Part shown: piece after piece, positions 1 to 64,000 of the stretch
Layout: each line of letters opens with the position of its first letter
Numbering within the stretch: the stretch's first letter is position 1
Assembly: GCA_965217865.1 (NCBI GenBank)
Contig: CBDCJO010000002.1
Coordinates: 4,352,001 to 4,416,000, forward strand
Length of the DNA stretch: 64,000 bases
Direction: 5' to 3'
Source: Candidatus Latescibacterota bacterium
GTDB lineage: Bacteria > Latescibacterota > UBA2968 > SICM01
Program-made: the position numbers and the translations under genes
The notes under the pieces: generated by a model
Told to the model about the DNA's origin: nothing
Database searches by the model: none
The model's input: the letters and a program-made list of their open reading frames with translations, nothing else

Positions 1-1299
1 GGGATCATCGCCGCTCCCCTCCAACGGCTCACGGCTTCTTCCGCAAGGATCAGCGAGGGAAAGCTGGATGAGCGTGTGGATATCCATCCGCATGCACCCC
101 CAATCCATTCACTGCGCCGGAAGGATGAGATGGATGTTCTGGCGGAGACTTTCAACCGGATGGCCGGTACCCTGGAACAGAACATCAAGGACCTTCAGGG
201 ACTCAACAAAGAACTGTTCAAGGAAAAGCAGCTCAAGGAGAACGTGATCCACAGTATTACCCTGGGGATGGTGGTCCTGGATTTGGACAATCGGGTTCTG
301 GAGTGTAACCGGACCTATGCAGAGTGGACAGGGATCGGTCAGGAGGAAGCCCAGGGGCGAAACCTCTTTGAACTTGAGCCGGACCTTTCGGACACAGAGG
401 TCAGAGAGATGGTCGAGAATCTGGCCAGGACCGGCGATCCTGTTGTGAGTCAACGTTTTTCCTATAAACCCCCGGGAAAATCCGAGGCGTGTATCTCGAA
501 CGTGAATGCCTTTCCACTTAAAGCCATAGACGGGAAGGTCTATGGGATCGTTATTATCATTGAGGACGTGACGGAACGGGTAAAGTTGGAACAGCAACTC
601 GCCCAATCGGATAAGCTTGTCTCGGTGGGACAACTCGCGGCGGGAATTGCACACGAGGTGAACAACCCCCTGGGGTCCATCTCCTCGCTGGCTCAAATGC
701 TCCTGGATATGAATGAGGACGAAGAAGCCCGGGAGACCCTTCAGACGATCGTTGGGCAGGTCAACCGAATCTCGGGGATCCTGGGGGATCTTGTGAACTT
801 TTCCAGGCCCCGGCCCGCTGAGAAGGGATCGATGCAAGTGGCAGCGGTCGTCGATACGGTCTCCAGGCTCGCGTCCTTCAACAAAAAGTTTCGAAATATC
901 GAGATTGTTAAAAAGATCGATCCATCGGTCCTTCAGATCACGGCCGATGGAAACCAGATCCAGCAGCTTATACTAAACCTGATCCTTAATGCAGCGGACG
1001 CGATGCCGGAGGGTGGGGAGATCACGATCTCGACCGAATCCATCCAGGAAAGTCAGGACGGCGCCGGCCTTCGCATAAAGGTCGCGGACACCGGACACGG
1101 GATATCGGAGGAAAGCCGTGGCCGCATCTTCGATCCGTTTTTCACTACAAAACCCGCTGGCCATGGCACGGGGTTGGGTCTTTCGGTCTGCTACGGAATC
1201 GTTCAGTCTCACGGCGGAAGGATCCAGGTGGAGAGCGAGGAAGGCCGGGGAACGACATTCGTCATCGATCTGCCGATGGAAATGAAAAATGCAAAATGA
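1..1299 (+). CDS. Sensor histidine kinase (HAMP-PAS-HisKA-HATPase_c), 5' truncated by the window edge
   Basis: Frame 1 is open from base 1 ([31 protein letters not shown] = HAMP). PAS region, H-box [14 protein letters not shown]-box [11 protein letters not shown]-boxes [20 protein letters not shown]. Confidence 0.95.
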
Positions 1300-1312
1300 A
1301 ACGGGGTATTGA

Positions 1313-2479
1313 ATGGCGGGCGAGAAGATCCTGATCGTGGAAGATGAAGACCTGATGCGGTCCATCCTGGAGAAACTCCTCAAAAAAGAAGGGTACGTGG
1401 TATCAACGGCCGCGGACGGTGCGGATGGTCTTGAGATCTTCCGACGCGAGCATCCGGATCTCATCCTCACGGATGTCCAGATGCCGAACATGACCGGACT
1501 GGAGCTCCTGGATAAGGTTCGAAAGCAGGACAGGGACACCCTGGTCATCGTGCTTACGGCTTTTGGATCCATGGAGTCTGCGGTGGAGGCGATGCGAAAA
1601 GGGGCTCACGATTATATCACAAAACCGTTTATCAATGATGACATTCGCATGACGGTCAGCCGTGGCCTGGAGCTCAAGCGAACCCGCGAGGAATTGAAAG
1701 AAACACAGGAACTGGTGGTCCAATCGGAAAAAATGGCTGCCCTCGGGAAACTGGCGGCGGGGATCGTGCACGAGATAAATACCCCCATCGGCTCCATCCA
1801 GAGCAACATTCAATTGCTGGACCGTCTCCTGGAGCGCCTGAAAACCCCGTTAGCAGCCGATCATCCGCCTGGTGAAGGAAATGAAGGGAAGGCTTCTCTC
1901 CGTTTCATCGAGACTGCCGAGGGGCTGAACCGGACCAACCGGGAGGCCTGCAAGAGGATCATCGGCCTGGCGGAAAGCCTGCGAAGCCTTGCGCACCTGG
2001 ATCAGGGGAAGTTGAAACAGGCAGACCTTCACGAGGCGATCGACAGTGTTTTAAACCTTCTTCAGCATGAGCTGGACGATCGGGTTGCTGTGGTCAAAGC
2101 GTACGGAAAGATACCGAATATAGTATGCTACCCGGGTGAGCTTCACCAGATGTTCCTGCACCTGTTGCTCAACGCGATTCAGGCGGTCGACGGACCGGGT
2201 GAGATTGGGGTCAGGACGTTCCAGGTCGATGAGGCCGTCACCGCGGAGATCAGCGATACGGGAAGAGGTATTCCCGACGACATGATCGATCGGGTCTTCG
2301 ATCCAGGATTCACAACCCGGGGGGACAGAGTCCGTCTGGGCATGGGCCTGGGGATCTGTTCACGGATCGCCCACGAACATGGCGGAACCATCAAGATCAA
2401 CAGCCAGCCCGGCGAAGGTTCCAGGGTGACCGTTATTCTCCCGGTGGATGGACCGATGAAGCGGGGAAATGAAAAATGA
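1313..2479 (+). CDS. Hybrid receiver-histidine kinase (REC-HisKA-HATPase_c)
   Basis: N-terminal REC (ILIVEDE..DLILTDVQMP..YITKPF), H-box LAAGIVHEINTP, DTGRGI..FDPGFTT..GMGL. Confidence 0.93.
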   Translation: MAGEKILIVEDEDLMRSILEKLLKKEGYVVSTAADGADGLEIFRREHPDLILTDVQMPNMTGLELLDKVRKQDRDTLVIVLTAFGSMESAVEAMRKGAHDYITKPFINDDIRMTVSRGLELKRTREELKETQELVVQSEKMAALGKLAAGIVHEINTPIGSIQSNIQLLDRLLERLKTPLAADHPPGEGNEGKASLRFIETAEGLNRTNREACKRIIGLAESLRSLAHLDQGKLKQADLHEAIDSVLNLLQHELDDRVAVVKAYGKIPNIVCYPGELHQMFLHLLLNAIQAVDGPGEIGVRTFQVDEAVTAEISDTGRGIPDDMIDRVFDPGFTTRGDRVRLGMGLGICSRIAHEHGGTIKINSQPGEGSRVTVILPVDGPMKRGNEK

Positions 2480-2600
2480 AAATTGCAAATTGAGAAATAA
2501 TCGCACCAGGGGAAAACGGAGTGGGATCTGTGAGTGGTGAATGGCGGGGAGTTCCAGTACGCAAGTTTACAAGATACGTTTCACGAGCTGCGAGGGACTT

Positions 2601-3965
2601 ATGGCGGGTGAGAAGATTCTTATCGTTGAAGACGAAGACCTGATGAGAAATATTTTAACGAGCCTTCTCTCTCAAGAGGGTTATCAAACCTTTGTTGCAA
2701 AAGATGGGGAAGAAGCGCTGGGGATATTTCAGGAGGAGAGGCCCGATCTCATCCTGTCGGACGTCCGGATGCCGGGGATGGACGGGCTTGAACTCCTTCA
2801 GAGCGTTCGCCGGGTGGATCCCGAGGTCATCGTCATCATGATTACCGCCTTCGGGTCGGTGGAGTCTGCGGTGGAGGCGATGCGCAAAGGGGCTTACGAT
2901 TACATTACCAAGCCGTTTATTAATGAAGACATCAAGTTGACCGTTCGAAAAGCGCTGGATCAACTCGAATTGTCCAGGGAAAATCTGAATCTCAAGCAGG
3001 CCTTGAAGGACAAGTACCATTTTGACGGGATTATCGGAAAAAGCGAATCGATGCAGGCGGTGTTTGAATTGATGGAAAAGATCTCCCGGACCACTGCAAA
3101 CATCCTGATTACGGGTGATAGCGGGACGGGAAAGGAGCTCGTCGCCCAGGCGATCCATTATAACTCCGACCGGGGGGAGAGGCCTTTTCTCGTCGTCAAC
3201 TGTGGAGCCCTTGCGGAAAACCTGCTTGAAAGCGAGTTGTTCGGCCACGTAAAGGGAGCGTTCACCGGCGCAACGGGGTCTAAAATGGGCTACTTTCAAC
3301 GATCCGATGGGGGAACGCTCTTTTTAGACGAGATCGGTGAACTCTCCATGGACCTCCAGGTTAAGCTACTGAGGGCCATTCAAGAACGGGAGATCGTACC
3401 GGTCGGCAGCACCGATCCGATCAAGCTCGACGTGAGGATGATCTGCGCGACCAACAAAAATCTTGATAACGAGGTCGCAGAATTCCGATTCCGAGAGGAT
3501 CTTTATTACCGGATCAATGTTGTCCAGATCGAACTGCCGCCATTACGGGGCCGGAGGGAGGATATTCCCCTTCTCATCAGCCATTTCCTTCGAACACACG
3601 CAGAGAAAGCAGGAAAACCGGACACGAGGATTGCAGGGGATGCCGTGAAGTGTCTTATCAATTACGACTGGCCTGGGAATGTCCGGGAATTGGAGAACGT
3701 TGTTGAAAGGGGAGTGATTCTCGCAGAGGGTGGAACCATTACTTCTGATCATCTGCCAAAAAAGGTGAGGGGAACCGCTATCGGGATCGAGGATCTGGGA
3801 GGGGTGGAGATCACGATTGCTGAACTCGAAAAGAGACACGTTCTTAAAGTCCTGGAGAGGGTGGGGGGAGACAAGGGCCGGGCGTCCCGGATCCTCGGTA
3901 TCAATCTGGCAACGCTATATCGGAAATTGAACCGATATGCAGAGGCAAAACAGATTGAAGATTGA
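2601..3965 (+). CDS. Sigma-54-dependent NtrC/AtoC-family response regulator
   Basis: REC domain, Walker A GDSGTGKE, GAFTGA, LFLDEIG, WPGNVREL and a Fis-type HTH (LGINLATLYRKL). Start set at ATG 2601 after GAGGGA, matching the paralog's start. Confidence 0.96.
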   Translation: MAGEKILIVEDEDLMRNILTSLLSQEGYQTFVAKDGEEALGIFQEERPDLILSDVRMPGMDGLELLQSVRRVDPEVIVIMITAFGSVESAVEAMRKGAYDYITKPFINEDIKLTVRKALDQLELSRENLNLKQALKDKYHFDGIIGKSESMQAVFELMEKISRTTANILITGDSGTGKELVAQAIHYNSDRGERPFLVVNCGALAENLLESELFGHVKGAFTGATGSKMGYFQRSDGGTLFLDEIGELSMDLQVKLLRAIQEREIVPVGSTDPIKLDVRMICATNKNLDNEVAEFRFREDLYYRINVVQIELPPLRGRREDIPLLISHFLRTHAEKAGKPDTRIAGDAVKCLINYDWPGNVRELENVVERGVILAEGGTITSDHLPKKVRGTAIGIEDLGGVEITIAELEKRHVLKVLERVGGDKGRASRILGINLATLYRKLNRYAEAKQIED

Positions 3966-3990
3966 CGTCTAACATCAAAGGAGGAGAAAC

Positions 3991-4611
3991 TTGAAGGTAC
4001 TTATTTTTGGATCAACGGGCAGCATCGGTCGCGAGCTTGTCAAGCAAGCGCTTGACCAGGGACACACGGTCACGGCGTTTGCACGCGATCCCTCGAAGCT
4101 CGATATCCAGCACACCAACCTACAGGTCGTTCAGGGCGATGTAATGGATCTCGCATCGGTGGAGAAAGCGGTGCAAGACCAGGAGGCGGTGCTGTGTGCG
4201 CTCGGGGAAGGAAGGAAGGGTACGGTACGGTCAGGGGGGACGCGGAATATGATTCGCGCAATGGAGAAGGCGGGCGTCCGACGTTTTGACTCTCTGTCGA
4301 CACTCGGTGTCGGTGATAGCTGGGAGATGCTTCCTCTCAAATACAAAATCTTTTTCCGCACCCTACTACGAAAAGCTTTCGCAGATCACGTGGCTCAAGA
4401 AAATCTCATCAAACAGAGTCAGTTGGACTGGACTATCGTCCGTCCGGGCGCATACACAAACGGTGAGCGCACAGGTGAATACCGGCACGGCTTCCCGGTT
4501 GCCGATAAGACGATCAAAGCCAAAATCTCGCGCCCCGATGTCGCCGACTTCATGTTGATGCAACTGGCTGACAATACATACCTTCGGAAGACCCCTGGGG
4601 TGTCGTACTGA
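3991..4611 (+). CDS. NAD(P)H-binding atypical SDR / flavin reductase (BVR-B-like)
   Basis: Rossmann motif FGSTGSIG, WTIVRPG and ISRPDVADFM. TTG start after AGGAGG. Confidence 0.9.
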   Translation: MKVLIFGSTGSIGRELVKQALDQGHTVTAFARDPSKLDIQHTNLQVVQGDVMDLASVEKAVQDQEAVLCALGEGRKGTVRSGGTRNMIRAMEKAGVRRFDSLSTLGVGDSWEMLPLKYKIFFRTLLRKAFADHVAQENLIKQSQLDWTIVRPGAYTNGERTGEYRHGFPVADKTIKAKISRPDVADFMLMQLADNTYLRKTPGVSY

Positions 4612-4702
4612 ATGAAATGCTTCAACACGCTACGACGCAGTCCGACAAGTTGTGGCAGCTAACCCCAGCGGTGCGTCCCGCGCTCAAGAGATTGGAGGAA
4701 TC

Positions 4703-5197
4703 ATGGGAATCTTTCAGATTATATTGATCTTGGCTACATTTCTTTGTTCCCTGGTGGCAGGCTTCCTGTTTGCTTTTGCCGTAGTGGCGATGCCGGGCAT
4801 AGGAAGCTTAAATGACCGGGAGTTTATCCAAGCTTTTCAGGTGATGGATCGCGTTATCCAGAATAATCAACCGATATTTCTGTTCGTCTGGGTCGGTTCA
4901 GTTGTGGCTTTGATTGCTTCGGTTGTGCTTGGCATCGGGCAATTGGATGGAGCTGGGCGTCTGCTCATATTCTTCGCCGCACTCGCCTATCTTCTCGGCG
5001 TCCAATTGCCGACCGTCACTATTAATATACCGCTGAATAACGAACTACAAACTCTGGATGTCGACGCTATGAATGAAACAACTCAAAAAGCAGCTCGTCA
5101 TGACTTCGAACCGCGTTGGAACCGATGGAACTCGATCAGGGCGGCCTTTGCCACCCTGTCATCTGCCCTGTTAATAATTCTACTATTCAGACTTTGA
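4703..5197 (+). CDS. DUF1772 / anthrone-oxygenase-like membrane protein
   Basis: Four hydrophobic helices, NIPLNNEL and FEPRWNRWNSIR motifs. ATG 4703 after GGAGG. Confidence 0.85.
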   Translation: MGIFQIILILATFLCSLVAGFLFAFAVVAMPGIGSLNDREFIQAFQVMDRVIQNNQPIFLFVWVGSVVALIASVVLGIGQLDGAGRLLIFFAALAYLLGVQLPTVTINIPLNNELQTLDVDAMNETTQKAARHDFEPRWNRWNSIRAAFATLSSALLIILLFRL

Positions 5198-5285
5198 AAG
5201 GCGTGGCAGTGGATCGCAATAAGCCTAACTAGGTGCTCTTTTTATTACGGTCAATTTCTACCTAACAAATAAGGAGACATATGAG

Positions 5286-5492
5286 ATGGAAAAATATCCG
5301 GTATCTTTAAGTATCGATTACTCAGACAAGTCTAATAGGGTAACAGTATTATTCAGGTTATTTCTTGCCATTCCAATTTTAATTATACTGGATCTACTAA
5401 CATCTTCTAGCTATGAAAACGAACAAGCAGCTAACGCTTACGCATTATTATTGACAACAGATGAATTTCCCCCATTTAGGCTCAGCGAATAA
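5286..5492 (+). pseudogene. Internally deleted DUF4389-family membrane protein remnant
   Basis: The family-like N-terminus (YPVSLSIDY..RVTVLFRLFLAIP) is joined directly to the family-like C-terminus (AYALLLTTDEFPPFRL) in only 68 aa. AAGGAG RBS; AT-rich. Confidence 0.65.
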
Positions 5493-5711
5493 TAAATGTA
5501 CGTCTGAAGTGAATAACAAAAATAAGGGGCTGACCAAAAACGAATGGTACAATGTTGCAAACTAAGGATTTGAAGAGAGAACTCGAAACCACTACGAATC
5601 AGGAAGAATCGCTTTGATTATAGATTGTCTATCATCGACCACGGCGAAACTCTTGAACAAACCTCGGTTCCCGATTGTCGATAGGATGCATGTGGGTTCA
5701 GGAGGTGCCGG

Positions 5712-8700
5712 ATGAAACGCGCTGTGGCCTGGTTTGCGGAGAACAGCGTCGCGGCCAACCTCCTGATGATCCTCATCCTGGCGGGTGGTCTACTGATGGT
5801 CCCGAGTCTCAAGATGGAACTGTTTCCCGAGCTCTCTGCGGACCTCATCACCATCTCCGTAGTCTATCCCGGAGCGGCTCCGGAGGAGGTCGAAGAGGCG
5901 GTCTGCGTGAGAATCGAGGAGGAGATCCAGGGTCTCGAGGGGATCAAGCGCGTAAAATCCACGGCCTCGGAAAACGTGGGGGCCATCATGGTCGAGCTCC
6001 TCACCGGGATGGACACCCGGAAACTTTTAGACGATATAAAGTCTCGCATCGATGCCATCGATACCTTCCCGGATGAGGTCGAAAAGCCGGTTGTCCAGGA
6101 ACTGGTCTTCCGTCGCCAGGTTATCAACGTAGCTGTATCCGGCGAGGCGGGTGAGGCCACACTAAAAGTTTTGGGGGAACAGGTGCGGGACGAGATCGCG
6201 GCCCTCCCCGGGATTACCCAGGTTGAGCTGGCCAACGCCCGTCCATACGAGATTTCCGTCGAGGTCTCGGAGGAGGCCTTGAGGCGGTACGGCCTCACTT
6301 TCGAAGAGGTTTCCCGGGCGGTGCGCCTCTCCTCCCTGGACCTTCCCGGCGGGTCGATCAGGACGGAGGGGGGCGAGATCCTCTTGCGCACCAAGGGGCA
6401 GGCCTATCGAGGACCAGACTTCGAAGGTCTGGCCCTGCGCACCCGCCCGGACGGGACCCATCTGAGGCTGGGTGATGTGGCGACGGTGGTAGACGGTTTC
6501 GCGGAGACGGATCAGGTCGCACGGTTCGACGGCAGGCCATCGGTCCTGATCCAGGTTTTCCAGGTGGGGGACCAGAACGCACTTGAGATCGCCGAACACG
6601 TCAAGGCCTACATCCCCGACGCCCAGATGCGGATGCCGGAAGGGATCAAGCTCACCGTATGGGCGGATTTCTCAAGGATCCTCAGTGGCCGACTCGACCT
6701 CATGCTCAGAAACGGTCGAACGGGTTTTATCCTGGTCTTTATCGCCCTGACCCTGTTTTTACGTCTGCGTCTGGCCTTCTGGGTCGCCCTGGGGATCCCG
6801 ATCTCTTTCCTCGGGGCCATATGGTTGATGCCCGGTATGGATGCCTCGATCAATCTGATTTCACTATTCGGTTTCATCGTGGTCCTGGGGATCGTCGTTG
6901 ACGACGCGATCATCGTGGGTGAAAATATCTACAGGCACTTTCAGCAGGGAAAGAGAGGTCTGCTTGCCGCAATCGCAGGAGCGCATGAAGTGACCGTACC
7001 CGTGATATTTGCGGTCCTGACTTCGATAGCCGCGTTCAGTCCGCTCCTGACAATCCCCGGGACGATGGGGAAGTTCATGAAGATTATTCCACAAATCGTC
7101 ATCGCCACTCTGATCTTTTCCCTCGTCGAATCGTTGCTGATCCTGCCCGCCCATCTCGCACACTCCAGGATGAACGGGGAAAAGACCTCTTCAAGGGGTA
7201 TCGGAGCCCAGTGGAACCGCTTCCAGGACTGGTTCTCTGAAGGACTGAAACGTTTTACGGTTCAGATCTACCGCCCGTTCCTGGAATTAGCCCTCCGGTG
7301 GCGTTACCTCACCGTTGCGATCGGCGTCTCGATCCTCCTTTTCACGGTGGGCTTGATCGGGGGGGGCCGGATTAAATTTCTCTATTTTCCGGACGTCGAT
7401 GCGGACAATGTCGTGGCCCTTTTGACGATGCCGCAGGGTACCCCCGCCGATGTCACCGCTCAGGCCGTACGTCGCCTGGAGGAGTCGGTTGTGAGACTCC
7501 GGGAAGAAATTGACGGTGGAGAAAGGGAGAAGGTATTCCGCCACGTCCTGACATCGGTCGGGGAGCAGCCTTTCCGCACCGCTCAGAACCAGAATAGCGG
7601 AAGGATCGCAGCATTTGTGGGGGCACATCTGGGGGAAGTCAATGTCGAGCTGGTCCCCTCAGAGGCGAGGGAAATCGGCAGCACGGAGATTGGCCGGCGG
7701 TGGCGTGAAATGACAGGTCCAATTCCTGAAGTCGCGGAGCTGACTTTCACGGCCTCGCTCCACCCCACGGGCGAAGCCGTGAATATCCAGCTTTCCGGCC
7801 CGGATTACCAGGAATTACGGCAGGTTGTGGACAAGCTGAAGGCCCGGCTGGGAGAATACCCGGGGGTCATCGACATCGCCGACTCCTTCAGGTCGGGCAA
7901 ACAGGAGGTCAAGCTTTCCCTTTCCCGTGGGGCCGAGATGCTGGGGCTAACGCTCTCCGACCTCGCCAGGCAAGTCAGACAGGCCTTTTACGGCGAGGAA
8001 GCTCAGCGCATTCAGAGGGGCCGGGATGATATCAAGGTGATGGTCAGATATCCGCCGGAGGAGCGGGCGTCCCTGGGAAATCTTGAAGAGATGCGTGTTC
8101 GAACACCTGACGGAGGAGAGATTCCTTTCTCCGTTGCCGCGAAGGCTGAGCTTGGACGCGGGTATGCGTCGATTCAACGGGCTGATCGAAGACGGATTAT
8201 CAACGTCACGGCCGATGTGGATAAGAGCCGGACCAACGCCAACGCCAACGCCGTGATAAATGAAATTACCGCTTCGCATCTTCCGGAGATCCTGGCGGAC
8301 CATCCCCGGGTCAGCTACTCCCTGGAAGGCGAGCAGCGTGAACAGCAGGAAACCCTGGGGGAGCTTTATAAGAGTTTTGGTCTCGCTCTGTTGATGATCT
8401 ATGCGTTGCTGGCAGTCCCGTTCCGGTCCTATCTCCAACCGGCCATTGTCATGTCCGCCATCCCCTTCGGGTTGGTCGGGGCCGTCTGGGGACACATCAT
8501 CATGGGGATGGATCTCACCATTCTCTCCATGTTCGGGCTGGTTGCGCTCACGGGCGTTGTGGTCAACGATAGCCTTGTGATGGTCGATTTTATTAACCGA
8601 AACCGCGCCCAGGGCAATCCGATACACGAGGCCATACGAGAAGCCGGTGTCGTCCGGTTTCGGCCTATTCTGTTGACGTCTTTAACCACCTTCGCCAGCC

Positions 8701-8903
8701 TTACCCCTCTCATGCTGGAGAAGAGCCTCCAGGCACAGTTTCTCATCCCCATGGCGGTTTCCCTGGGCTTCGGGGTACTCTTCTCCACGTTTATCACCCT
8801 GTTTCTTATTCCGGTGGGTTATATTATCCTTGAAGATGCAAAGGGCCTCGGGGCAAAGTTGATCGGGAGGGAAAACGTGGAGCCCCTGGATCGGGCAGCG
8901 TGA
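5712..8903 (+). CDS. RND efflux transporter permease (AcrB/AcrD/AcrF family)
   Basis: 1063 aa with GIVVDDAIIVGEN, RFRPILLTSLTT and two large periplasmic loops. AGGAGG RBS. Confidence 0.96.
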   Translation: MKRAVAWFAENSVAANLLMILILAGGLLMVPSLKMELFPELSADLITISVVYPGAAPEEVEEAVCVRIEEEIQGLEGIKRVKSTASENVGAIMVELLTGMDTRKLLDDIKSRIDAIDTFPDEVEKPVVQELVFRRQVINVAVSGEAGEATLKVLGEQVRDEIAALPGITQVELANARPYEISVEVSEEALRRYGLTFEEVSRAVRLSSLDLPGGSIRTEGGEILLRTKGQAYRGPDFEGLALRTRPDGTHLRLGDVATVVDGFAETDQVARFDGRPSVLIQVFQVGDQNALEIAEHVKAYIPDAQMRMPEGIKLTVWADFSRILSGRLDLMLRNGRTGFILVFIALTLFLRLRLAFWVALGIPISFLGAIWLMPGMDASINLISLFGFIVVLGIVVDDAIIVGENIYRHFQQGKRGLLAAIAGAHEVTVPVIFAVLTSIAAFSPLLTIPGTMGKFMKIIPQIVIATLIFSLVESLLILPAHLAHSRMNGEKTSSRGIGAQWNRFQDWFSEGLKRFTVQIYRPFLELALRWRYLTVAIGVSILLFTVGLIGGGRIKFLYFPDVDADNVVALLTMPQGTPADVTAQAVRRLEESVVRLREEIDGGEREKVFRHVLTSVGEQPFRTAQNQNSGRIAAFVGAHLGEVNVELVPSEAREIGSTEIGRRWREMTGPIPEVAELTFTASLHPTGEAVNIQLSGPDYQELRQVVDKLKARLGEYPGVIDIADSFRSGKQEVKLSLSRGAEMLGLTLSDLARQVRQAFYGEEAQRIQRGRDDIKVMVRYPPEERASLGNLEEMRVRTPDGGEIPFSVAAKAELGRGYASIQRADRRRIINVTADVDKSRTNANANAVINEITASHLPEILADHPRVSYSLEGEQREQQETLGELYKSFGLALLMIYALLAVPFRSYLQPAIVMSAIPFGLVGAVWGHIIMGMDLTILSMFGLVALTGVVVNDSLVMVDFINRNRAQGNPIHEAIREAGVVRFRPILLTSLTTFASLTPLMLEKSLQAQFLIPMAVSLGFGVLFSTFITLFLIPVGYIILEDAKGLGAKLIGRENVEPLDRAA

Positions 8904-9117
8904 AGATCAGGGATCAAGGGAAATTGACGATTGAAGATTGGAAAAAGGCAGTAGCAGATGGCAGTGGCAGGAAAATCAAAGGTGGGCCAAAGGAAATTGA
9001 AGATTGAAGATCGAATATTCAAGAATATTGAAGCGAGATCAATAAGACGACAAGAAAGTCATGGGTTTTTCAATATTAAATTTTCCGATATTCAATATTA
9101 TATTCAATGAAGGTTTT

Positions 9118-9726
9118 ATGTCCATCCGTACGACAGATGAAATCTGGGAAGCGTTCAGCCAGGGTCTGAAGGGCTTTATCGCGAATCGGATTTCGAATTC
9201 CGATAACGCTGAGGACATTTTACAAGATGTCTTCTTGAAGATCCATAACCATATTCAAGACCTCAAACAGGGGGACAGATTGGAGTCCTGGATCTATCAG
9301 ATCACACGGAATGCGGTAACGGATTATTATCGACGGAAGCATAGAGTCGCTGATTCCAACGTTGAGGTGCTCACCGAGTCGGGATTTACGGGAGGTTCAG
9401 AGTCCCCTCAGTCGGACGGAATTCTCGAATGTCTTAAGCCTATGGTGCTTCAGATGTCGGAGAAATACAGGGAGGCCATTCTGTTGACGGAGTATGATTC
9501 GCTCCCTCAGAATGTCCTTGCAGAAAGGCTGGGGATATCCCTATCCGGAGCCAAGACGAGGGTGCAAAGGGGCAGAAAAATATTGAAGGATATGCTATTA
9601 CGCTGTTGTCACTTCGAATTCGACCGCCTGGGAAATATTCTGGATTACCAGGTAAAAGACGAAGGTTGTGGATTTTGTTCCGCGGATCCGGATAGAACGT
9701 CGACCATCAACTCGATCCCCGAGTAA
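9118..9726 (+). CDS. sigZ: ECF sigma factor, SigZ type
   Basis: AEDILQDVFLKI, WIYQITRN, LSGAKTRVQRGR and the SigZ-typical CCHFEFDRLG tail. Confidence 0.85.
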   Translation: MSIRTTDEIWEAFSQGLKGFIANRISNSDNAEDILQDVFLKIHNHIQDLKQGDRLESWIYQITRNAVTDYYRRKHRVADSNVEVLTESGFTGGSESPQSDGILECLKPMVLQMSEKYREAILLTEYDSLPQNVLAERLGISLSGAKTRVQRGRKILKDMLLRCCHFEFDRLGNILDYQVKDEGCGFCSADPDRTSTINSIPE

Positions 9727-9820
9727 AACGAATGGAATCCTAAGAAGAGTTACGAGCTACGGCTCTTCTGTGCTTCACACTTCACGAGATACGCTTCACA
9801 GATTCTTTAAGGAGGGATTC

Positions 9821-10663
9821 ATGATGCAAAAGTGGATCGGCGGTCTCATTCTGGTGATCTGTATCCTCGGGGTCTGTTCGGATACAGATGCGAGGGATGT
9901 TAGGGACATCGTAAAAATCGCCAACGATGTTGTTGTTGAAGAAGGGGAGCATGTCGGCGACGCCGTGGCCGTCGGGGGGAACGTAACGGTAAAGGGTACG
10001 GTGGAAGGCGATGCCGTAGCGGTCGGGGGCTCGGTTACGCTCGAGTCCCGTGCGATCGTGGAGGGGGATGTTGTCTCGATCGGAGGTAAGATTCATAAAG
10101 CTCCGGGTGCGAAAATTCACAACGATATGGTCGAAGTCGATGCGCCGGGCATCTCTTCATTTAAAAATGCCATGCCTGAATGGCACTGGCGAAGTTGGTT
10201 GCAGGGGTTTAGAATTGTGACATTTATCGGATTTATCGCCCTGGCTTTGTTGATCGTGGCCATCATGCCAAGGCAAATCGGCTTGATTTCGAATGCGATT
10301 GAATCAGACACCCTGAAGACGGTACTCTGGGGCCTTCTGGGAATGGCCTTGATAGTCCCGGGAGCGCTTTTGCTCACCATGTCGATCGTGGGGATTCCGC
10401 TCGTTCCAGTGGAATTAATCCTGGTCGTGTGCGCGGCCATTACCGGATATATTGCGATCGCTCAGCTCATCGGCAAAAAAATGGCCATCGCCCTCAAAAG
10501 GACGGATCTGCCCATTTTCTGGGAAACCTTTTGGGGAGTCTTTATGCTGGGAATCATCGGATTTGTCCCGGTCCTGGGCTGGTTGGTAAAGGGGATCGCA
10601 TCCCTGATCGGATTCGGGGCAGTGATTTTGACGCTGGTCCGTATTAAAGCGGCTGACCTGTAA
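9821..10663 (+). CDS. Membrane protein with N-terminal bactofilin-like beta-helix repeats and C-terminal TM bundle
   Basis: Signal peptide, repeated GDAVAVGG(N/S)VT units, then about 4-5 TM helices. ATG 9821 after AAGGAGG. Confidence 0.75.
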   Translation: MMQKWIGGLILVICILGVCSDTDARDVRDIVKIANDVVVEEGEHVGDAVAVGGNVTVKGTVEGDAVAVGGSVTLESRAIVEGDVVSIGGKIHKAPGAKIHNDMVEVDAPGISSFKNAMPEWHWRSWLQGFRIVTFIGFIALALLIVAIMPRQIGLISNAIESDTLKTVLWGLLGMALIVPGALLLTMSIVGIPLVPVELILVVCAAITGYIAIAQLIGKKMAIALKRTDLPIFWETFWGVFMLGIIGFVPVLGWLVKGIASLIGFGAVILTLVRIKAADL

Positions 10664-10803
10664 GGTCGGGGGGGGGATAGGAAATTGAAGATTGAAGATT
10701 GAAAGACCTGAGCTCGGTTCCTACCTCTCTGTGGCCTATCTGATTCCAGGGGCGCTTGAGGAACATCGATTCCAGACAGTGGGCCTCTCTCCGCATGGAG
10801 GAT

Positions 10804-12321
10804 TCAGGGGCGTTCCGCCCACCGGGCAACGTTCTGCAAGACGATCTTCGGGTTGGGAAAAACGTCCCGCAGCAGCTTGTGGTAGAAGCACTCCTCCGGG
10901 GAGCGCAGGTTGTCCTCCTGAAACTTATCCGCGTAGGCCGCGAGGTCCATCCCCTCTGTGGCCCGGGCCAGGGCATTCTCCAGGAGCTGCACGGTTCCGC
11001 TGCCCTCATCGAATTGCTCCTTGTCCCGCCACAGTATCTCGGGGGGGAGTAGATCTTCACAGGCCTGGCGCAGTATCCACTTCTCTACGGTCTGACCGTC
11101 TTCCTTTTCGTAGAGCTTGAGCTGTGGTGGAATAGTCTGGGCCAACTCAACCATGGCCAGGTCGAGAAAAGGGACACGCCCTTCAAGCCCGTGTGCCATC
11201 GTGAGGCGGTCGACGCGCTGCAGGTTGACGTTGTGTAGCGCGGTAACCGAACGGCGAAGCTCTATGTGCAGGGCATCAAGGTCAGAAATCCCACGGCAAT
11301 ATGTGTACCCGGCGAAAAGCTCGTCAGCCCCTTCCCCGGTCAGAATGACCTTCACGTGTTCCGCGGCAAGCCGGGAGCAGAAGTAACAGGGGATGGCGCT
11401 CCGGACCAGATCCTGATCAAAGGACTCAAGGTGGAATATGATCTCAGGAAGCTTTTCCAGGACCTCTTCAGCTGCGAACACGTATTCGTGATGGACGGAC
11501 CCGATATGCCGGGCTACGTGTCGGGCTGCATCCAGGTCACGTGAGCCCTCTATCCCCACGGAGAAGGTGTGAAGCCTGTCCATGTGCTTCCGGGCGATGG
11601 CAGCGATGATGCTGCTGTCGAGGCCACCCGACAGGAACGCGCCAAGGGGCACATCGCTCATAAGCCTCTTCACTACGGCCTCTTCGAGTGTCTCCCTTAG
11701 AGTCCTCCGAAGCCTCTCAACCGGCAAATCCCGTGGCTTGAGCTCAGGAACCACGTAGTACGGTTTGAATCCTGTGTCCGAGATATAGCACGTACCCGGA
11801 GGGAATTCATTCACGTCATCGGCTTTGTCAACCAGCGCCTTGATTTCTGATGCAAACCAAATCACCTGATCGGGCGTGTTCTCGCCACGAATGCCGTAGT
11901 ACAGCGGCTTAATCCCGATCGGATCGCGTGCAAGAAAGAGGGATTCGCCGCCTGAGATGGCGAAGGCGAACATGCCGTCGAGTAACCTGACGGAGGAAGG
12001 GCCTTGATCTTCAAAAAGATGCAGTATGGCCTCCGAATCATTCCCGGTCCTGAATTCGTGATTGTCCCGGAGGTCAGCTCGAAGCTTCGGGAAGTTGTAG
12101 ATCTCCCCATTGGCCACAATGCTCGCCGAACGATCCTCGTTAAATATCGGCTGATCTCCACCCTCCGGGTCCATAATGGACAGTCGGCGATGCCCCAGAA
12201 CGCCCATAGACGCTTCCACGTGCATCCCCGCCATATCCGGCCCCCGGTGGGCCAGTTTGTGCATCATATCCCTCACCGTTTCTTTTTCAGCCCTTCCCCA
12301 GATCCCTGCGATACCGCACAT
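10804..12321 (-). CDS. asnB: Asparagine synthase (glutamine-hydrolysing) family amidotransferase
   Basis: MCGI N-terminal nucleophile, HRGPD, HRRLSI, NGEIYN, LSGGLDSS, GEGADELFAGY. Confidence 0.92.
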   Translation of the reverse strand: MCGIAGIWGRAEKETVRDMMHKLAHRGPDMAGMHVEASMGVLGHRRLSIMDPEGGDQPIFNEDRSASIVANGEIYNFPKLRADLRDNHEFRTGNDSEAILHLFEDQGPSSVRLLDGMFAFAISGGESLFLARDPIGIKPLYYGIRGENTPDQVIWFASEIKALVDKADDVNEFPPGTCYISDTGFKPYYVVPELKPRDLPVERLRRTLRETLEEAVVKRLMSDVPLGAFLSGGLDSSIIAAIARKHMDRLHTFSVGIEGSRDLDAARHVARHIGSVHHEYVFAAEEVLEKLPEIIFHLESFDQDLVRSAIPCYFCSRLAAEHVKVILTGEGADELFAGYTYCRGISDLDALHIELRRSVTALHNVNLQRVDRLTMAHGLEGRVPFLDLAMVELAQTIPPQLKLYEKEDGQTVEKWILRQACEDLLPPEILWRDKEQFDEGSGTVQLLENALARATEGMDLAAYADKFQEDNLRSPEECFYHKLLRDVFPNPKIVLQNVARWAERP

Positions 12322-12390
12322 GTAGAATCACTCCGCTTTCAGTGAGATTCAATGACTATTATGCCAGTCCTGGGCTTCCCACCTCCCCGG

Positions 12391-12786
12391 TTAACCTCGC
12401 CCACCCAGGATTCCGCTCTCCTTCAGAAACCGTTGCGCGACACTGGCGGGTGACCGCTTTTGCTCATCTACCTCGTGATTGAGACGCTGCATGGTCACGT
12501 TATCGATCGCACCGGCCAGCCGACCAAGCGCCTCAAGAAGCTCCGGATGTGCCATTAGTACGGCCATGCGCGCTACAGGAGCAGCGTAGTAGGGAGGGAA
12601 AAACCCTCTGTCATCCTCCAGGGGCTCGAGGTCGTATGCCGGTATGCGACCGTCCGTTGAAAAGGCGCAGCTCAGGTCGACTTCGTCCTGAGCAAGCGCC
12701 TTGTACATCAGCCCCGGGTCCAGGTCCCGAACGGCAAAGGTCGCCCCGCCGTCGAAAGATTTGGATAGGTCGCGCAGAACAATCAC
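12391..12786 (-). pseudogene. Deletion chimera: first ~23 aa of an osmoprotectant ABC ATPase fused to the C-terminus of a glycine-betaine-type binding protein (OpuAC/OsmX-like)
   Basis: MIVLRDLSKSFDGGATFAVRDLD (ATPase start) runs directly into PGLMYKAL..FSTDGRI..LEDDRGFFPPY..MQRLNHEVD (binding-protein C-lobe). No Walker motifs and no permease. Confidence 0.8.
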
Positions 12787-14072
12787 GCCGACCCTTCCCG
12801 GGTCAATTCGAAAGTGCCGAGCAGACCGTGGGCCGCCCCAAGGCCCTGCTGCATGTCGCTTTCCAGGTTCCTGAGCACGTAACCGAGCTGCGGCTCCACG
12901 ATATTGGCCAGCGGATCACCCATTCGGAACCATTTTACATTGCGAACCACGTCCCGAATCGTCCGAATCGACTGCTGTACGATATCGGGATAATCGTCAG
13001 GCGGATCCTCCTTCAGTTTCTCCGCGTCCTCCCAGTTTTTCAGGGCCTCTATGCAGCCTGTGACCACCGCGTTCCAGGCCATCTGAAAGCCCTCGAAAAA
13101 CTGATTCAGCCTCGGGTGGCCGGAGCGCGGGACATAGTCAAAGAGGAGTGAGCTCAGGTCTGTACGCTGGTTGAACTCGTGAAGGCTGCAGATCGCCTCC
13201 CTGATGGGCTGGGCGTTCGGGTTGAACTCGCGCGTGTTCATGTGCCTTCCCACAAGAACGGATCGATCCCGGATCTCCCTTCTTGCGATGGAAACTCCTT
13301 TCGTTGCCGCGATCTCACTCACGAACGCATCGAGTTCATCACCGCCCCAGTAGCGTAAGGGAAAGGTCTCGACATCCACCTTGTCCAGCATGTCCGGTGG
13401 GTAGATATAGGACATGGAGTACTGATGCATATTGGCCTCATCTGACCCGGACTCATCCCAGTAGCATTGCCATTCATAGGAATATCTTCCGATCATGTCG
13501 GCCATGAAGATCGCTGATTCGTCCATGTGATCGCAGATACCCTCGATGAGACGACGCAACCCGTCGTCATCGATGTGTGAAAGGGCGCCGAACGACGAAA
13601 AATAAATGTCGAACGGCGGCTCACCCGGGTCCACCGGAAGCCCATTATTGAGATCGGCCACCTTGAAGTCGACCTTGGGAATTCCCTCGTAGTTCTCTCT
13701 CGCCTTTTCCACCATCGCGGTGCTGATGTCGACGCCTTTGTACTCGCCTATCAGGTAGGCGGGCAATACCTCGACCTCCTTCGTAGCAAGGGAAAGCTGT
13801 TCCCTGTGCACGTTCGTAAGGACTTCGTATCCCTCTCCGCTACCGCAACCGAGGTCGATCACGCGTATTCTTGAAAGAAGCCTGTGCTTACGCGAGACCA
13901 GCTTTGCGAGGAACTTGTGCAGTGTGTATCTGTTGAGCTGATCCTCCCAGTACCGACGCACGTTGTCGTATTTCCCGAATAGCCCGCCCCAGTCTCGGTC
14001 ATAGACAGACATTTCCACTGCGTCTGTGTAGCTCTCTGTTTCATGCGTCTTGCTGGCTTCTTGATGAATCAT
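12783..14072 (-). CDS. Class I SAM-dependent methyltransferase with a long C-terminal extension
   Basis: Motif I VIDLGCGSGEG, GVDISTAMVEKA and FDIYFSSFGALSH. GGAGGAGG RBS; 4-nt overlap with the next gene. Confidence 0.88.
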   Translation of the reverse strand: MIHQEASKTHETESYTDAVEMSVYDRDWGGLFGKYDNVRRYWEDQLNRYTLHKFLAKLVSRKHRLLSRIRVIDLGCGSGEGYEVLTNVHREQLSLATKEVEVLPAYLIGEYKGVDISTAMVEKARENYEGIPKVDFKVADLNNGLPVDPGEPPFDIYFSSFGALSHIDDDGLRRLIEGICDHMDESAIFMADMIGRYSYEWQCYWDESGSDEANMHQYSMSYIYPPDMLDKVDVETFPLRYWGGDELDAFVSEIAATKGVSIARREIRDRSVLVGRHMNTREFNPNAQPIREAICSLHEFNQRTDLSSLLFDYVPRSGHPRLNQFFEGFQMAWNAVVTGCIEALKNWEDAEKLKEDPPDDYPDIVQQSIRTIRDVVRNVKWFRMGDPLANIVEPQLGYVLRNLESDMQQGLGAAHGLLGTFELTREGSA

Positions 14073-14522
14073 GCTACCTCCTCCAACATTCTTTAGAATC
14101 TAAACCTTCCTGATTCCCTGACGTCACAAATGCCCGGATAGGGGCAACTGCCTGCATGTCTGTTCTGTGTACTCTCGAATTTCGCCACGAACAGGATCGT
14201 GTCCTGAGACAGGCGGTCGTCTGCAGGGCAGGGCTTGTCCGCACTATACACTAGCCATATTTCTTCCTCGTGTCAACTCAACTTTGGCCCCGGGACGCCT
14301 ATGTGCACCATGCGGACATTCCAACGTCGAGGGTGAGAGGGCCGGTCCTTCCACCTGGGTGGTGCATCTTCCGGACTCTGCGGTTCCCCCCATCGGCCTG
14401 CGCTCACCATAACATCCTGATTTTCTCTTGATCTTCCGTGCCTTCATGCGTACTTTGGCCGCGTCGTCTTGACCTCCCACATCCTGTTCAGCCAGACCGG
14501 AGATGACAAGGAGCGTAATCCA

Positions 14523-15305
14523 ATGACGGATGAAGAACAATATCTGTTCGATCTGACGGGTTATCTGGTGATCAAGGATGTTTTGCATCGACCGGAACTC
14601 GAGGAATTGAACGAGGCAATGGATCTCCGGAACCCCTGGGGAGATTTGAAGGGGAGGGAGGAAGCCCCCCATATGAATCGGCTCAAAATGCATATCGGCC
14701 CGCTTCTGGACTGGGGGGAACCGTTTCGACGTTTGATGAAGCACCCCGTGACGCTTTTATATCTGTCCGAACTGATCGGCGAGAAGATGCGGCTCGATCA
14801 CGAATATGCGATCTTGATGAGAAAAGGGGCCCCGGAGAACCGGCTTCACGGCGGAGGAACCCCATACGACCCTTCACAATACTATCATTTTCGAAATGAA
14901 AAGATGCACAACGGTTTGACGGTTGTGATCTACGCCTTGGCGGATGCGGGCGCAGGTGACGGCGGTTTCTGCTGCATCCCGGGAAGTCACAAGAGCAATT
15001 TCCCGTGCCCGGAGCCTTTCAGGAGCTTGGAGGAAAAAGGGCTCTGGCTTGTTCAACCCCCTTTGAAGGCGGGGGATGTACTCATCTTCACCGAGGCGTT
15101 GACTCACGGAACACTTCCGTGGACCGCGGAGCACGAACGGCGATCCCTGTTATTCAAGTACAGTCCGGGCCATCAGGCGTGGGGGCGGGCGTACAATCGC
15201 GGTGTGGATGAGAACATGGATGAAACCCAGCGTCTTCTGATGGAACCTCCCTACGTCAGCAGGCGGAAAGAGGTGCCAGGTGACGACGGGAAACGGAGGG
15301 ATTGA
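14523..15305 (+). CDS. Phytanoyl-CoA dioxygenase (PhyH)-family Fe(II)/2OG enzyme
   Basis: YLFDLTGYLVI, LHGG, GGFCCIPGSHK, KAGDVLIFTEALTHG and ERRSL. ATG 14523 after AAGGAG. Confidence 0.9.
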   Translation: MTDEEQYLFDLTGYLVIKDVLHRPELEELNEAMDLRNPWGDLKGREEAPHMNRLKMHIGPLLDWGEPFRRLMKHPVTLLYLSELIGEKMRLDHEYAILMRKGAPENRLHGGGTPYDPSQYYHFRNEKMHNGLTVVIYALADAGAGDGGFCCIPGSHKSNFPCPEPFRSLEEKGLWLVQPPLKAGDVLIFTEALTHGTLPWTAEHERRSLLFKYSPGHQAWGRAYNRGVDENMDETQRLLMEPPYVSRRKEVPGDDGKRRD

Positions 15306-16550
15306 ATGAGCAAACTATACTTCAGCGAAAATGGACGCGTGGTTCCCACGCTGTGCGAGGAAATTACCATCTTCCGGCGGGTACGGAAGGTTCTTTCTCT
15401 CCCATCCACGGCCGCACAGGGGACGGTCTACCTCCTCGCCCGTGCGTATGGGGACGAGATTCCGCTTCGCATGTCCCTAAACGGGACTGAGGTGGACTCG
15501 ATCCAGCCCCTGTACCCCGGGAAATACGGGTGGTACGAGGTCCCGGTTGCAGCGTCTCTGTTCAAGGAGGGGGACAACGCGTTTGAAATATGGACGGATT
15601 CTACGGCGATGACCGCTTGGTCGCTGGCGATCGAGGCCGGGCACGCTCAGCCGGAGAGTTTTATCAGCGGGGATGGCGGAAAGACCTGGCGGAACGATCG
15701 GATGGGGTATCTCAACGTCGTGCGGGGGGAGTATGTGGTCCGTGTGCGGCTGTCAGAGGGCGAAGATCCCGCACCTCCGGCGATGGTCTGGGAAGACAAA
15801 AATAGTCCGCGACTGGAATCCCTCCGGAAGATCGTTCCGCCGAGAGCGCGCGACCAGGGGCCGCTGTTGGAACGGATCAGGGCTTTGTCCTCCTGGCTCT
15901 CTACGAGCTGGGAGCATACCGGCCCCGCAAATCCGGCAGTTTCTGTGGTTTATGGGCCGTGGGATGCCGAGACGATTCTTGCCTGGGGGAAGGCCAGGTC
16001 GGGACACAACGGGTACCGTCCGATGGTCATGTGCGTGCATTACGCGGCCGCTTTCGTGAGCAGCTGCCAGTGTGTCGGGATTCCCGCCCGGTGTGTGGTG
16101 GTGACGGGGGCCGTCAACAAGGGATGCGGCCATTTCGTCTCCGAGGTCTGGTCCGACGAGCACGACAAATGGATTATGGTGGACCCCAACACGGATTCGA
16201 TTATGTGGAAGGACGGGGTTCCGCTTTCTCTCACGGAGATTCAACAGGCAGGCTCCGACCTGTCCGATCTGATCGAGTGGGGAGCGGGTTCCTCCTTCCA
16301 GAAGACGTTCCCCCACATGGTAGAGTTCATCCGGGACAACTATCAGAAAGGGGTTTGCTTCAAACACAGGAGCATCTGGCCCCGGGCGGATCTTCTCTCG
16401 CGTCCCGAGCTTTCCCCGCCGGGACATGGATGGATCAACTATTGTGAGACGGAGCTTGTGTGGGACAGGAAGGATCTGGAGAAGGGCTTCGGGATGTTCC
16501 CCTATTTCGCGGACCCGGGCTACTTCGATGCCCACCCGCGCTTCGATTAA
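15306..16550 (+). CDS. Transglutaminase-like domain protein
   Basis: Putative Cys-His-Asp triad: MCVHYA..GIPAR, GHFVSEVW, WIMVDP. Starts immediately after the PhyH stop. Confidence 0.8.
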   Translation: MSKLYFSENGRVVPTLCEEITIFRRVRKVLSLPSTAAQGTVYLLARAYGDEIPLRMSLNGTEVDSIQPLYPGKYGWYEVPVAASLFKEGDNAFEIWTDSTAMTAWSLAIEAGHAQPESFISGDGGKTWRNDRMGYLNVVRGEYVVRVRLSEGEDPAPPAMVWEDKNSPRLESLRKIVPPRARDQGPLLERIRALSSWLSTSWEHTGPANPAVSVVYGPWDAETILAWGKARSGHNGYRPMVMCVHYAAAFVSSCQCVGIPARCVVVTGAVNKGCGHFVSEVWSDEHDKWIMVDPNTDSIMWKDGVPLSLTEIQQAGSDLSDLIEWGAGSSFQKTFPHMVEFIRDNYQKGVCFKHRSIWPRADLLSRPELSPPGHGWINYCETELVWDRKDLEKGFGMFPYFADPGYFDAHPRFD

Positions 16551-17543
16551 TCGTATACGATGATTCCCCGTGCAACCTCCCCGCTCAGCATGTCCTCAAA
16601 AGCTTTGTTGATGTCTTCAAGTCTATACTCCTGAGATATCAGCTCATCCAGTTTGAGCTTTCCGGCCATATACCAGTCGAGCAGCAATGGAAAATCGTGC
16701 CGTGCGATCCCTGAACCATAAAGGCTTCCCACGATGCGTTTTTCCTGCAGGGTGATGTTAAAGGACGGGAGTTTGATTGTCGATTCCAGCGGAGCAGCCC
16801 CGACCAGCACCAGTGTTCCTGTGGGGCGCACCGCGTCGAAGGCCTTCTCCTGAACCTCTGGAATTCCGATCGCCTCGAAGACGTAGTCCGCTCCCCGTCC
16901 ATCCGTCAAGTCGAGGATCTCCTTCAAGGTGTCGTCGCCCGCGACCAGACCGTGGGTCGCCCCGAAGGTTTTGGCGGTCTCGAGCTTTTTCGGCACCCGA
17001 TCGACGGCGATGATCGGTTCGGCACCGTGCCGCGCAGCCCCCTGCAGGACGTTCAATCCGATTCCCCCACAGCCATAGACCACGACGCTATCTCCAGCAC
17101 GTACTCCGAGTATTGCGAACCGCGCCAACCCCGGTGGTTACCCCGCAGCCGATCAGGGACGCGGATTTCAGGGGAGCGTCCTTCCGAATCGGAATGCATG
17201 CCTCCTGGGGGACGACGGTCTGTTCTCCGAAGGTTGCGATGGTAACGAACTGGTAGACGGTCTTTCCGCTGCCGCATTCGGGAGACCAGCTCAGAATCAC
17301 GTGGTCGCCGGGGCTAACCCGGGTCACGCCCGGACCGACGGATTCGATTACCCCCGCACCTTCGTGTCCTAACACGACGGGCATAGGACGACGTGGAAAG
17401 TCCCCGGTGACCACGTGCCAATCGGAGTGGCATATGCCGCTGGCGGAAAGCCGGACCTGGACTTCACCCGTTCCCGGTTCCTGAAGGGTGAGGTCTTCGA
17501 TGACAGGGGGCGTGTTGAGTTCGTACAAAACCGCGGCTTTCAT
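16547..17543 (-). pseudogene. Zn-dependent (class III-like) alcohol dehydrogenase with an internal deletion and a frameshift
   Basis: The 5' frame has GICHSD, VLGHEGAG and LIGCGVTTGVGA; the 3' frame has GCGGIG. Frameshift near 17108. The structural-Zn loop is missing (SPECG joins SGKTVYQF). Confidence 0.85.
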
Positions 17544-17635
17544 GGGAACCCTCCAATTTGTCTTCAGGTAAAGTGCGTTGGATTTCAACTCTCTTCAAGC
17601 AACGTGTGGTCGTGTTCATAAAAAGGAGCAGGAGG

Positions 17636-18035
17636 ATGACTCAGATCAAGGTATCAACCAAACGCAGGACGGAACTGGTGCCCATCACGGATAGGGTCCA
17701 GGATGCGGTCCTGGAAAGCAAGATTGAACACGGCGTCTGTTACGTGTACGTGCCCCATACGACCAGCGGGGGTGACCATCAACGAGAATGCGGACCCGAT
17801 GGTGGCCCACGATATTCTGCACGTGGTTGACAGGATCATCCCGTTCAACGACAATGGCTACAGACATATGGAAGGCAACTCGGCCGCCCACGTCAAGGCC
17901 TGTCTGTTTGGATCGTCGGAAACTGTATTTATTCGAAACGGCAGGTTGGTCCTCGGGACCTGGCAGGGGATCTTCTTTTGCGAATTTGATGGTCCAAGGG
18001 ATCGGAAAGTCCATGTCAAGTTGATAGAAGGATAA
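17636..18035 (+). pseudogene. yjbQ: YjbQ/UPF0047 family protein with a +1 frameshift (or sequencing error)
   Basis: MTQIKVST..VPHTT in one frame and AGVTINENADP..EGNSAAH..LGTWQGIFFCEFDGPR in another. Removing A17765 restores HTTAG. Confidence 0.85.
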
Positions 18036-18102
18036 ATCAACTTGAGTGATTTAGTTCCGGGAAAAAAGAAAAGCGAAATGGGTGGAAAGGTTAAACCCGA
18101 AA

Positions 18103-19377
18103 TTATTCCCTGTGCGTGACTCGACCGCCAAGAAACGTCGCTACAGCCTTCCCCTTCAGGTGCCATCCCGTGAAAGGTGTGTTTCGGGATTTGGATCGGA
18201 ACTGCGTCGGATCGACGGTCCATTCGAGGTCGGGATTGATGATGGTGAGATCGGCAGCCGTCCCGGTTTCGAGGGTTCCTCCTGGGATGCCTAGGATCCG
18301 GGCAGGGATGATGGTCAGTTTGGAGATTGCTTCGCCAAGAGAGAGGATGCCGGGAACCACAAGGTGGGTCAGGGTGAGACCCAGGGCAGTCTCCAGCCCC
18401 ACGATTCCGAAAGGTGCCTGATCGAAGGGAAGGGACTTCTCGTCCGCTGCGTGAGGGGCATGATCCGTTGCGATGGCGTCGATCGTCCCATCCGCGAGTC
18501 CCGCTCTGACGGCCTCGACGTCTTCGGCCGATCGGAGGGGAGGGCTCATCTTGGCCAGGGTTCCACGGTCGCGGACGGTCTGGTCCGTCAGGATGAAATG
18601 GTGGGGGCAGGCCTCGGCGGTGACAGAGAGGTTCCGGCGTTTTGCGTCTCGAACAAGGTTCACCGCGCGGGCGACGCTTACGTGCAGGATATGAAGCCGG
18701 CCGCCGATCTTTTCGAGGAGACGGATATCGCGCTCGATCATCGCCGCTTCTCCCTCAGCGGGCATTCCCTTGATGTTGAGGGATCGGGAGACCTCTCCGT
18801 CGTGCATGTGTCCGCCTGAGGTTAGGGCTTTCACCTCCTCGTGCGGGGCGATGGGACAGTCGATGCTTGCGGACTTTTCGAGTGCGAGCGACATGAGCTT
18901 CTCGGACCCCACCGGGAAGCCGTCGTCGGAGAAGGCCACGGCACCCGCATCCCGGAGCGCAGAGAGGTCTGCGAGCTGTTCCCCCTGCTGAGCGGCCGAA
19001 ATGCAGGCGATCGGATAGACTCTCGCATCGGCGTCGCGACCCTTTTCAATCACCTCGGAAAGGAGATCGGGCCGGTCGAGGGGGGGTGAGGTATTGGGCA
19101 TGCAGACGACGGATGTGAAGCCGCCCGCTGCGGCGGATCGGCAGCCCGTGGAGATCGTCTCTTTGTGCTCCTGACCCGGATCTCTCAGGTGGACGTGCAT
19201 GTCGATCAGACCCGGTACAACGATCATTCCTCCGGCATCGAGAACCTCAGCGGAAGGGACTTCCATACCAGATTCGATCCGATCGATAAATCCATCGGTG
19301 ATCAGGACGTCGGATACCCGATCGAAATTTCGGGAGGGGTCCAGGACCCGTCCGCCGCGGATGAGGGTGGAATTCAC
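18103..19377 (-). CDS. pyrC: Dihydroorotase (type I)
   Basis: PGLIDMHVHLRDPG, AAAGGFT, CMPNT, ATDHAPH, SKSRNTPF. Confidence 0.96.
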   Translation of the reverse strand: MNSTLIRGGRVLDPSRNFDRVSDVLITDGFIDRIESGMEVPSAEVLDAGGMIVVPGLIDMHVHLRDPGQEHKETISTGCRSAAAGGFTSVVCMPNTSPPLDRPDLLSEVIEKGRDADARVYPIACISAAQQGEQLADLSALRDAGAVAFSDDGFPVGSEKLMSLALEKSASIDCPIAPHEEVKALTSGGHMHDGEVSRSLNIKGMPAEGEAAMIERDIRLLEKIGGRLHILHVSVARAVNLVRDAKRRNLSVTAEACPHHFILTDQTVRDRGTLAKMSPPLRSAEDVEAVRAGLADGTIDAIATDHAPHAADEKSLPFDQAPFGIVGLETALGLTLTHLVVPGILSLGEAISKLTIIPARILGIPGGTLETGTAADLTIINPDLEWTVDPTQFRSKSRNTPFTGWHLKGKAVATFLGGRVTHRE

Positions 19378-19429
19378 GATGTCTAATCCGTGGTTTGTGA
19401 TTCGTGGTCCGTGACAATTTTCAGGTTAC

Positions 19430-19458
19430 AATTTAAGTTCAGGTCTTGACCGTGTCAA
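19430..19458 (-). promoter_or_regulatory. Sigma70-type promoter for pyrC
   Basis: TTGACA-N17-TAAATT on the minus strand, about 50 nt upstream of pyrC. Confidence 0.6.
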
Positions 19459-19479
19459 AGGGAATGTCCGGCTTTTCCG

Positions 19480-19508
19480 TTGACAGAATTCGGCCGAGTT
19501 ACTATAAT
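19480..19508 (+). promoter_or_regulatory. Consensus sigma70 promoter for valS
   Basis: Perfect TTGACA-N17-TATAAT. Confidence 0.8.
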
Positions 19509-19567
19509 TTAGATTCATCGCATATGACTGGACCGAAGGGGTACGGTAAAGCCGTGCCCCTGTCCTT

Positions 19568-22276
19568 ATGGAAAAAGGGGTTAGAAGGTTCTCCATGAAT
19601 TCAGGTCAGATCCAGATGGATAAAGTATTTCAACCGAAGGCGGTGGAATCCTGCTGGTACCGTTTCTGGGAAGAAGGGGGTTACTTCCGGGCGGACCCGA
19701 AGCCGAGGACTCCGAGATTCTGCATCACGATTCCCCCTCCGAATGTTACGGGGGAGCTCCATATGGGACACGCGCTCCAGCATACGATCCACGATGCGGT
19801 CACCCGGTGGAAGCGGATGCAGGGGATCGTGACCCTGTGTCTTCCCGGAACCGATCACGCGGGCATCGCGACGCAGATGAAGGTAGAGCAGCTCCTCTAT
19901 GCGGAGGATCGAAAGAATCGGTTCGACCTGGGTCGGGAGGAGATGTTAAAGCGGATCTGGGCGTGGCGGGAGAAGTATGGAAACCTGATACTGAGCCAGC
20001 TCCGCGCCCTGGGGTGCAGCTACGACTGGAGCCGGGAACGTTTTACCCTCGATGACCGTTATGTCCGCGGGGTGCTAGAGGCGTTCGTCCGGATGTACAA
20101 TAAAGGTTGGATCTATCGGGGGCGGAGGATGGTGAACTGGTGCCCCTCCTGTAAGACGGTGATCTCGGACCTGGAGGTTGAGGAAGAGACCATCCAAGGG
20201 CATCTCTGGCACATCCGCTACCCCGGCCTCGAGGGAGGGCCCGACGTTGTCGTGGCCACCACCCGGCCTGAGACGATGCTGGGAGATTCGGGCGTCGCGG
20301 TACATCCGACGGATGAGAGATGGATGGACGCCGTAGGAAAACAGGTGCAGCTGCCGTTGATAGAGCGCGCAATTCCGATCGTGGCCGACGAGTATGCAGA
20401 CCCTGAGATGGGGAGTGGAGCGGTCAAGGTGACCCCGGCACACGATCCGAACGACTATGCCGTGGGTGAGCGTCACGGACTTCCCGAAGTGCAGGTGATC
20501 GGCCTGGATGCCCGGATGACATCAGAGGCGGGTTCCTATGCGGGAATGGACCGATACGCCTGCCGGAAGGCGGTGTTGCAGGCCCTGGGAGAACAAAATC
20601 TTCTCGCGCAGGTTGAAGATTACGAACATATGCTTCCGAAACACGACAAATGCGGGAATGTGATCGAACCGCTGGCGCTTGAGCAGTGGTTTGTTCGAAT
20701 GGGTGACATGGCGAAGAATGCACTCCCTGTCCTGGAGCGGAATGAGGTGGCCTATGTTCCGGATCGATTTCGGGGGTATTCCATCGAATGGCTCCAGAAC
20801 ATTCGCGATTGGTGCATCTCCAGGCAAATCTGGTGGGGGCATCGGATCCCGGTCTGGACATGCAAGGGATGCGCCGAGGTCATCGTTGTGGTTGATCCCC
20901 CCAAGGATTGTCCGAAGTGTGGGTCGTCCGACTTGGAACAGGATCCCGATGTGCTCGACACATGGTTCTCTTCGGCCCTCTGGCCTTTCGCCACGCTCGG
21001 CTGGCCGGACAAGACCGAAGATCTGCGGTTATTTCATCCGACGGATCTTATGATCACGGGACGGGACATTCTGTATCTATGGGTCGCCCGAATGATCATG
21101 ACGGCCCTGGAGTTCAAAGACGAGGTCCCGTTCCGGAAGGTGCTTGTCCATCCGACAGTGCAGACCAAGGACGGCCGCCGAATGAGCAAGTCCCTTGGCA
21201 CCGGAGTCGACCCGATGGATCTGATCGAAAAATACGGAACAGATGCGACTCGATTCAGCCTCCTGCTTCAGTGCGGGAGCTCCCAGGACATCCGGTTCGA
21301 TGCGGATGTGGTCGATAACGTGGTCGGTGATTCTCCGGCGGCTGAATCCTGCCGAAATTTTTGCAACAAGATCTGGAACGCCACACGGTTCGTCCTGATG
21401 AACCTGGACGGAGCACCCGTGGCAAACGTTTCGAAGGATCTGACCCAGGTCGAGGACCGTTGGATATTGAGCCGGTATCACAGCACCATCCGGCGTGTGA
21501 CGGGGTCCTTGGGAAACTACCGGTTCGATGAGGTTGCTCACACCCTTTACGACTTCATCTGGAGCGAATGGTGCGATTGGTACCTGGAGATGGTCAAGGT
21601 GAGATTGAACGGCCCCGACGAAAAAACCAAGTCCGTAGCGCAGGCCGTTCTGGTCGAGGTGTTGGGGGGCACCCTGAGGATGCTTCATCCTATGATGCCT
21701 TTTATCACGGAGGAGCTCTGGCAGCAAATTCCGCACGAAGGGGAGGCTCTTATCGTGGCGCCGTGGCCGGAGACGGACGAATCCCGTTTCGATGAGACTG
21801 CGGAGCGGGAGGTGGATCTGATCCAGAGAATCGTGGGAACAGTGCGGAATATACGCGGGGGGTTTCGGGTGCCGCCCAGTCGGAAGGCCGATGTCCTGAT
21901 CAAGACGATGGAGAAAGAGGTTGAGGAAGTCGTTGAATCCAACAGGGAGATCATCACAGATCTTGCCCGGGCCGATAACCTGGAGGTGGGGCACGGCCAA
22001 GCCAAACCCCCATCTTCGGCAACAGGGGTCCTGAAGGAGGCCGAGATCTACGTCCCGCTGGAAGGGTTGATCGATCTTACCCTGGAACGGGCTCGGATCC
22101 AGAAGGAGATGGATCGGTTGACGGGGGTGATCTCGGGAATCGACCGGAAGCTCAACAACTCAGACTTCGTGTCGAAAGCTCCGGAGAAGGTGGTGGCCAA
22201 GGAGCGCCAGAAACGGGATGACTGCGACACAAGCCTGTCGCGTTTGAGAGAAAATCTGGAATCGATTAAGGGGTAG
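19568..22276 (+). CDS. valS: Valine--tRNA ligase
   Basis: PPPNVTGELHMGH, DWCISRQIWWGH, RMSKS and a C-terminal coiled coil. The start could be a few codons later. Confidence 0.98.
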   Translation: MEKGVRRFSMNSGQIQMDKVFQPKAVESCWYRFWEEGGYFRADPKPRTPRFCITIPPPNVTGELHMGHALQHTIHDAVTRWKRMQGIVTLCLPGTDHAGIATQMKVEQLLYAEDRKNRFDLGREEMLKRIWAWREKYGNLILSQLRALGCSYDWSRERFTLDDRYVRGVLEAFVRMYNKGWIYRGRRMVNWCPSCKTVISDLEVEEETIQGHLWHIRYPGLEGGPDVVVATTRPETMLGDSGVAVHPTDERWMDAVGKQVQLPLIERAIPIVADEYADPEMGSGAVKVTPAHDPNDYAVGERHGLPEVQVIGLDARMTSEAGSYAGMDRYACRKAVLQALGEQNLLAQVEDYEHMLPKHDKCGNVIEPLALEQWFVRMGDMAKNALPVLERNEVAYVPDRFRGYSIEWLQNIRDWCISRQIWWGHRIPVWTCKGCAEVIVVVDPPKDCPKCGSSDLEQDPDVLDTWFSSALWPFATLGWPDKTEDLRLFHPTDLMITGRDILYLWVARMIMTALEFKDEVPFRKVLVHPTVQTKDGRRMSKSLGTGVDPMDLIEKYGTDATRFSLLLQCGSSQDIRFDADVVDNVVGDSPAAESCRNFCNKIWNATRFVLMNLDGAPVANVSKDLTQVEDRWILSRYHSTIRRVTGSLGNYRFDEVAHTLYDFIWSEWCDWYLEMVKVRLNGPDEKTKSVAQAVLVEVLGGTLRMLHPMMPFITEELWQQIPHEGEALIVAPWPETDESRFDETAEREVDLIQRIVGTVRNIRGGFRVPPSRKADVLIKTMEKEVEEVVESNREIITDLARADNLEVGHGQAKPPSSATGVLKEAEIYVPLEGLIDLTLERARIQKEMDRLTGVISGIDRKLNNSDFVSKAPEKVVAKERQKRDDCDTSLSRLRENLESIKG

Positions 22277-22375
22277 GGAATCCGCCCCTCACCCGGCCAC
22301 ACAGGAATACAGGATATAGAATATTGAATACAGAATCCGGGTTTAAGCGGTTTGATTTTGATCTTCTCCTGTATT

Positions 22376-23794
22376 CTATCTTCTGCTTTTCGTGTAGAGA
22401 TCCGTCGCGATTCCCAGGAACACCTCCGCAGCCCCTCCTATGGTCTCCGATAGGGTGGGGTGCGCGTGGATGCTGAGCGCAAGGTCCTGAGCGACCGCGG
22501 CCATTTCCACCGCAACGACGCCTTCCGCGATCAGGTCACCCGCACCTGCCCCCACGATGCCCACCCCCAAGACCCGCTGGGTCTTGGGGTCGAAAATCAG
22601 TTTGGTCATCCCCTCGCCCCTTCCAAGGGTGGCGGCGCGGCCCGAAGCGGCCCACGGAAACCTGGCCGATTTGATCTCCCGTCCTTCCTGACGAGCCTGG
22701 GTCTCGGTCAGTCCGCACCAGGCCACTTCGGGATCGGTAAAAACCACGGCGGGTACGGCACGGCTGTCGAAGGCTGACGGTTCTCCGGCCAGGACCTCGG
22801 CGGCAACCTTCCCTTCGTGTGCCGCCTTGTGGGCGAGCATAGGCTCTCCGGCAACGTCTCCGATCGCCAATATGCGTTCGTCACGCGTCCGCTGTCGGGC
22901 GTCGACCATCACGAAACCCTTCCCATCCACCTCAACCTGCGTTCGATCCAACCCGATGCCGGCACTGTTCGGCCGGCGCCCGACGGATACGAGCACCTGG
23001 TCGAATGTTTTCTTCGTTGGTTTTCCGTACCCTTCCATTGTGACCGAGATCCCCGCATCATTTTCTTTCATCCCGACCACCTTCGTGTTGAGAAGGATAG
23101 ATTCAAGTACGGATTCCACTCTTGTATGCAACGGCTTCACCAGGTCCCGATCGGCGCCGGGGAGAAGACCATCGGTCAACTCCACGACGGTGACACGGCT
23201 TCCCAGTTCGGCATAGACGGTTCCCAGCTCCAATCCGATGTATCCGCCACCAACGATCAGAAGTGTCTTCGGGATTCTCTCCATGGCAAGGGCGGAGGTG
23301 GAATCCAGGAGCCTGGGGCTCTGGAAATCAAGGCCCGGCAGGGGAGCGGGGGAGGAGCCAACGGCCAGGATGGCGTGTCCAAATTCGATGCGCGGAACGT
23401 TTGAACCCTCAATTCTGACACTCCCCGAGTCTTCAAAGACAGCCCGACCCCGGATCAGGTCGACTTTCCTCCGGCGAGAGAGCTCGATCACTCCGTTGGC
23501 AAGTTTGTCTACGACGCCTTCTTTCCATTCGCGGAGGGATTGAAGGTTGATCTTAGGTTTCTGGAATGAGATGCCTAACGCTTTAGCCTCCCGGGACTCT
23601 GCCAGCAGCTTGGCCACGTGGAGTAAGGCTTTGGACGGAACACATCCTTTATGGAGGCATACCCCTCCGGGTTTTTCATCCGACTCCACGAGTGCGACCC
23701 GCATCCCCAGGTCGGCTGCCCTGAAGGCCGCAGTGTATCCCCCGGTGCCGCCGCCGATGACCAGGACATCGATTTTATGTGTTTCTTTTGCCAT
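22376..23794 (-). CDS. lpdA: Dihydrolipoyl dehydrogenase (E3)
   Basis: GGGTGGY, GGVCLHKGCVPSK, GGGYIGLE, HAHPTLSE. Confidence 0.97.
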   Translation of the reverse strand: MAKETHKIDVLVIGGGTGGYTAAFRAADLGMRVALVESDEKPGGVCLHKGCVPSKALLHVAKLLAESREAKALGISFQKPKINLQSLREWKEGVVDKLANGVIELSRRRKVDLIRGRAVFEDSGSVRIEGSNVPRIEFGHAILAVGSSPAPLPGLDFQSPRLLDSTSALAMERIPKTLLIVGGGYIGLELGTVYAELGSRVTVVELTDGLLPGADRDLVKPLHTRVESVLESILLNTKVVGMKENDAGISVTMEGYGKPTKKTFDQVLVSVGRRPNSAGIGLDRTQVEVDGKGFVMVDARQRTRDERILAIGDVAGEPMLAHKAAHEGKVAAEVLAGEPSAFDSRAVPAVVFTDPEVAWCGLTETQARQEGREIKSARFPWAASGRAATLGRGEGMTKLIFDPKTQRVLGVGIVGAGAGDLIAEGVVAVEMAAVAQDLALSIHAHPTLSETIGGAAEVFLGIATDLYTKSRR

Positions 23795-23938
23795 TCGATT
23801 CCTAAAGAGCAGAGACTGGGGAGTATGGGCATCGCGGGTCCGTAGTCGGTTAACCGATGTCGAAAATCCTTCCCCCTATATCAAGCTTGAACCTCCTCGA
23901 TCTGGAAGGGGCTATAATATTTGGAACGCCGTCGCGCT

Positions 23939-24107
23939 CCCTCACCCCGCCTCGCAAGCTCGGCACCCCTCTCCCGGGGGCCGGGAGAGGGGAAGATCAT
24001 TATTTTACGAAAAAATTTATGGTAGGAGCCGCCTTCTGGCGGCGAAAACCCATCCCCGTTCGCGAGCAGGATTCTTCGGCTTCGCTCAGGACAGGGCTGG
24101 ATCCTAC
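23939..24107. repeat. Cluster of palindromic/REP-like miniature elements
   Basis: Hairpin CCCCTCTCCCGG-ggg-CCGGGAGAGGGG (23966-23992). A GTAGGAGC...GGATCCTAC-bounded unit (24022-24107) contains CTTCGGCTTCGCTCAGGACAGG. Confidence 0.65.
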
Positions 24108-24207
24108 CCCACCCGGTTCGGGATTTTAGGAACTGAAGAGCGTGAAGCGGAGGAGCCGTATCAATAATCTTGGGCTCTTGCGAGATACGATTCACGAGAT
24201 ACGGCCT

Positions 24208-25458
24208 TTAGCCCGACATGGGGCTCCGGGGAGCGAGGTAACTCTCCATGATTTTTATGAAAGCATCGACATAATCTGTCCTCGCACATAAACCGGATTC
24301 AGCCTTTATGTCTTTTAAAAGCTTCGCTGCTTCGAGTTTTGAGGTTTCTTTCCTCTCGATATAGGTAACCTATCGCTCTGCGAGATAAAGAAATTCGTTT
24401 TCGCTTACCGGGCATTCCCTCACTTTAGGCTCTTTTGATTTTTCCGATCTCTTTTTCCAGCCGGCGGTTTTAATCAACAATTCCGGGGTATCGGTTTCAA
24501 ATCGGACATCTTTTCCGATATAAACAATTCCGCGTTTGTCCTTGGAGGGTTCCTTTGGCCCTGAGCCGTCTCTCCTGGTATGGTGGTGTTTCATTATATC
24601 GATCTGTTCTTGGTTTAATCCATCGATTGGGGTTTTCTCCTCACCTGTCGTCAAGACTTTTTCAACAAAATAGATCCCGTGAATGGCCATCAGTTCCGGA
24701 GATGTGATCTTTTTCCTCTGATTCTTGAAGGCTTCGAGCAGATAGACTCGCCCAATGTCGTGCATCATGGAGGAGACGGCCAGACTGGAAATGGTTTCGA
24801 TGGGTATTTCGACTTCGTAGGCAATTCTAACGGCGAGGGTGGTGACGTCCAAACTGTGTTCCATTTCGTCGGGAGCATAAGACAAAAAAGTCCCGATGAT
24901 CGGTCTCGAACTGATAGGATTAACGATTCCCTCTTCGATATTTTTACGGAAATCAGGTGACCTCAAAAGGTCTTCTAAGGCATGGTGATGCCGTGTCTTG
25001 GCCAGCACTGTGTCTTTGATGTTTAGCTCGGTGTTGATGATTTCCGCCAGGAGCTTTTTGACGCTCTTCGACAGGCTTGTTATCGCGAGGTTGCTTCCCT
25101 GGTCTCGGTACTGTTTTAATTCTTCGGTTGTCCTTTCTCTCACCAGGAGATCCTGCGCAAAAGACTCGATCCAATCTCTCTGTGTTCCACTGGTGATCCT
25201 GAAAATCTGTACGGGAGCCGTGTCGAGGCCGTCCTCCTTCTTCACATCCCTCTTTCTTCGGGTCTCAGGGTGGTCCTTGAGGTTGTTCAACAATTCCGTG
25301 CTTGCCGCATCAAGCGGGGCTCCAAATCGCAGGGAGAAAACATCTTTCCTTTGTTGAGCCGCGTACCCGTAGGTAAAACTTTCAGCCAGGATCATTCCTT
25401 CCCGGACCTGACCCTGGTTAACTTCTCTGATTTCGAGCTCATCGATGATGTTTGACAT
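24208..25458 (-). CDS. Divergent HD/HD-GYP-like protein interrupted by an in-frame TAG at 24370-24372
   Basis: EHSLDV..MHDIGR..HG..HHHTRRDGSGP. The frame stays open for 53 sense codons after the TAG, to TAA at 24208-24210. Confidence 0.7.
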
Positions 25459-25461
25459 GGT

Positions 25462-26769
25462 CTAACCGCCCATCAACAGCTTTTCCGGGCCTTCCAGAGA
25501 CTCTGCGATCTTTCGTGCGAAACGGGCCCCATCCGCCCCGTCGATTACCCGATGATCGTAAGACAGGCAGATCGGCATCATCAAACGAGGTTCCACACGT
25601 CCGTTCCTGACAACCGGCTCAAGCCTGCTGCGCGATAGTCCCAAGATGCCCACCTCGGGATGGTTCACGATCGGGGTGAAGGCCGTGCCCCCGATGCTTC
25701 CCAGGTTTGTGATGGTAAAGGTACCTCCTTTGAGTTCCTCCACGTCTACCTTCCCCTGCCTGGTGCGTTCGGACAGTTCGACCAGTTCGCGGGCAAGTTC
25801 AAATATTCCCTTCCGATCGACGTCCCGAATGACGGGAACGAGGAGTCCCCGGTCGGTGTCCACAGCGATTCCGATGTGATAGTAGTGCTTCACCACCAGT
25901 TCCTCGGTTGAGGTGTCGAGACTGGCGTTGAAACGGGGGAAGGCCTTGAGCGCAGTTACCGCCGCCTTGAGGACGAAAACCGTCGGGGTCAATTTTCCGC
26001 CGAGTGCGAGGGCTTCCTCGGCGTGGCGCTTTCGGAGGGCCTCCAATTCAGAGACGTCTGCCCGGTCGAACTGGGTCACGTGAGGGGCGAGCCGCCATGC
26101 GGTCCCAACGTGCTCGGCGGTCTTCCTGCGGACCCCACGAAACGGTTGTCTTTCCACCTCTCCCCATTTTTCGAAATCCACAGGTGGAGATTCTTCGCCC
26201 CCTGATGGGGTTGCCCTGCCCATCGTTCCCCCGGACATGGCCTTCTTGACATAGGCGTGCACATCTTCCGCAGTAACCCGTCCGCCAGACTCGCTACCGG
26301 TCACCTTGCCAAGGTCCACCCCCAGCTCTCTGGCCAGACGCCTTGTCGCCGGGCCGGCGGGTGCGACTTCACGAGGCTCCGGGACAGCGGATGGGGGAGA
26401 AGGCTTTTTATCATGGGCAACGGAAGGGGGGGTCTCAGATTGAGGTTCGGGAAAAGGTTCGGGTTCTGAAGGTACGGCCTCGGACGGCTTTTCGATCGGT
26501 TCTTCGGACTTTGGAGCCTCCGCTTCGGCAGTGGTCTCGTCCAGGGTGAGCAGGAGAGCGCCAACGGGGACACGATCACCCTCCTTCACGTGCACCTTCT
26601 CCACACGCCCGGGATAAGGGCAAGGCACTTCCAGCATCGCTTTATCGGTCTCCAGCTCCAAGATGGTCTGTTCAACCTCGATTTGATCGCCGTCGGAGAC
26701 AAGAACCCGCACGACATCTCCCGCATCGATTCCTTCCCCAAGGTCGGGGAGTTTATATTCCCTGCTCAC
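25462..26769 (-). CDS. aceF: Dihydrolipoamide acetyltransferase (E2), one lipoyl domain
   Basis: LETDKA lipoyl motif, E3-binding PATRRLARELGVDL, catalytic DHRVIDGA. GTG start after AAGGAGG. Confidence 0.95.
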   Translation of the reverse strand: MSREYKLPDLGEGIDAGDVVRVLVSDGDQIEVEQTILELETDKAMLEVPCPYPGRVEKVHVKEGDRVPVGALLLTLDETTAEAEAPKSEEPIEKPSEAVPSEPEPFPEPQSETPPSVAHDKKPSPPSAVPEPREVAPAGPATRRLARELGVDLGKVTGSESGGRVTAEDVHAYVKKAMSGGTMGRATPSGGEESPPVDFEKWGEVERQPFRGVRRKTAEHVGTAWRLAPHVTQFDRADVSELEALRKRHAEEALALGGKLTPTVFVLKAAVTALKAFPRFNASLDTSTEELVVKHYYHIGIAVDTDRGLLVPVIRDVDRKGIFELARELVELSERTRQGKVDVEELKGGTFTITNLGSIGGTAFTPIVNHPEVGILGLSRSRLEPVVRNGRVEPRLMMPICLSYDHRVIDGADGARFARKIAESLEGPEKLLMGG

Positions 26770-26783
26770 AGTCCCTCCTTCGC

Positions 26784-29489
26784 TCAAAGCTCCCGCTGGA
26801 TCATCGGTCCGGCCGCCACCGGATCGGGTTTCTCAGGATCGATTCCCAATATTTGGATAGCCTTTTCAACCTGATCGTTTCCGATGGCGCCTTCGGCCGA
26901 AAGGGCGTGGAGCGATGCCAGGGCAATAGATTCGGCGTCCACACCGAAGTGTCGGCGAAGTTCGCTGCGAGTTTCGCTTCGGCCGAACCCGTCGGTGCCG
27001 AGTGTGATCATTCTTCCTGGTACCCAGGGTGCGATCATATCAGGAAGGGATTTCATGTAGTCGGAGGTTGCCACCACGGGACCCTCGGCTTTCTCGAGCA
27101 GCTTTGTCACAAAGGGTTTTCTGGGACGGCTTTTCGGGTGGAGCATGTTCCACCTTTCCACGGCCATGGCTTCTCGCCGCAACTCCTTGTAGCTGGTGGC
27201 GCTCCAGACATCCGCTGAGACAGAGAACCGCTCTTCCAGGAGTTCTTGTGCCCGCAAGGCCTCCCGGAGAATGGTTCCGCTCCCGAACAGCTGAACGCGG
27301 GGCCATCCCTTCTTTCTCTTACCGATCTTGAACTTATAAAGTCCTTTCAGGATTCCATCCGCCACACCCGCAGGCATCGGAGGCATGGCATAGTTTTCGT
27401 TGCCCAGCGTGATGTAGTAGAAGATATCCTCCTGCTCACGGTACATACGCCGGACCCCGTCCTGAACGATCACGGCGATTTCGTAGGCAAAGGCTGGATC
27501 ATAGGCCACCAGGTTGGGGACGCAGCTGGCCAGGATGTGGCTGTGGCCGTCTTGATGCTGCAGGCCCTCTCCGTTGAGCGTGGTCCGGCCGGATGTGCCT
27601 CCAAGGAGGAATCCCCTGCAGCGCATGTCGGCGGCCGCCCAGATCAGGTCACCGATTCGCTGGAAACCGAACATGGAGTAGTAGATGAAAAAGGGAATGG
27701 TGTTCACACCGTGGGTCGCATACGCGGTTCCCGCGGCGATGAAGGAGGACATGGATCCCGCTTCGTTTATCCCCTCCTCTAATATCTGGCCGTCCTTGGC
27801 CTCCTTGTAGAAGAGGAGGGTATCCGCGTCCACGGGTTCGTAGAGCTGTCCCACGTGGGAATAAATCCCGCACTGCCTGAAGAGGGGATCCATCCCAAAC
27901 GTCCGCGCTTCATCCGGAATGATCGGGACAACGAGTTTGCCGATCTCCGGGTCGCGGAGGAGTTTGGCGAACAGACGGACAAAGGCCATGGTCGTAGAGA
28001 CTTCCCGGCCATCCGTCCCAAGTAAGAACTCTTCGAACGTCTTCAACCCGGGGCCCTTGATGGGCTCTGCGCTTCCGTCCCGGCTGGGCACAAACCCCCC
28101 GAGTTCCCGCCTCCTTTCCATCATGTACTTCATTTCCCGGCTGTCGTCGGGGGGGCGGTAGAACGGCGCTTCGGCCACGTCCTCGTCGGAGATGGGTATG
28201 CCGAACCGGGATCGGAACTCCCGCAGCTCTTCCTCGTTCAGCTCGTGCTGCTGATGGGTCACATTCCGGCCTTCGCCGGCCTCACCAAGTCCGTAACCCT
28301 TAATGGTCTTGGCTAGGATAACGGTGGGTGCCCCTTCGTGTTCCACTGCGGCCTTGAAGGCCGCATAGACCTTTTCCGGATCGTGGCCCCCACGGCGGAG
28401 TTTTCGGATCTGATCGTCGGACAGGTGCTCGACCGTCTTTAGGAGCTCGGGGTTTTTCCCGAAGAAGTCCTTACGGGTATAGGCGCCGGATTCGACGGTG
28501 TACTTCTGGTATTGACCGTCCACGACTTCACCCATCCGCTGGACCAGAACTCCGTCTTCGTCCTTTTCCAAAAGGGGATCCCAATCATCACCCCAGATGA
28601 CCTTGACCACGTTCCATCCAGCCCCACGAAAGGCGGCTTCCAGCTCCTGTATAATCTTCCCGTTCCCCCGCACGGGGCCGTCCAACCGCTGCAGGTTGCA
28701 GTTGATCACGAAGATCAGGTTATCCAGCCTTTCGCGGGACGCCAGAGTGATCGCTCCCAGGGACTCCGGCTCGTCCGACTCGCCGTCTCCCATGAAGACC
28801 CAGACGTGCGACCCGGAGGTGTCTTTGAGGCCCCGGTCTTCCAGGTAGCGGTTAAACCTTGCCTGGTAGATGCCCATGATGGGGGCCAGGCCCATCGAAA
28901 CCGTTGGAAACTCCCAGAAACCGGGCATCAACCAGGGATGAGGATAGGAAGAGAGACCGCCCGGGGAAGTCAGTTCCCGTCGGAAATTCTGGAGATGCTT
29001 AACATCCAAACGGCCCTCCAGAAAAGCCCGTGCGTAGATCCCCGGAGCAGCGTGCCCCTGGAAGTAGACCTGATCCCCTGAAAAGTCCTTTCCCTTTCCC
29101 CGAAAGAAATGGTTGAACCCCACTTCGTAGAGGTTGGCCGAGGAGCCATAAGTGGAGATATGGCCGTGGAGGCTCGGATCTTCACGATTCGCACGAACGA
29201 CCATGGCCATCGCGTTCCACCGGATAAAGCTCTTGATCCTCCGTTCGATCTCCCGGTCCCCGGGAAAGGGCGGCTGACGATCGACAGGGATGGTGTTGAT
29301 GTAGGGGGTATTGGCGTTGAAAGGGATCTCCACGCCCACTATCTGTGCACGCTCTTCCAGTTTGTCGAGGAGAAAGCGAACCCGATCGGGTCCCTGGTTT
29401 TTCAAGGCGTAGTCCAGTGATTCCAGCCACTCCCGGGTTTCGGCAGGATTATTATCTTGAGAGGGTGTTCCAAGGACCTTACTCGGCAT
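26784..29489 (-). CDS. aceE: Pyruvate dehydrogenase E1, homodimeric type
   Basis: 901 aa with YINTIP, SYPHP, TPP motif GDGESDE..NCN, GRTTLNGEGLQHQDG, LGTDGFGRS. Confidence 0.97.
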   Translation of the reverse strand: MPSKVLGTPSQDNNPAETREWLESLDYALKNQGPDRVRFLLDKLEERAQIVGVEIPFNANTPYINTIPVDRQPPFPGDREIERRIKSFIRWNAMAMVVRANREDPSLHGHISTYGSSANLYEVGFNHFFRGKGKDFSGDQVYFQGHAAPGIYARAFLEGRLDVKHLQNFRRELTSPGGLSSYPHPWLMPGFWEFPTVSMGLAPIMGIYQARFNRYLEDRGLKDTSGSHVWVFMGDGESDEPESLGAITLASRERLDNLIFVINCNLQRLDGPVRGNGKIIQELEAAFRGAGWNVVKVIWGDDWDPLLEKDEDGVLVQRMGEVVDGQYQKYTVESGAYTRKDFFGKNPELLKTVEHLSDDQIRKLRRGGHDPEKVYAAFKAAVEHEGAPTVILAKTIKGYGLGEAGEGRNVTHQQHELNEEELREFRSRFGIPISDEDVAEAPFYRPPDDSREMKYMMERRRELGGFVPSRDGSAEPIKGPGLKTFEEFLLGTDGREVSTTMAFVRLFAKLLRDPEIGKLVVPIIPDEARTFGMDPLFRQCGIYSHVGQLYEPVDADTLLFYKEAKDGQILEEGINEAGSMSSFIAAGTAYATHGVNTIPFFIYYSMFGFQRIGDLIWAAADMRCRGFLLGGTSGRTTLNGEGLQHQDGHSHILASCVPNLVAYDPAFAYEIAVIVQDGVRRMYREQEDIFYYITLGNENYAMPPMPAGVADGILKGLYKFKIGKRKKGWPRVQLFGSGTILREALRAQELLEERFSVSADVWSATSYKELRREAMAVERWNMLHPKSRPRKPFVTKLLEKAEGPVVATSDYMKSLPDMIAPWVPGRMITLGTDGFGRSETRSELRRHFGVDAESIALASLHALSAEGAIGNDQVEKAIQILGIDPEKPDPVAAGPMIQREL

Positions 29490-29595
29490 GGAATATATCC
29501 TTTTTCAAGGTTGAAACGTTTGAGCCGGCCAGGATACAGGGGCTCAGGATCCGTTCCCGATGGTCGTGGGACTTCTGTCTAATTTGCGACCCCCT

Positions 29596-29624
29596 AATTT
29601 ACCAGGAGGGGTAACAAATGTCAA
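29596..29624 (-). promoter_or_regulatory. Sigma70-type promoter for the PDH operon
   Basis: TTGACA-N17-TAAATT about 105 nt upstream of aceE. Confidence 0.6.
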
Positions 29625-29787
29625 ATGTGCACCCTTGGAAACAGGAGGAAATCGTTCGCCCAGGACCATCAAAAGGAAAGGGCCCCCAGAAAAAATCCTG
29701 GAAGCCCAAAGCTTATCAGATGGTTTAAAATGCACGCGGTGACACTTCTCGCGATTAGATCATACGGGGGTTCTCCTTCAGCAAGAC

Positions 29788-30681
29788 TTATGTCATTTCT
29801 GCAATCAACTCATCGAACAATGGCTGGTCGATGCCAAGGGACTGGTCGACCAGCGGACCTTCCTTAAACACCGGCTCGCTGTCTTCGTAGATGGGTTGCT
29901 CATCCTTATAGAAGAGGCCCATCGGGATCCGGTCGCCCCACTCAAACGACCGCTCTAATCCGGCGGTGACATCGGATGGATCGTAGCCCGTTTCGTCCTC
30001 AAGCAGGTAAAGGCGCTCCTTAAACCAGGGGTATGTGTTTATTTTGTTAAAGGTGACGCACGGGCTGAACACATCAATCAGGGCAAAGCCGCGATGGGCG
30101 ATGCCTCCGGCAAAAAGCTGCGTTAAATGTTTCGGGTTTCCCGAAAAGGCACGTGCCACATAGGTGGCCCCGGACGAGATTCCAAGCGCGATGGGATTGA
30201 TGGGCAACTCAACATTTCCCCGTGGCGTGGTCAGGGTTCGCACGTCTTTCATCGTGGTCGGGGATGCCTGGCCGGTGGTCAGGCCGTAGATCTGGTTGTT
30301 CATCACGATATAGGTCAGGTCCAGGTTGCGGCGCATGGCGTGGATGAAATGGCACATTCCGATGCCATAACCATCGCCATCTCCTCCGGTGACGACAACG
30401 TGCAGATCGTGGTTTGCCAGCTTGGCCCCCGTGGCCACAGGCAGCGCACGCCCGTGGAGGCTGTGGACGCCGTATGAGTTGATAAACCCGGGCAAGTTTG
30501 ACGAACACCCGATTCCAGATACGACGAGCACCTGGTGAGGCCGTATATCCAATTCGACCAAAGCCATCTTCAGGGACTTTAGGACACCGAAGTCTCCGCA
30601 GCCCGCGCACCAATCCGGATCCACCAGGGCGTCGTAGGTGTGAAGCGTCAATTCCTCAAGTTTTTCGGCCACGACTGCCAT
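29788..30681 (-). CDS. 2-oxoacid:ferredoxin oxidoreductase beta subunit
   Basis: WCAGCGD, SGIGCS, HGRALP, GDGD..NNQIYGLT, SPCVTFN. Confidence 0.95.
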   Translation of the reverse strand: MAVVAEKLEELTLHTYDALVDPDWCAGCGDFGVLKSLKMALVELDIRPHQVLVVSGIGCSSNLPGFINSYGVHSLHGRALPVATGAKLANHDLHVVVTGGDGDGYGIGMCHFIHAMRRNLDLTYIVMNNQIYGLTTGQASPTTMKDVRTLTTPRGNVELPINPIALGISSGATYVARAFSGNPKHLTQLFAGGIAHRGFALIDVFSPCVTFNKINTYPWFKERLYLLEDETGYDPSDVTAGLERSFEWGDRIPMGLFYKDEQPIYEDSEPVFKEGPLVDQSLGIDQPLFDELIAEMT

Positions 30682-30745
30682 CGAGAAAACTCCTTATGTG
30701 AAGGTCGCATTCAGATGTGAAAGGTCATAGGTATTTTTGTCCATA

Positions 30746-32761
30746 TCACTTCAAGTCCTCGTGCAGTTTCCAATCGTGGATTGAACCGGTCTCCCGACCG
30801 ATAAACAGATCCCCGACGGGGCCGCCATCTTTTTTGTCTGAGATCTTGACCTGCCACACGGGTTCGTTATATCCGTTGTCTGAGACCTCTTCGAAGCCCA
30901 CCGGCCGGCCTTTCTCTTTAAGATAGACCCGAATGTAGTGGTAGGCGATCTCGCGAGCCTCGTTCTGAGTAACCAGGCCGTTTTGTGGATGGCCTTCGAG
31001 GATGGCCTTCACCCGCTCCACGATATCTCCAGGTTCAAAGGGTTCTCCGTCATATCTCAAGATTAGATCGTCCACGGAAAATCCTGTTTCGGCCCGCAGG
31101 TGACGGGCAAACTGACCCGAGTAGTTTCCCTCCACCACAAAGGTTCGACGGCACACCTTCAAGATTTCAGAAACCTCCTGGCTGTGGAAGGGGAGGAGAT
31201 ACCTGGTGTGCAGGTGATTGGCGCTAATGCCGATTTCAGCCAACTTGTCGACCGCCTCGTGAATGACCCCCCACGTGGAACCCCATCCGATAAGGGTCAC
31301 ATCGGCATCGGCCGGACCCTCGAGCCGAGGTGGCGGCAATTGCGCCAGCACACCCTCCATCTTGCGCATCCGTTTTTCTTGCGACTTACGACGCAGGGAA
31401 GCGTTGGTGTGCTCGTCGCTGATCAACACGCCTCTCTCGTCGTGATCGTCGGTGGCTGCAACATAGGCAATCCCCTCGGTGCCTGGCAGAACGCGAGGAG
31501 AGACACCGGATGGCGTGAATGCATAGCGCTTGAAATCCCCGTTCTTTGCGAAATCTGGCACATCTCGCAACAGCTCGCCCCTTTCAATAGGGACATCAGG
31601 TGTCAGGGCGTCCGCTTCGATCGCCTCAACGTGCTGTCCCAGCATCAGGTCAGAGATCATGATCACGGGAAGCTGATACTGTTCGGCCAGATTGAAGGCC
31701 TCGGCCGTCATATAATAGCAGTCTTTGACATCGGAAGGGGCAACAATAACACGGGGATAATCACCCTGTGATGCCCCCAATGCTTGATTCAGATCGCCCT
31801 GCTCAGTCTTGGTCGGGAGTCCGGTGGAGGGCCCTCCCCGCTGCACATTGATGAAAACCGCGGGCGCTTCAATGATGCTGGCCATGCCGATCGCCTCGGT
31901 CATCAAGGCGAATCCTCCGCCCGAGGTGGCACACATGGCCCGTACCCCGGCGTGACCCGCACCGATGGTTATGTTGGCCACCGCGATCTCATCCTCCGCC
32001 TGTTTGACGGCCACACCGCACCGCTCGCCGTGAGACATGAACCAGTGCAGGATGCTGGAAGCGGGGCTCATCGGATAGGCCGCATAAAGTTTGCAACCGG
32101 CTGCTGTAGCGCCCAGGGCCATGGCAACGTTACCGGTGATGACGGGCATGCGGTTTCGGGAAAAGGTCCATTCGCCGTCGATCGGTTCTAGATTCTTGAG
32201 GGCGTAGTCATAACCGACTCGGGCCACGCCGACATTCTGCTCGATGATCTTAGGACCCTTGTGAGCGAAGGTGTCCGACAGCATACCGGCCATGACATCA
32301 AATTCGAGACGGAAGGCATGCATCAGCGCACCGAGGGCGACGATATTTTGCATAACAGGCAATAACTTGCCAAGATCTTTAGTCAGCTCTTTAAAGGGAA
32401 ATGGAAGCACCCGCACCCCTTCTGGCACCAAAAACGGGTCGCAGTTCAACTTGTCGCTGTTGTGTATGATCACGCCCCCCGGCTCCACTTCACGCGCGTG
32501 CCGTTCCAAGCTGTCCTGGTTGAGGGCGATCAGGGCGTTCAGATGGTCCCCGTGGTTGTGGACCTTTTTTTCGGAAATCCGGAGGCGCAGCCAGGTGTGT
32601 CCGCCCCGTATGAGGGACTGGTAGCTGTTGTAGGCGTAGACGTATAATCCTAGGCGGGCAACCGAGTGGGCAAGGGTATCCCCGGTTTTTTCCAATCCAT
32701 CGCCCGCCGCCCCTGCAATGCCCACAGTGATTTCCTGGTGCTGCCTGTTGGAGGTTGGCAT
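30746..32761 (-). CDS. 2-oxoacid:acceptor oxidoreductase alpha subunit (gamma-alpha fusion) with a C-terminal extension
   Basis: GAAGDG..IRGGH, YPMSPAS, EDEIA, ATSGGGF, QRGGPSTGLPT. Confidence 0.95.
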   Translation of the reverse strand: MPTSNRQHQEITVGIAGAAGDGLEKTGDTLAHSVARLGLYVYAYNSYQSLIRGGHTWLRLRISEKKVHNHGDHLNALIALNQDSLERHAREVEPGGVIIHNSDKLNCDPFLVPEGVRVLPFPFKELTKDLGKLLPVMQNIVALGALMHAFRLEFDVMAGMLSDTFAHKGPKIIEQNVGVARVGYDYALKNLEPIDGEWTFSRNRMPVITGNVAMALGATAAGCKLYAAYPMSPASSILHWFMSHGERCGVAVKQAEDEIAVANITIGAGHAGVRAMCATSGGGFALMTEAIGMASIIEAPAVFINVQRGGPSTGLPTKTEQGDLNQALGASQGDYPRVIVAPSDVKDCYYMTAEAFNLAEQYQLPVIMISDLMLGQHVEAIEADALTPDVPIERGELLRDVPDFAKNGDFKRYAFTPSGVSPRVLPGTEGIAYVAATDDHDERGVLISDEHTNASLRRKSQEKRMRKMEGVLAQLPPPRLEGPADADVTLIGWGSTWGVIHEAVDKLAEIGISANHLHTRYLLPFHSQEVSEILKVCRRTFVVEGNYSGQFARHLRAETGFSVDDLILRYDGEPFEPGDIVERVKAILEGHPQNGLVTQNEAREIAYHYIRVYLKEKGRPVGFEEVSDNGYNEPVWQVKISDKKDGGPVGDLFIGRETGSIHDWKLHEDLK

Positions 32762-32931
32762 CGATCTACTCCTTTCTAAAGATCTATTTCATTGTAAAAG
32801 TAGGTTCCAAAAAAGAAATCCCCTCCGGACGGGCTTCCGGCTTGCGATCCCATCCCATCCAGCACCTCCTAATCCTCAGGGATCGGTAAGTCACCCTATT
32901 ATGGGATGTGGAGTGAGGAAAAAATCACCTA

Positions 32932-32960
32932 ATTATACCAAAATCCATGCAATGGTGCAA
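32932..32960 (-). promoter_or_regulatory. Sigma70-type promoter (extended -10) for the oxidoreductase operon
   Basis: TTGCAC-N17-TATAAT with TG immediately upstream of the -10 in the TGn position. Confidence 0.6.
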
Positions 32961-33101
32961 GCGAGTTATTCAGGGACCCTCTGTTTCCGAGATGCAGGCA
33001 AATTTTAGAGGATTTCCAATACCGTATAAGCCAATATAAAAAAGACAGATAGAAAAATATTCACAAGCAAAGATCGTCACCCGCTTCGCGGATTAATAAA
33101 T

Positions 33102-33135
33102 AGAAGGCCCCCGCTCATTGGATCGGGGGCCTTCT
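33102..33135 (-). terminator. Probable intrinsic terminator downstream of the glycosyltransferase
   Basis: Perfect 12-bp stem AGAAGGCCCCCG/CGGGGGCCTTCT with an AT-rich tail on the minus strand. Confidence 0.6.
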
Positions 33136-33303
33136 GCGACCGTGGCGTTCGGAGGATCGCCACGACCCTTCGATGATTATTTTTTCACCAAAAACAAGAT
33201 AATGGGGAGGTGGCCTCATGACAAGCACAATATTTTGGGCCTGTGCTTCCCCCAACCCCCTCCCCTCCGAAAGGGAAACGGGGAAGGGGGGAACCGGAAG
33301 TTC

Positions 33304-34041
33304 TTAATCCCCCAACCGGTACCTGAAGATGGTGTAGAGGATCTTGATGCCCGCCTTTAGCGTTCCGGACAACGTGCCGGTGATTTTGGAGACGCCTATC
33401 CGCCGGCGATAGCTGACAGCCACTTCCGTGGCCGGGATCCGCATCCGTGCTGCCTTGACCTGCATCTCCACGGTCCACCCAAAGGTTTTATCCCGCATTT
33501 CGACCTTTTCCAGGGCACCCCTCGTGATCGCCCGGAAAGGGCCCAGATCCGTGAACCGGACACCGAAAAGCAGGCGAATCAAGAAAGTCGCCAGGGCGTT
33601 CCCGAACCGCGCCTGGGGCAGGAGCGCACGGTGTTCTGCCGTTCCCAGGGTCCGGGAGCCGATGACCAGCTGAGCATTTCTTAAAAGTATAGGTTCGAGG
33701 AGGCGAGGCATCTCGTCCGGGTGGTCGCTGTAGTCGCCGTCGAGAAACACCAGAATATCGGGGTGATCGGCCGCAGCGATTCCGGCCAGACACGCCGAAC
33801 CGTAGCCCCGCCGCCCTTCTATGACCACGCGTGCCCCGGCCTGCTCAGCCAAGGGGGCGGTCCGGTCGGTGGATCCGTTATCGACCACGATGATCTCTGT
33901 AACAAGCCCCTCCGGGATGTCGCCCAGGACCGAGATGATGCCGTCCTGTTCGTTGAAGACCGGAATAATCACGGAGATACGAGGATGGGTCTCTGACGTG
34001 TTTTTGGGTCGAATATCAAATTCTCCTATAGGCGCGTCCAC
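33304..34041 (-). CDS. Glycosyltransferase family 2
   Basis: ISVIIPVFNE, VVDNGSTD, FLDGDYSD, TDLGPFRAI, GWTVEMQ. Start uncertain. Confidence 0.92.
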   Translation of the reverse strand: MDAPIGEFDIRPKNTSETHPRISVIIPVFNEQDGIISVLGDIPEGLVTEIIVVDNGSTDRTAPLAEQAGARVVIEGRRGYGSACLAGIAAADHPDILVFLDGDYSDHPDEMPRLLEPILLRNAQLVIGSRTLGTAEHRALLPQARFGNALATFLIRLLFGVRFTDLGPFRAITRGALEKVEMRDKTFGWTVEMQVKAARMRIPATEVAVSYRRRIGVSKITGTLSGTLKAGIKILYTIFRYRLGD

Positions 34042-34049
34042 ACCATCCG

Positions 34050-34676
34050 TTACCCGTCCCTCCTTGCGTTGATCAGAATGCCGTGGGCAACTCTCTTTAA
34101 CCGAATATCTACGCATCCCGCGTTTCGAAAAAAGCGCTTCAGGTCAAGGTCAGAGTAGAGGAAAAATCGAGCATCGCTGATGATGGGAAAGATAAACTTG
34201 ATGAGCCGGCCCACCGGTCCGTTGTCCCGGGTCCATAATAGGGCATACCCCCCGGGACTAAGGCTCCGGATCATCTCCTGGACAACCCGGCGGGGATCCG
34301 CGGTGTGACAGATGACCCCAAATGATGTCGCCAGGTCAAAGACCCCGGAACGGAACGGCAGGGATCCGGCGCTGGCCTGGACGTATTGAATTTCAGTGGA
34401 TTTGCAGACGCGCTTCGCCTCTGCGAGGAATTGGGACGAGAGGTCCAGGCCCAAAACCTCAGAAATAGGATATAATTCCTTAGCGATCCTTGCGGCTGCC
34501 CCGGTCCCGGTACCGATGTCGAGAATGCGTCGAACGGGGTTCGGCACCTCTTCGATGGCCTGACGGATCATCCTTCCGTAGCCCATCCGGTCGAGAAAAT
34601 AAAGCCAAAGGTGATAGAATCGAGCGCTTGAACGGGCCCATATCCGGGTCCGCGATTCCTGTTCTCGGGTTTCCAT
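34050..34676 (-). CDS. Class I SAM-dependent methyltransferase (UbiE-like)
   Basis: ILDIGTGTG, GLDLS, LPFRSGVFD, LSPGG. Confidence 0.85.
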   Translation of the reverse strand: METREQESRTRIWARSSARFYHLWLYFLDRMGYGRMIRQAIEEVPNPVRRILDIGTGTGAAARIAKELYPISEVLGLDLSSQFLAEAKRVCKSTEIQYVQASAGSLPFRSGVFDLATSFGVICHTADPRRVVQEMIRSLSPGGYALLWTRDNGPVGRLIKFIFPIISDARFFLYSDLDLKRFFRNAGCVDIRLKRVAHGILINARRDG

Positions 34677-34974
34677 AGTTTCGAAAGTTAAAGCAATACC
34701 AAAGGCCTGGACAATAAAAAAGGCCCGGAAACGTCGAACCCTCCTTTTTCGTCTTGACTTGATCTTGTCGAGGACCCTAATTTGGCAGGTATTCTTTTGG
34801 GACTGAGTTCTCCCCGGTTTTACCTCCCCCCCAGTGTGCTGACCCCAACTTTTCCGGCACTTGAAAGCCGACCGAATTTCTCGCCTATTCATTGGATAGC
34901 TGGGTGGAATCGCCTCAATCCCAAATGATGATGAGATAAGATGATTTCGAAGGAAAATTTTTCAGGGATTATCC

Positions 34975-37900
34975 GTGGAAACACGTAACCTTGAAGTTCA
35001 CCGGGCCCGGGTCCACAACCTGCGAAATGTGAGCGTGGACCTGAAGCGCAACCGCTTGATCTGCTTCACGGGCGTGAGCGGTTCCGGAAAATCGTCCCTC
35101 GCGTTCGATACGATCTACGCGGAGGGACAGCGGCGGTACATCGAGTCTCTGTCCTCCTACGCCCGCCAGTTTTTGGGCCAGATGGAGAAGCCCGACGTCG
35201 ATGCGATTAAGGGGATCTCCCCCACGCTGTCGATCGAACAGAAGGCTGCGGGGAGGAACCCCCGATCAACGGTTGGGACGATCACTGAGATTTTCGACTA
35301 CCTCAGGGTGTTGTTTTCCAGGGTGGGTACCCCCCATTGCGTGAAGTGCGGGAAACCGATCGGGGCACAGTCCCGGGAGGGGATCGTGGAGAGGATTCTG
35401 GGTTTGGGAGAGGGGACACGGATTCACGTGATGGCCCCGATCGTTAAGAAGCGAAAGGGGGAGTACGTCGAACTGTTTCAGGAACTCCTGCGGGACGGAT
35501 ACGTCCGGGCAAGGGTTGACGGGAAACTCGTTGATCTTCCCGACACGCCAAGGTTAGGGCGATACATCAAACACGATATCGACGTGGTGGTGGATCGTCT
35601 TGTCGTGAGGCCTGATGAGCGGGTACGGGTGGCCGAGGCGGTGGACGCGGCGTTGCGGCTGGGCCAGGGCACCGTGATCGTAAGTATGGAACGGGGGGAG
35701 GGAAGAGGTGGAGAGGGGAAAAGGGACACCGGGCAGGCTCCGGCTCCGTTGCTTGCTCCGGACAAACTTGGAATGGATGGGGAGAAGGGTGGTGGGGAGT
35801 GGGATGAACTTCTCCTCAGCTGCAACTTTGCGTGCACCGAATGCGGAATCAGCGTGGAGGAACCGACGCCGCAGATGTTCTCTTTTAACAACCCGCAGGG
35901 GATGTGCCCTGAATGCAGCGGACTGGGGACAAGATTCGCCATGGACCTTTCCCTTGTCGTTCCGGACGAACGTCTCTCTCTCGTTGACGGGGCCATCACC
36001 CCGATCGGCGTACCGGCCAACAGGTGGAAACTTCATTACTATGAAGGCGTACTGAATCACTTTGGGTTCAATTGCAGGGATCCCTGGGAGAAGGTGAGCG
36101 ATGAGGCGCGCCGGTCCCTGCTTTACGGAATGGGGAACCGAAAGATCTGGTTCTCGTGGCGCAGGCGAAACGGATCGATATCTCGCCACAGGGACACATT
36201 CGAGGGGATCCTCGCGCCGCTGGAGCGGAAATATGTTGAAGGACGGTCCCATGCGATGCGAAAGGTCGGGAAATTCATGCGGACGTCACCCTGTGAGGCG
36301 TGCGAGGGTGCCCGTTTAAGGCCGGAGGCCCTGTCCGTTAAGATCGCGGGAGGATCGATCGCAGATGTCGTCAAGATGTCCGTCGAGGAGGCGCACGATT
36401 TCTTTTCATGCCTGGAATTGAATCGGACGCAGCAAATCATCGCCGAGGACGCGCTCAAGGAAATCGCAGGCCGTTTAAAGTTCCTGCTGGATGTGGGGCT
36501 GGGTTATCTGGCGCTGGATCGAACGGCCCCCACCCTTGCAGGGGGGGAGGCTCAGCGGATCCGTCTGGCCAGTCAAATCGGAAGCAGCCTGGTGGGCGTG
36601 ACCTACGTGCTGGATGAGCCGTCGATTGGACTCCACAACAGGGATAATCGCAAGCTCTTGAACGCACTGGGGGCATTGCGGGATGCCGGTAACACCGTTA
36701 TCGTGGTGGAACACGACGAAGAAACGATGAAGGAGGCGGACATGATCGTCGACTTCGGACCCGGACCGGGTCACCGGGGCGGGGAGATCACAGCCGTGGG
36801 GAACTGGGAGGAGGTGGCTTCATCCCCTGAATCGGTCACCGGTGATTATCTGGCCGGTCGGCGAAAGATCGCAATTCCGGATCGACGAAGGACGATCGAT
36901 GGGCGGTGGCTGGAGGTCTATGGAGCGCGTCAGAACAACCTGAAGGAGATCGATGTCCGAATTCCGATCGGCAGGTTGACTTGCGTCACGGGGGTCTCCG
37001 GTTCAGGAAAGAGTTCGCTCATCAACGACGTGGTCTTCGCTTCACTTGCCCGCGATCTGAACGGGGCCATGACCGAACCGGGGGCGTTCAGGGACATAAA
37101 AGGGACAGATCATCTCGATAAGGTGATCAAGATCGATCAACAGCCGATCGGACGGACCCCGCGAAGCAATCCTGCGACTTATACGGGTGTGTTTACACCG
37201 ATCCGCGAGTTGTTCGCCGAATTGCCGGAGTCAAAGGTCCGGGGATACAAGCCTGGGCGATTCAGCTTCAACGTAAAGGGGGGAAGATGCGCAGCGTGTG
37301 ATGGGTATGGGGCCAACCTGGTGGAGATGGATTTTCTCGCCGACGTCTGGGTCCAATGTCCCGTCTGCGAGGGGCAACGATTTAATCGAGAGACCCTTGA
37401 GGTCAGGTTCAAGGGGATGTCGATCGCCCAGGTCCAGGATATGGAGGTTGAAGAGGCCCTTGTCTTCTTCAAGGATATCCCGCGTATTCGGCGGATTCTC
37501 CAGACCCTCGAGGATGTTGGGATGGGATACGTGAAGTTGGGCCAGCCTGCCCCAACCCTGTCAGGAGGGGAAGCGCAGCGTGTAAAACTGGCTGCAGAAC
37601 TCTGCCGGAAAAGCACCGGAAAGACCCTTTATATACTCGATGAGCCGACAACAGGCCTCCATTTTGCGGACATTCAGAACCTTCTGAATGTCCTCCACCG
37701 ATTTGTGGATGAAGGAAATACGGTGATTGTGATCGAGCACAACATGGAAATCATCAAGACGGGGGATTGGTTGATCGACCTTGGCCCTGATGGGGGTGAT
37801 GGGGGGGGAGAGGTGGTCGCAACAGGAACACCGGAAGCGGTCAGCCGTGTGAAGGGCTCTTATACCGGAAACGTTTTGAAAGAGATCCTGAAAGGGAAGG

Positions 37901-40809
37901 CGCCCAGGGGCCGGTTGTCAGAGGCCCGGGGGAAAACGAAACGGGGAAGGGGTAAAAGGGAGAGGGGGGGCGTTCCCCCTTCCGCGCTTCCCGTTGTCCC
38001 TGATTTCCGGGAAATGGGGGAGATGACGCACATCCAGGTCGTGGGGGCCAGGGAGAACAACCTCAGGAATGTGGATGTGAAGATTCCAAGGGAGCGGATG
38101 ACCGTGGTGTCGGGGGTCAGCGGGTCGGGGAAGTCGTCTTTTGCTCTCGATACCGTATACGCGGAAGGGCAAAGACGCTATGTTGAATCGCTTTCTACGT
38201 ATGCCCGGCAGTTTCTGGGCCAGATGCAGAAGCCTAAAGTGGAACGGGTGATCGGTCTCTCCCCGGCCATAGCGATCGAACAGAAAGCGGTCAGCAAAAA
38301 CCCTCGATCCACGGTGGGGACGGTGACGGAGGTGTATGACTACTTGAGGGCCCTTCTGGCGACTGTGGGGACGCGATATTGTCCGGATTGTGACGTCAAG
38401 GTGGGGGCGCAGACGGTACAGGAGATGGTGGATCGGATCCTGGATATGCCGGGAGGGAGGCGGCTTCTGCTGCTTGCCCCACTGGCCCCGGGGAAGGGGG
38501 AGGATTACGAGACCATTCTGAATCGGATGCGTAGGAACGGGTTTGTTCGCGGCCGTCTCGATGGGAAGATGTTCGATCTGAAGAAAGAGATCGAAATCGA
38601 CCATCGACAAAATCACCGTCTGGAGATCGTCGTGGACCGGCTCTCCGTATCCCGGCGATCCGTACGACGGTTTGCGGATTCCGCGGCCATCGCGCTAGAC
38701 CTGTCGGGGGGCACTTTAATTGTGGCTTCCCCCGATGATTCCAGGGAGCTGCGGTTGAGTCAACACCTTTCGTGTCCTTCGTGCGGGCGGGGATTTGAGT
38801 CTCTCTCACCGCAACACTTTTCGTTCAATCATTACGAGGGATGGTGTCCCAACTGCGAGGGATTGGGCGTGCAGGAGGGTTTGAATCGGGGAACGGTCGT
38901 GCCGGATTCTCGAAAATCGCTTCGGGATGGGGCGGTCGCAGTCTGGGGACCTTTGAGAGGGAGGCCGCTGGGGGCGATGATATCTTCTCTGGGGAAGATC
39001 GAAGGATTTGACCTTGACACGCCGTTCAGGGATATGGATCCCAAGGCCCATCGGTGTTTGTTGCAGGGGACGGGGGACCGGTGGATAAAGGGACCTGGAG
39101 GTTTTAAATTTCGTTTCAAGGGGATCTTCCCCGCAGTGGAGGAGATCGTACGGGCTTCACGCCGGCTGCGGGAGGCAATCGGACATGAGGTTCAGGAAAT
39201 CGTCTGCCCGGAATGCGAAGGGAGCCGAATCCGACCCGAGAGCCGGGCTGTCAGACTTCAGGGCCGGACCGTTATGGATCTGTCCCGGATGCCGATCTCA
39301 GATTGCCGCATCTTTTTCGACAAGCTTAGGCTGGACCAGAGGAGACGGAAGGCAGCCGGGGAGGTTCTGAATGAAATCAAGGGTCGTCTGAGGTTCCTGG
39401 ATGATGTGGGCCTGGACTATCTGACTCTGGATCGAAGGGCCCCCACTTTATCCGGCGGAGAGTCCCAAAGGATTCGTCTGGCCGGACAAATCGGGAGTGG
39501 GCTGACGGGTGTGCTCTACGTGCTTGACGAACCGACGATAGGGCTCCATCCGAGAGATAACAGGCGCCTTTTGAAGGCACTGAAACGGCTTCGAAACCTG
39601 GGGAACACCCTTATTGTGGTTGAACACGACCGGGACACGCTGATTTCCGCCGACCACGTCCTCGATTTCGGACCGGGGGCCGGGGCCCACGGGGGATATT
39701 TGGTTGCCGAAGGGCGTCCCCGAGAACTGAACCGCGGGAATGGATCCCTGACGGGTCAATATCTCAGCGGGAAGTTGCAGATCGATGTACCGCATAAACG
39801 GCGCAAATCAAGCGGATGCCTGGAGGTTATCGGCGCCTGGCACAACAACCTGAAGGGGATCGACGTGAAGATTCCGACAGGGGTTTTCACCTGCGTGACC
39901 GGCGTCTCCGGATCGGGTAAGAGTTCACTCGTGAACGACGTCGTCCACGGAGGACTCTCCAGGGAGATCGAGGGCTCCCGGAACGCAGGAGGTACCTGCG
40001 ATGAAATCCGCGGGACGGATGCCCTGGACAAGGTCATCTCCATCGACCAGGCCCCCATCGGGCATTCGCCCCGAAGCAATCCGCTGACATATGTGGGGGG
40101 GTTCAACGGGATCAGGGACCTGTTTTCGAGGCTTCCGGAATCCCGAAAACGGGGTTATTCCCCCCGCCAGTTCAGCTTCAACGTTGGACGTGGCCGGTGC
40201 GAGTCGTGCGAGGGGATCGGGGCAAGACGGATTGAGATGCATTTTCTCCCGGACGTGTATGTGACGTGCGATGCCTGCAGGGGGAAGCGATACACCCCGG
40301 AAACCCTTGATATCCGGTATAAAGGGTTGTCGATCGCCGATGTGCTGGAACGTACGATCTCAGAGGCTCTTGAGCATTTCAGTGAGATCCCGAAAATCCG
40401 CCGGACCCTCCAGACGCTCGAGGATGTGGGCCTTGGCTATATGGCAACGGGTCAGTCCTCAAGGACGCTTTCGGGTGGAGAGGCACAACGGGTGAAACTC
40501 GCGTCGGAGCTTTCCCGGCCAAGCACCGGGAAAACGATCTACTTCCTGGACGAGCCCACGACCGGACTCCACGTCGCTGACATCAAGAATCTCTTAAAGG
40601 TCCTGAATCGGCTCGTGGATGCGGGAAATACGGTTGTTGTGATCGAACACAATATGGATGTGATCAAGACGGCGGACTGGGTGATCGACCTGGGTCCGGA
40701 GGGGGGGGAACAAGGGGGTGAGGTCGTGGGGGTCGGAACGCCCGAGGAGGTGGCGAAGGTGGACGCGTCGCATACCGGGAGGATTCTGCAGGAGGTTCTT
40801 GGGTCGTAA
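34975..40809 (+). CDS. uvrA: Excinuclease ABC subunit A, double-length (two tandem UvrA units, 1944 aa)
   Basis: Four GVSGSGKSS Walker A motifs, two AEGQRRY..SLS starts, repeated (L)SGGE(A/S)QR signatures and Zn fingers in one frame. Confidence 0.96.
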   Translation: METRNLEVHRARVHNLRNVSVDLKRNRLICFTGVSGSGKSSLAFDTIYAEGQRRYIESLSSYARQFLGQMEKPDVDAIKGISPTLSIEQKAAGRNPRSTVGTITEIFDYLRVLFSRVGTPHCVKCGKPIGAQSREGIVERILGLGEGTRIHVMAPIVKKRKGEYVELFQELLRDGYVRARVDGKLVDLPDTPRLGRYIKHDIDVVVDRLVVRPDERVRVAEAVDAALRLGQGTVIVSMERGEGRGGEGKRDTGQAPAPLLAPDKLGMDGEKGGGEWDELLLSCNFACTECGISVEEPTPQMFSFNNPQGMCPECSGLGTRFAMDLSLVVPDERLSLVDGAITPIGVPANRWKLHYYEGVLNHFGFNCRDPWEKVSDEARRSLLYGMGNRKIWFSWRRRNGSISRHRDTFEGILAPLERKYVEGRSHAMRKVGKFMRTSPCEACEGARLRPEALSVKIAGGSIADVVKMSVEEAHDFFSCLELNRTQQIIAEDALKEIAGRLKFLLDVGLGYLALDRTAPTLAGGEAQRIRLASQIGSSLVGVTYVLDEPSIGLHNRDNRKLLNALGALRDAGNTVIVVEHDEETMKEADMIVDFGPGPGHRGGEITAVGNWEEVASSPESVTGDYLAGRRKIAIPDRRRTIDGRWLEVYGARQNNLKEIDVRIPIGRLTCVTGVSGSGKSSLINDVVFASLARDLNGAMTEPGAFRDIKGTDHLDKVIKIDQQPIGRTPRSNPATYTGVFTPIRELFAELPESKVRGYKPGRFSFNVKGGRCAACDGYGANLVEMDFLADVWVQCPVCEGQRFNRETLEVRFKGMSIAQVQDMEVEEALVFFKDIPRIRRILQTLEDVGMGYVKLGQPAPTLSGGEAQRVKLAAELCRKSTGKTLYILDEPTTGLHFADIQNLLNVLHRFVDEGNTVIVIEHNMEIIKTGDWLIDLGPDGGDGGGEVVATGTPEAVSRVKGSYTGNVLKEILKGKAPRGRLSEARGKTKRGRGKRERGGVPPSALPVVPDFREMGEMTHIQVVGARENNLRNVDVKIPRERMTVVSGVSGSGKSSFALDTVYAEGQRRYVESLSTYARQFLGQMQKPKVERVIGLSPAIAIEQKAVSKNPRSTVGTVTEVYDYLRALLATVGTRYCPDCDVKVGAQTVQEMVDRILDMPGGRRLLLLAPLAPGKGEDYETILNRMRRNGFVRGRLDGKMFDLKKEIEIDHRQNHRLEIVVDRLSVSRRSVRRFADSAAIALDLSGGTLIVASPDDSRELRLSQHLSCPSCGRGFESLSPQHFSFNHYEGWCPNCEGLGVQEGLNRGTVVPDSRKSLRDGAVAVWGPLRGRPLGAMISSLGKIEGFDLDTPFRDMDPKAHRCLLQGTGDRWIKGPGGFKFRFKGIFPAVEEIVRASRRLREAIGHEVQEIVCPECEGSRIRPESRAVRLQGRTVMDLSRMPISDCRIFFDKLRLDQRRRKAAGEVLNEIKGRLRFLDDVGLDYLTLDRRAPTLSGGESQRIRLAGQIGSGLTGVLYVLDEPTIGLHPRDNRRLLKALKRLRNLGNTLIVVEHDRDTLISADHVLDFGPGAGAHGGYLVAEGRPRELNRGNGSLTGQYLSGKLQIDVPHKRRKSSGCLEVIGAWHNNLKGIDVKIPTGVFTCVTGVSGSGKSSLVNDVVHGGLSREIEGSRNAGGTCDEIRGTDALDKVISIDQAPIGHSPRSNPLTYVGGFNGIRDLFSRLPESRKRGYSPRQFSFNVGRGRCESCEGIGARRIEMHFLPDVYVTCDACRGKRYTPETLDIRYKGLSIADVLERTISEALEHFSEIPKIRRTLQTLEDVGLGYMATGQSSRTLSGGEAQRVKLASELSRPSTGKTIYFLDEPTTGLHVADIKNLLKVLNRLVDAGNTVVVIEHNMDVIKTADWVIDLGPEGGEQGGEVVGVGTPEEVAKVDASHTGRILQEVLGS

Positions 40810-40835
40810 TGGCCGGCTGAAAATTTGTTGATCCT

Positions 40836-40861
40836 GTAGGGGCGACCCTTGCGTTCCCCTA
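40836..40861 (+). repeat. GTAG-type REP-like palindrome
   Basis: GTAGGGGCGACCCTTGCGTTCCCCTA downstream of uvrA. Confidence 0.5.
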
Positions 40862-40958
40862 TGATTTTGGTTTCTTTGTGCTTTTTTCCCGACGGCTTTT
40901 TTGCCGTCTTTTTTTTTGAGCTCTGGCTTAGATGTCAACGCCAACATCCGGACATTTT

Positions 40959-41717
40959 TTACACCCGCCCGGGCCCGCTTTCGAGGATCCGCCGCAGGAA
41001 CAGCTTTGTCCTTTCCTGACGGGGAGCCTGCAAGACTTCCTCCGGCCCCCCTTCCTCCACGATCACCCCTTCATCCATAAACAATACCCTGTGCGCCACT
41101 TCCCTTGCGAAGGACATTTCGTGGGTCACCACCACCATGGTCGTTCCCTCGGCCACGAGGGAACGCATCGCATGCAGGACCTCGCCGACCCATTCCGGGT
41201 CGAGAGATGAGGTGGGTTCGTCGAATAACATAATCTCCGGTTCCATCGCAAGGGCACGGGCGATGGCAACTCGCTGCTGCTCACCTCCCGACATCTGTTG
41301 CGGATAAGCACCCATGCGTGACCCGATGCCCACTTTCCTGAGAAGGGTTTCAGCTCGTGTCTCCGCTTCCTCAATCTGAAGGCCCATTACTCTCCTCGGA
41401 GCAAGGGTGACGTTCTGCAGGGCGGTCAAATGTGGAAAAAGGTTGAAGCGCTGGAAGACCATTCCGATTTTCCGCCTCACTTTGTTCCGATCCGTACCCG
41501 ACCGGGTGATGTCCTTCCCATCCAGGAGTACCTGTCCCGAGGTGGGCTCCTCAAGCAGGTTCAGGCAATGTAGAAAGGTGGACTTTCCACATCCGGACGG
41601 GCCCACGAGGACCACGACCTCACGTTTTGAGACCGATAGATTGATTCCCTTAAGGACGGTATGGCCCCCGAAGCTCTTATAGAGCTCCCTGGACTCGAGG
41701 ATCGGAATTTCAGGCAT
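40959..41717 (-). CDS. Polar amino-acid ABC transporter ATP-binding protein (GlnQ-like)
   Basis: [43 protein letters not shown]. Confidence 0.95.
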
Positions 41718-41828
41718 AAAAACCTCAGGGATCAGTAATCAGGGGTCAGGTGTCGGAAGAGCTGGTATCAGATACCGAGGATCAAGAGGTGGGGACCACC
41801 ACCTCCGACACCTGATACCGACCCCGAC

Positions 41829-43247
41829 TCACCCCGCCCGTCCCGCTTCCCACCTTTTCTCCATCCCTGCCGCCAACCGGGTCAGGGGAAAGGTGACAGC
41901 GAAATAGAAGATCGCAACCAGGGGCCAGACGGTCAAAGGATCCGCGTAACGGCCCGACAATTCCTGCCCGGCTCTTGTCAACTCGGTCAGTCCCATCACG
42001 GAGACCAGAGAGGAGTCCTTGAGAAGGGCAACGGCCTCGTTGGTCAGAGGGGGAACCATTCTCCGAAGGGCTTGCGGGAGCACAACGAATCGGAGGGCTT
42101 TCCACCTGGTCATCCCCAGGGATCGCGCGGCTTCGGTTTGTCCTCGATCCACTGAGAGTATCCCCGCCCGGCAGGTTTCAGCGATATAAGCACTGGCATT
42201 GACCCCAAGGGCGACGACCCCCGCGGACCATGCAGAGAGAGAAAGACCGACCGAGGGAAGGACGAAGTAGACAAAAAAGATCTGGACCAAAAGGGGCGTG
42301 CCCCTCAAGAGCTCTATATATGTACCAGCTGCGATGGAGATGATACGAGAGGGGAGGATCCGAAATAAAGCCACCAGAAGCCCCAGGGGAAGGGCGAGCA
42401 GGTATGCGCCGATGGTCAGCTGGAGTGTCCAGAAGATTCCCTTTGCGAACACGGGAAGCACACGTTCAGACAGGGAGGGTCCCGGGGGAGGGGGCTTTTT
42501 AGGATCGAACCATTTCGAGTAGAGTTGGTCGTAGGTCCCGGAAGCCCGGATCCGGAAAAGGGCGTTGTTCACGGCGGCAACCAGGTCCGCATCTTCCTTT
42601 CTGAACACGAACCCATATCGATCCTGTGTCAAAAGGTCGCCCACCATCTCAAGGTCCGGGAAGTTCTGCCCGATCATCCACTTTATGGTGGGGGCATCGC
42701 CGATCACGGCGCGAAGACGGCCCTGCTTGAGGTCGAGAAGGGCGAGGTCCATCGAGGCGTACTTCCGAATATCCACCCCTCCCTGGCGTTCCAGCAGGTA
42801 CTGGGAGGTGGTGTTCACCTGCACCCCGACTGCTTTCCCGAAAAGATCAGGAAGGTGTGTGATCTCCCTCTCGTCTTTTCGCACGGTGATGATCTGTCCG
42901 GCATTGTAATATGGATCTGCGAAGGCCATCTCCGCTGCCCGCTCCGGGGTGATGGTGACAGCAGAGATGATCATGTCGTACTTTCCGGCGATCAGTCCAG
43001 GAAAGATTCCGTCGAAGCTGACATTCGTCCAGATGATGCGGATCCCCAACTCGCGGGAAAGGGCCTCCCCGAGGTCGATATCGAATCCCTCATAAGCATC
43101 CCCGATTTTGCTCTCGAAAGGCGGGTAGGTCGCATCGGTTCCTACCTGGATCTCGCCGGTTCTGCGGATGTGTTCCAGGGCGGTCTCTCCGAAGCCAGGA
43201 TTGGCCAGGAGGCAGATCAGCATAGCGCAAATCGAGGCGTGTCTCAT
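41829..43247 (-). CDS. Polar amino-acid ABC transporter, fused substrate-binding (family 3) and permease protein
   Basis: Signal peptide, DATYPPFE..GFDIDL, then RGTPLLVQ and the EAA loop GQTEAARSLGM. Confidence 0.93.
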   Translation of the reverse strand: MRHASICAMLICLLANPGFGETALEHIRRTGEIQVGTDATYPPFESKIGDAYEGFDIDLGEALSRELGIRIIWTNVSFDGIFPGLIAGKYDMIISAVTITPERAAEMAFADPYYNAGQIITVRKDEREITHLPDLFGKAVGVQVNTTSQYLLERQGGVDIRKYASMDLALLDLKQGRLRAVIGDAPTIKWMIGQNFPDLEMVGDLLTQDRYGFVFRKEDADLVAAVNNALFRIRASGTYDQLYSKWFDPKKPPPPGPSLSERVLPVFAKGIFWTLQLTIGAYLLALPLGLLVALFRILPSRIISIAAGTYIELLRGTPLLVQIFFVYFVLPSVGLSLSAWSAGVVALGVNASAYIAETCRAGILSVDRGQTEAARSLGMTRWKALRFVVLPQALRRMVPPLTNEAVALLKDSSLVSVMGLTELTRAGQELSGRYADPLTVWPLVAIFYFAVTFPLTRLAAGMEKRWEAGRAG

Positions 43248-43449
43248 GGTTTTCTCCGATGGCAAACCCGCGAATCGTGAAACGTAAATCGAATCCCGAA
43301 AAAGGCAATATCTCGTATCCCGTTAAGATAGCGAAGCTTGAGCAACGAAAAGGATATCACCCCCCCCGTGTCTGGGAAAGACCGCCGCCTTACTGGGGAT
43401 TCAAAAAAAGGGTGGTGAATATCATTCAAATGGCACTTCACGTCCCAGT

Positions 43450-44490
43450 TTAATGAAGCCATCCGGTTTTATTTGCGCGGTCCAATGCGGTACGAAGTCG
43501 ATCGGGGGTCAGATTCGGCAGCCGTCCTGGATCGGCGGACAAAAGGCCGTTTAAGCCCGCCTCTTCAGCCGCCTCGGCAGTGGCCTCGAAGATGGGGGGG
43601 AGTCGATTTTCCTCAATCATTTTCACCTGGAACATGGGCCCCTTGCTTCTTTTCATCCGAACCCCGGTCGAGAAGGCCAGCACCAGAGCTTCTTGAACAT
43701 ATCCATCGATGAATCCGCCTCTTGCCAACCCTAAGGCGGATCGACCTGCCAACCGGTTAAGCTGGTCCGGGCCCATGGGAGCGTCGGTAGCGACGATAGC
43801 GCAGACCGAACGGGTCCGCACACCCTCGAGATCAGGCAGGTCCAGGAAACGGCCTACGGGAACCCCATTCACCCTCAACCCGGGACGTTCCCCGCCATTG
43901 GCTGCCACAAGAATTCCGATCCTGTGCCCCTCCACCAGCCTGGAGGATGTCCCAACGCCCCCCCTCAACCCGAATGCGCATAACCCTCTTCCGATCCCGG
44001 AGCTGCCCTCGGCCACCTCCTCGGGGGTGTGTCCAAAACAGAGGAGCAACTCGGCCTCTCCGATTTTTTGTTCTTTCTTCCGATCGTTGAGGGTTCCGTC
44101 GTCAATTCCGACGATCACGGGAGGCCAACCCGCGTCGATCGAAAGGCCCGCGTCCCGTCGATGTCCGTAAGAGATCACCCCATCGTAGACTCCGCCAAAC
44201 GCAGGGGCGGGGGCCAGCACAATCGGACCGGAGAATGTGCCGAAATCCTCTGCGACGGGAAGGCCGGACATCTTTGCTCCCCCGTCGAGAGTCCAGCGGC
44301 CCAGGAAGAGTTTGTGTTTCTCCGGGGTTCCGGAAAAAGGAATCACAGCGGTGAGTCCCGTCAGGAGTCCTGTCCCTGCGATGTCCGTATGACCCACCCT
44401 GATTCCCTCAATGTCCGCGATGGCATTGAACGGTCCAGGTTGAAACCGTCCGATCCGGATGCCAAGGTCTCTAATTCGGGTTCCCGCCAT
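43450..44490 (-). CDS. DmpA/P1-family peptidase homolog, degenerate
   Basis: GPFNAIADIEGIRVGH, GLRGGVGTSSR, ATDAPM..LAGRS..GLAR, AAEEA. Lacks the SGD motif. Confidence 0.8.
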   Translation of the reverse strand: MAGTRIRDLGIRIGRFQPGPFNAIADIEGIRVGHTDIAGTGLLTGLTAVIPFSGTPEKHKLFLGRWTLDGGAKMSGLPVAEDFGTFSGPIVLAPAPAFGGVYDGVISYGHRRDAGLSIDAGWPPVIVGIDDGTLNDRKKEQKIGEAELLLCFGHTPEEVAEGSSGIGRGLCAFGLRGGVGTSSRLVEGHRIGILVAANGGERPGLRVNGVPVGRFLDLPDLEGVRTRSVCAIVATDAPMGPDQLNRLAGRSALGLARGGFIDGYVQEALVLAFSTGVRMKRSKGPMFQVKMIEENRLPPIFEATAEAAEEAGLNGLLSADPGRLPNLTPDRLRTALDRANKTGWLH

Positions 44491-44565
44491 GGATAAACCT
44501 AATTTGAATCGTTCGGAGGGGTTCGCGAATTGCCCCCACATGGTGACTCATATGGTCAACGACCC

Positions 44566-44591
44566 AGGGGCGAATCACGAGTCGTCCCTAC
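44566..44591 (-). repeat. GTAG-type REP-like palindrome overlapping the DmpA stop codon
   Basis: Minus strand GTAGGGACGACTCGTGATTCGCCCCT. Confidence 0.5.
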
Positions 44592-45886
44592 TTCAATTTA
44601 TTGTAAGTCCTGAACACCTCCAACAGGCGATCGAGGGGCAATGCGTGGACGGTGTTATCGTTCCTTCCGGTCATGGTCGTTGCGGTCGTCAGGGCATTCA
44701 ATACCGCCTCCTCAGTGGCCTCAATCGTGGCCTGGTAGATGGGGTTGATCGCGCTGTCGTCAAGGACCTTAAGGTTCGATGCCTGTACCCCGGGACGTGC
44801 AGGCAACAGGTTTCCGGTCGAAAAGGCCAGGGCAAGGTCTCCGCTGGAGTGCATCGAAAGGGATCCCGTCCGGGCGAGCCCCATAGCTGCGCGTTTCGCC
44901 AACCGCCTGAGTTGGACGGGAAGCAAGGGGGCGTCGGTGGCTATCACCAGAAGGATCGACTTTGAGCGGCTTTTCCCGGGTTCCGGCATTCGGTCCGGGA
45001 TCTCTCTACCCACGGGCACTCCTAAAATCATCAACTGGGGCCTCCTACCGTGGTTGGCCTGGACGAGAACCCCGACGGTGAATTGAAGCCCGTTCGAAGT
45101 TACGAAACGCCGCGAGGAGGTCCCCGTTCCTCCTTTGAACCCGTAGGAAATCATGCCGGTACCGCCACCGACACATCCTTCTGCGATTAGCCCGGAGGTT
45201 GCGGTTTCGATGGCAGATCGAACGTGTTCCCTCTGGACATGCCGTCCCTCGATATCGTTCAGGAAGGCATCCCAGGTTTCCCCTACCACCGGCTCGGGCC
45301 AATCTCCTGACGCCATCAATCCCGGCCTCCGTTCCAGCATCCAGCTCAAAGCCGAATCGTAGACCTTTCCGATGTTAGACGTGTTTGTGAGGAGGATGGG
45401 ACCACCTAACCGTCCGGTGCGTCGGATATATCCGATCCCGGTCATCTCTCCATTGCCGTTCAGCGTCAGGTCCCCTGCAAATAGATCCACCTCAAGATCC
45501 TTCCCGACAGGAAGAATCGCGGTCACACCCGTCCTGACAGGGCCTTCTCCAACGATCAGCTTCCCTTTTCCCCGGATCAACGTCGTGTAACCGACTTCCA
45601 CCCCTGCCACATCCGTGATCGCGTTGAAGGGGCCCGGGGGCATCGTCCCCGGAGTGACGCCCAGCTGACGCAACCGCACCCGGGTTTCCTTGAGATCCCC
45701 TATCCCGTTACCCAAGATCGATCCCGGAACTGCCAGGATAGCCGTTCCCGCCAACCCAATATCCAAAAACCTTCGGCGAGTGATCCTGTCGCTGAACAAT
45801 GCAAACGAGTGGTCTTTCACCGCTTCTTCAGTGGGTGTGGAATCTCCGCGAACCTTGCCGGCTTTTTCTCTCCACCCTTTATTCAT
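44588..45886 (-). CDS. DmpA/P1-family (D-aminopeptidase/beta-peptidyl aminopeptidase) peptidase with a Tat signal
   Basis: TRRRFL twin-arginine leader, NAITDVAGVEVG, NGNGEMTG, PVVGETWD, FKGGTGTSSR, SSGD, ATEEAVLN. Start may be GTG 45820. Confidence 0.9.
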   Translation of the reverse strand: MNKGWREKAGKVRGDSTPTEEAVKDHSFALFSDRITRRRFLDIGLAGTAILAVPGSILGNGIGDLKETRVRLRQLGVTPGTMPPGPFNAITDVAGVEVGYTTLIRGKGKLIVGEGPVRTGVTAILPVGKDLEVDLFAGDLTLNGNGEMTGIGYIRRTGRLGGPILLTNTSNIGKVYDSALSWMLERRPGLMASGDWPEPVVGETWDAFLNDIEGRHVQREHVRSAIETATSGLIAEGCVGGGTGMISYGFKGGTGTSSRRFVTSNGLQFTVGVLVQANHGRRPQLMILGVPVGREIPDRMPEPGKSRSKSILLVIATDAPLLPVQLRRLAKRAAMGLARTGSLSMHSSGDLALAFSTGNLLPARPGVQASNLKVLDDSAINPIYQATIEATEEAVLNALTTATTMTGRNDNTVHALPLDRLLEVFRTYNKLK

Positions 45887-45955
45887 GAGAGGTGCATAGC
45901 CTTGGGTTAGGGAGGCCAAAAAACAGACGAAGTTTCCAACGACTGTTATATAGCC

Positions 45956-45982
45956 GTAGGGGCGCACGGCCGTGCGCCCCTA
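45956..45982 (+). repeat. GTAG-type REP palindrome
   Basis: GTAGGGGCGCACGGCCGTGCGCCCCTA is a perfect palindrome after the first G. Confidence 0.65.
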
Positions 45983-46086
45983 TCAGTGAAAACCGACATT
46001 CTGGGAAAATCAAGACCAACCATCAGGAGTTCCAGAATCCTGTGGATCCGCTCAAACTCGCGTTTTCCCCTGGCAACACACAGGTT

Positions 46087-46740
46087 CTATCGTCTGGGCA
46101 GGGTTCTGCGACCCCGACCGAAGGTGATTTGGGTGCTGCGCGATTCTGGGGGAGAGGTGGGTTGATCGATCCGGGAGGGGGGCTCTATGGGAGGGAGGTC
46201 CGGAATTTCCAGGAATTTAGCGGGCACCTCCAAAGTCAGGATGGTGGGGCCGCAGTCGAAAAAAGATACCCCTTCAGCGTGTGCCTGCTTGGCAAGGATT
46301 CGGATAACCACCTGAGGTTTCCCCCACCGCCGCGGACGGGAATCCCGTTCCGACTGATGGGAGAGATGAACGTAATAACGATCCCCGGGAAGGAGACCCT
46401 TGCTCCGAATGGCATCCAGATCTCCCACGGGAACATCCTTGTAAAGAAATTCGGGTGGGGTGATGGGTTCCCGATCCATTTCGATCGGGATACTATGGCC
46501 GTATCTCGCGCGGATTTTCCCCTCTTCAATCTCGAATCGTTGCTTCTCCGCATCGTGAACCAGGTGCTCTATTTCCTCTAAGGTAATAGAGGAAGTCCGC
46601 TCCTGGAGGGCGGTCAGCACGGTTTCGACATCCGCATAACCGTACTTGTCCACCTCCACGCCGAACTCCTCGGGGCGATGTCGGAGCATCAACGAGAGCA
46701 TTTTTGAAAGGTGCTCTATGTGTCTGCGATCCATCATCAT
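46087..46740 (-). CDS. kptA: RNA 2'-phosphotransferase (Tpt1/KptA family)
   Basis: LSKMLSLMLRHRP, KQRF, IRARYGHS, R.YVHLS. Confidence 0.88.
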   Translation of the reverse strand: MMMDRRHIEHLSKMLSLMLRHRPEEFGVEVDKYGYADVETVLTALQERTSSITLEEIEHLVHDAEKQRFEIEEGKIRARYGHSIPIEMDREPITPPEFLYKDVPVGDLDAIRSKGLLPGDRYYVHLSHQSERDSRPRRWGKPQVVIRILAKQAHAEGVSFFDCGPTILTLEVPAKFLEIPDLPPIEPPSRIDQPTSPPESRSTQITFGRGRRTLPRR

Positions 46741-46768
46741 TAGGAGATGTGATATTGAAGGAGGTGGA

Positions 46769-48163
46769 TCAGGTCGTTTCCAGGAATGGATCTTCCCGAT
46801 AGATCTCCGCCTCTTCGAACCGGCTGTACTTGTTTACCCAGGTCAGGCTTGCTACCCCCAGAGGTCCGTTTCGCTGTTTTCCAATAATGACCTCTGCCAT
46901 CCCCACCTGATCGTGACCCTCGTCGTCAATGATTCCGTACACCTCAGGACGGTAGAGGAACAGAACGACGTCCGCATCCTGCTCGATGCTGCCCGATTCT
47001 CTTAAATCGCTCAGGATGGGCCGGCGATCTCCGCCTCGCGTCTCGACCGCTCTGGAGAGCTGAGCACATGCTACAACAGGGACATTCAATTCTTTCGCAA
47101 TGGCTTTGAGCGAACGGGAGATGTTGGCGATCTCCTGTTGTCGATTTTCGGATCGATCGTGAGTCGTGATAAGCTGAAGGTAATCCACAATGATCAAACC
47201 CACACCGTGTTCGATCTTCAGACGGCGCGCCTTTGCCCGCATCTCCAAAATGCTGATCCCAGGGGAATCGTCAACGAAGATGGGGGCCTCCATGAGCTTG
47301 CTGCTCCACGCTGCCAGACGGGACCATTCGTCTTCAGACAACTTACCCGTCCGCAAAAGATGGGAATCCACCCGGGCCTCCGCGCAGAGCAGCCGCTGGG
47401 CAACCTGCTGCTCGGACATCTCCAGGGAGAAGATTCCCACAGGGACCTTCTCCTTAACCGCTACATTCCGGGCGACGCTAATGCCGAAAGCGGTTTTGCC
47501 CATTCCGGGTCTGCCCGCCACAACGATCATTTCCGACGGCTGTAATCCGGCAGTCAATTCGTCGAGGTCTTTGTATCCTGTGGCCAATCCCGAATAGGCG
47601 CCGGCCCTTTTGTGGGCCTTTTCAACAATCTCGAACGTGTCGTGGAGGATGTTCTCGATCGGTTTGAATCCTCTTCCGATCGAACCCTGAGAAAGGCTGA
47701 AAAAACGCTGCTCCGCACGGTCAAGGAGCTGAAAGCCATCTTGCGATTCCGCGTAGCATTCGGAAGCGATCTGTGCCGAGATGTTGATCATCTTTCGCCT
47801 GAGCGACTTTTCAAGGACGATCCTGGCGTGATATTCGGCATTGACCGAGGTGCCTACATCTCCCGCGAGCTGTGCCACGGCGAAGGCACCCCCCACCTCT
47901 TCCAGTTTTTTTCGCCGGGTGAGCTCCTGCACCACCGTGATCTGGTCCACCGGCTGGCCTTTGTCATACAAAGAAATGATTGCAGCGAAGAGTTGACGGT
48001 GGGCCGTCTGGTAGAAGGCCGTCTCATCCAGGACCTCAAGCACCGCGCCGACGGCACTGGAGTCTATGAGCATGGCCCCAAGGACAGCACGCTCGACATC
48101 AAGGGCTTGCGGGGGGATGCGGTCGACCTGAGCTGTAAGTTCAGAAGCCATCGATTCATCCAT
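46769..48163 (-). CDS. dnaB: Replicative DNA helicase
   Basis: PPQ..E.AVLG, GRPGMGKT, VDYLQL, QLSR, DLRESGSIEQDAD, KQRNGP. Confidence 0.98.
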   Translation of the reverse strand: MDESMASELTAQVDRIPPQALDVERAVLGAMLIDSSAVGAVLEVLDETAFYQTAHRQLFAAIISLYDKGQPVDQITVVQELTRRKKLEEVGGAFAVAQLAGDVGTSVNAEYHARIVLEKSLRRKMINISAQIASECYAESQDGFQLLDRAEQRFFSLSQGSIGRGFKPIENILHDTFEIVEKAHKRAGAYSGLATGYKDLDELTAGLQPSEMIVVAGRPGMGKTAFGISVARNVAVKEKVPVGIFSLEMSEQQVAQRLLCAEARVDSHLLRTGKLSEDEWSRLAAWSSKLMEAPIFVDDSPGISILEMRAKARRLKIEHGVGLIIVDYLQLITTHDRSENRQQEIANISRSLKAIAKELNVPVVACAQLSRAVETRGGDRRPILSDLRESGSIEQDADVVLFLYRPEVYGIIDDEGHDQVGMAEVIIGKQRNGPLGVASLTWVNKYSRFEEAEIYREDPFLETT

Positions 48164-48194
48164 CTGAAGTAACGGACTGGAGGGATCTTAGTGC

Positions 48195-48887
48195 CTACAA
48201 CGCCACGCCATCCAGCGCTTTGCGAAGCAGCTTCATGTCCTCCCAGGTCGGTTTTTTCAAGGCCGGATTTCGCAGGAGGGCAGCTGGATGGTAGGTGACG
48301 ATCAGTCTGATACCCTGAAAAAGGTGGATCTTTCCTCGGAGTTTTCCGACGGGAACATCGACCTCCAGGAGGGCCTGAGCTGAAACCTTCCCGAGAGCAC
48401 AAATCAATTCCGGTTTTATAATCTCGATCTGGCGCAGGAGATGTGGATTGCAGGCAGCGATCTCGTCCGAGTCTGGATTCCGATTGTTGGGGGGGCGACA
48501 CTTTACGACGTTGGTGATATAGACGTCTTCGCGGCGGAGTTTCGTCGCCTCGATTATCTTCGTCAGGAGTTGACCGGCCGCTCCGACAAACGGCAGCCCG
48601 GTGACGTCCTCATCTCTGCCGGGTCCCTCGCCGATAAACATGAGGTTTGCCTCTGGATTTCCGGACCCGAAGACGACCTTAGTTCGCCCTTTTGCAAGTT
48701 GACACTTTTGGCAGTCTGATATCGAATTCCCAAAAGCACCCAATTCGTTTGTGTCCGGGCGGGGGTCCGAGACAAGTGTGTTATCGGAACGAATAAAAAA
48801 TTCCCGGGCACCTATATCCGATCGTTGATGGACGTAGCGGCGAGCAAGCAAGAGTGTTTCGGTAAGGTCCTCGTAAAGGTCATCCAT
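48195..48887 (-). CDS. Uracil-DNA glycosylase family 4 (4Fe-4S)
   Basis: [30 protein letters not shown]. Confidence 0.95.
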
Positions 48888-48901
48888 AATACTGGGGCTA
48901 G

Positions 48902-50427
48902 CAGCCTGTTGAAAAAGTGCATTTATGCCAAGATGACTGTTGTCTTTCCTTGTGGTTTGGTCCTATGATATATCAGGTTCAAACTGAGAAGGGAGGACGA
49001 GCAAATGGCAATGGGAAAACGAGGACGACAGAGACAGGAAAACCTGTTCATCGCATCGAACACTTTGGTGAAATCTCCGGGTCATCCGTTCTACGAGAAG
49101 CTGAATCAGGTATTGGGGGCGAACGGCTTCGACGAGTTCGTCGAGGGGCTTTGCCAGCGGTATTACGCTCCTCATATGGGTCGCAAGGGCATTCCGCCCG
49201 GGGTTTATTTTCGGATGCTTTTGATTGGGTATTTCGAGGGACTTGATTCGGAACGTGGGATCGAATGGCGTGTATCTGACTCGCTGACGTTGCGCCGGTT
49301 TTTGGGGTATGCCCTTGACGAACAGACCCCGGATCATTCCAGCCTGTCTCGCATCCGGCATCGGCTTCCCTTGGAAGTTCACGAAGCGGTTTTCAAGTGG
49401 ATCCTGAGGGTCTTGTGCAAAGCGGGTCTGGTGAAGGGGAAGACGTTGGGCGTGGATGCTACGACACTGGAGGCCAACGCCGCGATGCGCAGCATTGTAC
49501 GCCGTGACACGGGTGAAGGCTACCAGGCATTCCTTGAGAATCTGGCCAAGGCCTCGGGCATTGAAACGCCTACCCGCGAGGACTTGTCCAAGATCGATAA
49601 GAAGCGACCGAAGAAGGGATCGAACCAGGACTGGGAGCACCCGCACGACCCGGATGCCAAGATCGCTAAGATGAAGGACGGTCGCACGCACATGGCGCAC
49701 AAGGTGGAGCACGCGGTGGATCTGGACACCAATGCCATTGTGGCAGTGGCGTTGTCGGGAGCAGATGAAGGAGATACCGAGTCGTTGCCCTGGACGCTGC
49801 TCGAGGCGCAGCTCAATCTCAAGCAGGTCGCGAAGGACGAAAAAGCTGCCAAACGTTTGCACAGACAGCGTATACGGGAGGTGGTTGCGGACAAAGGATA
49901 TCATAGCAACGATGTATTGACCAGTCTGAAGCAAGGCGGCATCCGGAGTTACATTTCAGAACCGGATCGGGGACGCCGCAAGTGGAACGGCCGACGAGAT
50001 GAGCAGGCCGCGGTATATGCGAATCGACGCCGGATCAAGGGAGATCGCGGCAAGGCCTTGCGCCGAAGTCGTGCAGAACGGGTGGAAAGAACCATCGCTC
50101 ACACATATGATACCGGTGGCATGCGCAGGTTGCACTTGAGAGACCGCGGCAATATCCTCAAGCGTTTGCTGATCCACATCGGGGGCTGCAACCTGGCTCT
50201 GCTCATGCGCAAAGTGATGGGCGTAGGTACTCCGAAGGCCCTCCAGGACCTGGCCAAGGCCTTGCAGCGTCTACTGCTCGTCCTACAATCACGTTTGCTG
50301 CCCTCGGTCACCTTTTTAACCTCTTATCAGCGTCTCCTGCTCAATCTCCTTACCTTGATTTATCTGACCCGCACTCCAGGCGTCTTTTCCGTTTATGTGC
50401 GTTGAAAGGTAGTTCTTCAACGGGCTG
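48902..50427 (+). mobile_element. Insertion sequence (IS1182/IS5-like), 1526 bp
   Basis: Terminal IRs CAGCCTGTTGAAAAAGT and CAGCCCGTTGAAGAACT (14/17 match). CTAG duplicated at 48898-48901 and 50428-50431. Confidence 0.92.
49005..50405 (+). CDS. DDE transposase (DUF772 + DDE_Tnp_1-like)
   Basis: GHPFY, SERGIEW, TPDHSSLSRIR, VDAT, HDPDA, VADKGY, RVER. Confidence 0.93.
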   Translation: MAMGKRGRQRQENLFIASNTLVKSPGHPFYEKLNQVLGANGFDEFVEGLCQRYYAPHMGRKGIPPGVYFRMLLIGYFEGLDSERGIEWRVSDSLTLRRFLGYALDEQTPDHSSLSRIRHRLPLEVHEAVFKWILRVLCKAGLVKGKTLGVDATTLEANAAMRSIVRRDTGEGYQAFLENLAKASGIETPTREDLSKIDKKRPKKGSNQDWEHPHDPDAKIAKMKDGRTHMAHKVEHAVDLDTNAIVAVALSGADEGDTESLPWTLLEAQLNLKQVAKDEKAAKRLHRQRIREVVADKGYHSNDVLTSLKQGGIRSYISEPDRGRRKWNGRRDEQAAVYANRRRIKGDRGKALRRSRAERVERTIAHTYDTGGMRRLHLRDRGNILKRLLIHIGGCNLALLMRKVMGVGTPKALQDLAKALQRLLLVLQSRLLPSVTFLTSYQRLLLNLLTLIYLTRTPGVFSVYVR

Positions 50428-50458
50428 CTAGCCCTCGGGGATCGGGATCAGAGAGTTT

Positions 50459-51679
50459 TCAGCACCCCTTCAGTTTTTTCGTCACCCGATCCAGAATATG
50501 GTCCGCCACTTCCAACTTCGTCATTTTTTGTAAATTCTGGACGGACTCGTCTTTGTCGATCAGGGAGACCACATTCGTGTCGGCCTGAAATCCCGCACCC
50601 TCTACTGTCAGGTCATTCATCACGATCAGGTCCATGTTTTTCTGCCTCAATTTTTTTGTGGCATTGGCCAAACCGTTTTCCGTCTCCATGGCAAACCCGA
50701 CAACGATCTTGTCTCTCTTTTTCTTTCCCAATTCCACGAGGAAGTCCCCGGTGGGGACCAGTTTCAGGGAGATGCCCGTCCCGGACTTTTTTATCTTGGA
50801 GGACGAAATCGTCTTTGTCCGAAAGTCGAGGACGGCCGCCGCCATGATAAGGACATCCGTCTCGGGGAAGGCCTTTTCAACTGCACCCCGCATCTGGTCA
50901 ACGGTCCGGATGTTCACGACCCTGACCCCTTCGGGGGGTGCGATATGGGTCGGTCCGGAGATGAGGGTCACATCCGCACCGCGTCTCCGGGCACGTTCGG
51001 CGATGGCGAAGCCCATCTTTCCGCTGGAGCGATTCGTCAGGAACCTCACCGGATCGATGTCCTCTTCCGTTCGCCCTGCGGTTACCAGGATACGGCATCC
51101 TTTTAAGGCGGCGGAGGGCGGATGGTTCAAGGCCTCGAGGACGGCTTCGGCGATCTCCTCCGGTTCCGACATCCGGCCCATCCCTTCTGTCCCGGAGGCA
51201 AGGAAACCCTCCCCCGGCCCAACCGTTAAATAACCCAGGCCGCGAAGACGGGACACATTTTCCTTCACGATGGGGTTTTGAACCATGTTCGTCTCCATGG
51301 CAGGGGCCAGGAGGATCGGAACAGGCGAGGCCAACACGGTTGCGGATAGGAGATCGTCGGCCAGACCGGCTGCGATCTTCCCGATCGTATTTGCCGTGGC
51401 CGGAGCGATCAGCATGAGATCCGCCCATTGTCCAAGAGCGATGTGAGGGATCTGAGGCGAGGGAGGCTTCGGAAACATCTCCGTATGAACCGGATGCCCG
51501 GACAAGACTTCGAAAGTCACGGGCCCTACAAATTCACGGGCAGAGGCGGTCATCATAACCGACACGTCCGCACCCATTTTCTTCAGTATGCGAAGAAGCT
51601 CAACCGACTTATAGGCCGATATTCCCCCCGTCACCCCCAGAAGAATCTTCTTCCTCATCAGAGATTGATTGGTTGGCAT
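50459..51679 (-). CDS. coaBC: Phosphopantothenoylcysteine decarboxylase/ligase
   Basis: GVTGGISAYK, APATAN, APAM, TAGRTEEDIDPVRFLTNRSSGKMG, GFAME. Start 51679 or 51658. Confidence 0.96.
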   Translation of the reverse strand: MPTNQSLMRKKILLGVTGGISAYKSVELLRILKKMGADVSVMMTASAREFVGPVTFEVLSGHPVHTEMFPKPPSPQIPHIALGQWADLMLIAPATANTIGKIAAGLADDLLSATVLASPVPILLAPAMETNMVQNPIVKENVSRLRGLGYLTVGPGEGFLASGTEGMGRMSEPEEIAEAVLEALNHPPSAALKGCRILVTAGRTEEDIDPVRFLTNRSSGKMGFAIAERARRRGADVTLISGPTHIAPPEGVRVVNIRTVDQMRGAVEKAFPETDVLIMAAAVLDFRTKTISSSKIKKSGTGISLKLVPTGDFLVELGKKKRDKIVVGFAMETENGLANATKKLRQKNMDLIVMNDLTVEGAGFQADTNVVSLIDKDESVQNLQKMTKLEVADHILDRVTKKLKGC

Positions 51680-51905
51680 AGGCCTCTTCCACGTCGGATA
51701 TTTCATTCGGGGTAAGGTAGGCGACTTTCGCCTTTCCTGTTACCACTCGCCTTAAGGCTAATGTGGTCGGCTTATCGTCGGTCTCCACACTTTTTTCCCG
51801 TCGGCTCTGGTTGATCCATCGTGCCTCTCGAGCCGTGCCGATGACTGCTTCGTAAGGATTGACGTTATTCGACTCCAAATCCTCCCAGAAAAAGATCTCT
51901 ACCAT
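51609..51905 (-). CDS. rpoZ: RNA polymerase omega subunit (divergent)
   Basis: NPYEAV..AREARWIN..KPTTLAL and the conserved gmk-rpoZ-coaBC position. The acidic tail overlaps coaBC. Confidence 0.8.
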   Translation of the reverse strand: MVEIFFWEDLESNNVNPYEAVIGTAREARWINQSRREKSVETDDKPTTLALRRVVTGKAKVAYLTPNEISDVEEAYANQSISDEEEDSSGGDGGNIGL

Positions 51906-52016
51906 GAGGCTCTCCGCGTGAAAATTCAAGTTGCTGCTGCCCTCAAAATCCCCTTTTACCGGTCCTTAACTTCAACATTCGGGGGGCGGTTTATTGGGGG
52001 GTGGAGGAGCGTTGTA

Positions 52017-52631
52017 TTATTTCAGTTGTTCGAGCAGGTCCCCTTCATATCGGAAGCTGCGACCTCGCTCCGAAACAAGAATGGCTTCCATACACTCAAC
52101 AGCGGCTTCGATCCGATCATTCACGATCAGATAGTCGTAAGCCTTGAAGTGAGTCATTTCCTTTCTGGCGCTTTCCAAGCGCTTTCCGAGGTCTGCTTCG
52201 GCATCTGTCCCCCGGTCAGTCAAACGCTGTTTCAATGCCTCCATGGATGGGGGGGCGACGAAGACCGATACGCAATCCTCTTTAAGGCGGCTTTTCCATT
52301 CTGCCGCTCCCTGAACGTCGACGTCCAGAATAATGACATCGTGTGCTTCTTGTTGGGATCTGAGGGACTCCCAGGTGGTCCCATAAAGAAATCCGTGGAC
52401 CTCTGCCCACTCCGCGAAAATTCCCCGACGTATCCCATCACGAAATTCCTTCTCGCTCAGAAAGAAGCGGTCCCGCCCCTCTACCTCACCAGCACGGCGC
52501 GGTCGCGTGGTTGTGGTCACACACAACCCGAGGTTCGAATCCCTGGCGAGCAAGGCTCGACAGATCGATGACTTGCCCGCACCCGAAGGGCCTGACAAGA
52601 TGAGGGTAAAACCTTTTCGAGGCAGTACCAT
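52017..52631 (-). CDS. gmk: Guanylate kinase
   Basis: GPSGAGKS, TTRPRRAGE, EWAEVHG.LYGT, LDVDVQGA. Confidence 0.96.
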   Translation of the reverse strand: MVLPRKGFTLILSGPSGAGKSSICRALLARDSNLGLCVTTTTRPRRAGEVEGRDRFFLSEKEFRDGIRRGIFAEWAEVHGFLYGTTWESLRSQQEAHDVIILDVDVQGAAEWKSRLKEDCVSVFVAPPSMEALKQRLTDRGTDAEADLGKRLESARKEMTHFKAYDYLIVNDRIEAAVECMEAILVSERGRSFRYEGDLLEQLK

Positions 52632-52634
52632 CTA

Positions 52635-53510
52635 TTATTCCACGTTCTGGACCTGCTCGCGGAGGCGCTCAATTTCCTCCTTTAATTCTACCACCAAGTG
52701 GGAAATCGCGGCTTCGTTGGCTTTCGACCCGATGGTATTGGCCTCGCGGCCCATTTCCTGAAGGAGAAAATTCAGCCTTCGTCCGACGGGCTCCTCCTGT
52801 TCCAGGAGATTGAGAAATTGGTCGTCGTGGCAGTGAAAACGGACACATTCTTCCGTGATGTCCATCCGATCCGCGAGGATTGCGACCTCAGCAGCAAGGC
52901 GCCCCTCGTCGAGCTCTTCCGTCAAAACCTGTGAGATCCGTTCGCGAATTCGATCGCGGCCTGCCTTTACTCGTGCAGGGGCAAGCCCCTCCACCTTTTT
53001 GATGAGGCGTTCAAGATTTTCGATCCTTTTCTCAAAATCCCGCCGAAGATGATCCCCCTCAGTTCGACGCATCCGATTACACTGGTCGAGTGCAGACTCC
53101 GTTGCCTCCCGGATGAGGGGCCACGTGGATTTAAGATCGATGTCGTCCTGAACGTAGCGAAAGACCTCCGGCAGAGGTGCCACGATCCGGGGATCGACGG
53201 CTTCCTTCAGACCGAAGGCTTCATTCAATCGGGAGAGGCCGTCGAGGTAGCCCCGCGCGACATCCAGGTTCAAGACAGGCACCCCTATGCCGGCATTCGC
53301 ACCTTCGTATGAGATCGTGACTTCGATGCGTCCTCGGGAAATAGAGCCCTGTACGACTTCCTTAACACGGAGTTCCAGGTTGGAAAGCGCCTGGGGCAGC
53401 CTGATCGACAGGTCGCTATACCGACTATTGACCGTTCTGATCTCGACCATTGCCCGGTTTTTGCCATCGGAGGCCTCAGCCTTTCCGAATCCGGTCATGC
53501 TGGCGATCAT
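52635..53510 (-). CDS. yicC: YicC/YloC-family endoribonuclease
   Basis: MIASMTGFG, DITEE, GRRLNFLLQEMGREANTIGSK, REQVQNVE. Confidence 0.95.
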   Translation of the reverse strand: MIASMTGFGKAEASDGKNRAMVEIRTVNSRYSDLSIRLPQALSNLELRVKEVVQGSISRGRIEVTISYEGANAGIGVPVLNLDVARGYLDGLSRLNEAFGLKEAVDPRIVAPLPEVFRYVQDDIDLKSTWPLIREATESALDQCNRMRRTEGDHLRRDFEKRIENLERLIKKVEGLAPARVKAGRDRIRERISQVLTEELDEGRLAAEVAILADRMDITEECVRFHCHDDQFLNLLEQEEPVGRRLNFLLQEMGREANTIGSKANEAAISHLVVELKEEIERLREQVQNVE

Positions 53511-53564
53511 CGTATGCTTCCTGACTCGTAGATCCCTCAATCCGATAAATTATTCGAAGACACA

Positions 53565-53668
53565 AATCTATTATATTATTATGGACATGTCAACCTCCAA
53601 TTCCCGTGCGGTTCTCGATATAGACCCCGGGAAAAAACTTGACAAGTGGGAGATCAGGAGGCTATAAT
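53565..53668. promoter_or_regulatory. Divergent sigma70-type promoters
   Basis: Minus strand TTGACA-N17-TAGATT (53593-53565, for yicC). Plus strand TTGACA-N18-TATAAT (53639-53668). Confidence 0.65.
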
Positions 53669-53727
53669 AGCCGCAGAAGGCCGTTCCGGCGTGAATTTCC
53701 AATCGAAATCGATTAGGGTCGTTATCC

Positions 53728-54132
53728 TTGAGCACAAAGTCCAAAATTTGGTTCGGCATTCTGGTGTCCGCAATTCTTTTTTCCCTCTGGCTGTTCATCG
53801 GATTTTTCCTCTCAACATATCTCCAGACCGGCGACACTTCCCCTCGTGTAGGCCTGTTCCTTGGCATTCTGGGGCTTCAGGTGGCCACGGCCGCTGCGAT
53901 CTTTTACACCGCTTCCAAGGTTGCCCTGTATCGCTACGAGGTCATTTTTCAGGAAAGGTTGAGGGAACAAATTCAAGAGATGAACCGGGGGATCGAAGAG
54001 ATGAAGGGTATAGTTAGGGAGATCGATTCCGCCTTTCGAGAGAGATCACAGGCGCTCACAAGAGAGGTTGCATCCGCGATTCAGGACTCGCTGGATGGGA
54101 AGGAGAGCTCACGCCTTGACGCAGAGGCTTAG
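53728..54132 (+). CDS. Hypothetical membrane protein (2 TM + coiled coil)
   Basis: Two hydrophobic helices then a heptad-rich tail. Lies downstream of a consensus promoter. Confidence 0.7.
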   Translation: MSTKSKIWFGILVSAILFSLWLFIGFFLSTYLQTGDTSPRVGLFLGILGLQVATAAAIFYTASKVALYRYEVIFQERLREQIQEMNRGIEEMKGIVREIDSAFRERSQALTREVASAIQDSLDGKESSRLDAEA

Positions 54133-54182
54133 GCACACGGGTTTGAGAAGGTCAGATCAGTAAGGGATCAAAGGAAAACGAC

Positions 54183-55506
54183 GTGGGCAAAGAAGGGTTG
54201 CAAATCGTCCGAGAGACCGTGGGGGGGGCTGCGGGTAGGGCCGCCTCTTTCGGACCGAGACGGGCGTCTTCCTCATGTTGCGGTCTATCCGATCTTTCCC
54301 AATCGCCTGAACGGAGAATCACCGGACACGATCTCCCTCTCTGACGGCGGAGATGGAGGCGCTCTGATCCAGGAGGTCTCGTGCGAGGATGCGGTCCGAA
54401 TTTCAAATCCATTGGATTTCTCTCTCTATGGGGGTGAATCGGAATGCATCATAGGGAGAACCCAGAACCGGGCCCTGAAACATGATGTGCTTGTCCCTCC
54501 TAGGACGAGCCGATTTGCGCTTGTCAACTGTGTCGAGAAGGGGCAGCCGACCCGACACGGGAAGGGAATGGTTGTGGATGGCGTATCCCCCTGGAGCATC
54601 CGACTTGATAAGATGCGTCAGCTCGCGGAACGGGGAAAAATCGCACAGGACCGTGTCTGGGATCAGGTTGAAACTTTCCTGAAACGGGCAAAGGTTTCCA
54701 GCCGCACGTTGGATCTCCACGCCATGTATGAAAAGCGGGGCGCTGAGATCCAACCGTCACAAAGTTCCTTTCCATATTTGCCGGGCCAGGTCGGTGCGAT
54801 CTCCGCGGTGGGCCCAAACCTCTTTGTGGATCTCTTCTCCGAGCCGGAGATGCTTGAACGTCGGTTTGATGGCATCCTAAGCAGCGCTTTTATGGAGGGC
54901 TACGTCGCACCCTCCGACGTGCGGGTTCCGATGGATGTCGCCCGGCGGTGTCTGGACGACCTGCTTGCCGGGGTTCGTCATCAAAGAAAGCTACGCCCGA
55001 GATTCTCATCGCCGGATGAATCCGAGCTCCTGATGTGGGGGCCGGACATCACGGCTTCGGCGTTTATCAGCAAGGGGGACTTACGACACCTTTCGTTTCA
55101 CCGGTCCCCCGGAAACCTGGCGTCGGGGGGAGCGGAATTCGAAAGGGGCCTGGAGGATTTTCGCAGACACTACCACGACGAGAATCGGGAGTGGCTCAAG
55201 GCCTTGAGAGACGCCTACGCACCTCGACACCGATCGTATCAAGCTCGGATTTCAGAACTTATGGCCTTTGCGCCTTCCCACCGCATGCAAGCGAGGGCGC
55301 TTGCCAAAAGTGCCGGCCCAGTCCCGGGACCCGTGATCGGCATGGAGGAGGCCGAACCGGATCCTGAAGTTGTTGATTACCCGGATTCAGGGGTCATTCA
55401 AACGGCCATCGAAGGCCTGACAGGCAGGGTGAGCGATGATTTTTCCGCAGACCTGTGCAATGCGGAGGAGTTTCTGGACGGGTTGAAATTGAAGATGGAA
55501 ATATGA
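54183..55506 (+). CDS. ARPP-1/DUF6569-like protein, frameshifted in a G8 tract near its start
   Basis: LRVGPP..VAVYPI..IQEVS..V.ISN..E.IIGRTQNR.LKHDVLVPP..NCVEKG..QDRVWDQV..GQVGAI..VDLF resembles DUF6569. GTG 54183 (after AAGGA) joins this frame if the G8 at 54221-54228 is G7. Confidence 0.6.
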
Positions 55507-55657
55507 TCCGGGGTGTATGCTGCCAGAGGACTCTGAATCTTTCCAATATCTCGGGTTTGTAACCCTATCAGTAGAAGTGGCAGTAGCAGGAAAAAGGAAA
55601 ACGATCTGATTGGTTCGGTTCAGGTGCCAAAAATCGGATATTCGGAGGAAAGTCGTT

Positions 55658-57354
55658 ATGTCACATCTATGCATCGCGATAGTCTGTGTGCTCAGCCTTC
55701 AGCATCCAGGAAATCTGGCCGCGGTTGAGGGCACGGATAATATCTCGACCTTTGGGGGAACTGGAGATCCGGGTTTTTCAGGGGATGGGGGGCCGGTCAA
55801 TGAGGCCGAGTTGACGAGTCCAAGTGACCTTTTCCTGGATGAAAAGGGGGTCCTCTACATCGTCGGTGACGGGCGGATCCGCCGGGTGGGCCTGGACGGG
55901 ATCATCACGACTATCGCGGGTACGGGCGAGAGAGGTTTCTCAGGGGACGGGGGACTCGCTACAGACGCCACCCTAAGGCCCTCCGATGTGGCCGTGGATT
56001 CAAAAGGGAACATATACATCGCCGACCCAGGCAATGACCGCATCCGAGTTGTGACAGTCAGGATCATCGATACCCTTGCGGGTTCAGGATTCGAGGAAAT
56101 GGCCTATTCGGGGGACGGGGGTCCGGCGAACCAGGCCGAGCTGAACCGACCCTCCGGCGTGGCCGTGGATGCGGACGGCATAAACGTCTATATCGCCGAC
56201 AACCTAAATAACGTTATCCGTCGCGTGGGCCCGGACGGGATCCTCGCGCTAACGGTCACATCCCTGGCGTTCGACACGACCGGAGTCGGGGGGAGTTCCG
56301 AACAGACCCTGGAGGTCTCGAACATCGGGACCGGATCCCTGACCCTCACCGGGTTCACGTTCAGCGGTGCGGGAAGAAGGGATTACCAGGGGCAGGAGAC
56401 GCTGCCCACGATCGACGCCGGGGGCATCGAGACCGTCACCGTGATTTTCACCCCAGCAGAGAAGGGGAACGTTCGGCCGTCCTGTTTGTGGAATCCGATG
56501 CCGGGCACAAAGGGATCGACGTAACAGGGTTCTCCGTGGAGGGTGGTCCGGAGATCAGCCTGTCGGTTACCACCCTGGCGTTGGAGACCATCAAGGTGGG
56601 TGAGAACGCCGTTCAGGGAACGATCACGATCACGAACCCGGGCGTCTCGGATCTGTCCGTCACCGGGATCACCCTGGAGGGGGCCGATGTTTCGGAATTC
56701 GACGTTTCCCCCACCGCGGCCACGATCGCACCCGGGGGATCGGAGACCATAACGATTACATTCGACCCTGCCTCCATCGGGAATAAGTCAATCACCGTTC
56801 ACGTGGATCACAACGCTGGGGATCAACTCACCGTCGACCTGACCGCTGTCGCAGAAGGCGGACCGGTCCTGGGGCTGCCGTCCGATGTCGTGTCGTTCGA
56901 CGGCGTGCAGGCGGAGACAATTGATCAGGGATCTTTCACGATCACCAACCCGGGCACCGAAGACCTCTCCATCACCGCGATCATTGTGGAAGGGACGCAC
57001 GCTTCCGAGTACGAGGTCTCGACGACTCAGGTCACGATCGCTTCGGGAGGGTCCGAGACGATAACGGTGATATTTTCTCCGACATCTCCGGGGACGAAGT
57101 CGGCCAGCCTCCAGATCGATCACAATGCGGGGGATCCCACGACTGTTCGCCTATCCGGGGTCGTTTATGCCGCCGGGACATCTCCGGATTTCGACGGGAC
57201 AGGCAAAGTGGATCTGGAGGATTTCTTCCTGTTTGCAGCTGCATTCAGTCAGGAGCCGACAGGTGATAACGTCCGTTTCGACCTGGACGGCAACAACAAG
57301 ATCGATTTTGACGACTTCTTCCTCTTCGCGGGGGCGTTCGGGAAGGAGTTATAA
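55658..57354 (+). CDS. Secreted NHL-repeat / ASH-Ig (choice-of-anchor D-like) protein with a C-terminal paired EF-hand/dockerin-like module; frameshift near 56467
   Basis: Signal peptide, GFSGDGG.A..A.L..P..VAVD repeats, three I.N.G..DL Ig units and DFDGTGKVDLEDFFLFA..DLDGNNKIDFDDFFLFAGAFG. Adding one G to the run at 56464-56467 joins the two ORFs. Confidence 0.8.
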
Positions 57355-58024
57355 GTCGGAGGTCAGAGGTCGGAGGTCAGGGGTCAGGAAAAGCCAGGGG
57401 CCAGAGGTCGGGGGTCGGGGAAAAGCAGTAGCAGGTGGCAGGGGCCAGGGAAAAGAAAAAACTGTGAAACGTGAAACGGAAGTCAAGGATCGGATCACAT
57501 CCATCCAGCGTTTGACGTTTCACGGCTCTTCTTTCCGAGTCACGAGCCGCGATGATTCCCTCCAGATTTGCACAGGCTAGCCGCGGTCGGGGTGGAGCCC
57601 CCTTTAACAACGAGGTGTTTGAAGGATGATTTCGATTCGAAAAAATTGGCGATTGATTGGCTTGATAATTTTCTTGATGGTTATGTTCGCCATCCTTATA
57701 CCTCTCTTGGCTTTCGGATAGGGGTGCGCACGTCTTCGACAACATCGTCTCGGGTGCGGCGCTACCGAACGATCGCTCAGAATCAATGTGTTACCACACA
57801 GGGTCGAGCTTCAAACTCAACTCGGCCTGTGCCACGTGGCTTGACAAGCCTCAGAAACCTACAAGGCTGAATCTGTCCGCCGAAAGCGCTACTGAGGATC
57901 TTTAGGGTCAAGAAATTATAGAATTTGACGAAAATTAGAGATAAGGATCCGGAATATGTTCGGGCCCGGTCAGCAGGAACCGATATTTCGTTTTAAGAAT
58001 TGGCCATAGACTGGAGAAATCTGC

Positions 58025-59035
58025 ATGCCAGACATACTGTCACAGGATGAGATAGATGCCCTTCTGACGGCCACAGGCAGTCCCGAATCAGGAGGGGGTG
58101 GTCGGGAGGTCAAGTCAGCCGCAGCTCCGATCAAGCCTGTTGTGACCTACGACTTTAAACACCCCAACCGGGTCTCTAAGGATCAGATACGCACCCTGGA
58201 GAACATCCACTCCAGCCTTGCCAGAAACCTAGCCGCCTCGTTCTCCAACCTCCAGCGGGCGGTGGTGGACGCCGACATCGCTTTTGTGGACCAGACCACA
58301 TATGCAGAGTTCATCATGTCTCTGTCCAACCCATCCTGCTCCTACGTCTTCGCCATAGAACCCCTGGGCGGACCGGCGGTGATCGATTTTGCCCTGCCGG
58401 TGGCCTATTCTTTCGTGGATCGCCAGTTCGGCGGGAAAGGAAGCACACCATCATCCGGAGATGCACGCGTGCTCACCTCGATCGAACGGAGCGTGATGGG
58501 CAAAGTGGTGGCCCGCACTCTGGAGGATCTGGAGGCCACCTGGGAAACCCTGCTGAAAATCCAGATGTCGGATGCGGAACTGGAGACCAACCCCGAATTT
58601 ATGCAGGTCGCCGCGGCTTCGGACACCGTCCTGCTGATCGCTTTCGAGATCAACAGCCAGCACGCCTCCGGCCTGGTGAACCTCTGCTACCCGTTTTTTA
58701 CCCTGGAACCCGTCATCAACCTGCTCAACGTGCAGAACTGGGCATATCGGGAAAAGGGGCGGAAGGAGTCCGAAAAGGTTTACCGCCTTTCCCAGCTAAC
58801 CCAGGTGATGGCCCCAATCCGGGCGGTCCTGGGGAAAGCAGAGGTCACCTTCGGAGATGTGCTGAACCTCCGCGTGGGTGACGTGTTGAAGCTCGACACG
58901 CGGGTGAAGGAACCCACCGTCGTCTTCGTCGGGACAAAACCCAAATCCCTGGGACGTCCCGGACTGGTCGGACGCCGAAAGGCCGTCCAGCTCTCTTCCA
59001 AGATCGAGAAGAACGACGAAAAGTTTTTCGAATAA
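58025..59035 (+). CDS. fliM: Flagellar motor switch protein FliM
   Basis: LSQDEIDALL CheY-binding motif, YDFKHPNRVSKDQIRTL, LETNP.F.Q and a C-terminal SpoA domain. Confidence 0.93.
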   Translation: MPDILSQDEIDALLTATGSPESGGGGREVKSAAAPIKPVVTYDFKHPNRVSKDQIRTLENIHSSLARNLAASFSNLQRAVVDADIAFVDQTTYAEFIMSLSNPSCSYVFAIEPLGGPAVIDFALPVAYSFVDRQFGGKGSTPSSGDARVLTSIERSVMGKVVARTLEDLEATWETLLKIQMSDAELETNPEFMQVAAASDTVLLIAFEINSQHASGLVNLCYPFFTLEPVINLLNVQNWAYREKGRKESEKVYRLSQLTQVMAPIRAVLGKAEVTFGDVLNLRVGDVLKLDTRVKEPTVVFVGTKPKSLGRPGLVGRRKAVQLSSKIEKNDEKFFE

Positions 59036-59242
59036 AGCCGTCACGTGTAGCAAGTTCACTTATTTCAACTTCAGGTTAGGATTTCCACCGCTGGCCAGTT
59101 CTGCAATTTGTCCTTCAGCTCCGCAATTCAACTCCCTTTCCAACAGTTCGGCGGCCCTAACCCTCCAGTTTCTGACAGGTCCAGGACGCCCCCCTTTGAA
59201 ATCCTCCTGGATTTCTTTAAATCTTTTCTTCACCAATCAAAT

Positions 59243-59302
59243 AAAAAAGGGGGGTTACCACCGAAACCCGCGTCAGTATTGGGATTTGGCGGTAACCCCT
59301 TT
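59243..59302 (-). terminator. Probable intrinsic terminator between fliM and the TPR genes
   Basis: GGGGTTACC..GGTAACCCC long stem followed by T6 on the minus strand. Confidence 0.6.
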
Positions 59303-59405
59303 CAGATTTTCACGAATCAAAAACCGGATCCGGGTCCCCTCTGAGAGGAAAGACGGGAGGAGGGTGGGAATAGAGGATGGTTGGGGAGGGCCGGTCTGAA
59401 CCTTT

Positions 59406-59433
59406 AGGAGATGGATTTTATCGTCCATCTCCT
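59406..59433. terminator. Hairpin, possible second terminator
   Basis: Perfect 10-bp stem AGGAGATGGA/TCCATCTCCT. Confidence 0.4.
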
Positions 59434-59490
59434 CTTTTCGTAGAAATCGTTCAGGATTGTGGATGAAGAAACAACCGGTTGTCAGAATGC

Positions 59491-60255
59491 CTACAGCTCA
59501 CCCCCGAGGGCTTCGATGTTATTTTTTGCGGCATTGCGCCACTGATAATATCCCTTGAGGTGTGTCGTAAATTTCAGGAATTCCTTGAACTCTTTTATGG
59601 CCTCTTCGTCATCCCCCTTATCGATCAGCGCATAAGCCAGCTTGAAATGGGATTCCGGGTGTTCGGGCTTGTATTTGATCGCCTCTCGGAGGTGATAAAT
59701 GGCCGTGTCCAGATCTCCTTTTTTGTACAGGGCTTCTCCGAGATGGGAGTGTGCTTCCACGTGATCTATCTTGGCTTTGAGCGCCCCCCTGAAGCACCTG
59801 ATGGCGGAGTCCACGTCTCCTTTTTTGGTATGTAACTTTCCGAGTTCAAGGTAGGCATCGGCGTATTCCGGCCGAAGCTTGATGATTTCCCGGAAGACCG
59901 ACATTGCCGAGTCCGGATTTCCCTTTTTGACCAGTACCTGCGCAAGGTTAAACCGGGCGACGGTGTTGTTGGGGTGGGCGAAGATCGCCTGCCAGTAGAG
60001 GTTCACGGCTTCGTCCAGCATGCCTTTATTCTGGTAAGCGGCACCGAGACTTATCTGGGCGTTGATGTGATCCGGGTTCTCATCCAGAATCTTCTTGAAG
60101 ACCGCGATAGCTTCGTCCAGCTTTCCCCTCTGCATCAGCCTCACCCCCGAGGTAAACTCAGGGTCCTCATCGGCGGCGGCATCTCCAAAGGGACTTAAAA
60201 TCCCCACGACCATCACGAAAGAGATCCTTGCCAGAATAATAGATAGCCCCTTCAT
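59491..60255 (-). CDS. Secreted TPR-repeat protein
   Basis: Signal peptide and about 6 tandem 34-aa TPRs (A..LG..Y.KKG.LD.AI). Confidence 0.9.
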   Translation of the reverse strand: MKGLSIILARISFVMVVGILSPFGDAAADEDPEFTSGVRLMQRGKLDEAIAVFKKILDENPDHINAQISLGAAYQNKGMLDEAVNLYWQAIFAHPNNTVARFNLAQVLVKKGNPDSAMSVFREIIKLRPEYADAYLELGKLHTKKGDVDSAIRCFRGALKAKIDHVEAHSHLGEALYKKGDLDTAIYHLREAIKYKPEHPESHFKLAYALIDKGDDEEAIKEFKEFLKFTTHLKGYYQWRNAAKNNIEALGGEL

Positions 60256-60284
60256 GTACTGCCTCCTGATCCTGATTAAAGTTC

Positions 60285-61835
60285 CTATTTGGGCTGCACG
60301 GCCCGAGCCTTTCGGGTGGTCTCCATCGCTTCTTTCATCATCCCCTTTTTTCCATATGTCTGGGAAAGCCGGACCAGGCCTTTGTAGTCGTTCGGCCGTA
60401 ATTCCACGTATCGCTTAAAGGCCCCCAGGGCGGCATCGTATTCCCGCTTCCTGTAGTGAGCGTCCCCTTTATTGAAGTAGCTTCGGCAGAGCCAGTCCTT
60501 AACACCGGCGTTTTTCGGCTGAATTTTCAGAAACTTTCGAAAATAGGCCACCGCCTGGCCGTAGTCTTTCCTCCGGAAGCTGTTCTGGCCTCTATGGGCA
60601 TAGATTTTCGCCTTCCCCAACCGGGCGGTTGGGTCGTCTGGCTTAAGGCGAACCACATTATCGTATGCAGCGAGGGCACCGCTATAATCCGAATCCTTGA
60701 GCCGAATATCCCCGAGCTTTCTCCAGGCCTGGTCGCTCGACGAATCAGCCTCCGCAGCCTTCTGGTAAATCGCTTTTGCCTTTTCAGTGTTTTTCAGATT
60801 TTCATAACAGACTCCCGCGTTGAGCAACGGCGCTACGCTAACCGGATCCAATTCCCAGAGCTTGGTGAAATAGCCTGCGGCCTCCGCGTATTGCCTTCGA
60901 TTGAACTGGATGTTGGCGGCGAATTTCGCGAAGTCCGGCGCCCGCATGTCGGACGCCAATGCCTGAGAAGCGGCTTTAAGGGTTTTGTCGTAGTAGATCT
61001 TTGCTTTCAGGCTGTCCGGTTCCGACCCCGCAGTTTTGAACAGGGTTGAGGCAAGGTCCAGGGCTACACCATCGTCTGTCGGAGCGATAGACCAGGCCTT
61101 TTCAAGCGCCTCGATCCGTTGGTCGGACTTTCCGATCTCCTTGTAACTCCGACTGAGTTTCATGAAGTCATTCACATTATCGGCCAAGCTCATGACCTTC
61201 GCCAAAATCTCAAGTTGTTTGGGTTCGTTTCCGACCTCTTGATACCCCTTGCTGAGTTGGAAGTAAACCCCCAAATCGGCCAGTTCGGGGTTCATGGCCA
61301 GGGCTTTCTCAAGCGTCTCAATAAAAAGCTCAGGTTGTTTGTTCAGACGATAGACATCCGCAAGGAGTTTGACCGCCTCCGTCTTTGTCCCGTCGATACG
61401 GATGGCGAATTTCAGTTCCTCGATGGCTTTTTCTCTTTCTCCATCCCTGAGGGCGGCTCTCGCTCCGTTGACGTAAAGTTTCCACGCGCGGGCAATGAAC
61501 TTATCGGCATCCTCAAGATACTTGGGTTTAACATCCTTCATGGACTTGAGGATGTTAAAGGATTCGAGCATCTTCTCCGTCTTTCCAACGTCGCTGTAAA
61601 CCTGACCCAGGAGGAAGCGGGCTTCAGCATCATCCGGGATTCCCTGGACAGCTATCTCAAGTTGCTCGATTGCCTTGTGATATTCACTCAAGGAAATATA
61701 GAGCCGCGCCCCGCGTAGTGCGGCCGTGCCCGCTCCCTTCGAGGGCTTTTTGCCACCTTCGGCCGCGGACCATCCCATCGATAAGAGCACGCACAGGGAA
61801 ACTCCGATCCGGAAAACGTTGAGACTCCGATTCAT
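60285..61835 (-). CDS. Secreted TPR-repeat protein
   Basis: ATG 61835 after AGGAG, signal peptide, many TPR motifs. Confidence 0.88.
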   Translation of the reverse strand: MNRSLNVFRIGVSLCVLLSMGWSAAEGGKKPSKGAGTAALRGARLYISLSEYHKAIEQLEIAVQGIPDDAEARFLLGQVYSDVGKTEKMLESFNILKSMKDVKPKYLEDADKFIARAWKLYVNGARAALRDGEREKAIEELKFAIRIDGTKTEAVKLLADVYRLNKQPELFIETLEKALAMNPELADLGVYFQLSKGYQEVGNEPKQLEILAKVMSLADNVNDFMKLSRSYKEIGKSDQRIEALEKAWSIAPTDDGVALDLASTLFKTAGSEPDSLKAKIYYDKTLKAASQALASDMRAPDFAKFAANIQFNRRQYAEAAGYFTKLWELDPVSVAPLLNAGVCYENLKNTEKAKAIYQKAAEADSSSDQAWRKLGDIRLKDSDYSGALAAYDNVVRLKPDDPTARLGKAKIYAHRGQNSFRRKDYGQAVAYFRKFLKIQPKNAGVKDWLCRSYFNKGDAHYRKREYDAALGAFKRYVELRPNDYKGLVRLSQTYGKKGMMKEAMETTRKARAVQPK

Positions 61836-62002
61836 GCCGGTGTTCTCCTTTCTGGCGCCGCAGGTGGATCCCGACGGCAGCCACGGTATGGAACAATCTC
61901 GGCTCTGAAGATAAGAAAAGTCCGGGGCAGGAGGGAAGTCAAGGAAAAAAAGCTGCGAAACGCCAAACGCGAAGGGGAAGTTGCAAAGGGGTGGCAGAAA
62001 GG

Positions 62003-63256
62003 CTAAAAGGTGTCTCCCAAACAGACAAAGGGGTGCTGTAACGGAAAGAGGACAGAGATCCATTCCCGCAACTTTGAATCCGCATCCTGCCCCCCGCCGA
62101 TAAGCGAGGCATAATCCCGCGTTCCAAAGACCATCTGAACCAGTCCGATTTCAGGGAGGGTCACCCGCCAATCGCAATCCTGAATCAATTCGCCCGTGAT
62201 CACACCTTCCGGCCTAATTCGAAATCCGATACGGTCCCGCTCGGTAACGATGATCAGGTTGGCGGACTCACCATAGAGTGCTGAACCACGAACCCGTTCG
62301 GTGAAGACGTGCGTCAACCTGTCCATCAGCTCAGGTGCATCTATTATTTTTATCAGCAACTCCGAATCGAGGGTCTCTTCAAACACCGCTCCAAGATCGC
62401 GGTACTGGGTTCCAAGAGAGGTGTCTGAAGGGATCGATAACACGATCTCTTCGGAGCGCAGCGTTTTTGCGATTTCACCAACACGCCCCAAAAGGGCGGA
62501 GGCTGTCCGGCCCTCAATCACCCCCCCCTCGTGAATGTGCGTTCGCTTGGAACCTGAGAAAACCCGGACATATCCGGTGATTTCCCCATTGATCTCCGAG
62601 ATGAGGCAGGTTTCCCGTTCGGGCCGAAATGCGACGATTCTCTGGTTGCAAGATGCATAACTCAGGGGATGGCCGATCTCCAGTTGCCAGATCCACTGGG
62701 CGGTTTCCCGCTGAATGCAGGCCGTCCTGAGGGCATGTTCTTGATGGAAAAAGGTGGACAAGGCTCCCGCATCCTCAGGCCCGGCCTCCCGAAGGGGAAG
62801 ATCCGATATCTCCTGCACGGGAAGGGACATCCGGCCGAGGCTGCGACAACAGGCCTCTACATAACCGAATCGCCGATAAAAAGCGGAATCCCCCGAGAGG
62901 TGAGAGATCAGGCCGCCCCTTTCATGCGTGCGTGCGATCGCGTCCTGGATCAGGGAGGTCCCGATGCCACGGCTGCGATAATCTTTCCGGACAACAACAA
63001 AAGCGACGATCGCTGCGGGAATCGGAATACCGCAGACGCTCATCACTCTGGGGATGATCAGGGCGTGACCGATTATTTCACGCCCCACCTGACAGACCCG
63101 GGAACAGTCCGGGGTTACGCCTGTTCCACCCTCCATCAGGGAGCGATAGATGCGACCGTAGGCGGCCCCCATACCGGGTTGGAGGTCGAAGGATTCCCCG
63201 ATCAGATCTGAAATCGCATCGATGTCGCCCTGGGTCTCTACGCCCCGGGCGGGCAT
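62003..63256 (-). CDS. GNAT acetyltransferase, Eis-like (tandem GNAT + SCP2-like tail)
   Basis: VVVRKDYRSRGIGTSL acetyl-CoA motif, FYRRFGY, then a second GNAT-like domain. Confidence 0.8.
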   Translation of the reverse strand: MPARGVETQGDIDAISDLIGESFDLQPGMGAAYGRIYRSLMEGGTGVTPDCSRVCQVGREIIGHALIIPRVMSVCGIPIPAAIVAFVVVRKDYRSRGIGTSLIQDAIARTHERGGLISHLSGDSAFYRRFGYVEACCRSLGRMSLPVQEISDLPLREAGPEDAGALSTFFHQEHALRTACIQRETAQWIWQLEIGHPLSYASCNQRIVAFRPERETCLISEINGEITGYVRVFSGSKRTHIHEGGVIEGRTASALLGRVGEIAKTLRSEEIVLSIPSDTSLGTQYRDLGAVFEETLDSELLIKIIDAPELMDRLTHVFTERVRGSALYGESANLIIVTERDRIGFRIRPEGVITGELIQDCDWRVTLPEIGLVQMVFGTRDYASLIGGGQDADSKLREWISVLFPLQHPFVCLGDTF

Positions 63257-63278
63257 CGTTTCACCGAGCTCTGATATG

Positions 63279-63797
63279 CTACCAACCTCCGACTGCGGTA
63301 CGATCCACGATATCCTTGACCAGTATGGCAAAGGCAGCTCGTATCCCCAATTCCCGCTCCTCCTCCTGGTTTCCGCCCGCCTGGTAGATGCCGTAACCCG
63401 AAAGTCCCTTCTCTTCCCAAACGGTTTCCCCCTTTTTGGTATCGTAAAAAGAGACATTGACAGATACGATGACCCGATTCTGTTCTGCCTGCTCCTGTCC
63501 AGAAATTCCGCCATAGGTAAAGGGTTCATCTCGAATGTCAACCACACGCCCCTGGATGACAAAATCCGCTTGATCCTCATCCACGACCCTCATGTTGGCA
63601 TCCTGGACGAGCGCAACGATCAGGGTGTCTGTCAGACTTTCGTTGATTCCAAACTCCACCGTACTGTTCTCGAAGAGGGGTACGGCCAGGGTTCCTCCGC
63701 CGGACCGACCCGAACCTGAAGTGGAATAAACCCCACAGCCCCATAACAGGATTGTGCACAAGGAAAACTGAGCACCGATTTTACAGGAAATTTTCAT
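63279..63797 (-). CDS. lptE: LptE-family lipoprotein
   Basis: Lipobox LWGC followed by GVYS, LAVPLFENST, ADFVIQGRV and a C-terminal GGW. Confidence 0.8.
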   Translation of the reverse strand: MKISCKIGAQFSLCTILLWGCGVYSTSGSGRSGGGTLAVPLFENSTVEFGINESLTDTLIVALVQDANMRVVDEDQADFVIQGRVVDIRDEPFTYGGISGQEQAEQNRVIVSVNVSFYDTKKGETVWEEKGLSGYGIYQAGGNQEEERELGIRAAFAILVKDIVDRTAVGGW

Positions 63798-63909
63798 CGT
63801 ATTGTCGAAAGTGAAATTTACAGTATTCAAAAACGATAAGCGCAATCACAAAGGGAGTCAACGGTTTTTATGCTGAGGAGAAGCCTTCGATGGGCAACCT
63901 GTTGAGGGT

Positions 63910-63946
63910 AAAAGAAGAGCCACCCCGCAAGTCGGAGTGGCTCTTC
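63910..63946 (-). terminator. Intrinsic terminator of a gene beyond the window end
   Basis: Stem GAAGAGCCAC/GTGGCTCTTC with a T-run on the minus strand. Confidence 0.6.
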
Positions 63947-64000
63947 CTGAAAAGTTCGTCATGCCTGAACGGCCGACGAAAGGGGTCTGATTAATCGTGA

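Follow-up and report, generated by a model that had tools for sequence, protein, structure and literature searches.

The window, by which we mean the whole stretch of 64,000 nucleotides that was analyzed from the genome of a Candidatus Latescibacterota bacterium (here G000), contains short tandem repeats at its gene junctions, 11 out of 47 of which carry a repeat block at our threshold. The blocks fall into families, several of which recur within the window as forward arms, inward-facing arm pairs, or stacks of different units (Table 1). All of the repeat sites cited in a preliminary description of this DNA are present as described. The sites at 3951-3967, 10680-10705, and 50435-50448 lie beyond the list given there. 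The arrays at 9773-9793 and 24180-24203 are below the block threshold and are nevertheless genuine common repeats, the 13-mer that they share occurring 13 times in the genome.

Table 1. Repeat arms, arm pairs, and composite elements of the window
Feature	Position	Strand	Context
Family B forward arm (unit like ATGCAAA)	1278-1301	+	provides stop codon of histidine-kinase gene 76-1299
Family B forward arm	2464-2493	+	overlaps stop of gene 1313-2479
Family E (ATTGAAG) forward arm, two units	3951-3967	+	over stop of sigma-54 regulator gene
Family E forward arm	8921-8944	+	first scored block of stack after AcrB-family gene (stop 8903)
Hexamer block (GCAGTA/GCAGTG units)	8945-8972	+	type flanking four-helix-bundle gene at G000:C2:1734300
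Segment of hexamer block, linker, and one E arm	8939-9014	+	between two E repeats; missing in two related strains
Gene-less "Ee" element	8992-9112	+	forward E arm and reverse arm around a conserved non-repeat spacer; 60 genome copies
Reverse-type arm	9773-9793	+	upstream of start at 9821; contains 13-mer (9781-9793) common to 24191-24203
Solo family E forward arm	10680-10705	+	17 nt past stop at 10663
Family H arm	19390-19414	+	5' end toward start of minus-strand gene for an amidohydrolase (gene end 19377)
Family C inward arm pair	22305-22385	.	junction of two convergent genes; predicted fold z -2.1
Two-unit array	24180-24203	+	includes 13-mer also at 9781-9793
Family G inward arm pair	41725-41828	.	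perfect 12-bp core 41746-41757/41804-41815; predicted fold z -2.9
Family J/H arm	43269-43291	+	toward start of minus-strand gene
Family H block, two units	50435-50448	+	between transposase gene and end of flavoprotein (DFP) gene
Forward-arm stack: G, G, hexamer block	57355-57455	+	begins first base after stop 57354; fold z -0.2, unstable
Inward pair of family J arms (GTGAAAC type)	57457-57530	.	far end of 57355 stack; fold z -3.7

The intergenic DNA of the window holds 17 period-7 arrays, compared to a mean of 2.2 (maximum, 8) in 200 dinucleotide shuffles, and the whole genome holds 781, compared to 23 to 30 in three shuffles, confirming that the periodicity exceeds that of composition-matched sequence. 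Intergenic autocorrelation has its maxima at 7, 14, and 21. The repeats had been described as having a 7/8-nt period, of which the 7 stands and the 8 does not: period-8 arrays are not enriched in the window (2 versus 2.0 in shuffles), show a mild excess genome-wide (74 versus 27 to 35), and have a heptamer locus no more than 40 nt away in 5 of 77 cases, so that period 8 was ruled out as a member of the family. Given that it is the period-6 arrays that adjoin heptamer loci (80 of 137 within 40 nt), we regard the family as one of 6/7-nt repeats. Using repeat units learned from this genome itself, we found blocks at ∼845 genome loci, amounting to ∼55 kb of family-specific blocks in seven heptamer groups and one hexamer group.

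The block families keep fixed non-repeat flanks, and their orientation is tied to transcription. Forward-only loci begin within 15 nt of a stop codon in 140 of 203 cases, against 56 expected. Stacks of several families are found at 69 of 235 pure forward loci versus 14 of 116 pure reverse loci (p = 0.0003), and hairpins are preceded by other forward blocks in 20 cases and followed by other reverse blocks in 2. It is thus the forward arms that stack, and any complete hairpin sits at the far end of its stack. Symmetrical nesting, with an outer family closing both sides, was rejected, with 1 doubtful case among 845 loci. Inward arm pairs occur at 112 of the 845 loci (outward pairs at 5). In 89 of these 112 pairs, both innermost arms come from one family (null mean, 35; maximum, 49). 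The layout of forward and reverse-complement arms, previously described as frequent, is therefore real but confined to a minority of loci.

Families E and H form multicopy, non-coding elements with inverted ends. The E element of ∼100 bp, represented in the window at 8992-9112, has 60 genome copies that share a common spacer (median identity, 77%) and have a marked polarity at co-directional junctions (44 versus 5), and the H element has 26 copies. Neither spacer contains a detectable trace of a gene: against profiles of the C terminus and N terminus of four-helix-bundle proteins, the E and H spacers scored like shuffles, with 9 of 10 positive controls reaching 13 to 27 bits, and we rejected the view that these spacers are leftover ends of such a gene. 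By nhmmer, none of 96 four-helix-bundle loci was a filled E or H element, and metagenome contigs scanned for exact 20-nt words gave 5 matches, mostly chance and none with a four-helix-bundle gene.

The repeats differ between close copies of the same junction. Seven paralogous gene ends with 91 to 94% identity to the window gene at 56488-57354 carry different stacks or none, the differences affecting both the near and the far end of a stack. Given this, and since block age does not vary with rank and shows no gradient along the stacks, these data reveal no order of arrival. Contigs of two related strains (X8 and X9) lack 8939-9014, a segment bounded on either side by a copy of the E repeat. Among 40 rows of orthologous junctions compared with the sister genus, none had arrays in both genomes at our threshold, 9 had them in the relative only, and 2 in G000 only; the 96 pairs of syntenic duplicate junctions within the assembly were mostly uninformative, several deriving from split gene calls. 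The arrays had been proposed to be "empty" traces of a mobile or recombining module. The dispersed copies with common spacers, the differing paralogue stacks, and the strain polymorphism at 8939-9014 support such a module, but nothing found here shows that a site of the window is "empty": among the orthologous junctions compared, none held the gene in one genome and arms alone in another, and the E and H spacers hold no detectable remnant.

A connection to the flanks of four-helix-bundle genes, which the preliminary description had drawn, is borne out by all four such genes (PF05635/TIGR02436) in G000, each of which carries repeat arms. Their flanks are B, J, D, or hexamer arrays, types found genome-wide, of which B, J, and the hexamer are also present in the window; the GTGAAAC-type J pair at 57457-57530, for example, is of the type found upstream of the four-helix-bundle gene at G000:C2:3991568. 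All four loci lie between or at the ends of protein-coding genes and none inside the 23S rRNA gene. The window contains no PF05635/TIGR02436 open reading frame, in agreement with the earlier reading, and its sites are likewise not in the 23S rRNA gene. One of the four genes, in the C2:3991568 region, is plainly intact, with a protein matching XCC0516 (PDB 2GSC; E = 1.7e-26), two are frameshifted in the assembly, each frameshift falling at a single-base run, and one has no ATG. None of the four is cognate to the abundant families E, G, H, or C.

The association extends to other genomes. A period-7 arm is present at 76 of 96 sampled four-helix-bundle loci, compared to 3, 9, 13, and 13 loci for periods 5, 6, 8, and 9, respectively, and upstream and downstream flanks are complementary at 66 of the 96 loci versus 22 of 300 mismatched pairs. 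Among nearest protein neighbors of less than 80% identity, 12 of 74 have arm units within one mismatch of each other (null mean, 2.0; maximum, 8), in a statistic in which kin are not independent. Four relatives have a full cassette inside a DNA methylase gene that is uninterrupted in G000, and a full cassette also lies between two genes that in G000 are adjacent and armless. The GxxExxY partner (TIGR04256) has no match in G000. Array density does not scale with the number of four-helix-bundle genes over 15 relatives sampled at ∼80 kb each; the relative G002, whose genome is 91% complete, contradicts such scaling, with 19 arrays per 75 kb and no PF05635 match.

Gene ends in this genome thus carry 6/7-nt blocks that stack one way, vary between strains, and are of the repeat types that also surround four-helix-bundle genes. 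Because the same repeats flank the four four-helix-bundle genes of the genome, the arrays are likely gene-less offspring of a cassette. Our preferred reading, to which we assign a probability of about 0.55, is that they are non-autonomous derivatives of a small mobile four-helix-bundle cassette that were copied to the 3' ends of genes. The cassette would consist of a forward arm, the four-helix-bundle gene, and a reverse arm. A copy would be pasted at a gene end via short purine-rich matches and without target duplication, and the insertion may be tolerated because three successive 7-nt units, if the unit has a stop triplet, suffice to close every reading frame. The interior and reverse arm of the resident would be swapped by a subsequent arrival or exchange that keeps its forward arm, producing a stack, and slippage could afterwards lengthen or trim the units. 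The four-helix-bundle protein, a relative of Avd, would putatively act in trans on its own arm type, with a strand-transfer enzyme.

Alternatively, the arrays could be simple repeats that propagate themselves, being born and growing by polymerase slippage and spreading by gene conversion or template switching, with the four-helix-bundle genes as passengers. Family H, with its perfect arrays of 10 to 39 units, does show slippage, and PMC4679880 cites polymerase slippage as an origin for heptamer repeats in bacteria. The bounding of the 8939-9014 difference by two E repeat copies, the arrays of G002 in a genome with no gene detected, and the spacers without a gene remnant fit as well. Slippage alone, however, does not account for common non-repeat spacers and flanks, for matched inward arms and polarity to transcription, or for units that track protein similarity, and we consider this explanation possible but clearly less probable than the derivation from a cassette. 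The strict orientation relative to genes would also fit repeats that are selected RNA regulatory parts, namely, hairpins serving as RNase III sites or stabilizers, pyrimidine-rich translation enhancers before starts, and purine-rich protein-binding sites after stops. A translational role has been proposed for TAACTGA repeats (PMC4679880) and the stem of the Coxiella intervening sequence (IVS) is cut by RNase III (PMC4990558). Predicted folds beat shuffles at three of the four paired window sites (z from -2.1 to -3.7); the pair at 8990-9115 and the three solo arms or stacks that were folded did no better than shuffles. RNA structure, the alternative in the preliminary description, hence suits the paired minority and neither the solo arms, which make up most loci, nor 8990-9115. 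Moreover, the sites are conserved neither with the sister genus nor between paralogues, and the same position is served by many unit types, so that we hold a regulatory origin to be improbable.

Least likely is that the arrays belong to the classical MITEs or the REP/REPIN-like elements and owe their movement to a resident insertion sequence (IS) or HUH (Y1) transposase, even though the E and H elements lack a gene, are short and multicopy, and have inverted arms and the genome is rich in IS, with 19 Y1_Tnp matches. Blocks lie near 4 of 18 Y1 loci versus 172 of 1,000 random genes, and most copies in the large IS families are free of blocks within 250 nt downstream (71 of 78, 41 of 43, and 32 of 33 copies). 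Single arms prevail at most loci, and there is no sign of target-site duplication, as a shared flank word of at least 5 was found in 4 of 25 Ee elements (null, 3.3) and 8 of 61 hairpins (null, 7.1), with the caveat that element ends in this test are repeat-block limits, which short duplications could escape. Neighbor gene lists show no reverse transcriptase beside the four four-helix-bundle genes of G000, and of three RVT_1 matches elsewhere in the genome, one has one block within 2.5 kb. Linkage of the blocks to a reverse transcriptase or Y1 transposase was therefore rejected for G000, and this analysis identified no enzyme mobilizing the repeats. Taking the cassette reading further, one could speculate, with rather low odds, about a transposase-free mobile class in which an Avd-like four-helix-bundle pentamer binds RNA at the heptamer arms of its own cassette and, by means of a reverse transcriptase or repair enzyme borrowed from the host, pastes arm-bearing copies where mRNAs have their stop codons. 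Each stack would then record, layer upon layer, which cassette families arrived, and heptamer repeats so far unexplained in many bacteria would be the footprints of this class.

Intergenic heptamer tandem repeats are known from cyanobacteria as STRR, and MITEs and the RAYT-associated REP, REPIN, and BIME sequences are short, non-coding, multicopy, extragenic elements with inverted arms and mosaic composites. The repeats described here share all of these features with the latter, but they differ from MITE and REP/REPIN elements in being tandem repeats with mostly single arms, in showing neither target-site duplications nor, in the surveys above, a linked transposase, and in their strong anchoring to stop codons. 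Like STRR and TAACTGA, they are above-chance intergenic tandem 7-nt units oriented to genes, a likeness of layout. According to PMC4679880, the TAACTGA repeats of Beggiatoaceae are intergenic, gene-oriented 7-nt repeats of 2 to 6 units with rare long arrays, one orientation of which holds stop codons in all three frames. The paper deals with a single unit and one inverted case, whereas the repeats of this genome comprise several units, arranged as inverted pairs, stacks, and composites, and a search of its text gave no match to "four helix," "four-helix," "helix bundle," "IVS," or "23S." In the IVS of 23S rRNA that carries an open reading frame (S23p/PF05635/TIGR02436), a four-helix-bundle gene likewise lies within inverted arms, and in Coxiella burnetii variable-number tandem heptamers are reported upstream of the S23p frame (PMC4990558). 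In contrast to the IVS, the arms described here are at protein-coding gene ends, mostly gene-less, in hundreds of copies, and of several stacked unit types. Arm pairs that could form a complementary terminal stem like that of the IVS occur at 112 of 845 loci, with predicted folding at three of four paired window sites, and solo arms make up most loci. PF05635 and Avd have been described as homologous (PMC10053308); unlike in a diversity-generating retroelement, no reverse transcriptase adjoins the four four-helix-bundle genes of G000. The literature searched, from which subscription papers were mostly absent, yielded no description of genome-wide heptamer-armed four-helix-bundle cassettes. What this genome contributes is the polar stacking and the strain-level turnover.

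The intergenic heptamer repeats of bacteria and the very large four-helix-bundle (IVS/S23p) family have both so far been unexplained, and this genome joins them, adding a testable structure in which the blocks are specific to families, follow a polar grammar, turn over fast, and differ between strains. The predictions are arm-specific binding for each protein clade and fresh insertions at stop codons. If the cassette reading is true, these repeats would represent a class of mobile DNA that moves without a recognized transposase, rewrites protein C termini, and is able to enter genes.

The heptamer array phenomenon in the genome under study (G000; 6.43 Mb in 2 contigs, C1 and C2, 96% complete, 9% contaminated) is real. 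Intergenic autocorrelation has maxima at 7, 14 and 21, and 781 intergenic period-7 arrays were found, versus 23-30 in three dinucleotide shuffles. The window (C2:4352001-4416000), with an ordinary gene content (two-component systems, AcrB, ValS, UvrA, DnaB, FliM and others), holds 17 such arrays versus a shuffle mean of 2.2 and a maximum of 8 (200 shuffles). A preliminary description had proposed a 7/8-nt period, of which the 7 stands and the 8 does not (2 period-8 arrays in the window versus 2.0); near heptamer loci lie 5 of 77 period-8 arrays versus 80 of 137 period-6 arrays. Every site cited there was recovered in the window, plus a few additional ones. Genes (6,677 in G000) were called with a simple dicodon model that misses AT-rich small genes and can misplace starts, so that start-codon distances are rough.

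Training on G000 yielded eight matrices that were informative for heptamers; merging two of them left seven groups (B, C, D, E, G, H and J); two low-information matrices gave zero blocks, and stack counts cover the seven heptamer groups, hexamer blocks being excluded. The blocks group into 845 loci comprising 54,720 bases. The layout of forward and reverse-complement arms described earlier holds as inward pairs at 112 of the 130 loci with both orientations (5 outward, 13 other) but not at most of the 845. The innermost arms belong to the same family in 89 of these 112 (null mean, 35; maximum, 49), and in 39 informative cases the arm match was innermost in 28 versus outermost in 6. Non-repeat flanks are family-specific, and joints are typically short and purine-rich. 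The E element has 60 copies, whose spacer is conserved (pairwise identity: median, 77%; maximum, 96%), and a polarity of 44 versus 5 at co-directional junctions; the H element has 26 copies, a polarity of 12 versus 7, and perfect arrays reaching about 39 units. Besides the two perfect H arrays tabulated below, G000 has 13 others over 70 nt; these arrays of 10-39 units mostly occupy a single arm of the H element. BLAST with the E element gave 23 matches in G000, only short arm matches in the two genomes of the same family as G000, and 0 matches in 38 other genomes. IS-like genes found between paired arms mark the spacers as landing sites. In one relative, G002, a family B hairpin is nested within an inverted 9-nt-period arm pair at one junction (locus L177).

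Coordinates and descriptions of features in G000
Feature	Coordinates	Description
E element	window 8992-9112	Forward E arm, conserved spacer, reverse arm; gene-less
Perfect H arrays, 10-39 units	C1:31016-31362; C2:4645268-4645676	May reflect recent expansion or an assembly effect
IS-like genes within arm pairs	C2:3037473, 4037866, 4583531, 5252612; C1:54229	Presumably of the ISL3, IS1595 and IS200 families, judging by sequence
AT-richer segment	window 3960-5270	Begins at an E doublet (3951-3967); by appearance, its genes are of NAD(P)-binding-like and small membrane types; long X8/X9 contigs break off and restart around it; possibly strain-variable
Repeated segment	C2:9706-20062; C2:2493777-2528950	Gene pairs 92-98% identical, suggesting a duplicated or second-strain segment, consistent with the 9% contamination
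FliM-like gene, 2 copies	window 58025-59035; C2:4705732	93-95% identity
PF05598 transposase gene	window 49005-50405	G000 has large multi-copy IS families
NHL-repeat and Ig-like ORFs	window 55688-57354	37-nt overlap, different frames; some paralogues consist of one longer ORF; probably a multi-copy surface-protein family member with a frameshift
DNA methylase homologue	C1:631080-633704	Uninterrupted
Four-helix-bundle locus 1		J arm upstream; IS-like gene downstream
Four-helix-bundle locus 2		D hairpins on both sides
Four-helix-bundle locus 3		Hexamer arms on both sides
Four-helix-bundle locus 4		B arms on both sides

The arrays have a marked polarity. Purine-rich forward arms begin at the stop codon: 140 of 203 forward-only loci lie within 15 nt of it versus 56 expected under uniform placement, compared with 11 of 105 reverse-only loci (26 expected on the same assumption). 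The first block contains the stop codon in 139 genes, and several units contain a stop triplet, which, as read from the sequence, 7-nt steps carry through all frames; stop triplets of TAACTGA repeats likewise cover all frames (part of PMC4679880). Selection may explain some of this anchoring, because, in tight operons, blocks would do least harm at this position. Multi-family stacks are biased towards forward, making up 69 of 235 pure forward cases versus 14 of 116 pure reverse ones (P = 0.0003). Of the 65 hairpin loci, 38 have no further blocks; other forward blocks precede the hairpin at 20, other reverse blocks follow it at 2, and 5 are mixed. Blocks occupy 425 of 2,429 junctions between co-directional genes, 87 of 388 between convergent ones and 51 of 421 between divergent ones.

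The arrays are copied as units and turn over. Seven paralogous gene ends, 91-94% identical to the window gene at 56488-57354, carry different stacks, one having none. Blocks occur in 22 of 104 paralogue groups, where many pairs diverge directly past the shared stop; in some the far part is common and the difference lies near the stop, in others the opposite holds. Among sequencing-run contigs, those of X1 and X2 show zero differences to window 1000-12500, of which they may be the source. One 14-kb contig of X9 (about 2-3% diverged) omits window 8939-9014, two letters standing at the joint, which X8 (about 3-4% diverged) shares. The missing stretch is flanked by two E repeats, so that either a gain in G000 or a loss in the relatives would account for it; a gain would be simpler with X8 as the outgroup. 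Of 40 rows of sister-genus orthologous junctions (one a duplicate; arrays counted at threshold), 29 lack arrays and 0 have them in both genomes; 9 have arrays in the relative alone, including one at which G000 carries a sub-threshold pair of a different family, and 2 have them in G000 alone.

Four-helix-bundle genes (PF05635/TIGR02436) occur in 60 of 168 phylum genomes. G000 has 4 loci (5 matches); of the genes, one is intact, two carry frameshifts in the assembly and one has no ATG. The link to such genes, drawn in the preliminary description, was borne out, with arms at all 4 G000 loci and a period-7 arm at 76 of 96 sampled loci (4 from G000, the remainder selected from other genomes; one without a profile hit; two duplicates excluded, as was a weak hit next to a DGR-like gene). 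Flanks are complementary at 66 of the 96 versus 22 of 300 mismatched pairs, and the arm unit follows protein similarity (units within one mismatch for 12 of 74 nearest neighbours below 80% identity; null mean, 2.0; maximum, 8; related proteins not being independent). Other genomes have units within one mismatch of E at 3 loci, of G at 3, of C at 1 and of H at 1. Full cassettes insert: one lies within a DNA methylase gene in G001, G035, G012 and G008 (L016, L017, L021 and L020), and in G038 one lies between two genes whose G000 counterparts are adjacent and armless. The methylase frame stays open across the cassette in the first three (about 130 overprinted codons) and shifts within the repeat arm in G008, a possible phase switch. 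In L122 and L124 (G088 and G090), tandem modules of the gene's 3' tail plus arm stand before and after the four-helix-bundle gene.

No pair of orthologous junctions, filled in one genome and arm-only in another, was found; no coding remnant turned up in the E and H spacers, and G000 has no cognate gene for any of its four most common armed families. Per about 80 kb, nine genomes that carry the gene have 9, 2, 11, 2, 3, 22, 2, 5 and 0 period-7 arrays, and six that do not have 1, 2, 0, 2, 1 and 19 (G000, 13). Neither target duplication at the elements, linkage of arrays to RT or Y1, nor an age gradient along stacks was found. Predicted folding favours hairpins at window 22300-22390, 41720-41830 and 57455-57535, but neither at 8990-9115 (z = -0.5) nor at any of three solo arms or stacks. 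That the arrays are self-spreading slippage repeats, with four-helix-bundle genes as passengers, seems unlikely to us. We give still less credence to selected RNA regulators, and classical MITE/REP elements are very improbable.

The arrays behave like an IVS-type cassette or a MITE but qualify as neither in the tests applied. The Coxiella IVS, cleaved by RNase III, has heptamer repeats upstream of an S23p ORF (part of PMC4990558), and PF05635 and Avd are described as homologous (part of PMC10053308). TAACTGA repeats are oriented, and the portion of PMC4679880 used here gives no mechanism and no mention of the four-helix-bundle family. The literature searches turned up no paper on a genome-wide heptamer-armed four-helix-bundle cassette. 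We favour, at a probability of roughly 55%, the reading that the arrays are non-autonomous derivatives of such a cassette that were copied to 3' gene ends, with block-wise reshuffling: they would descend from the cassette, the interior of a resident copy would be replaced, and the four-helix-bundle protein would act in trans.
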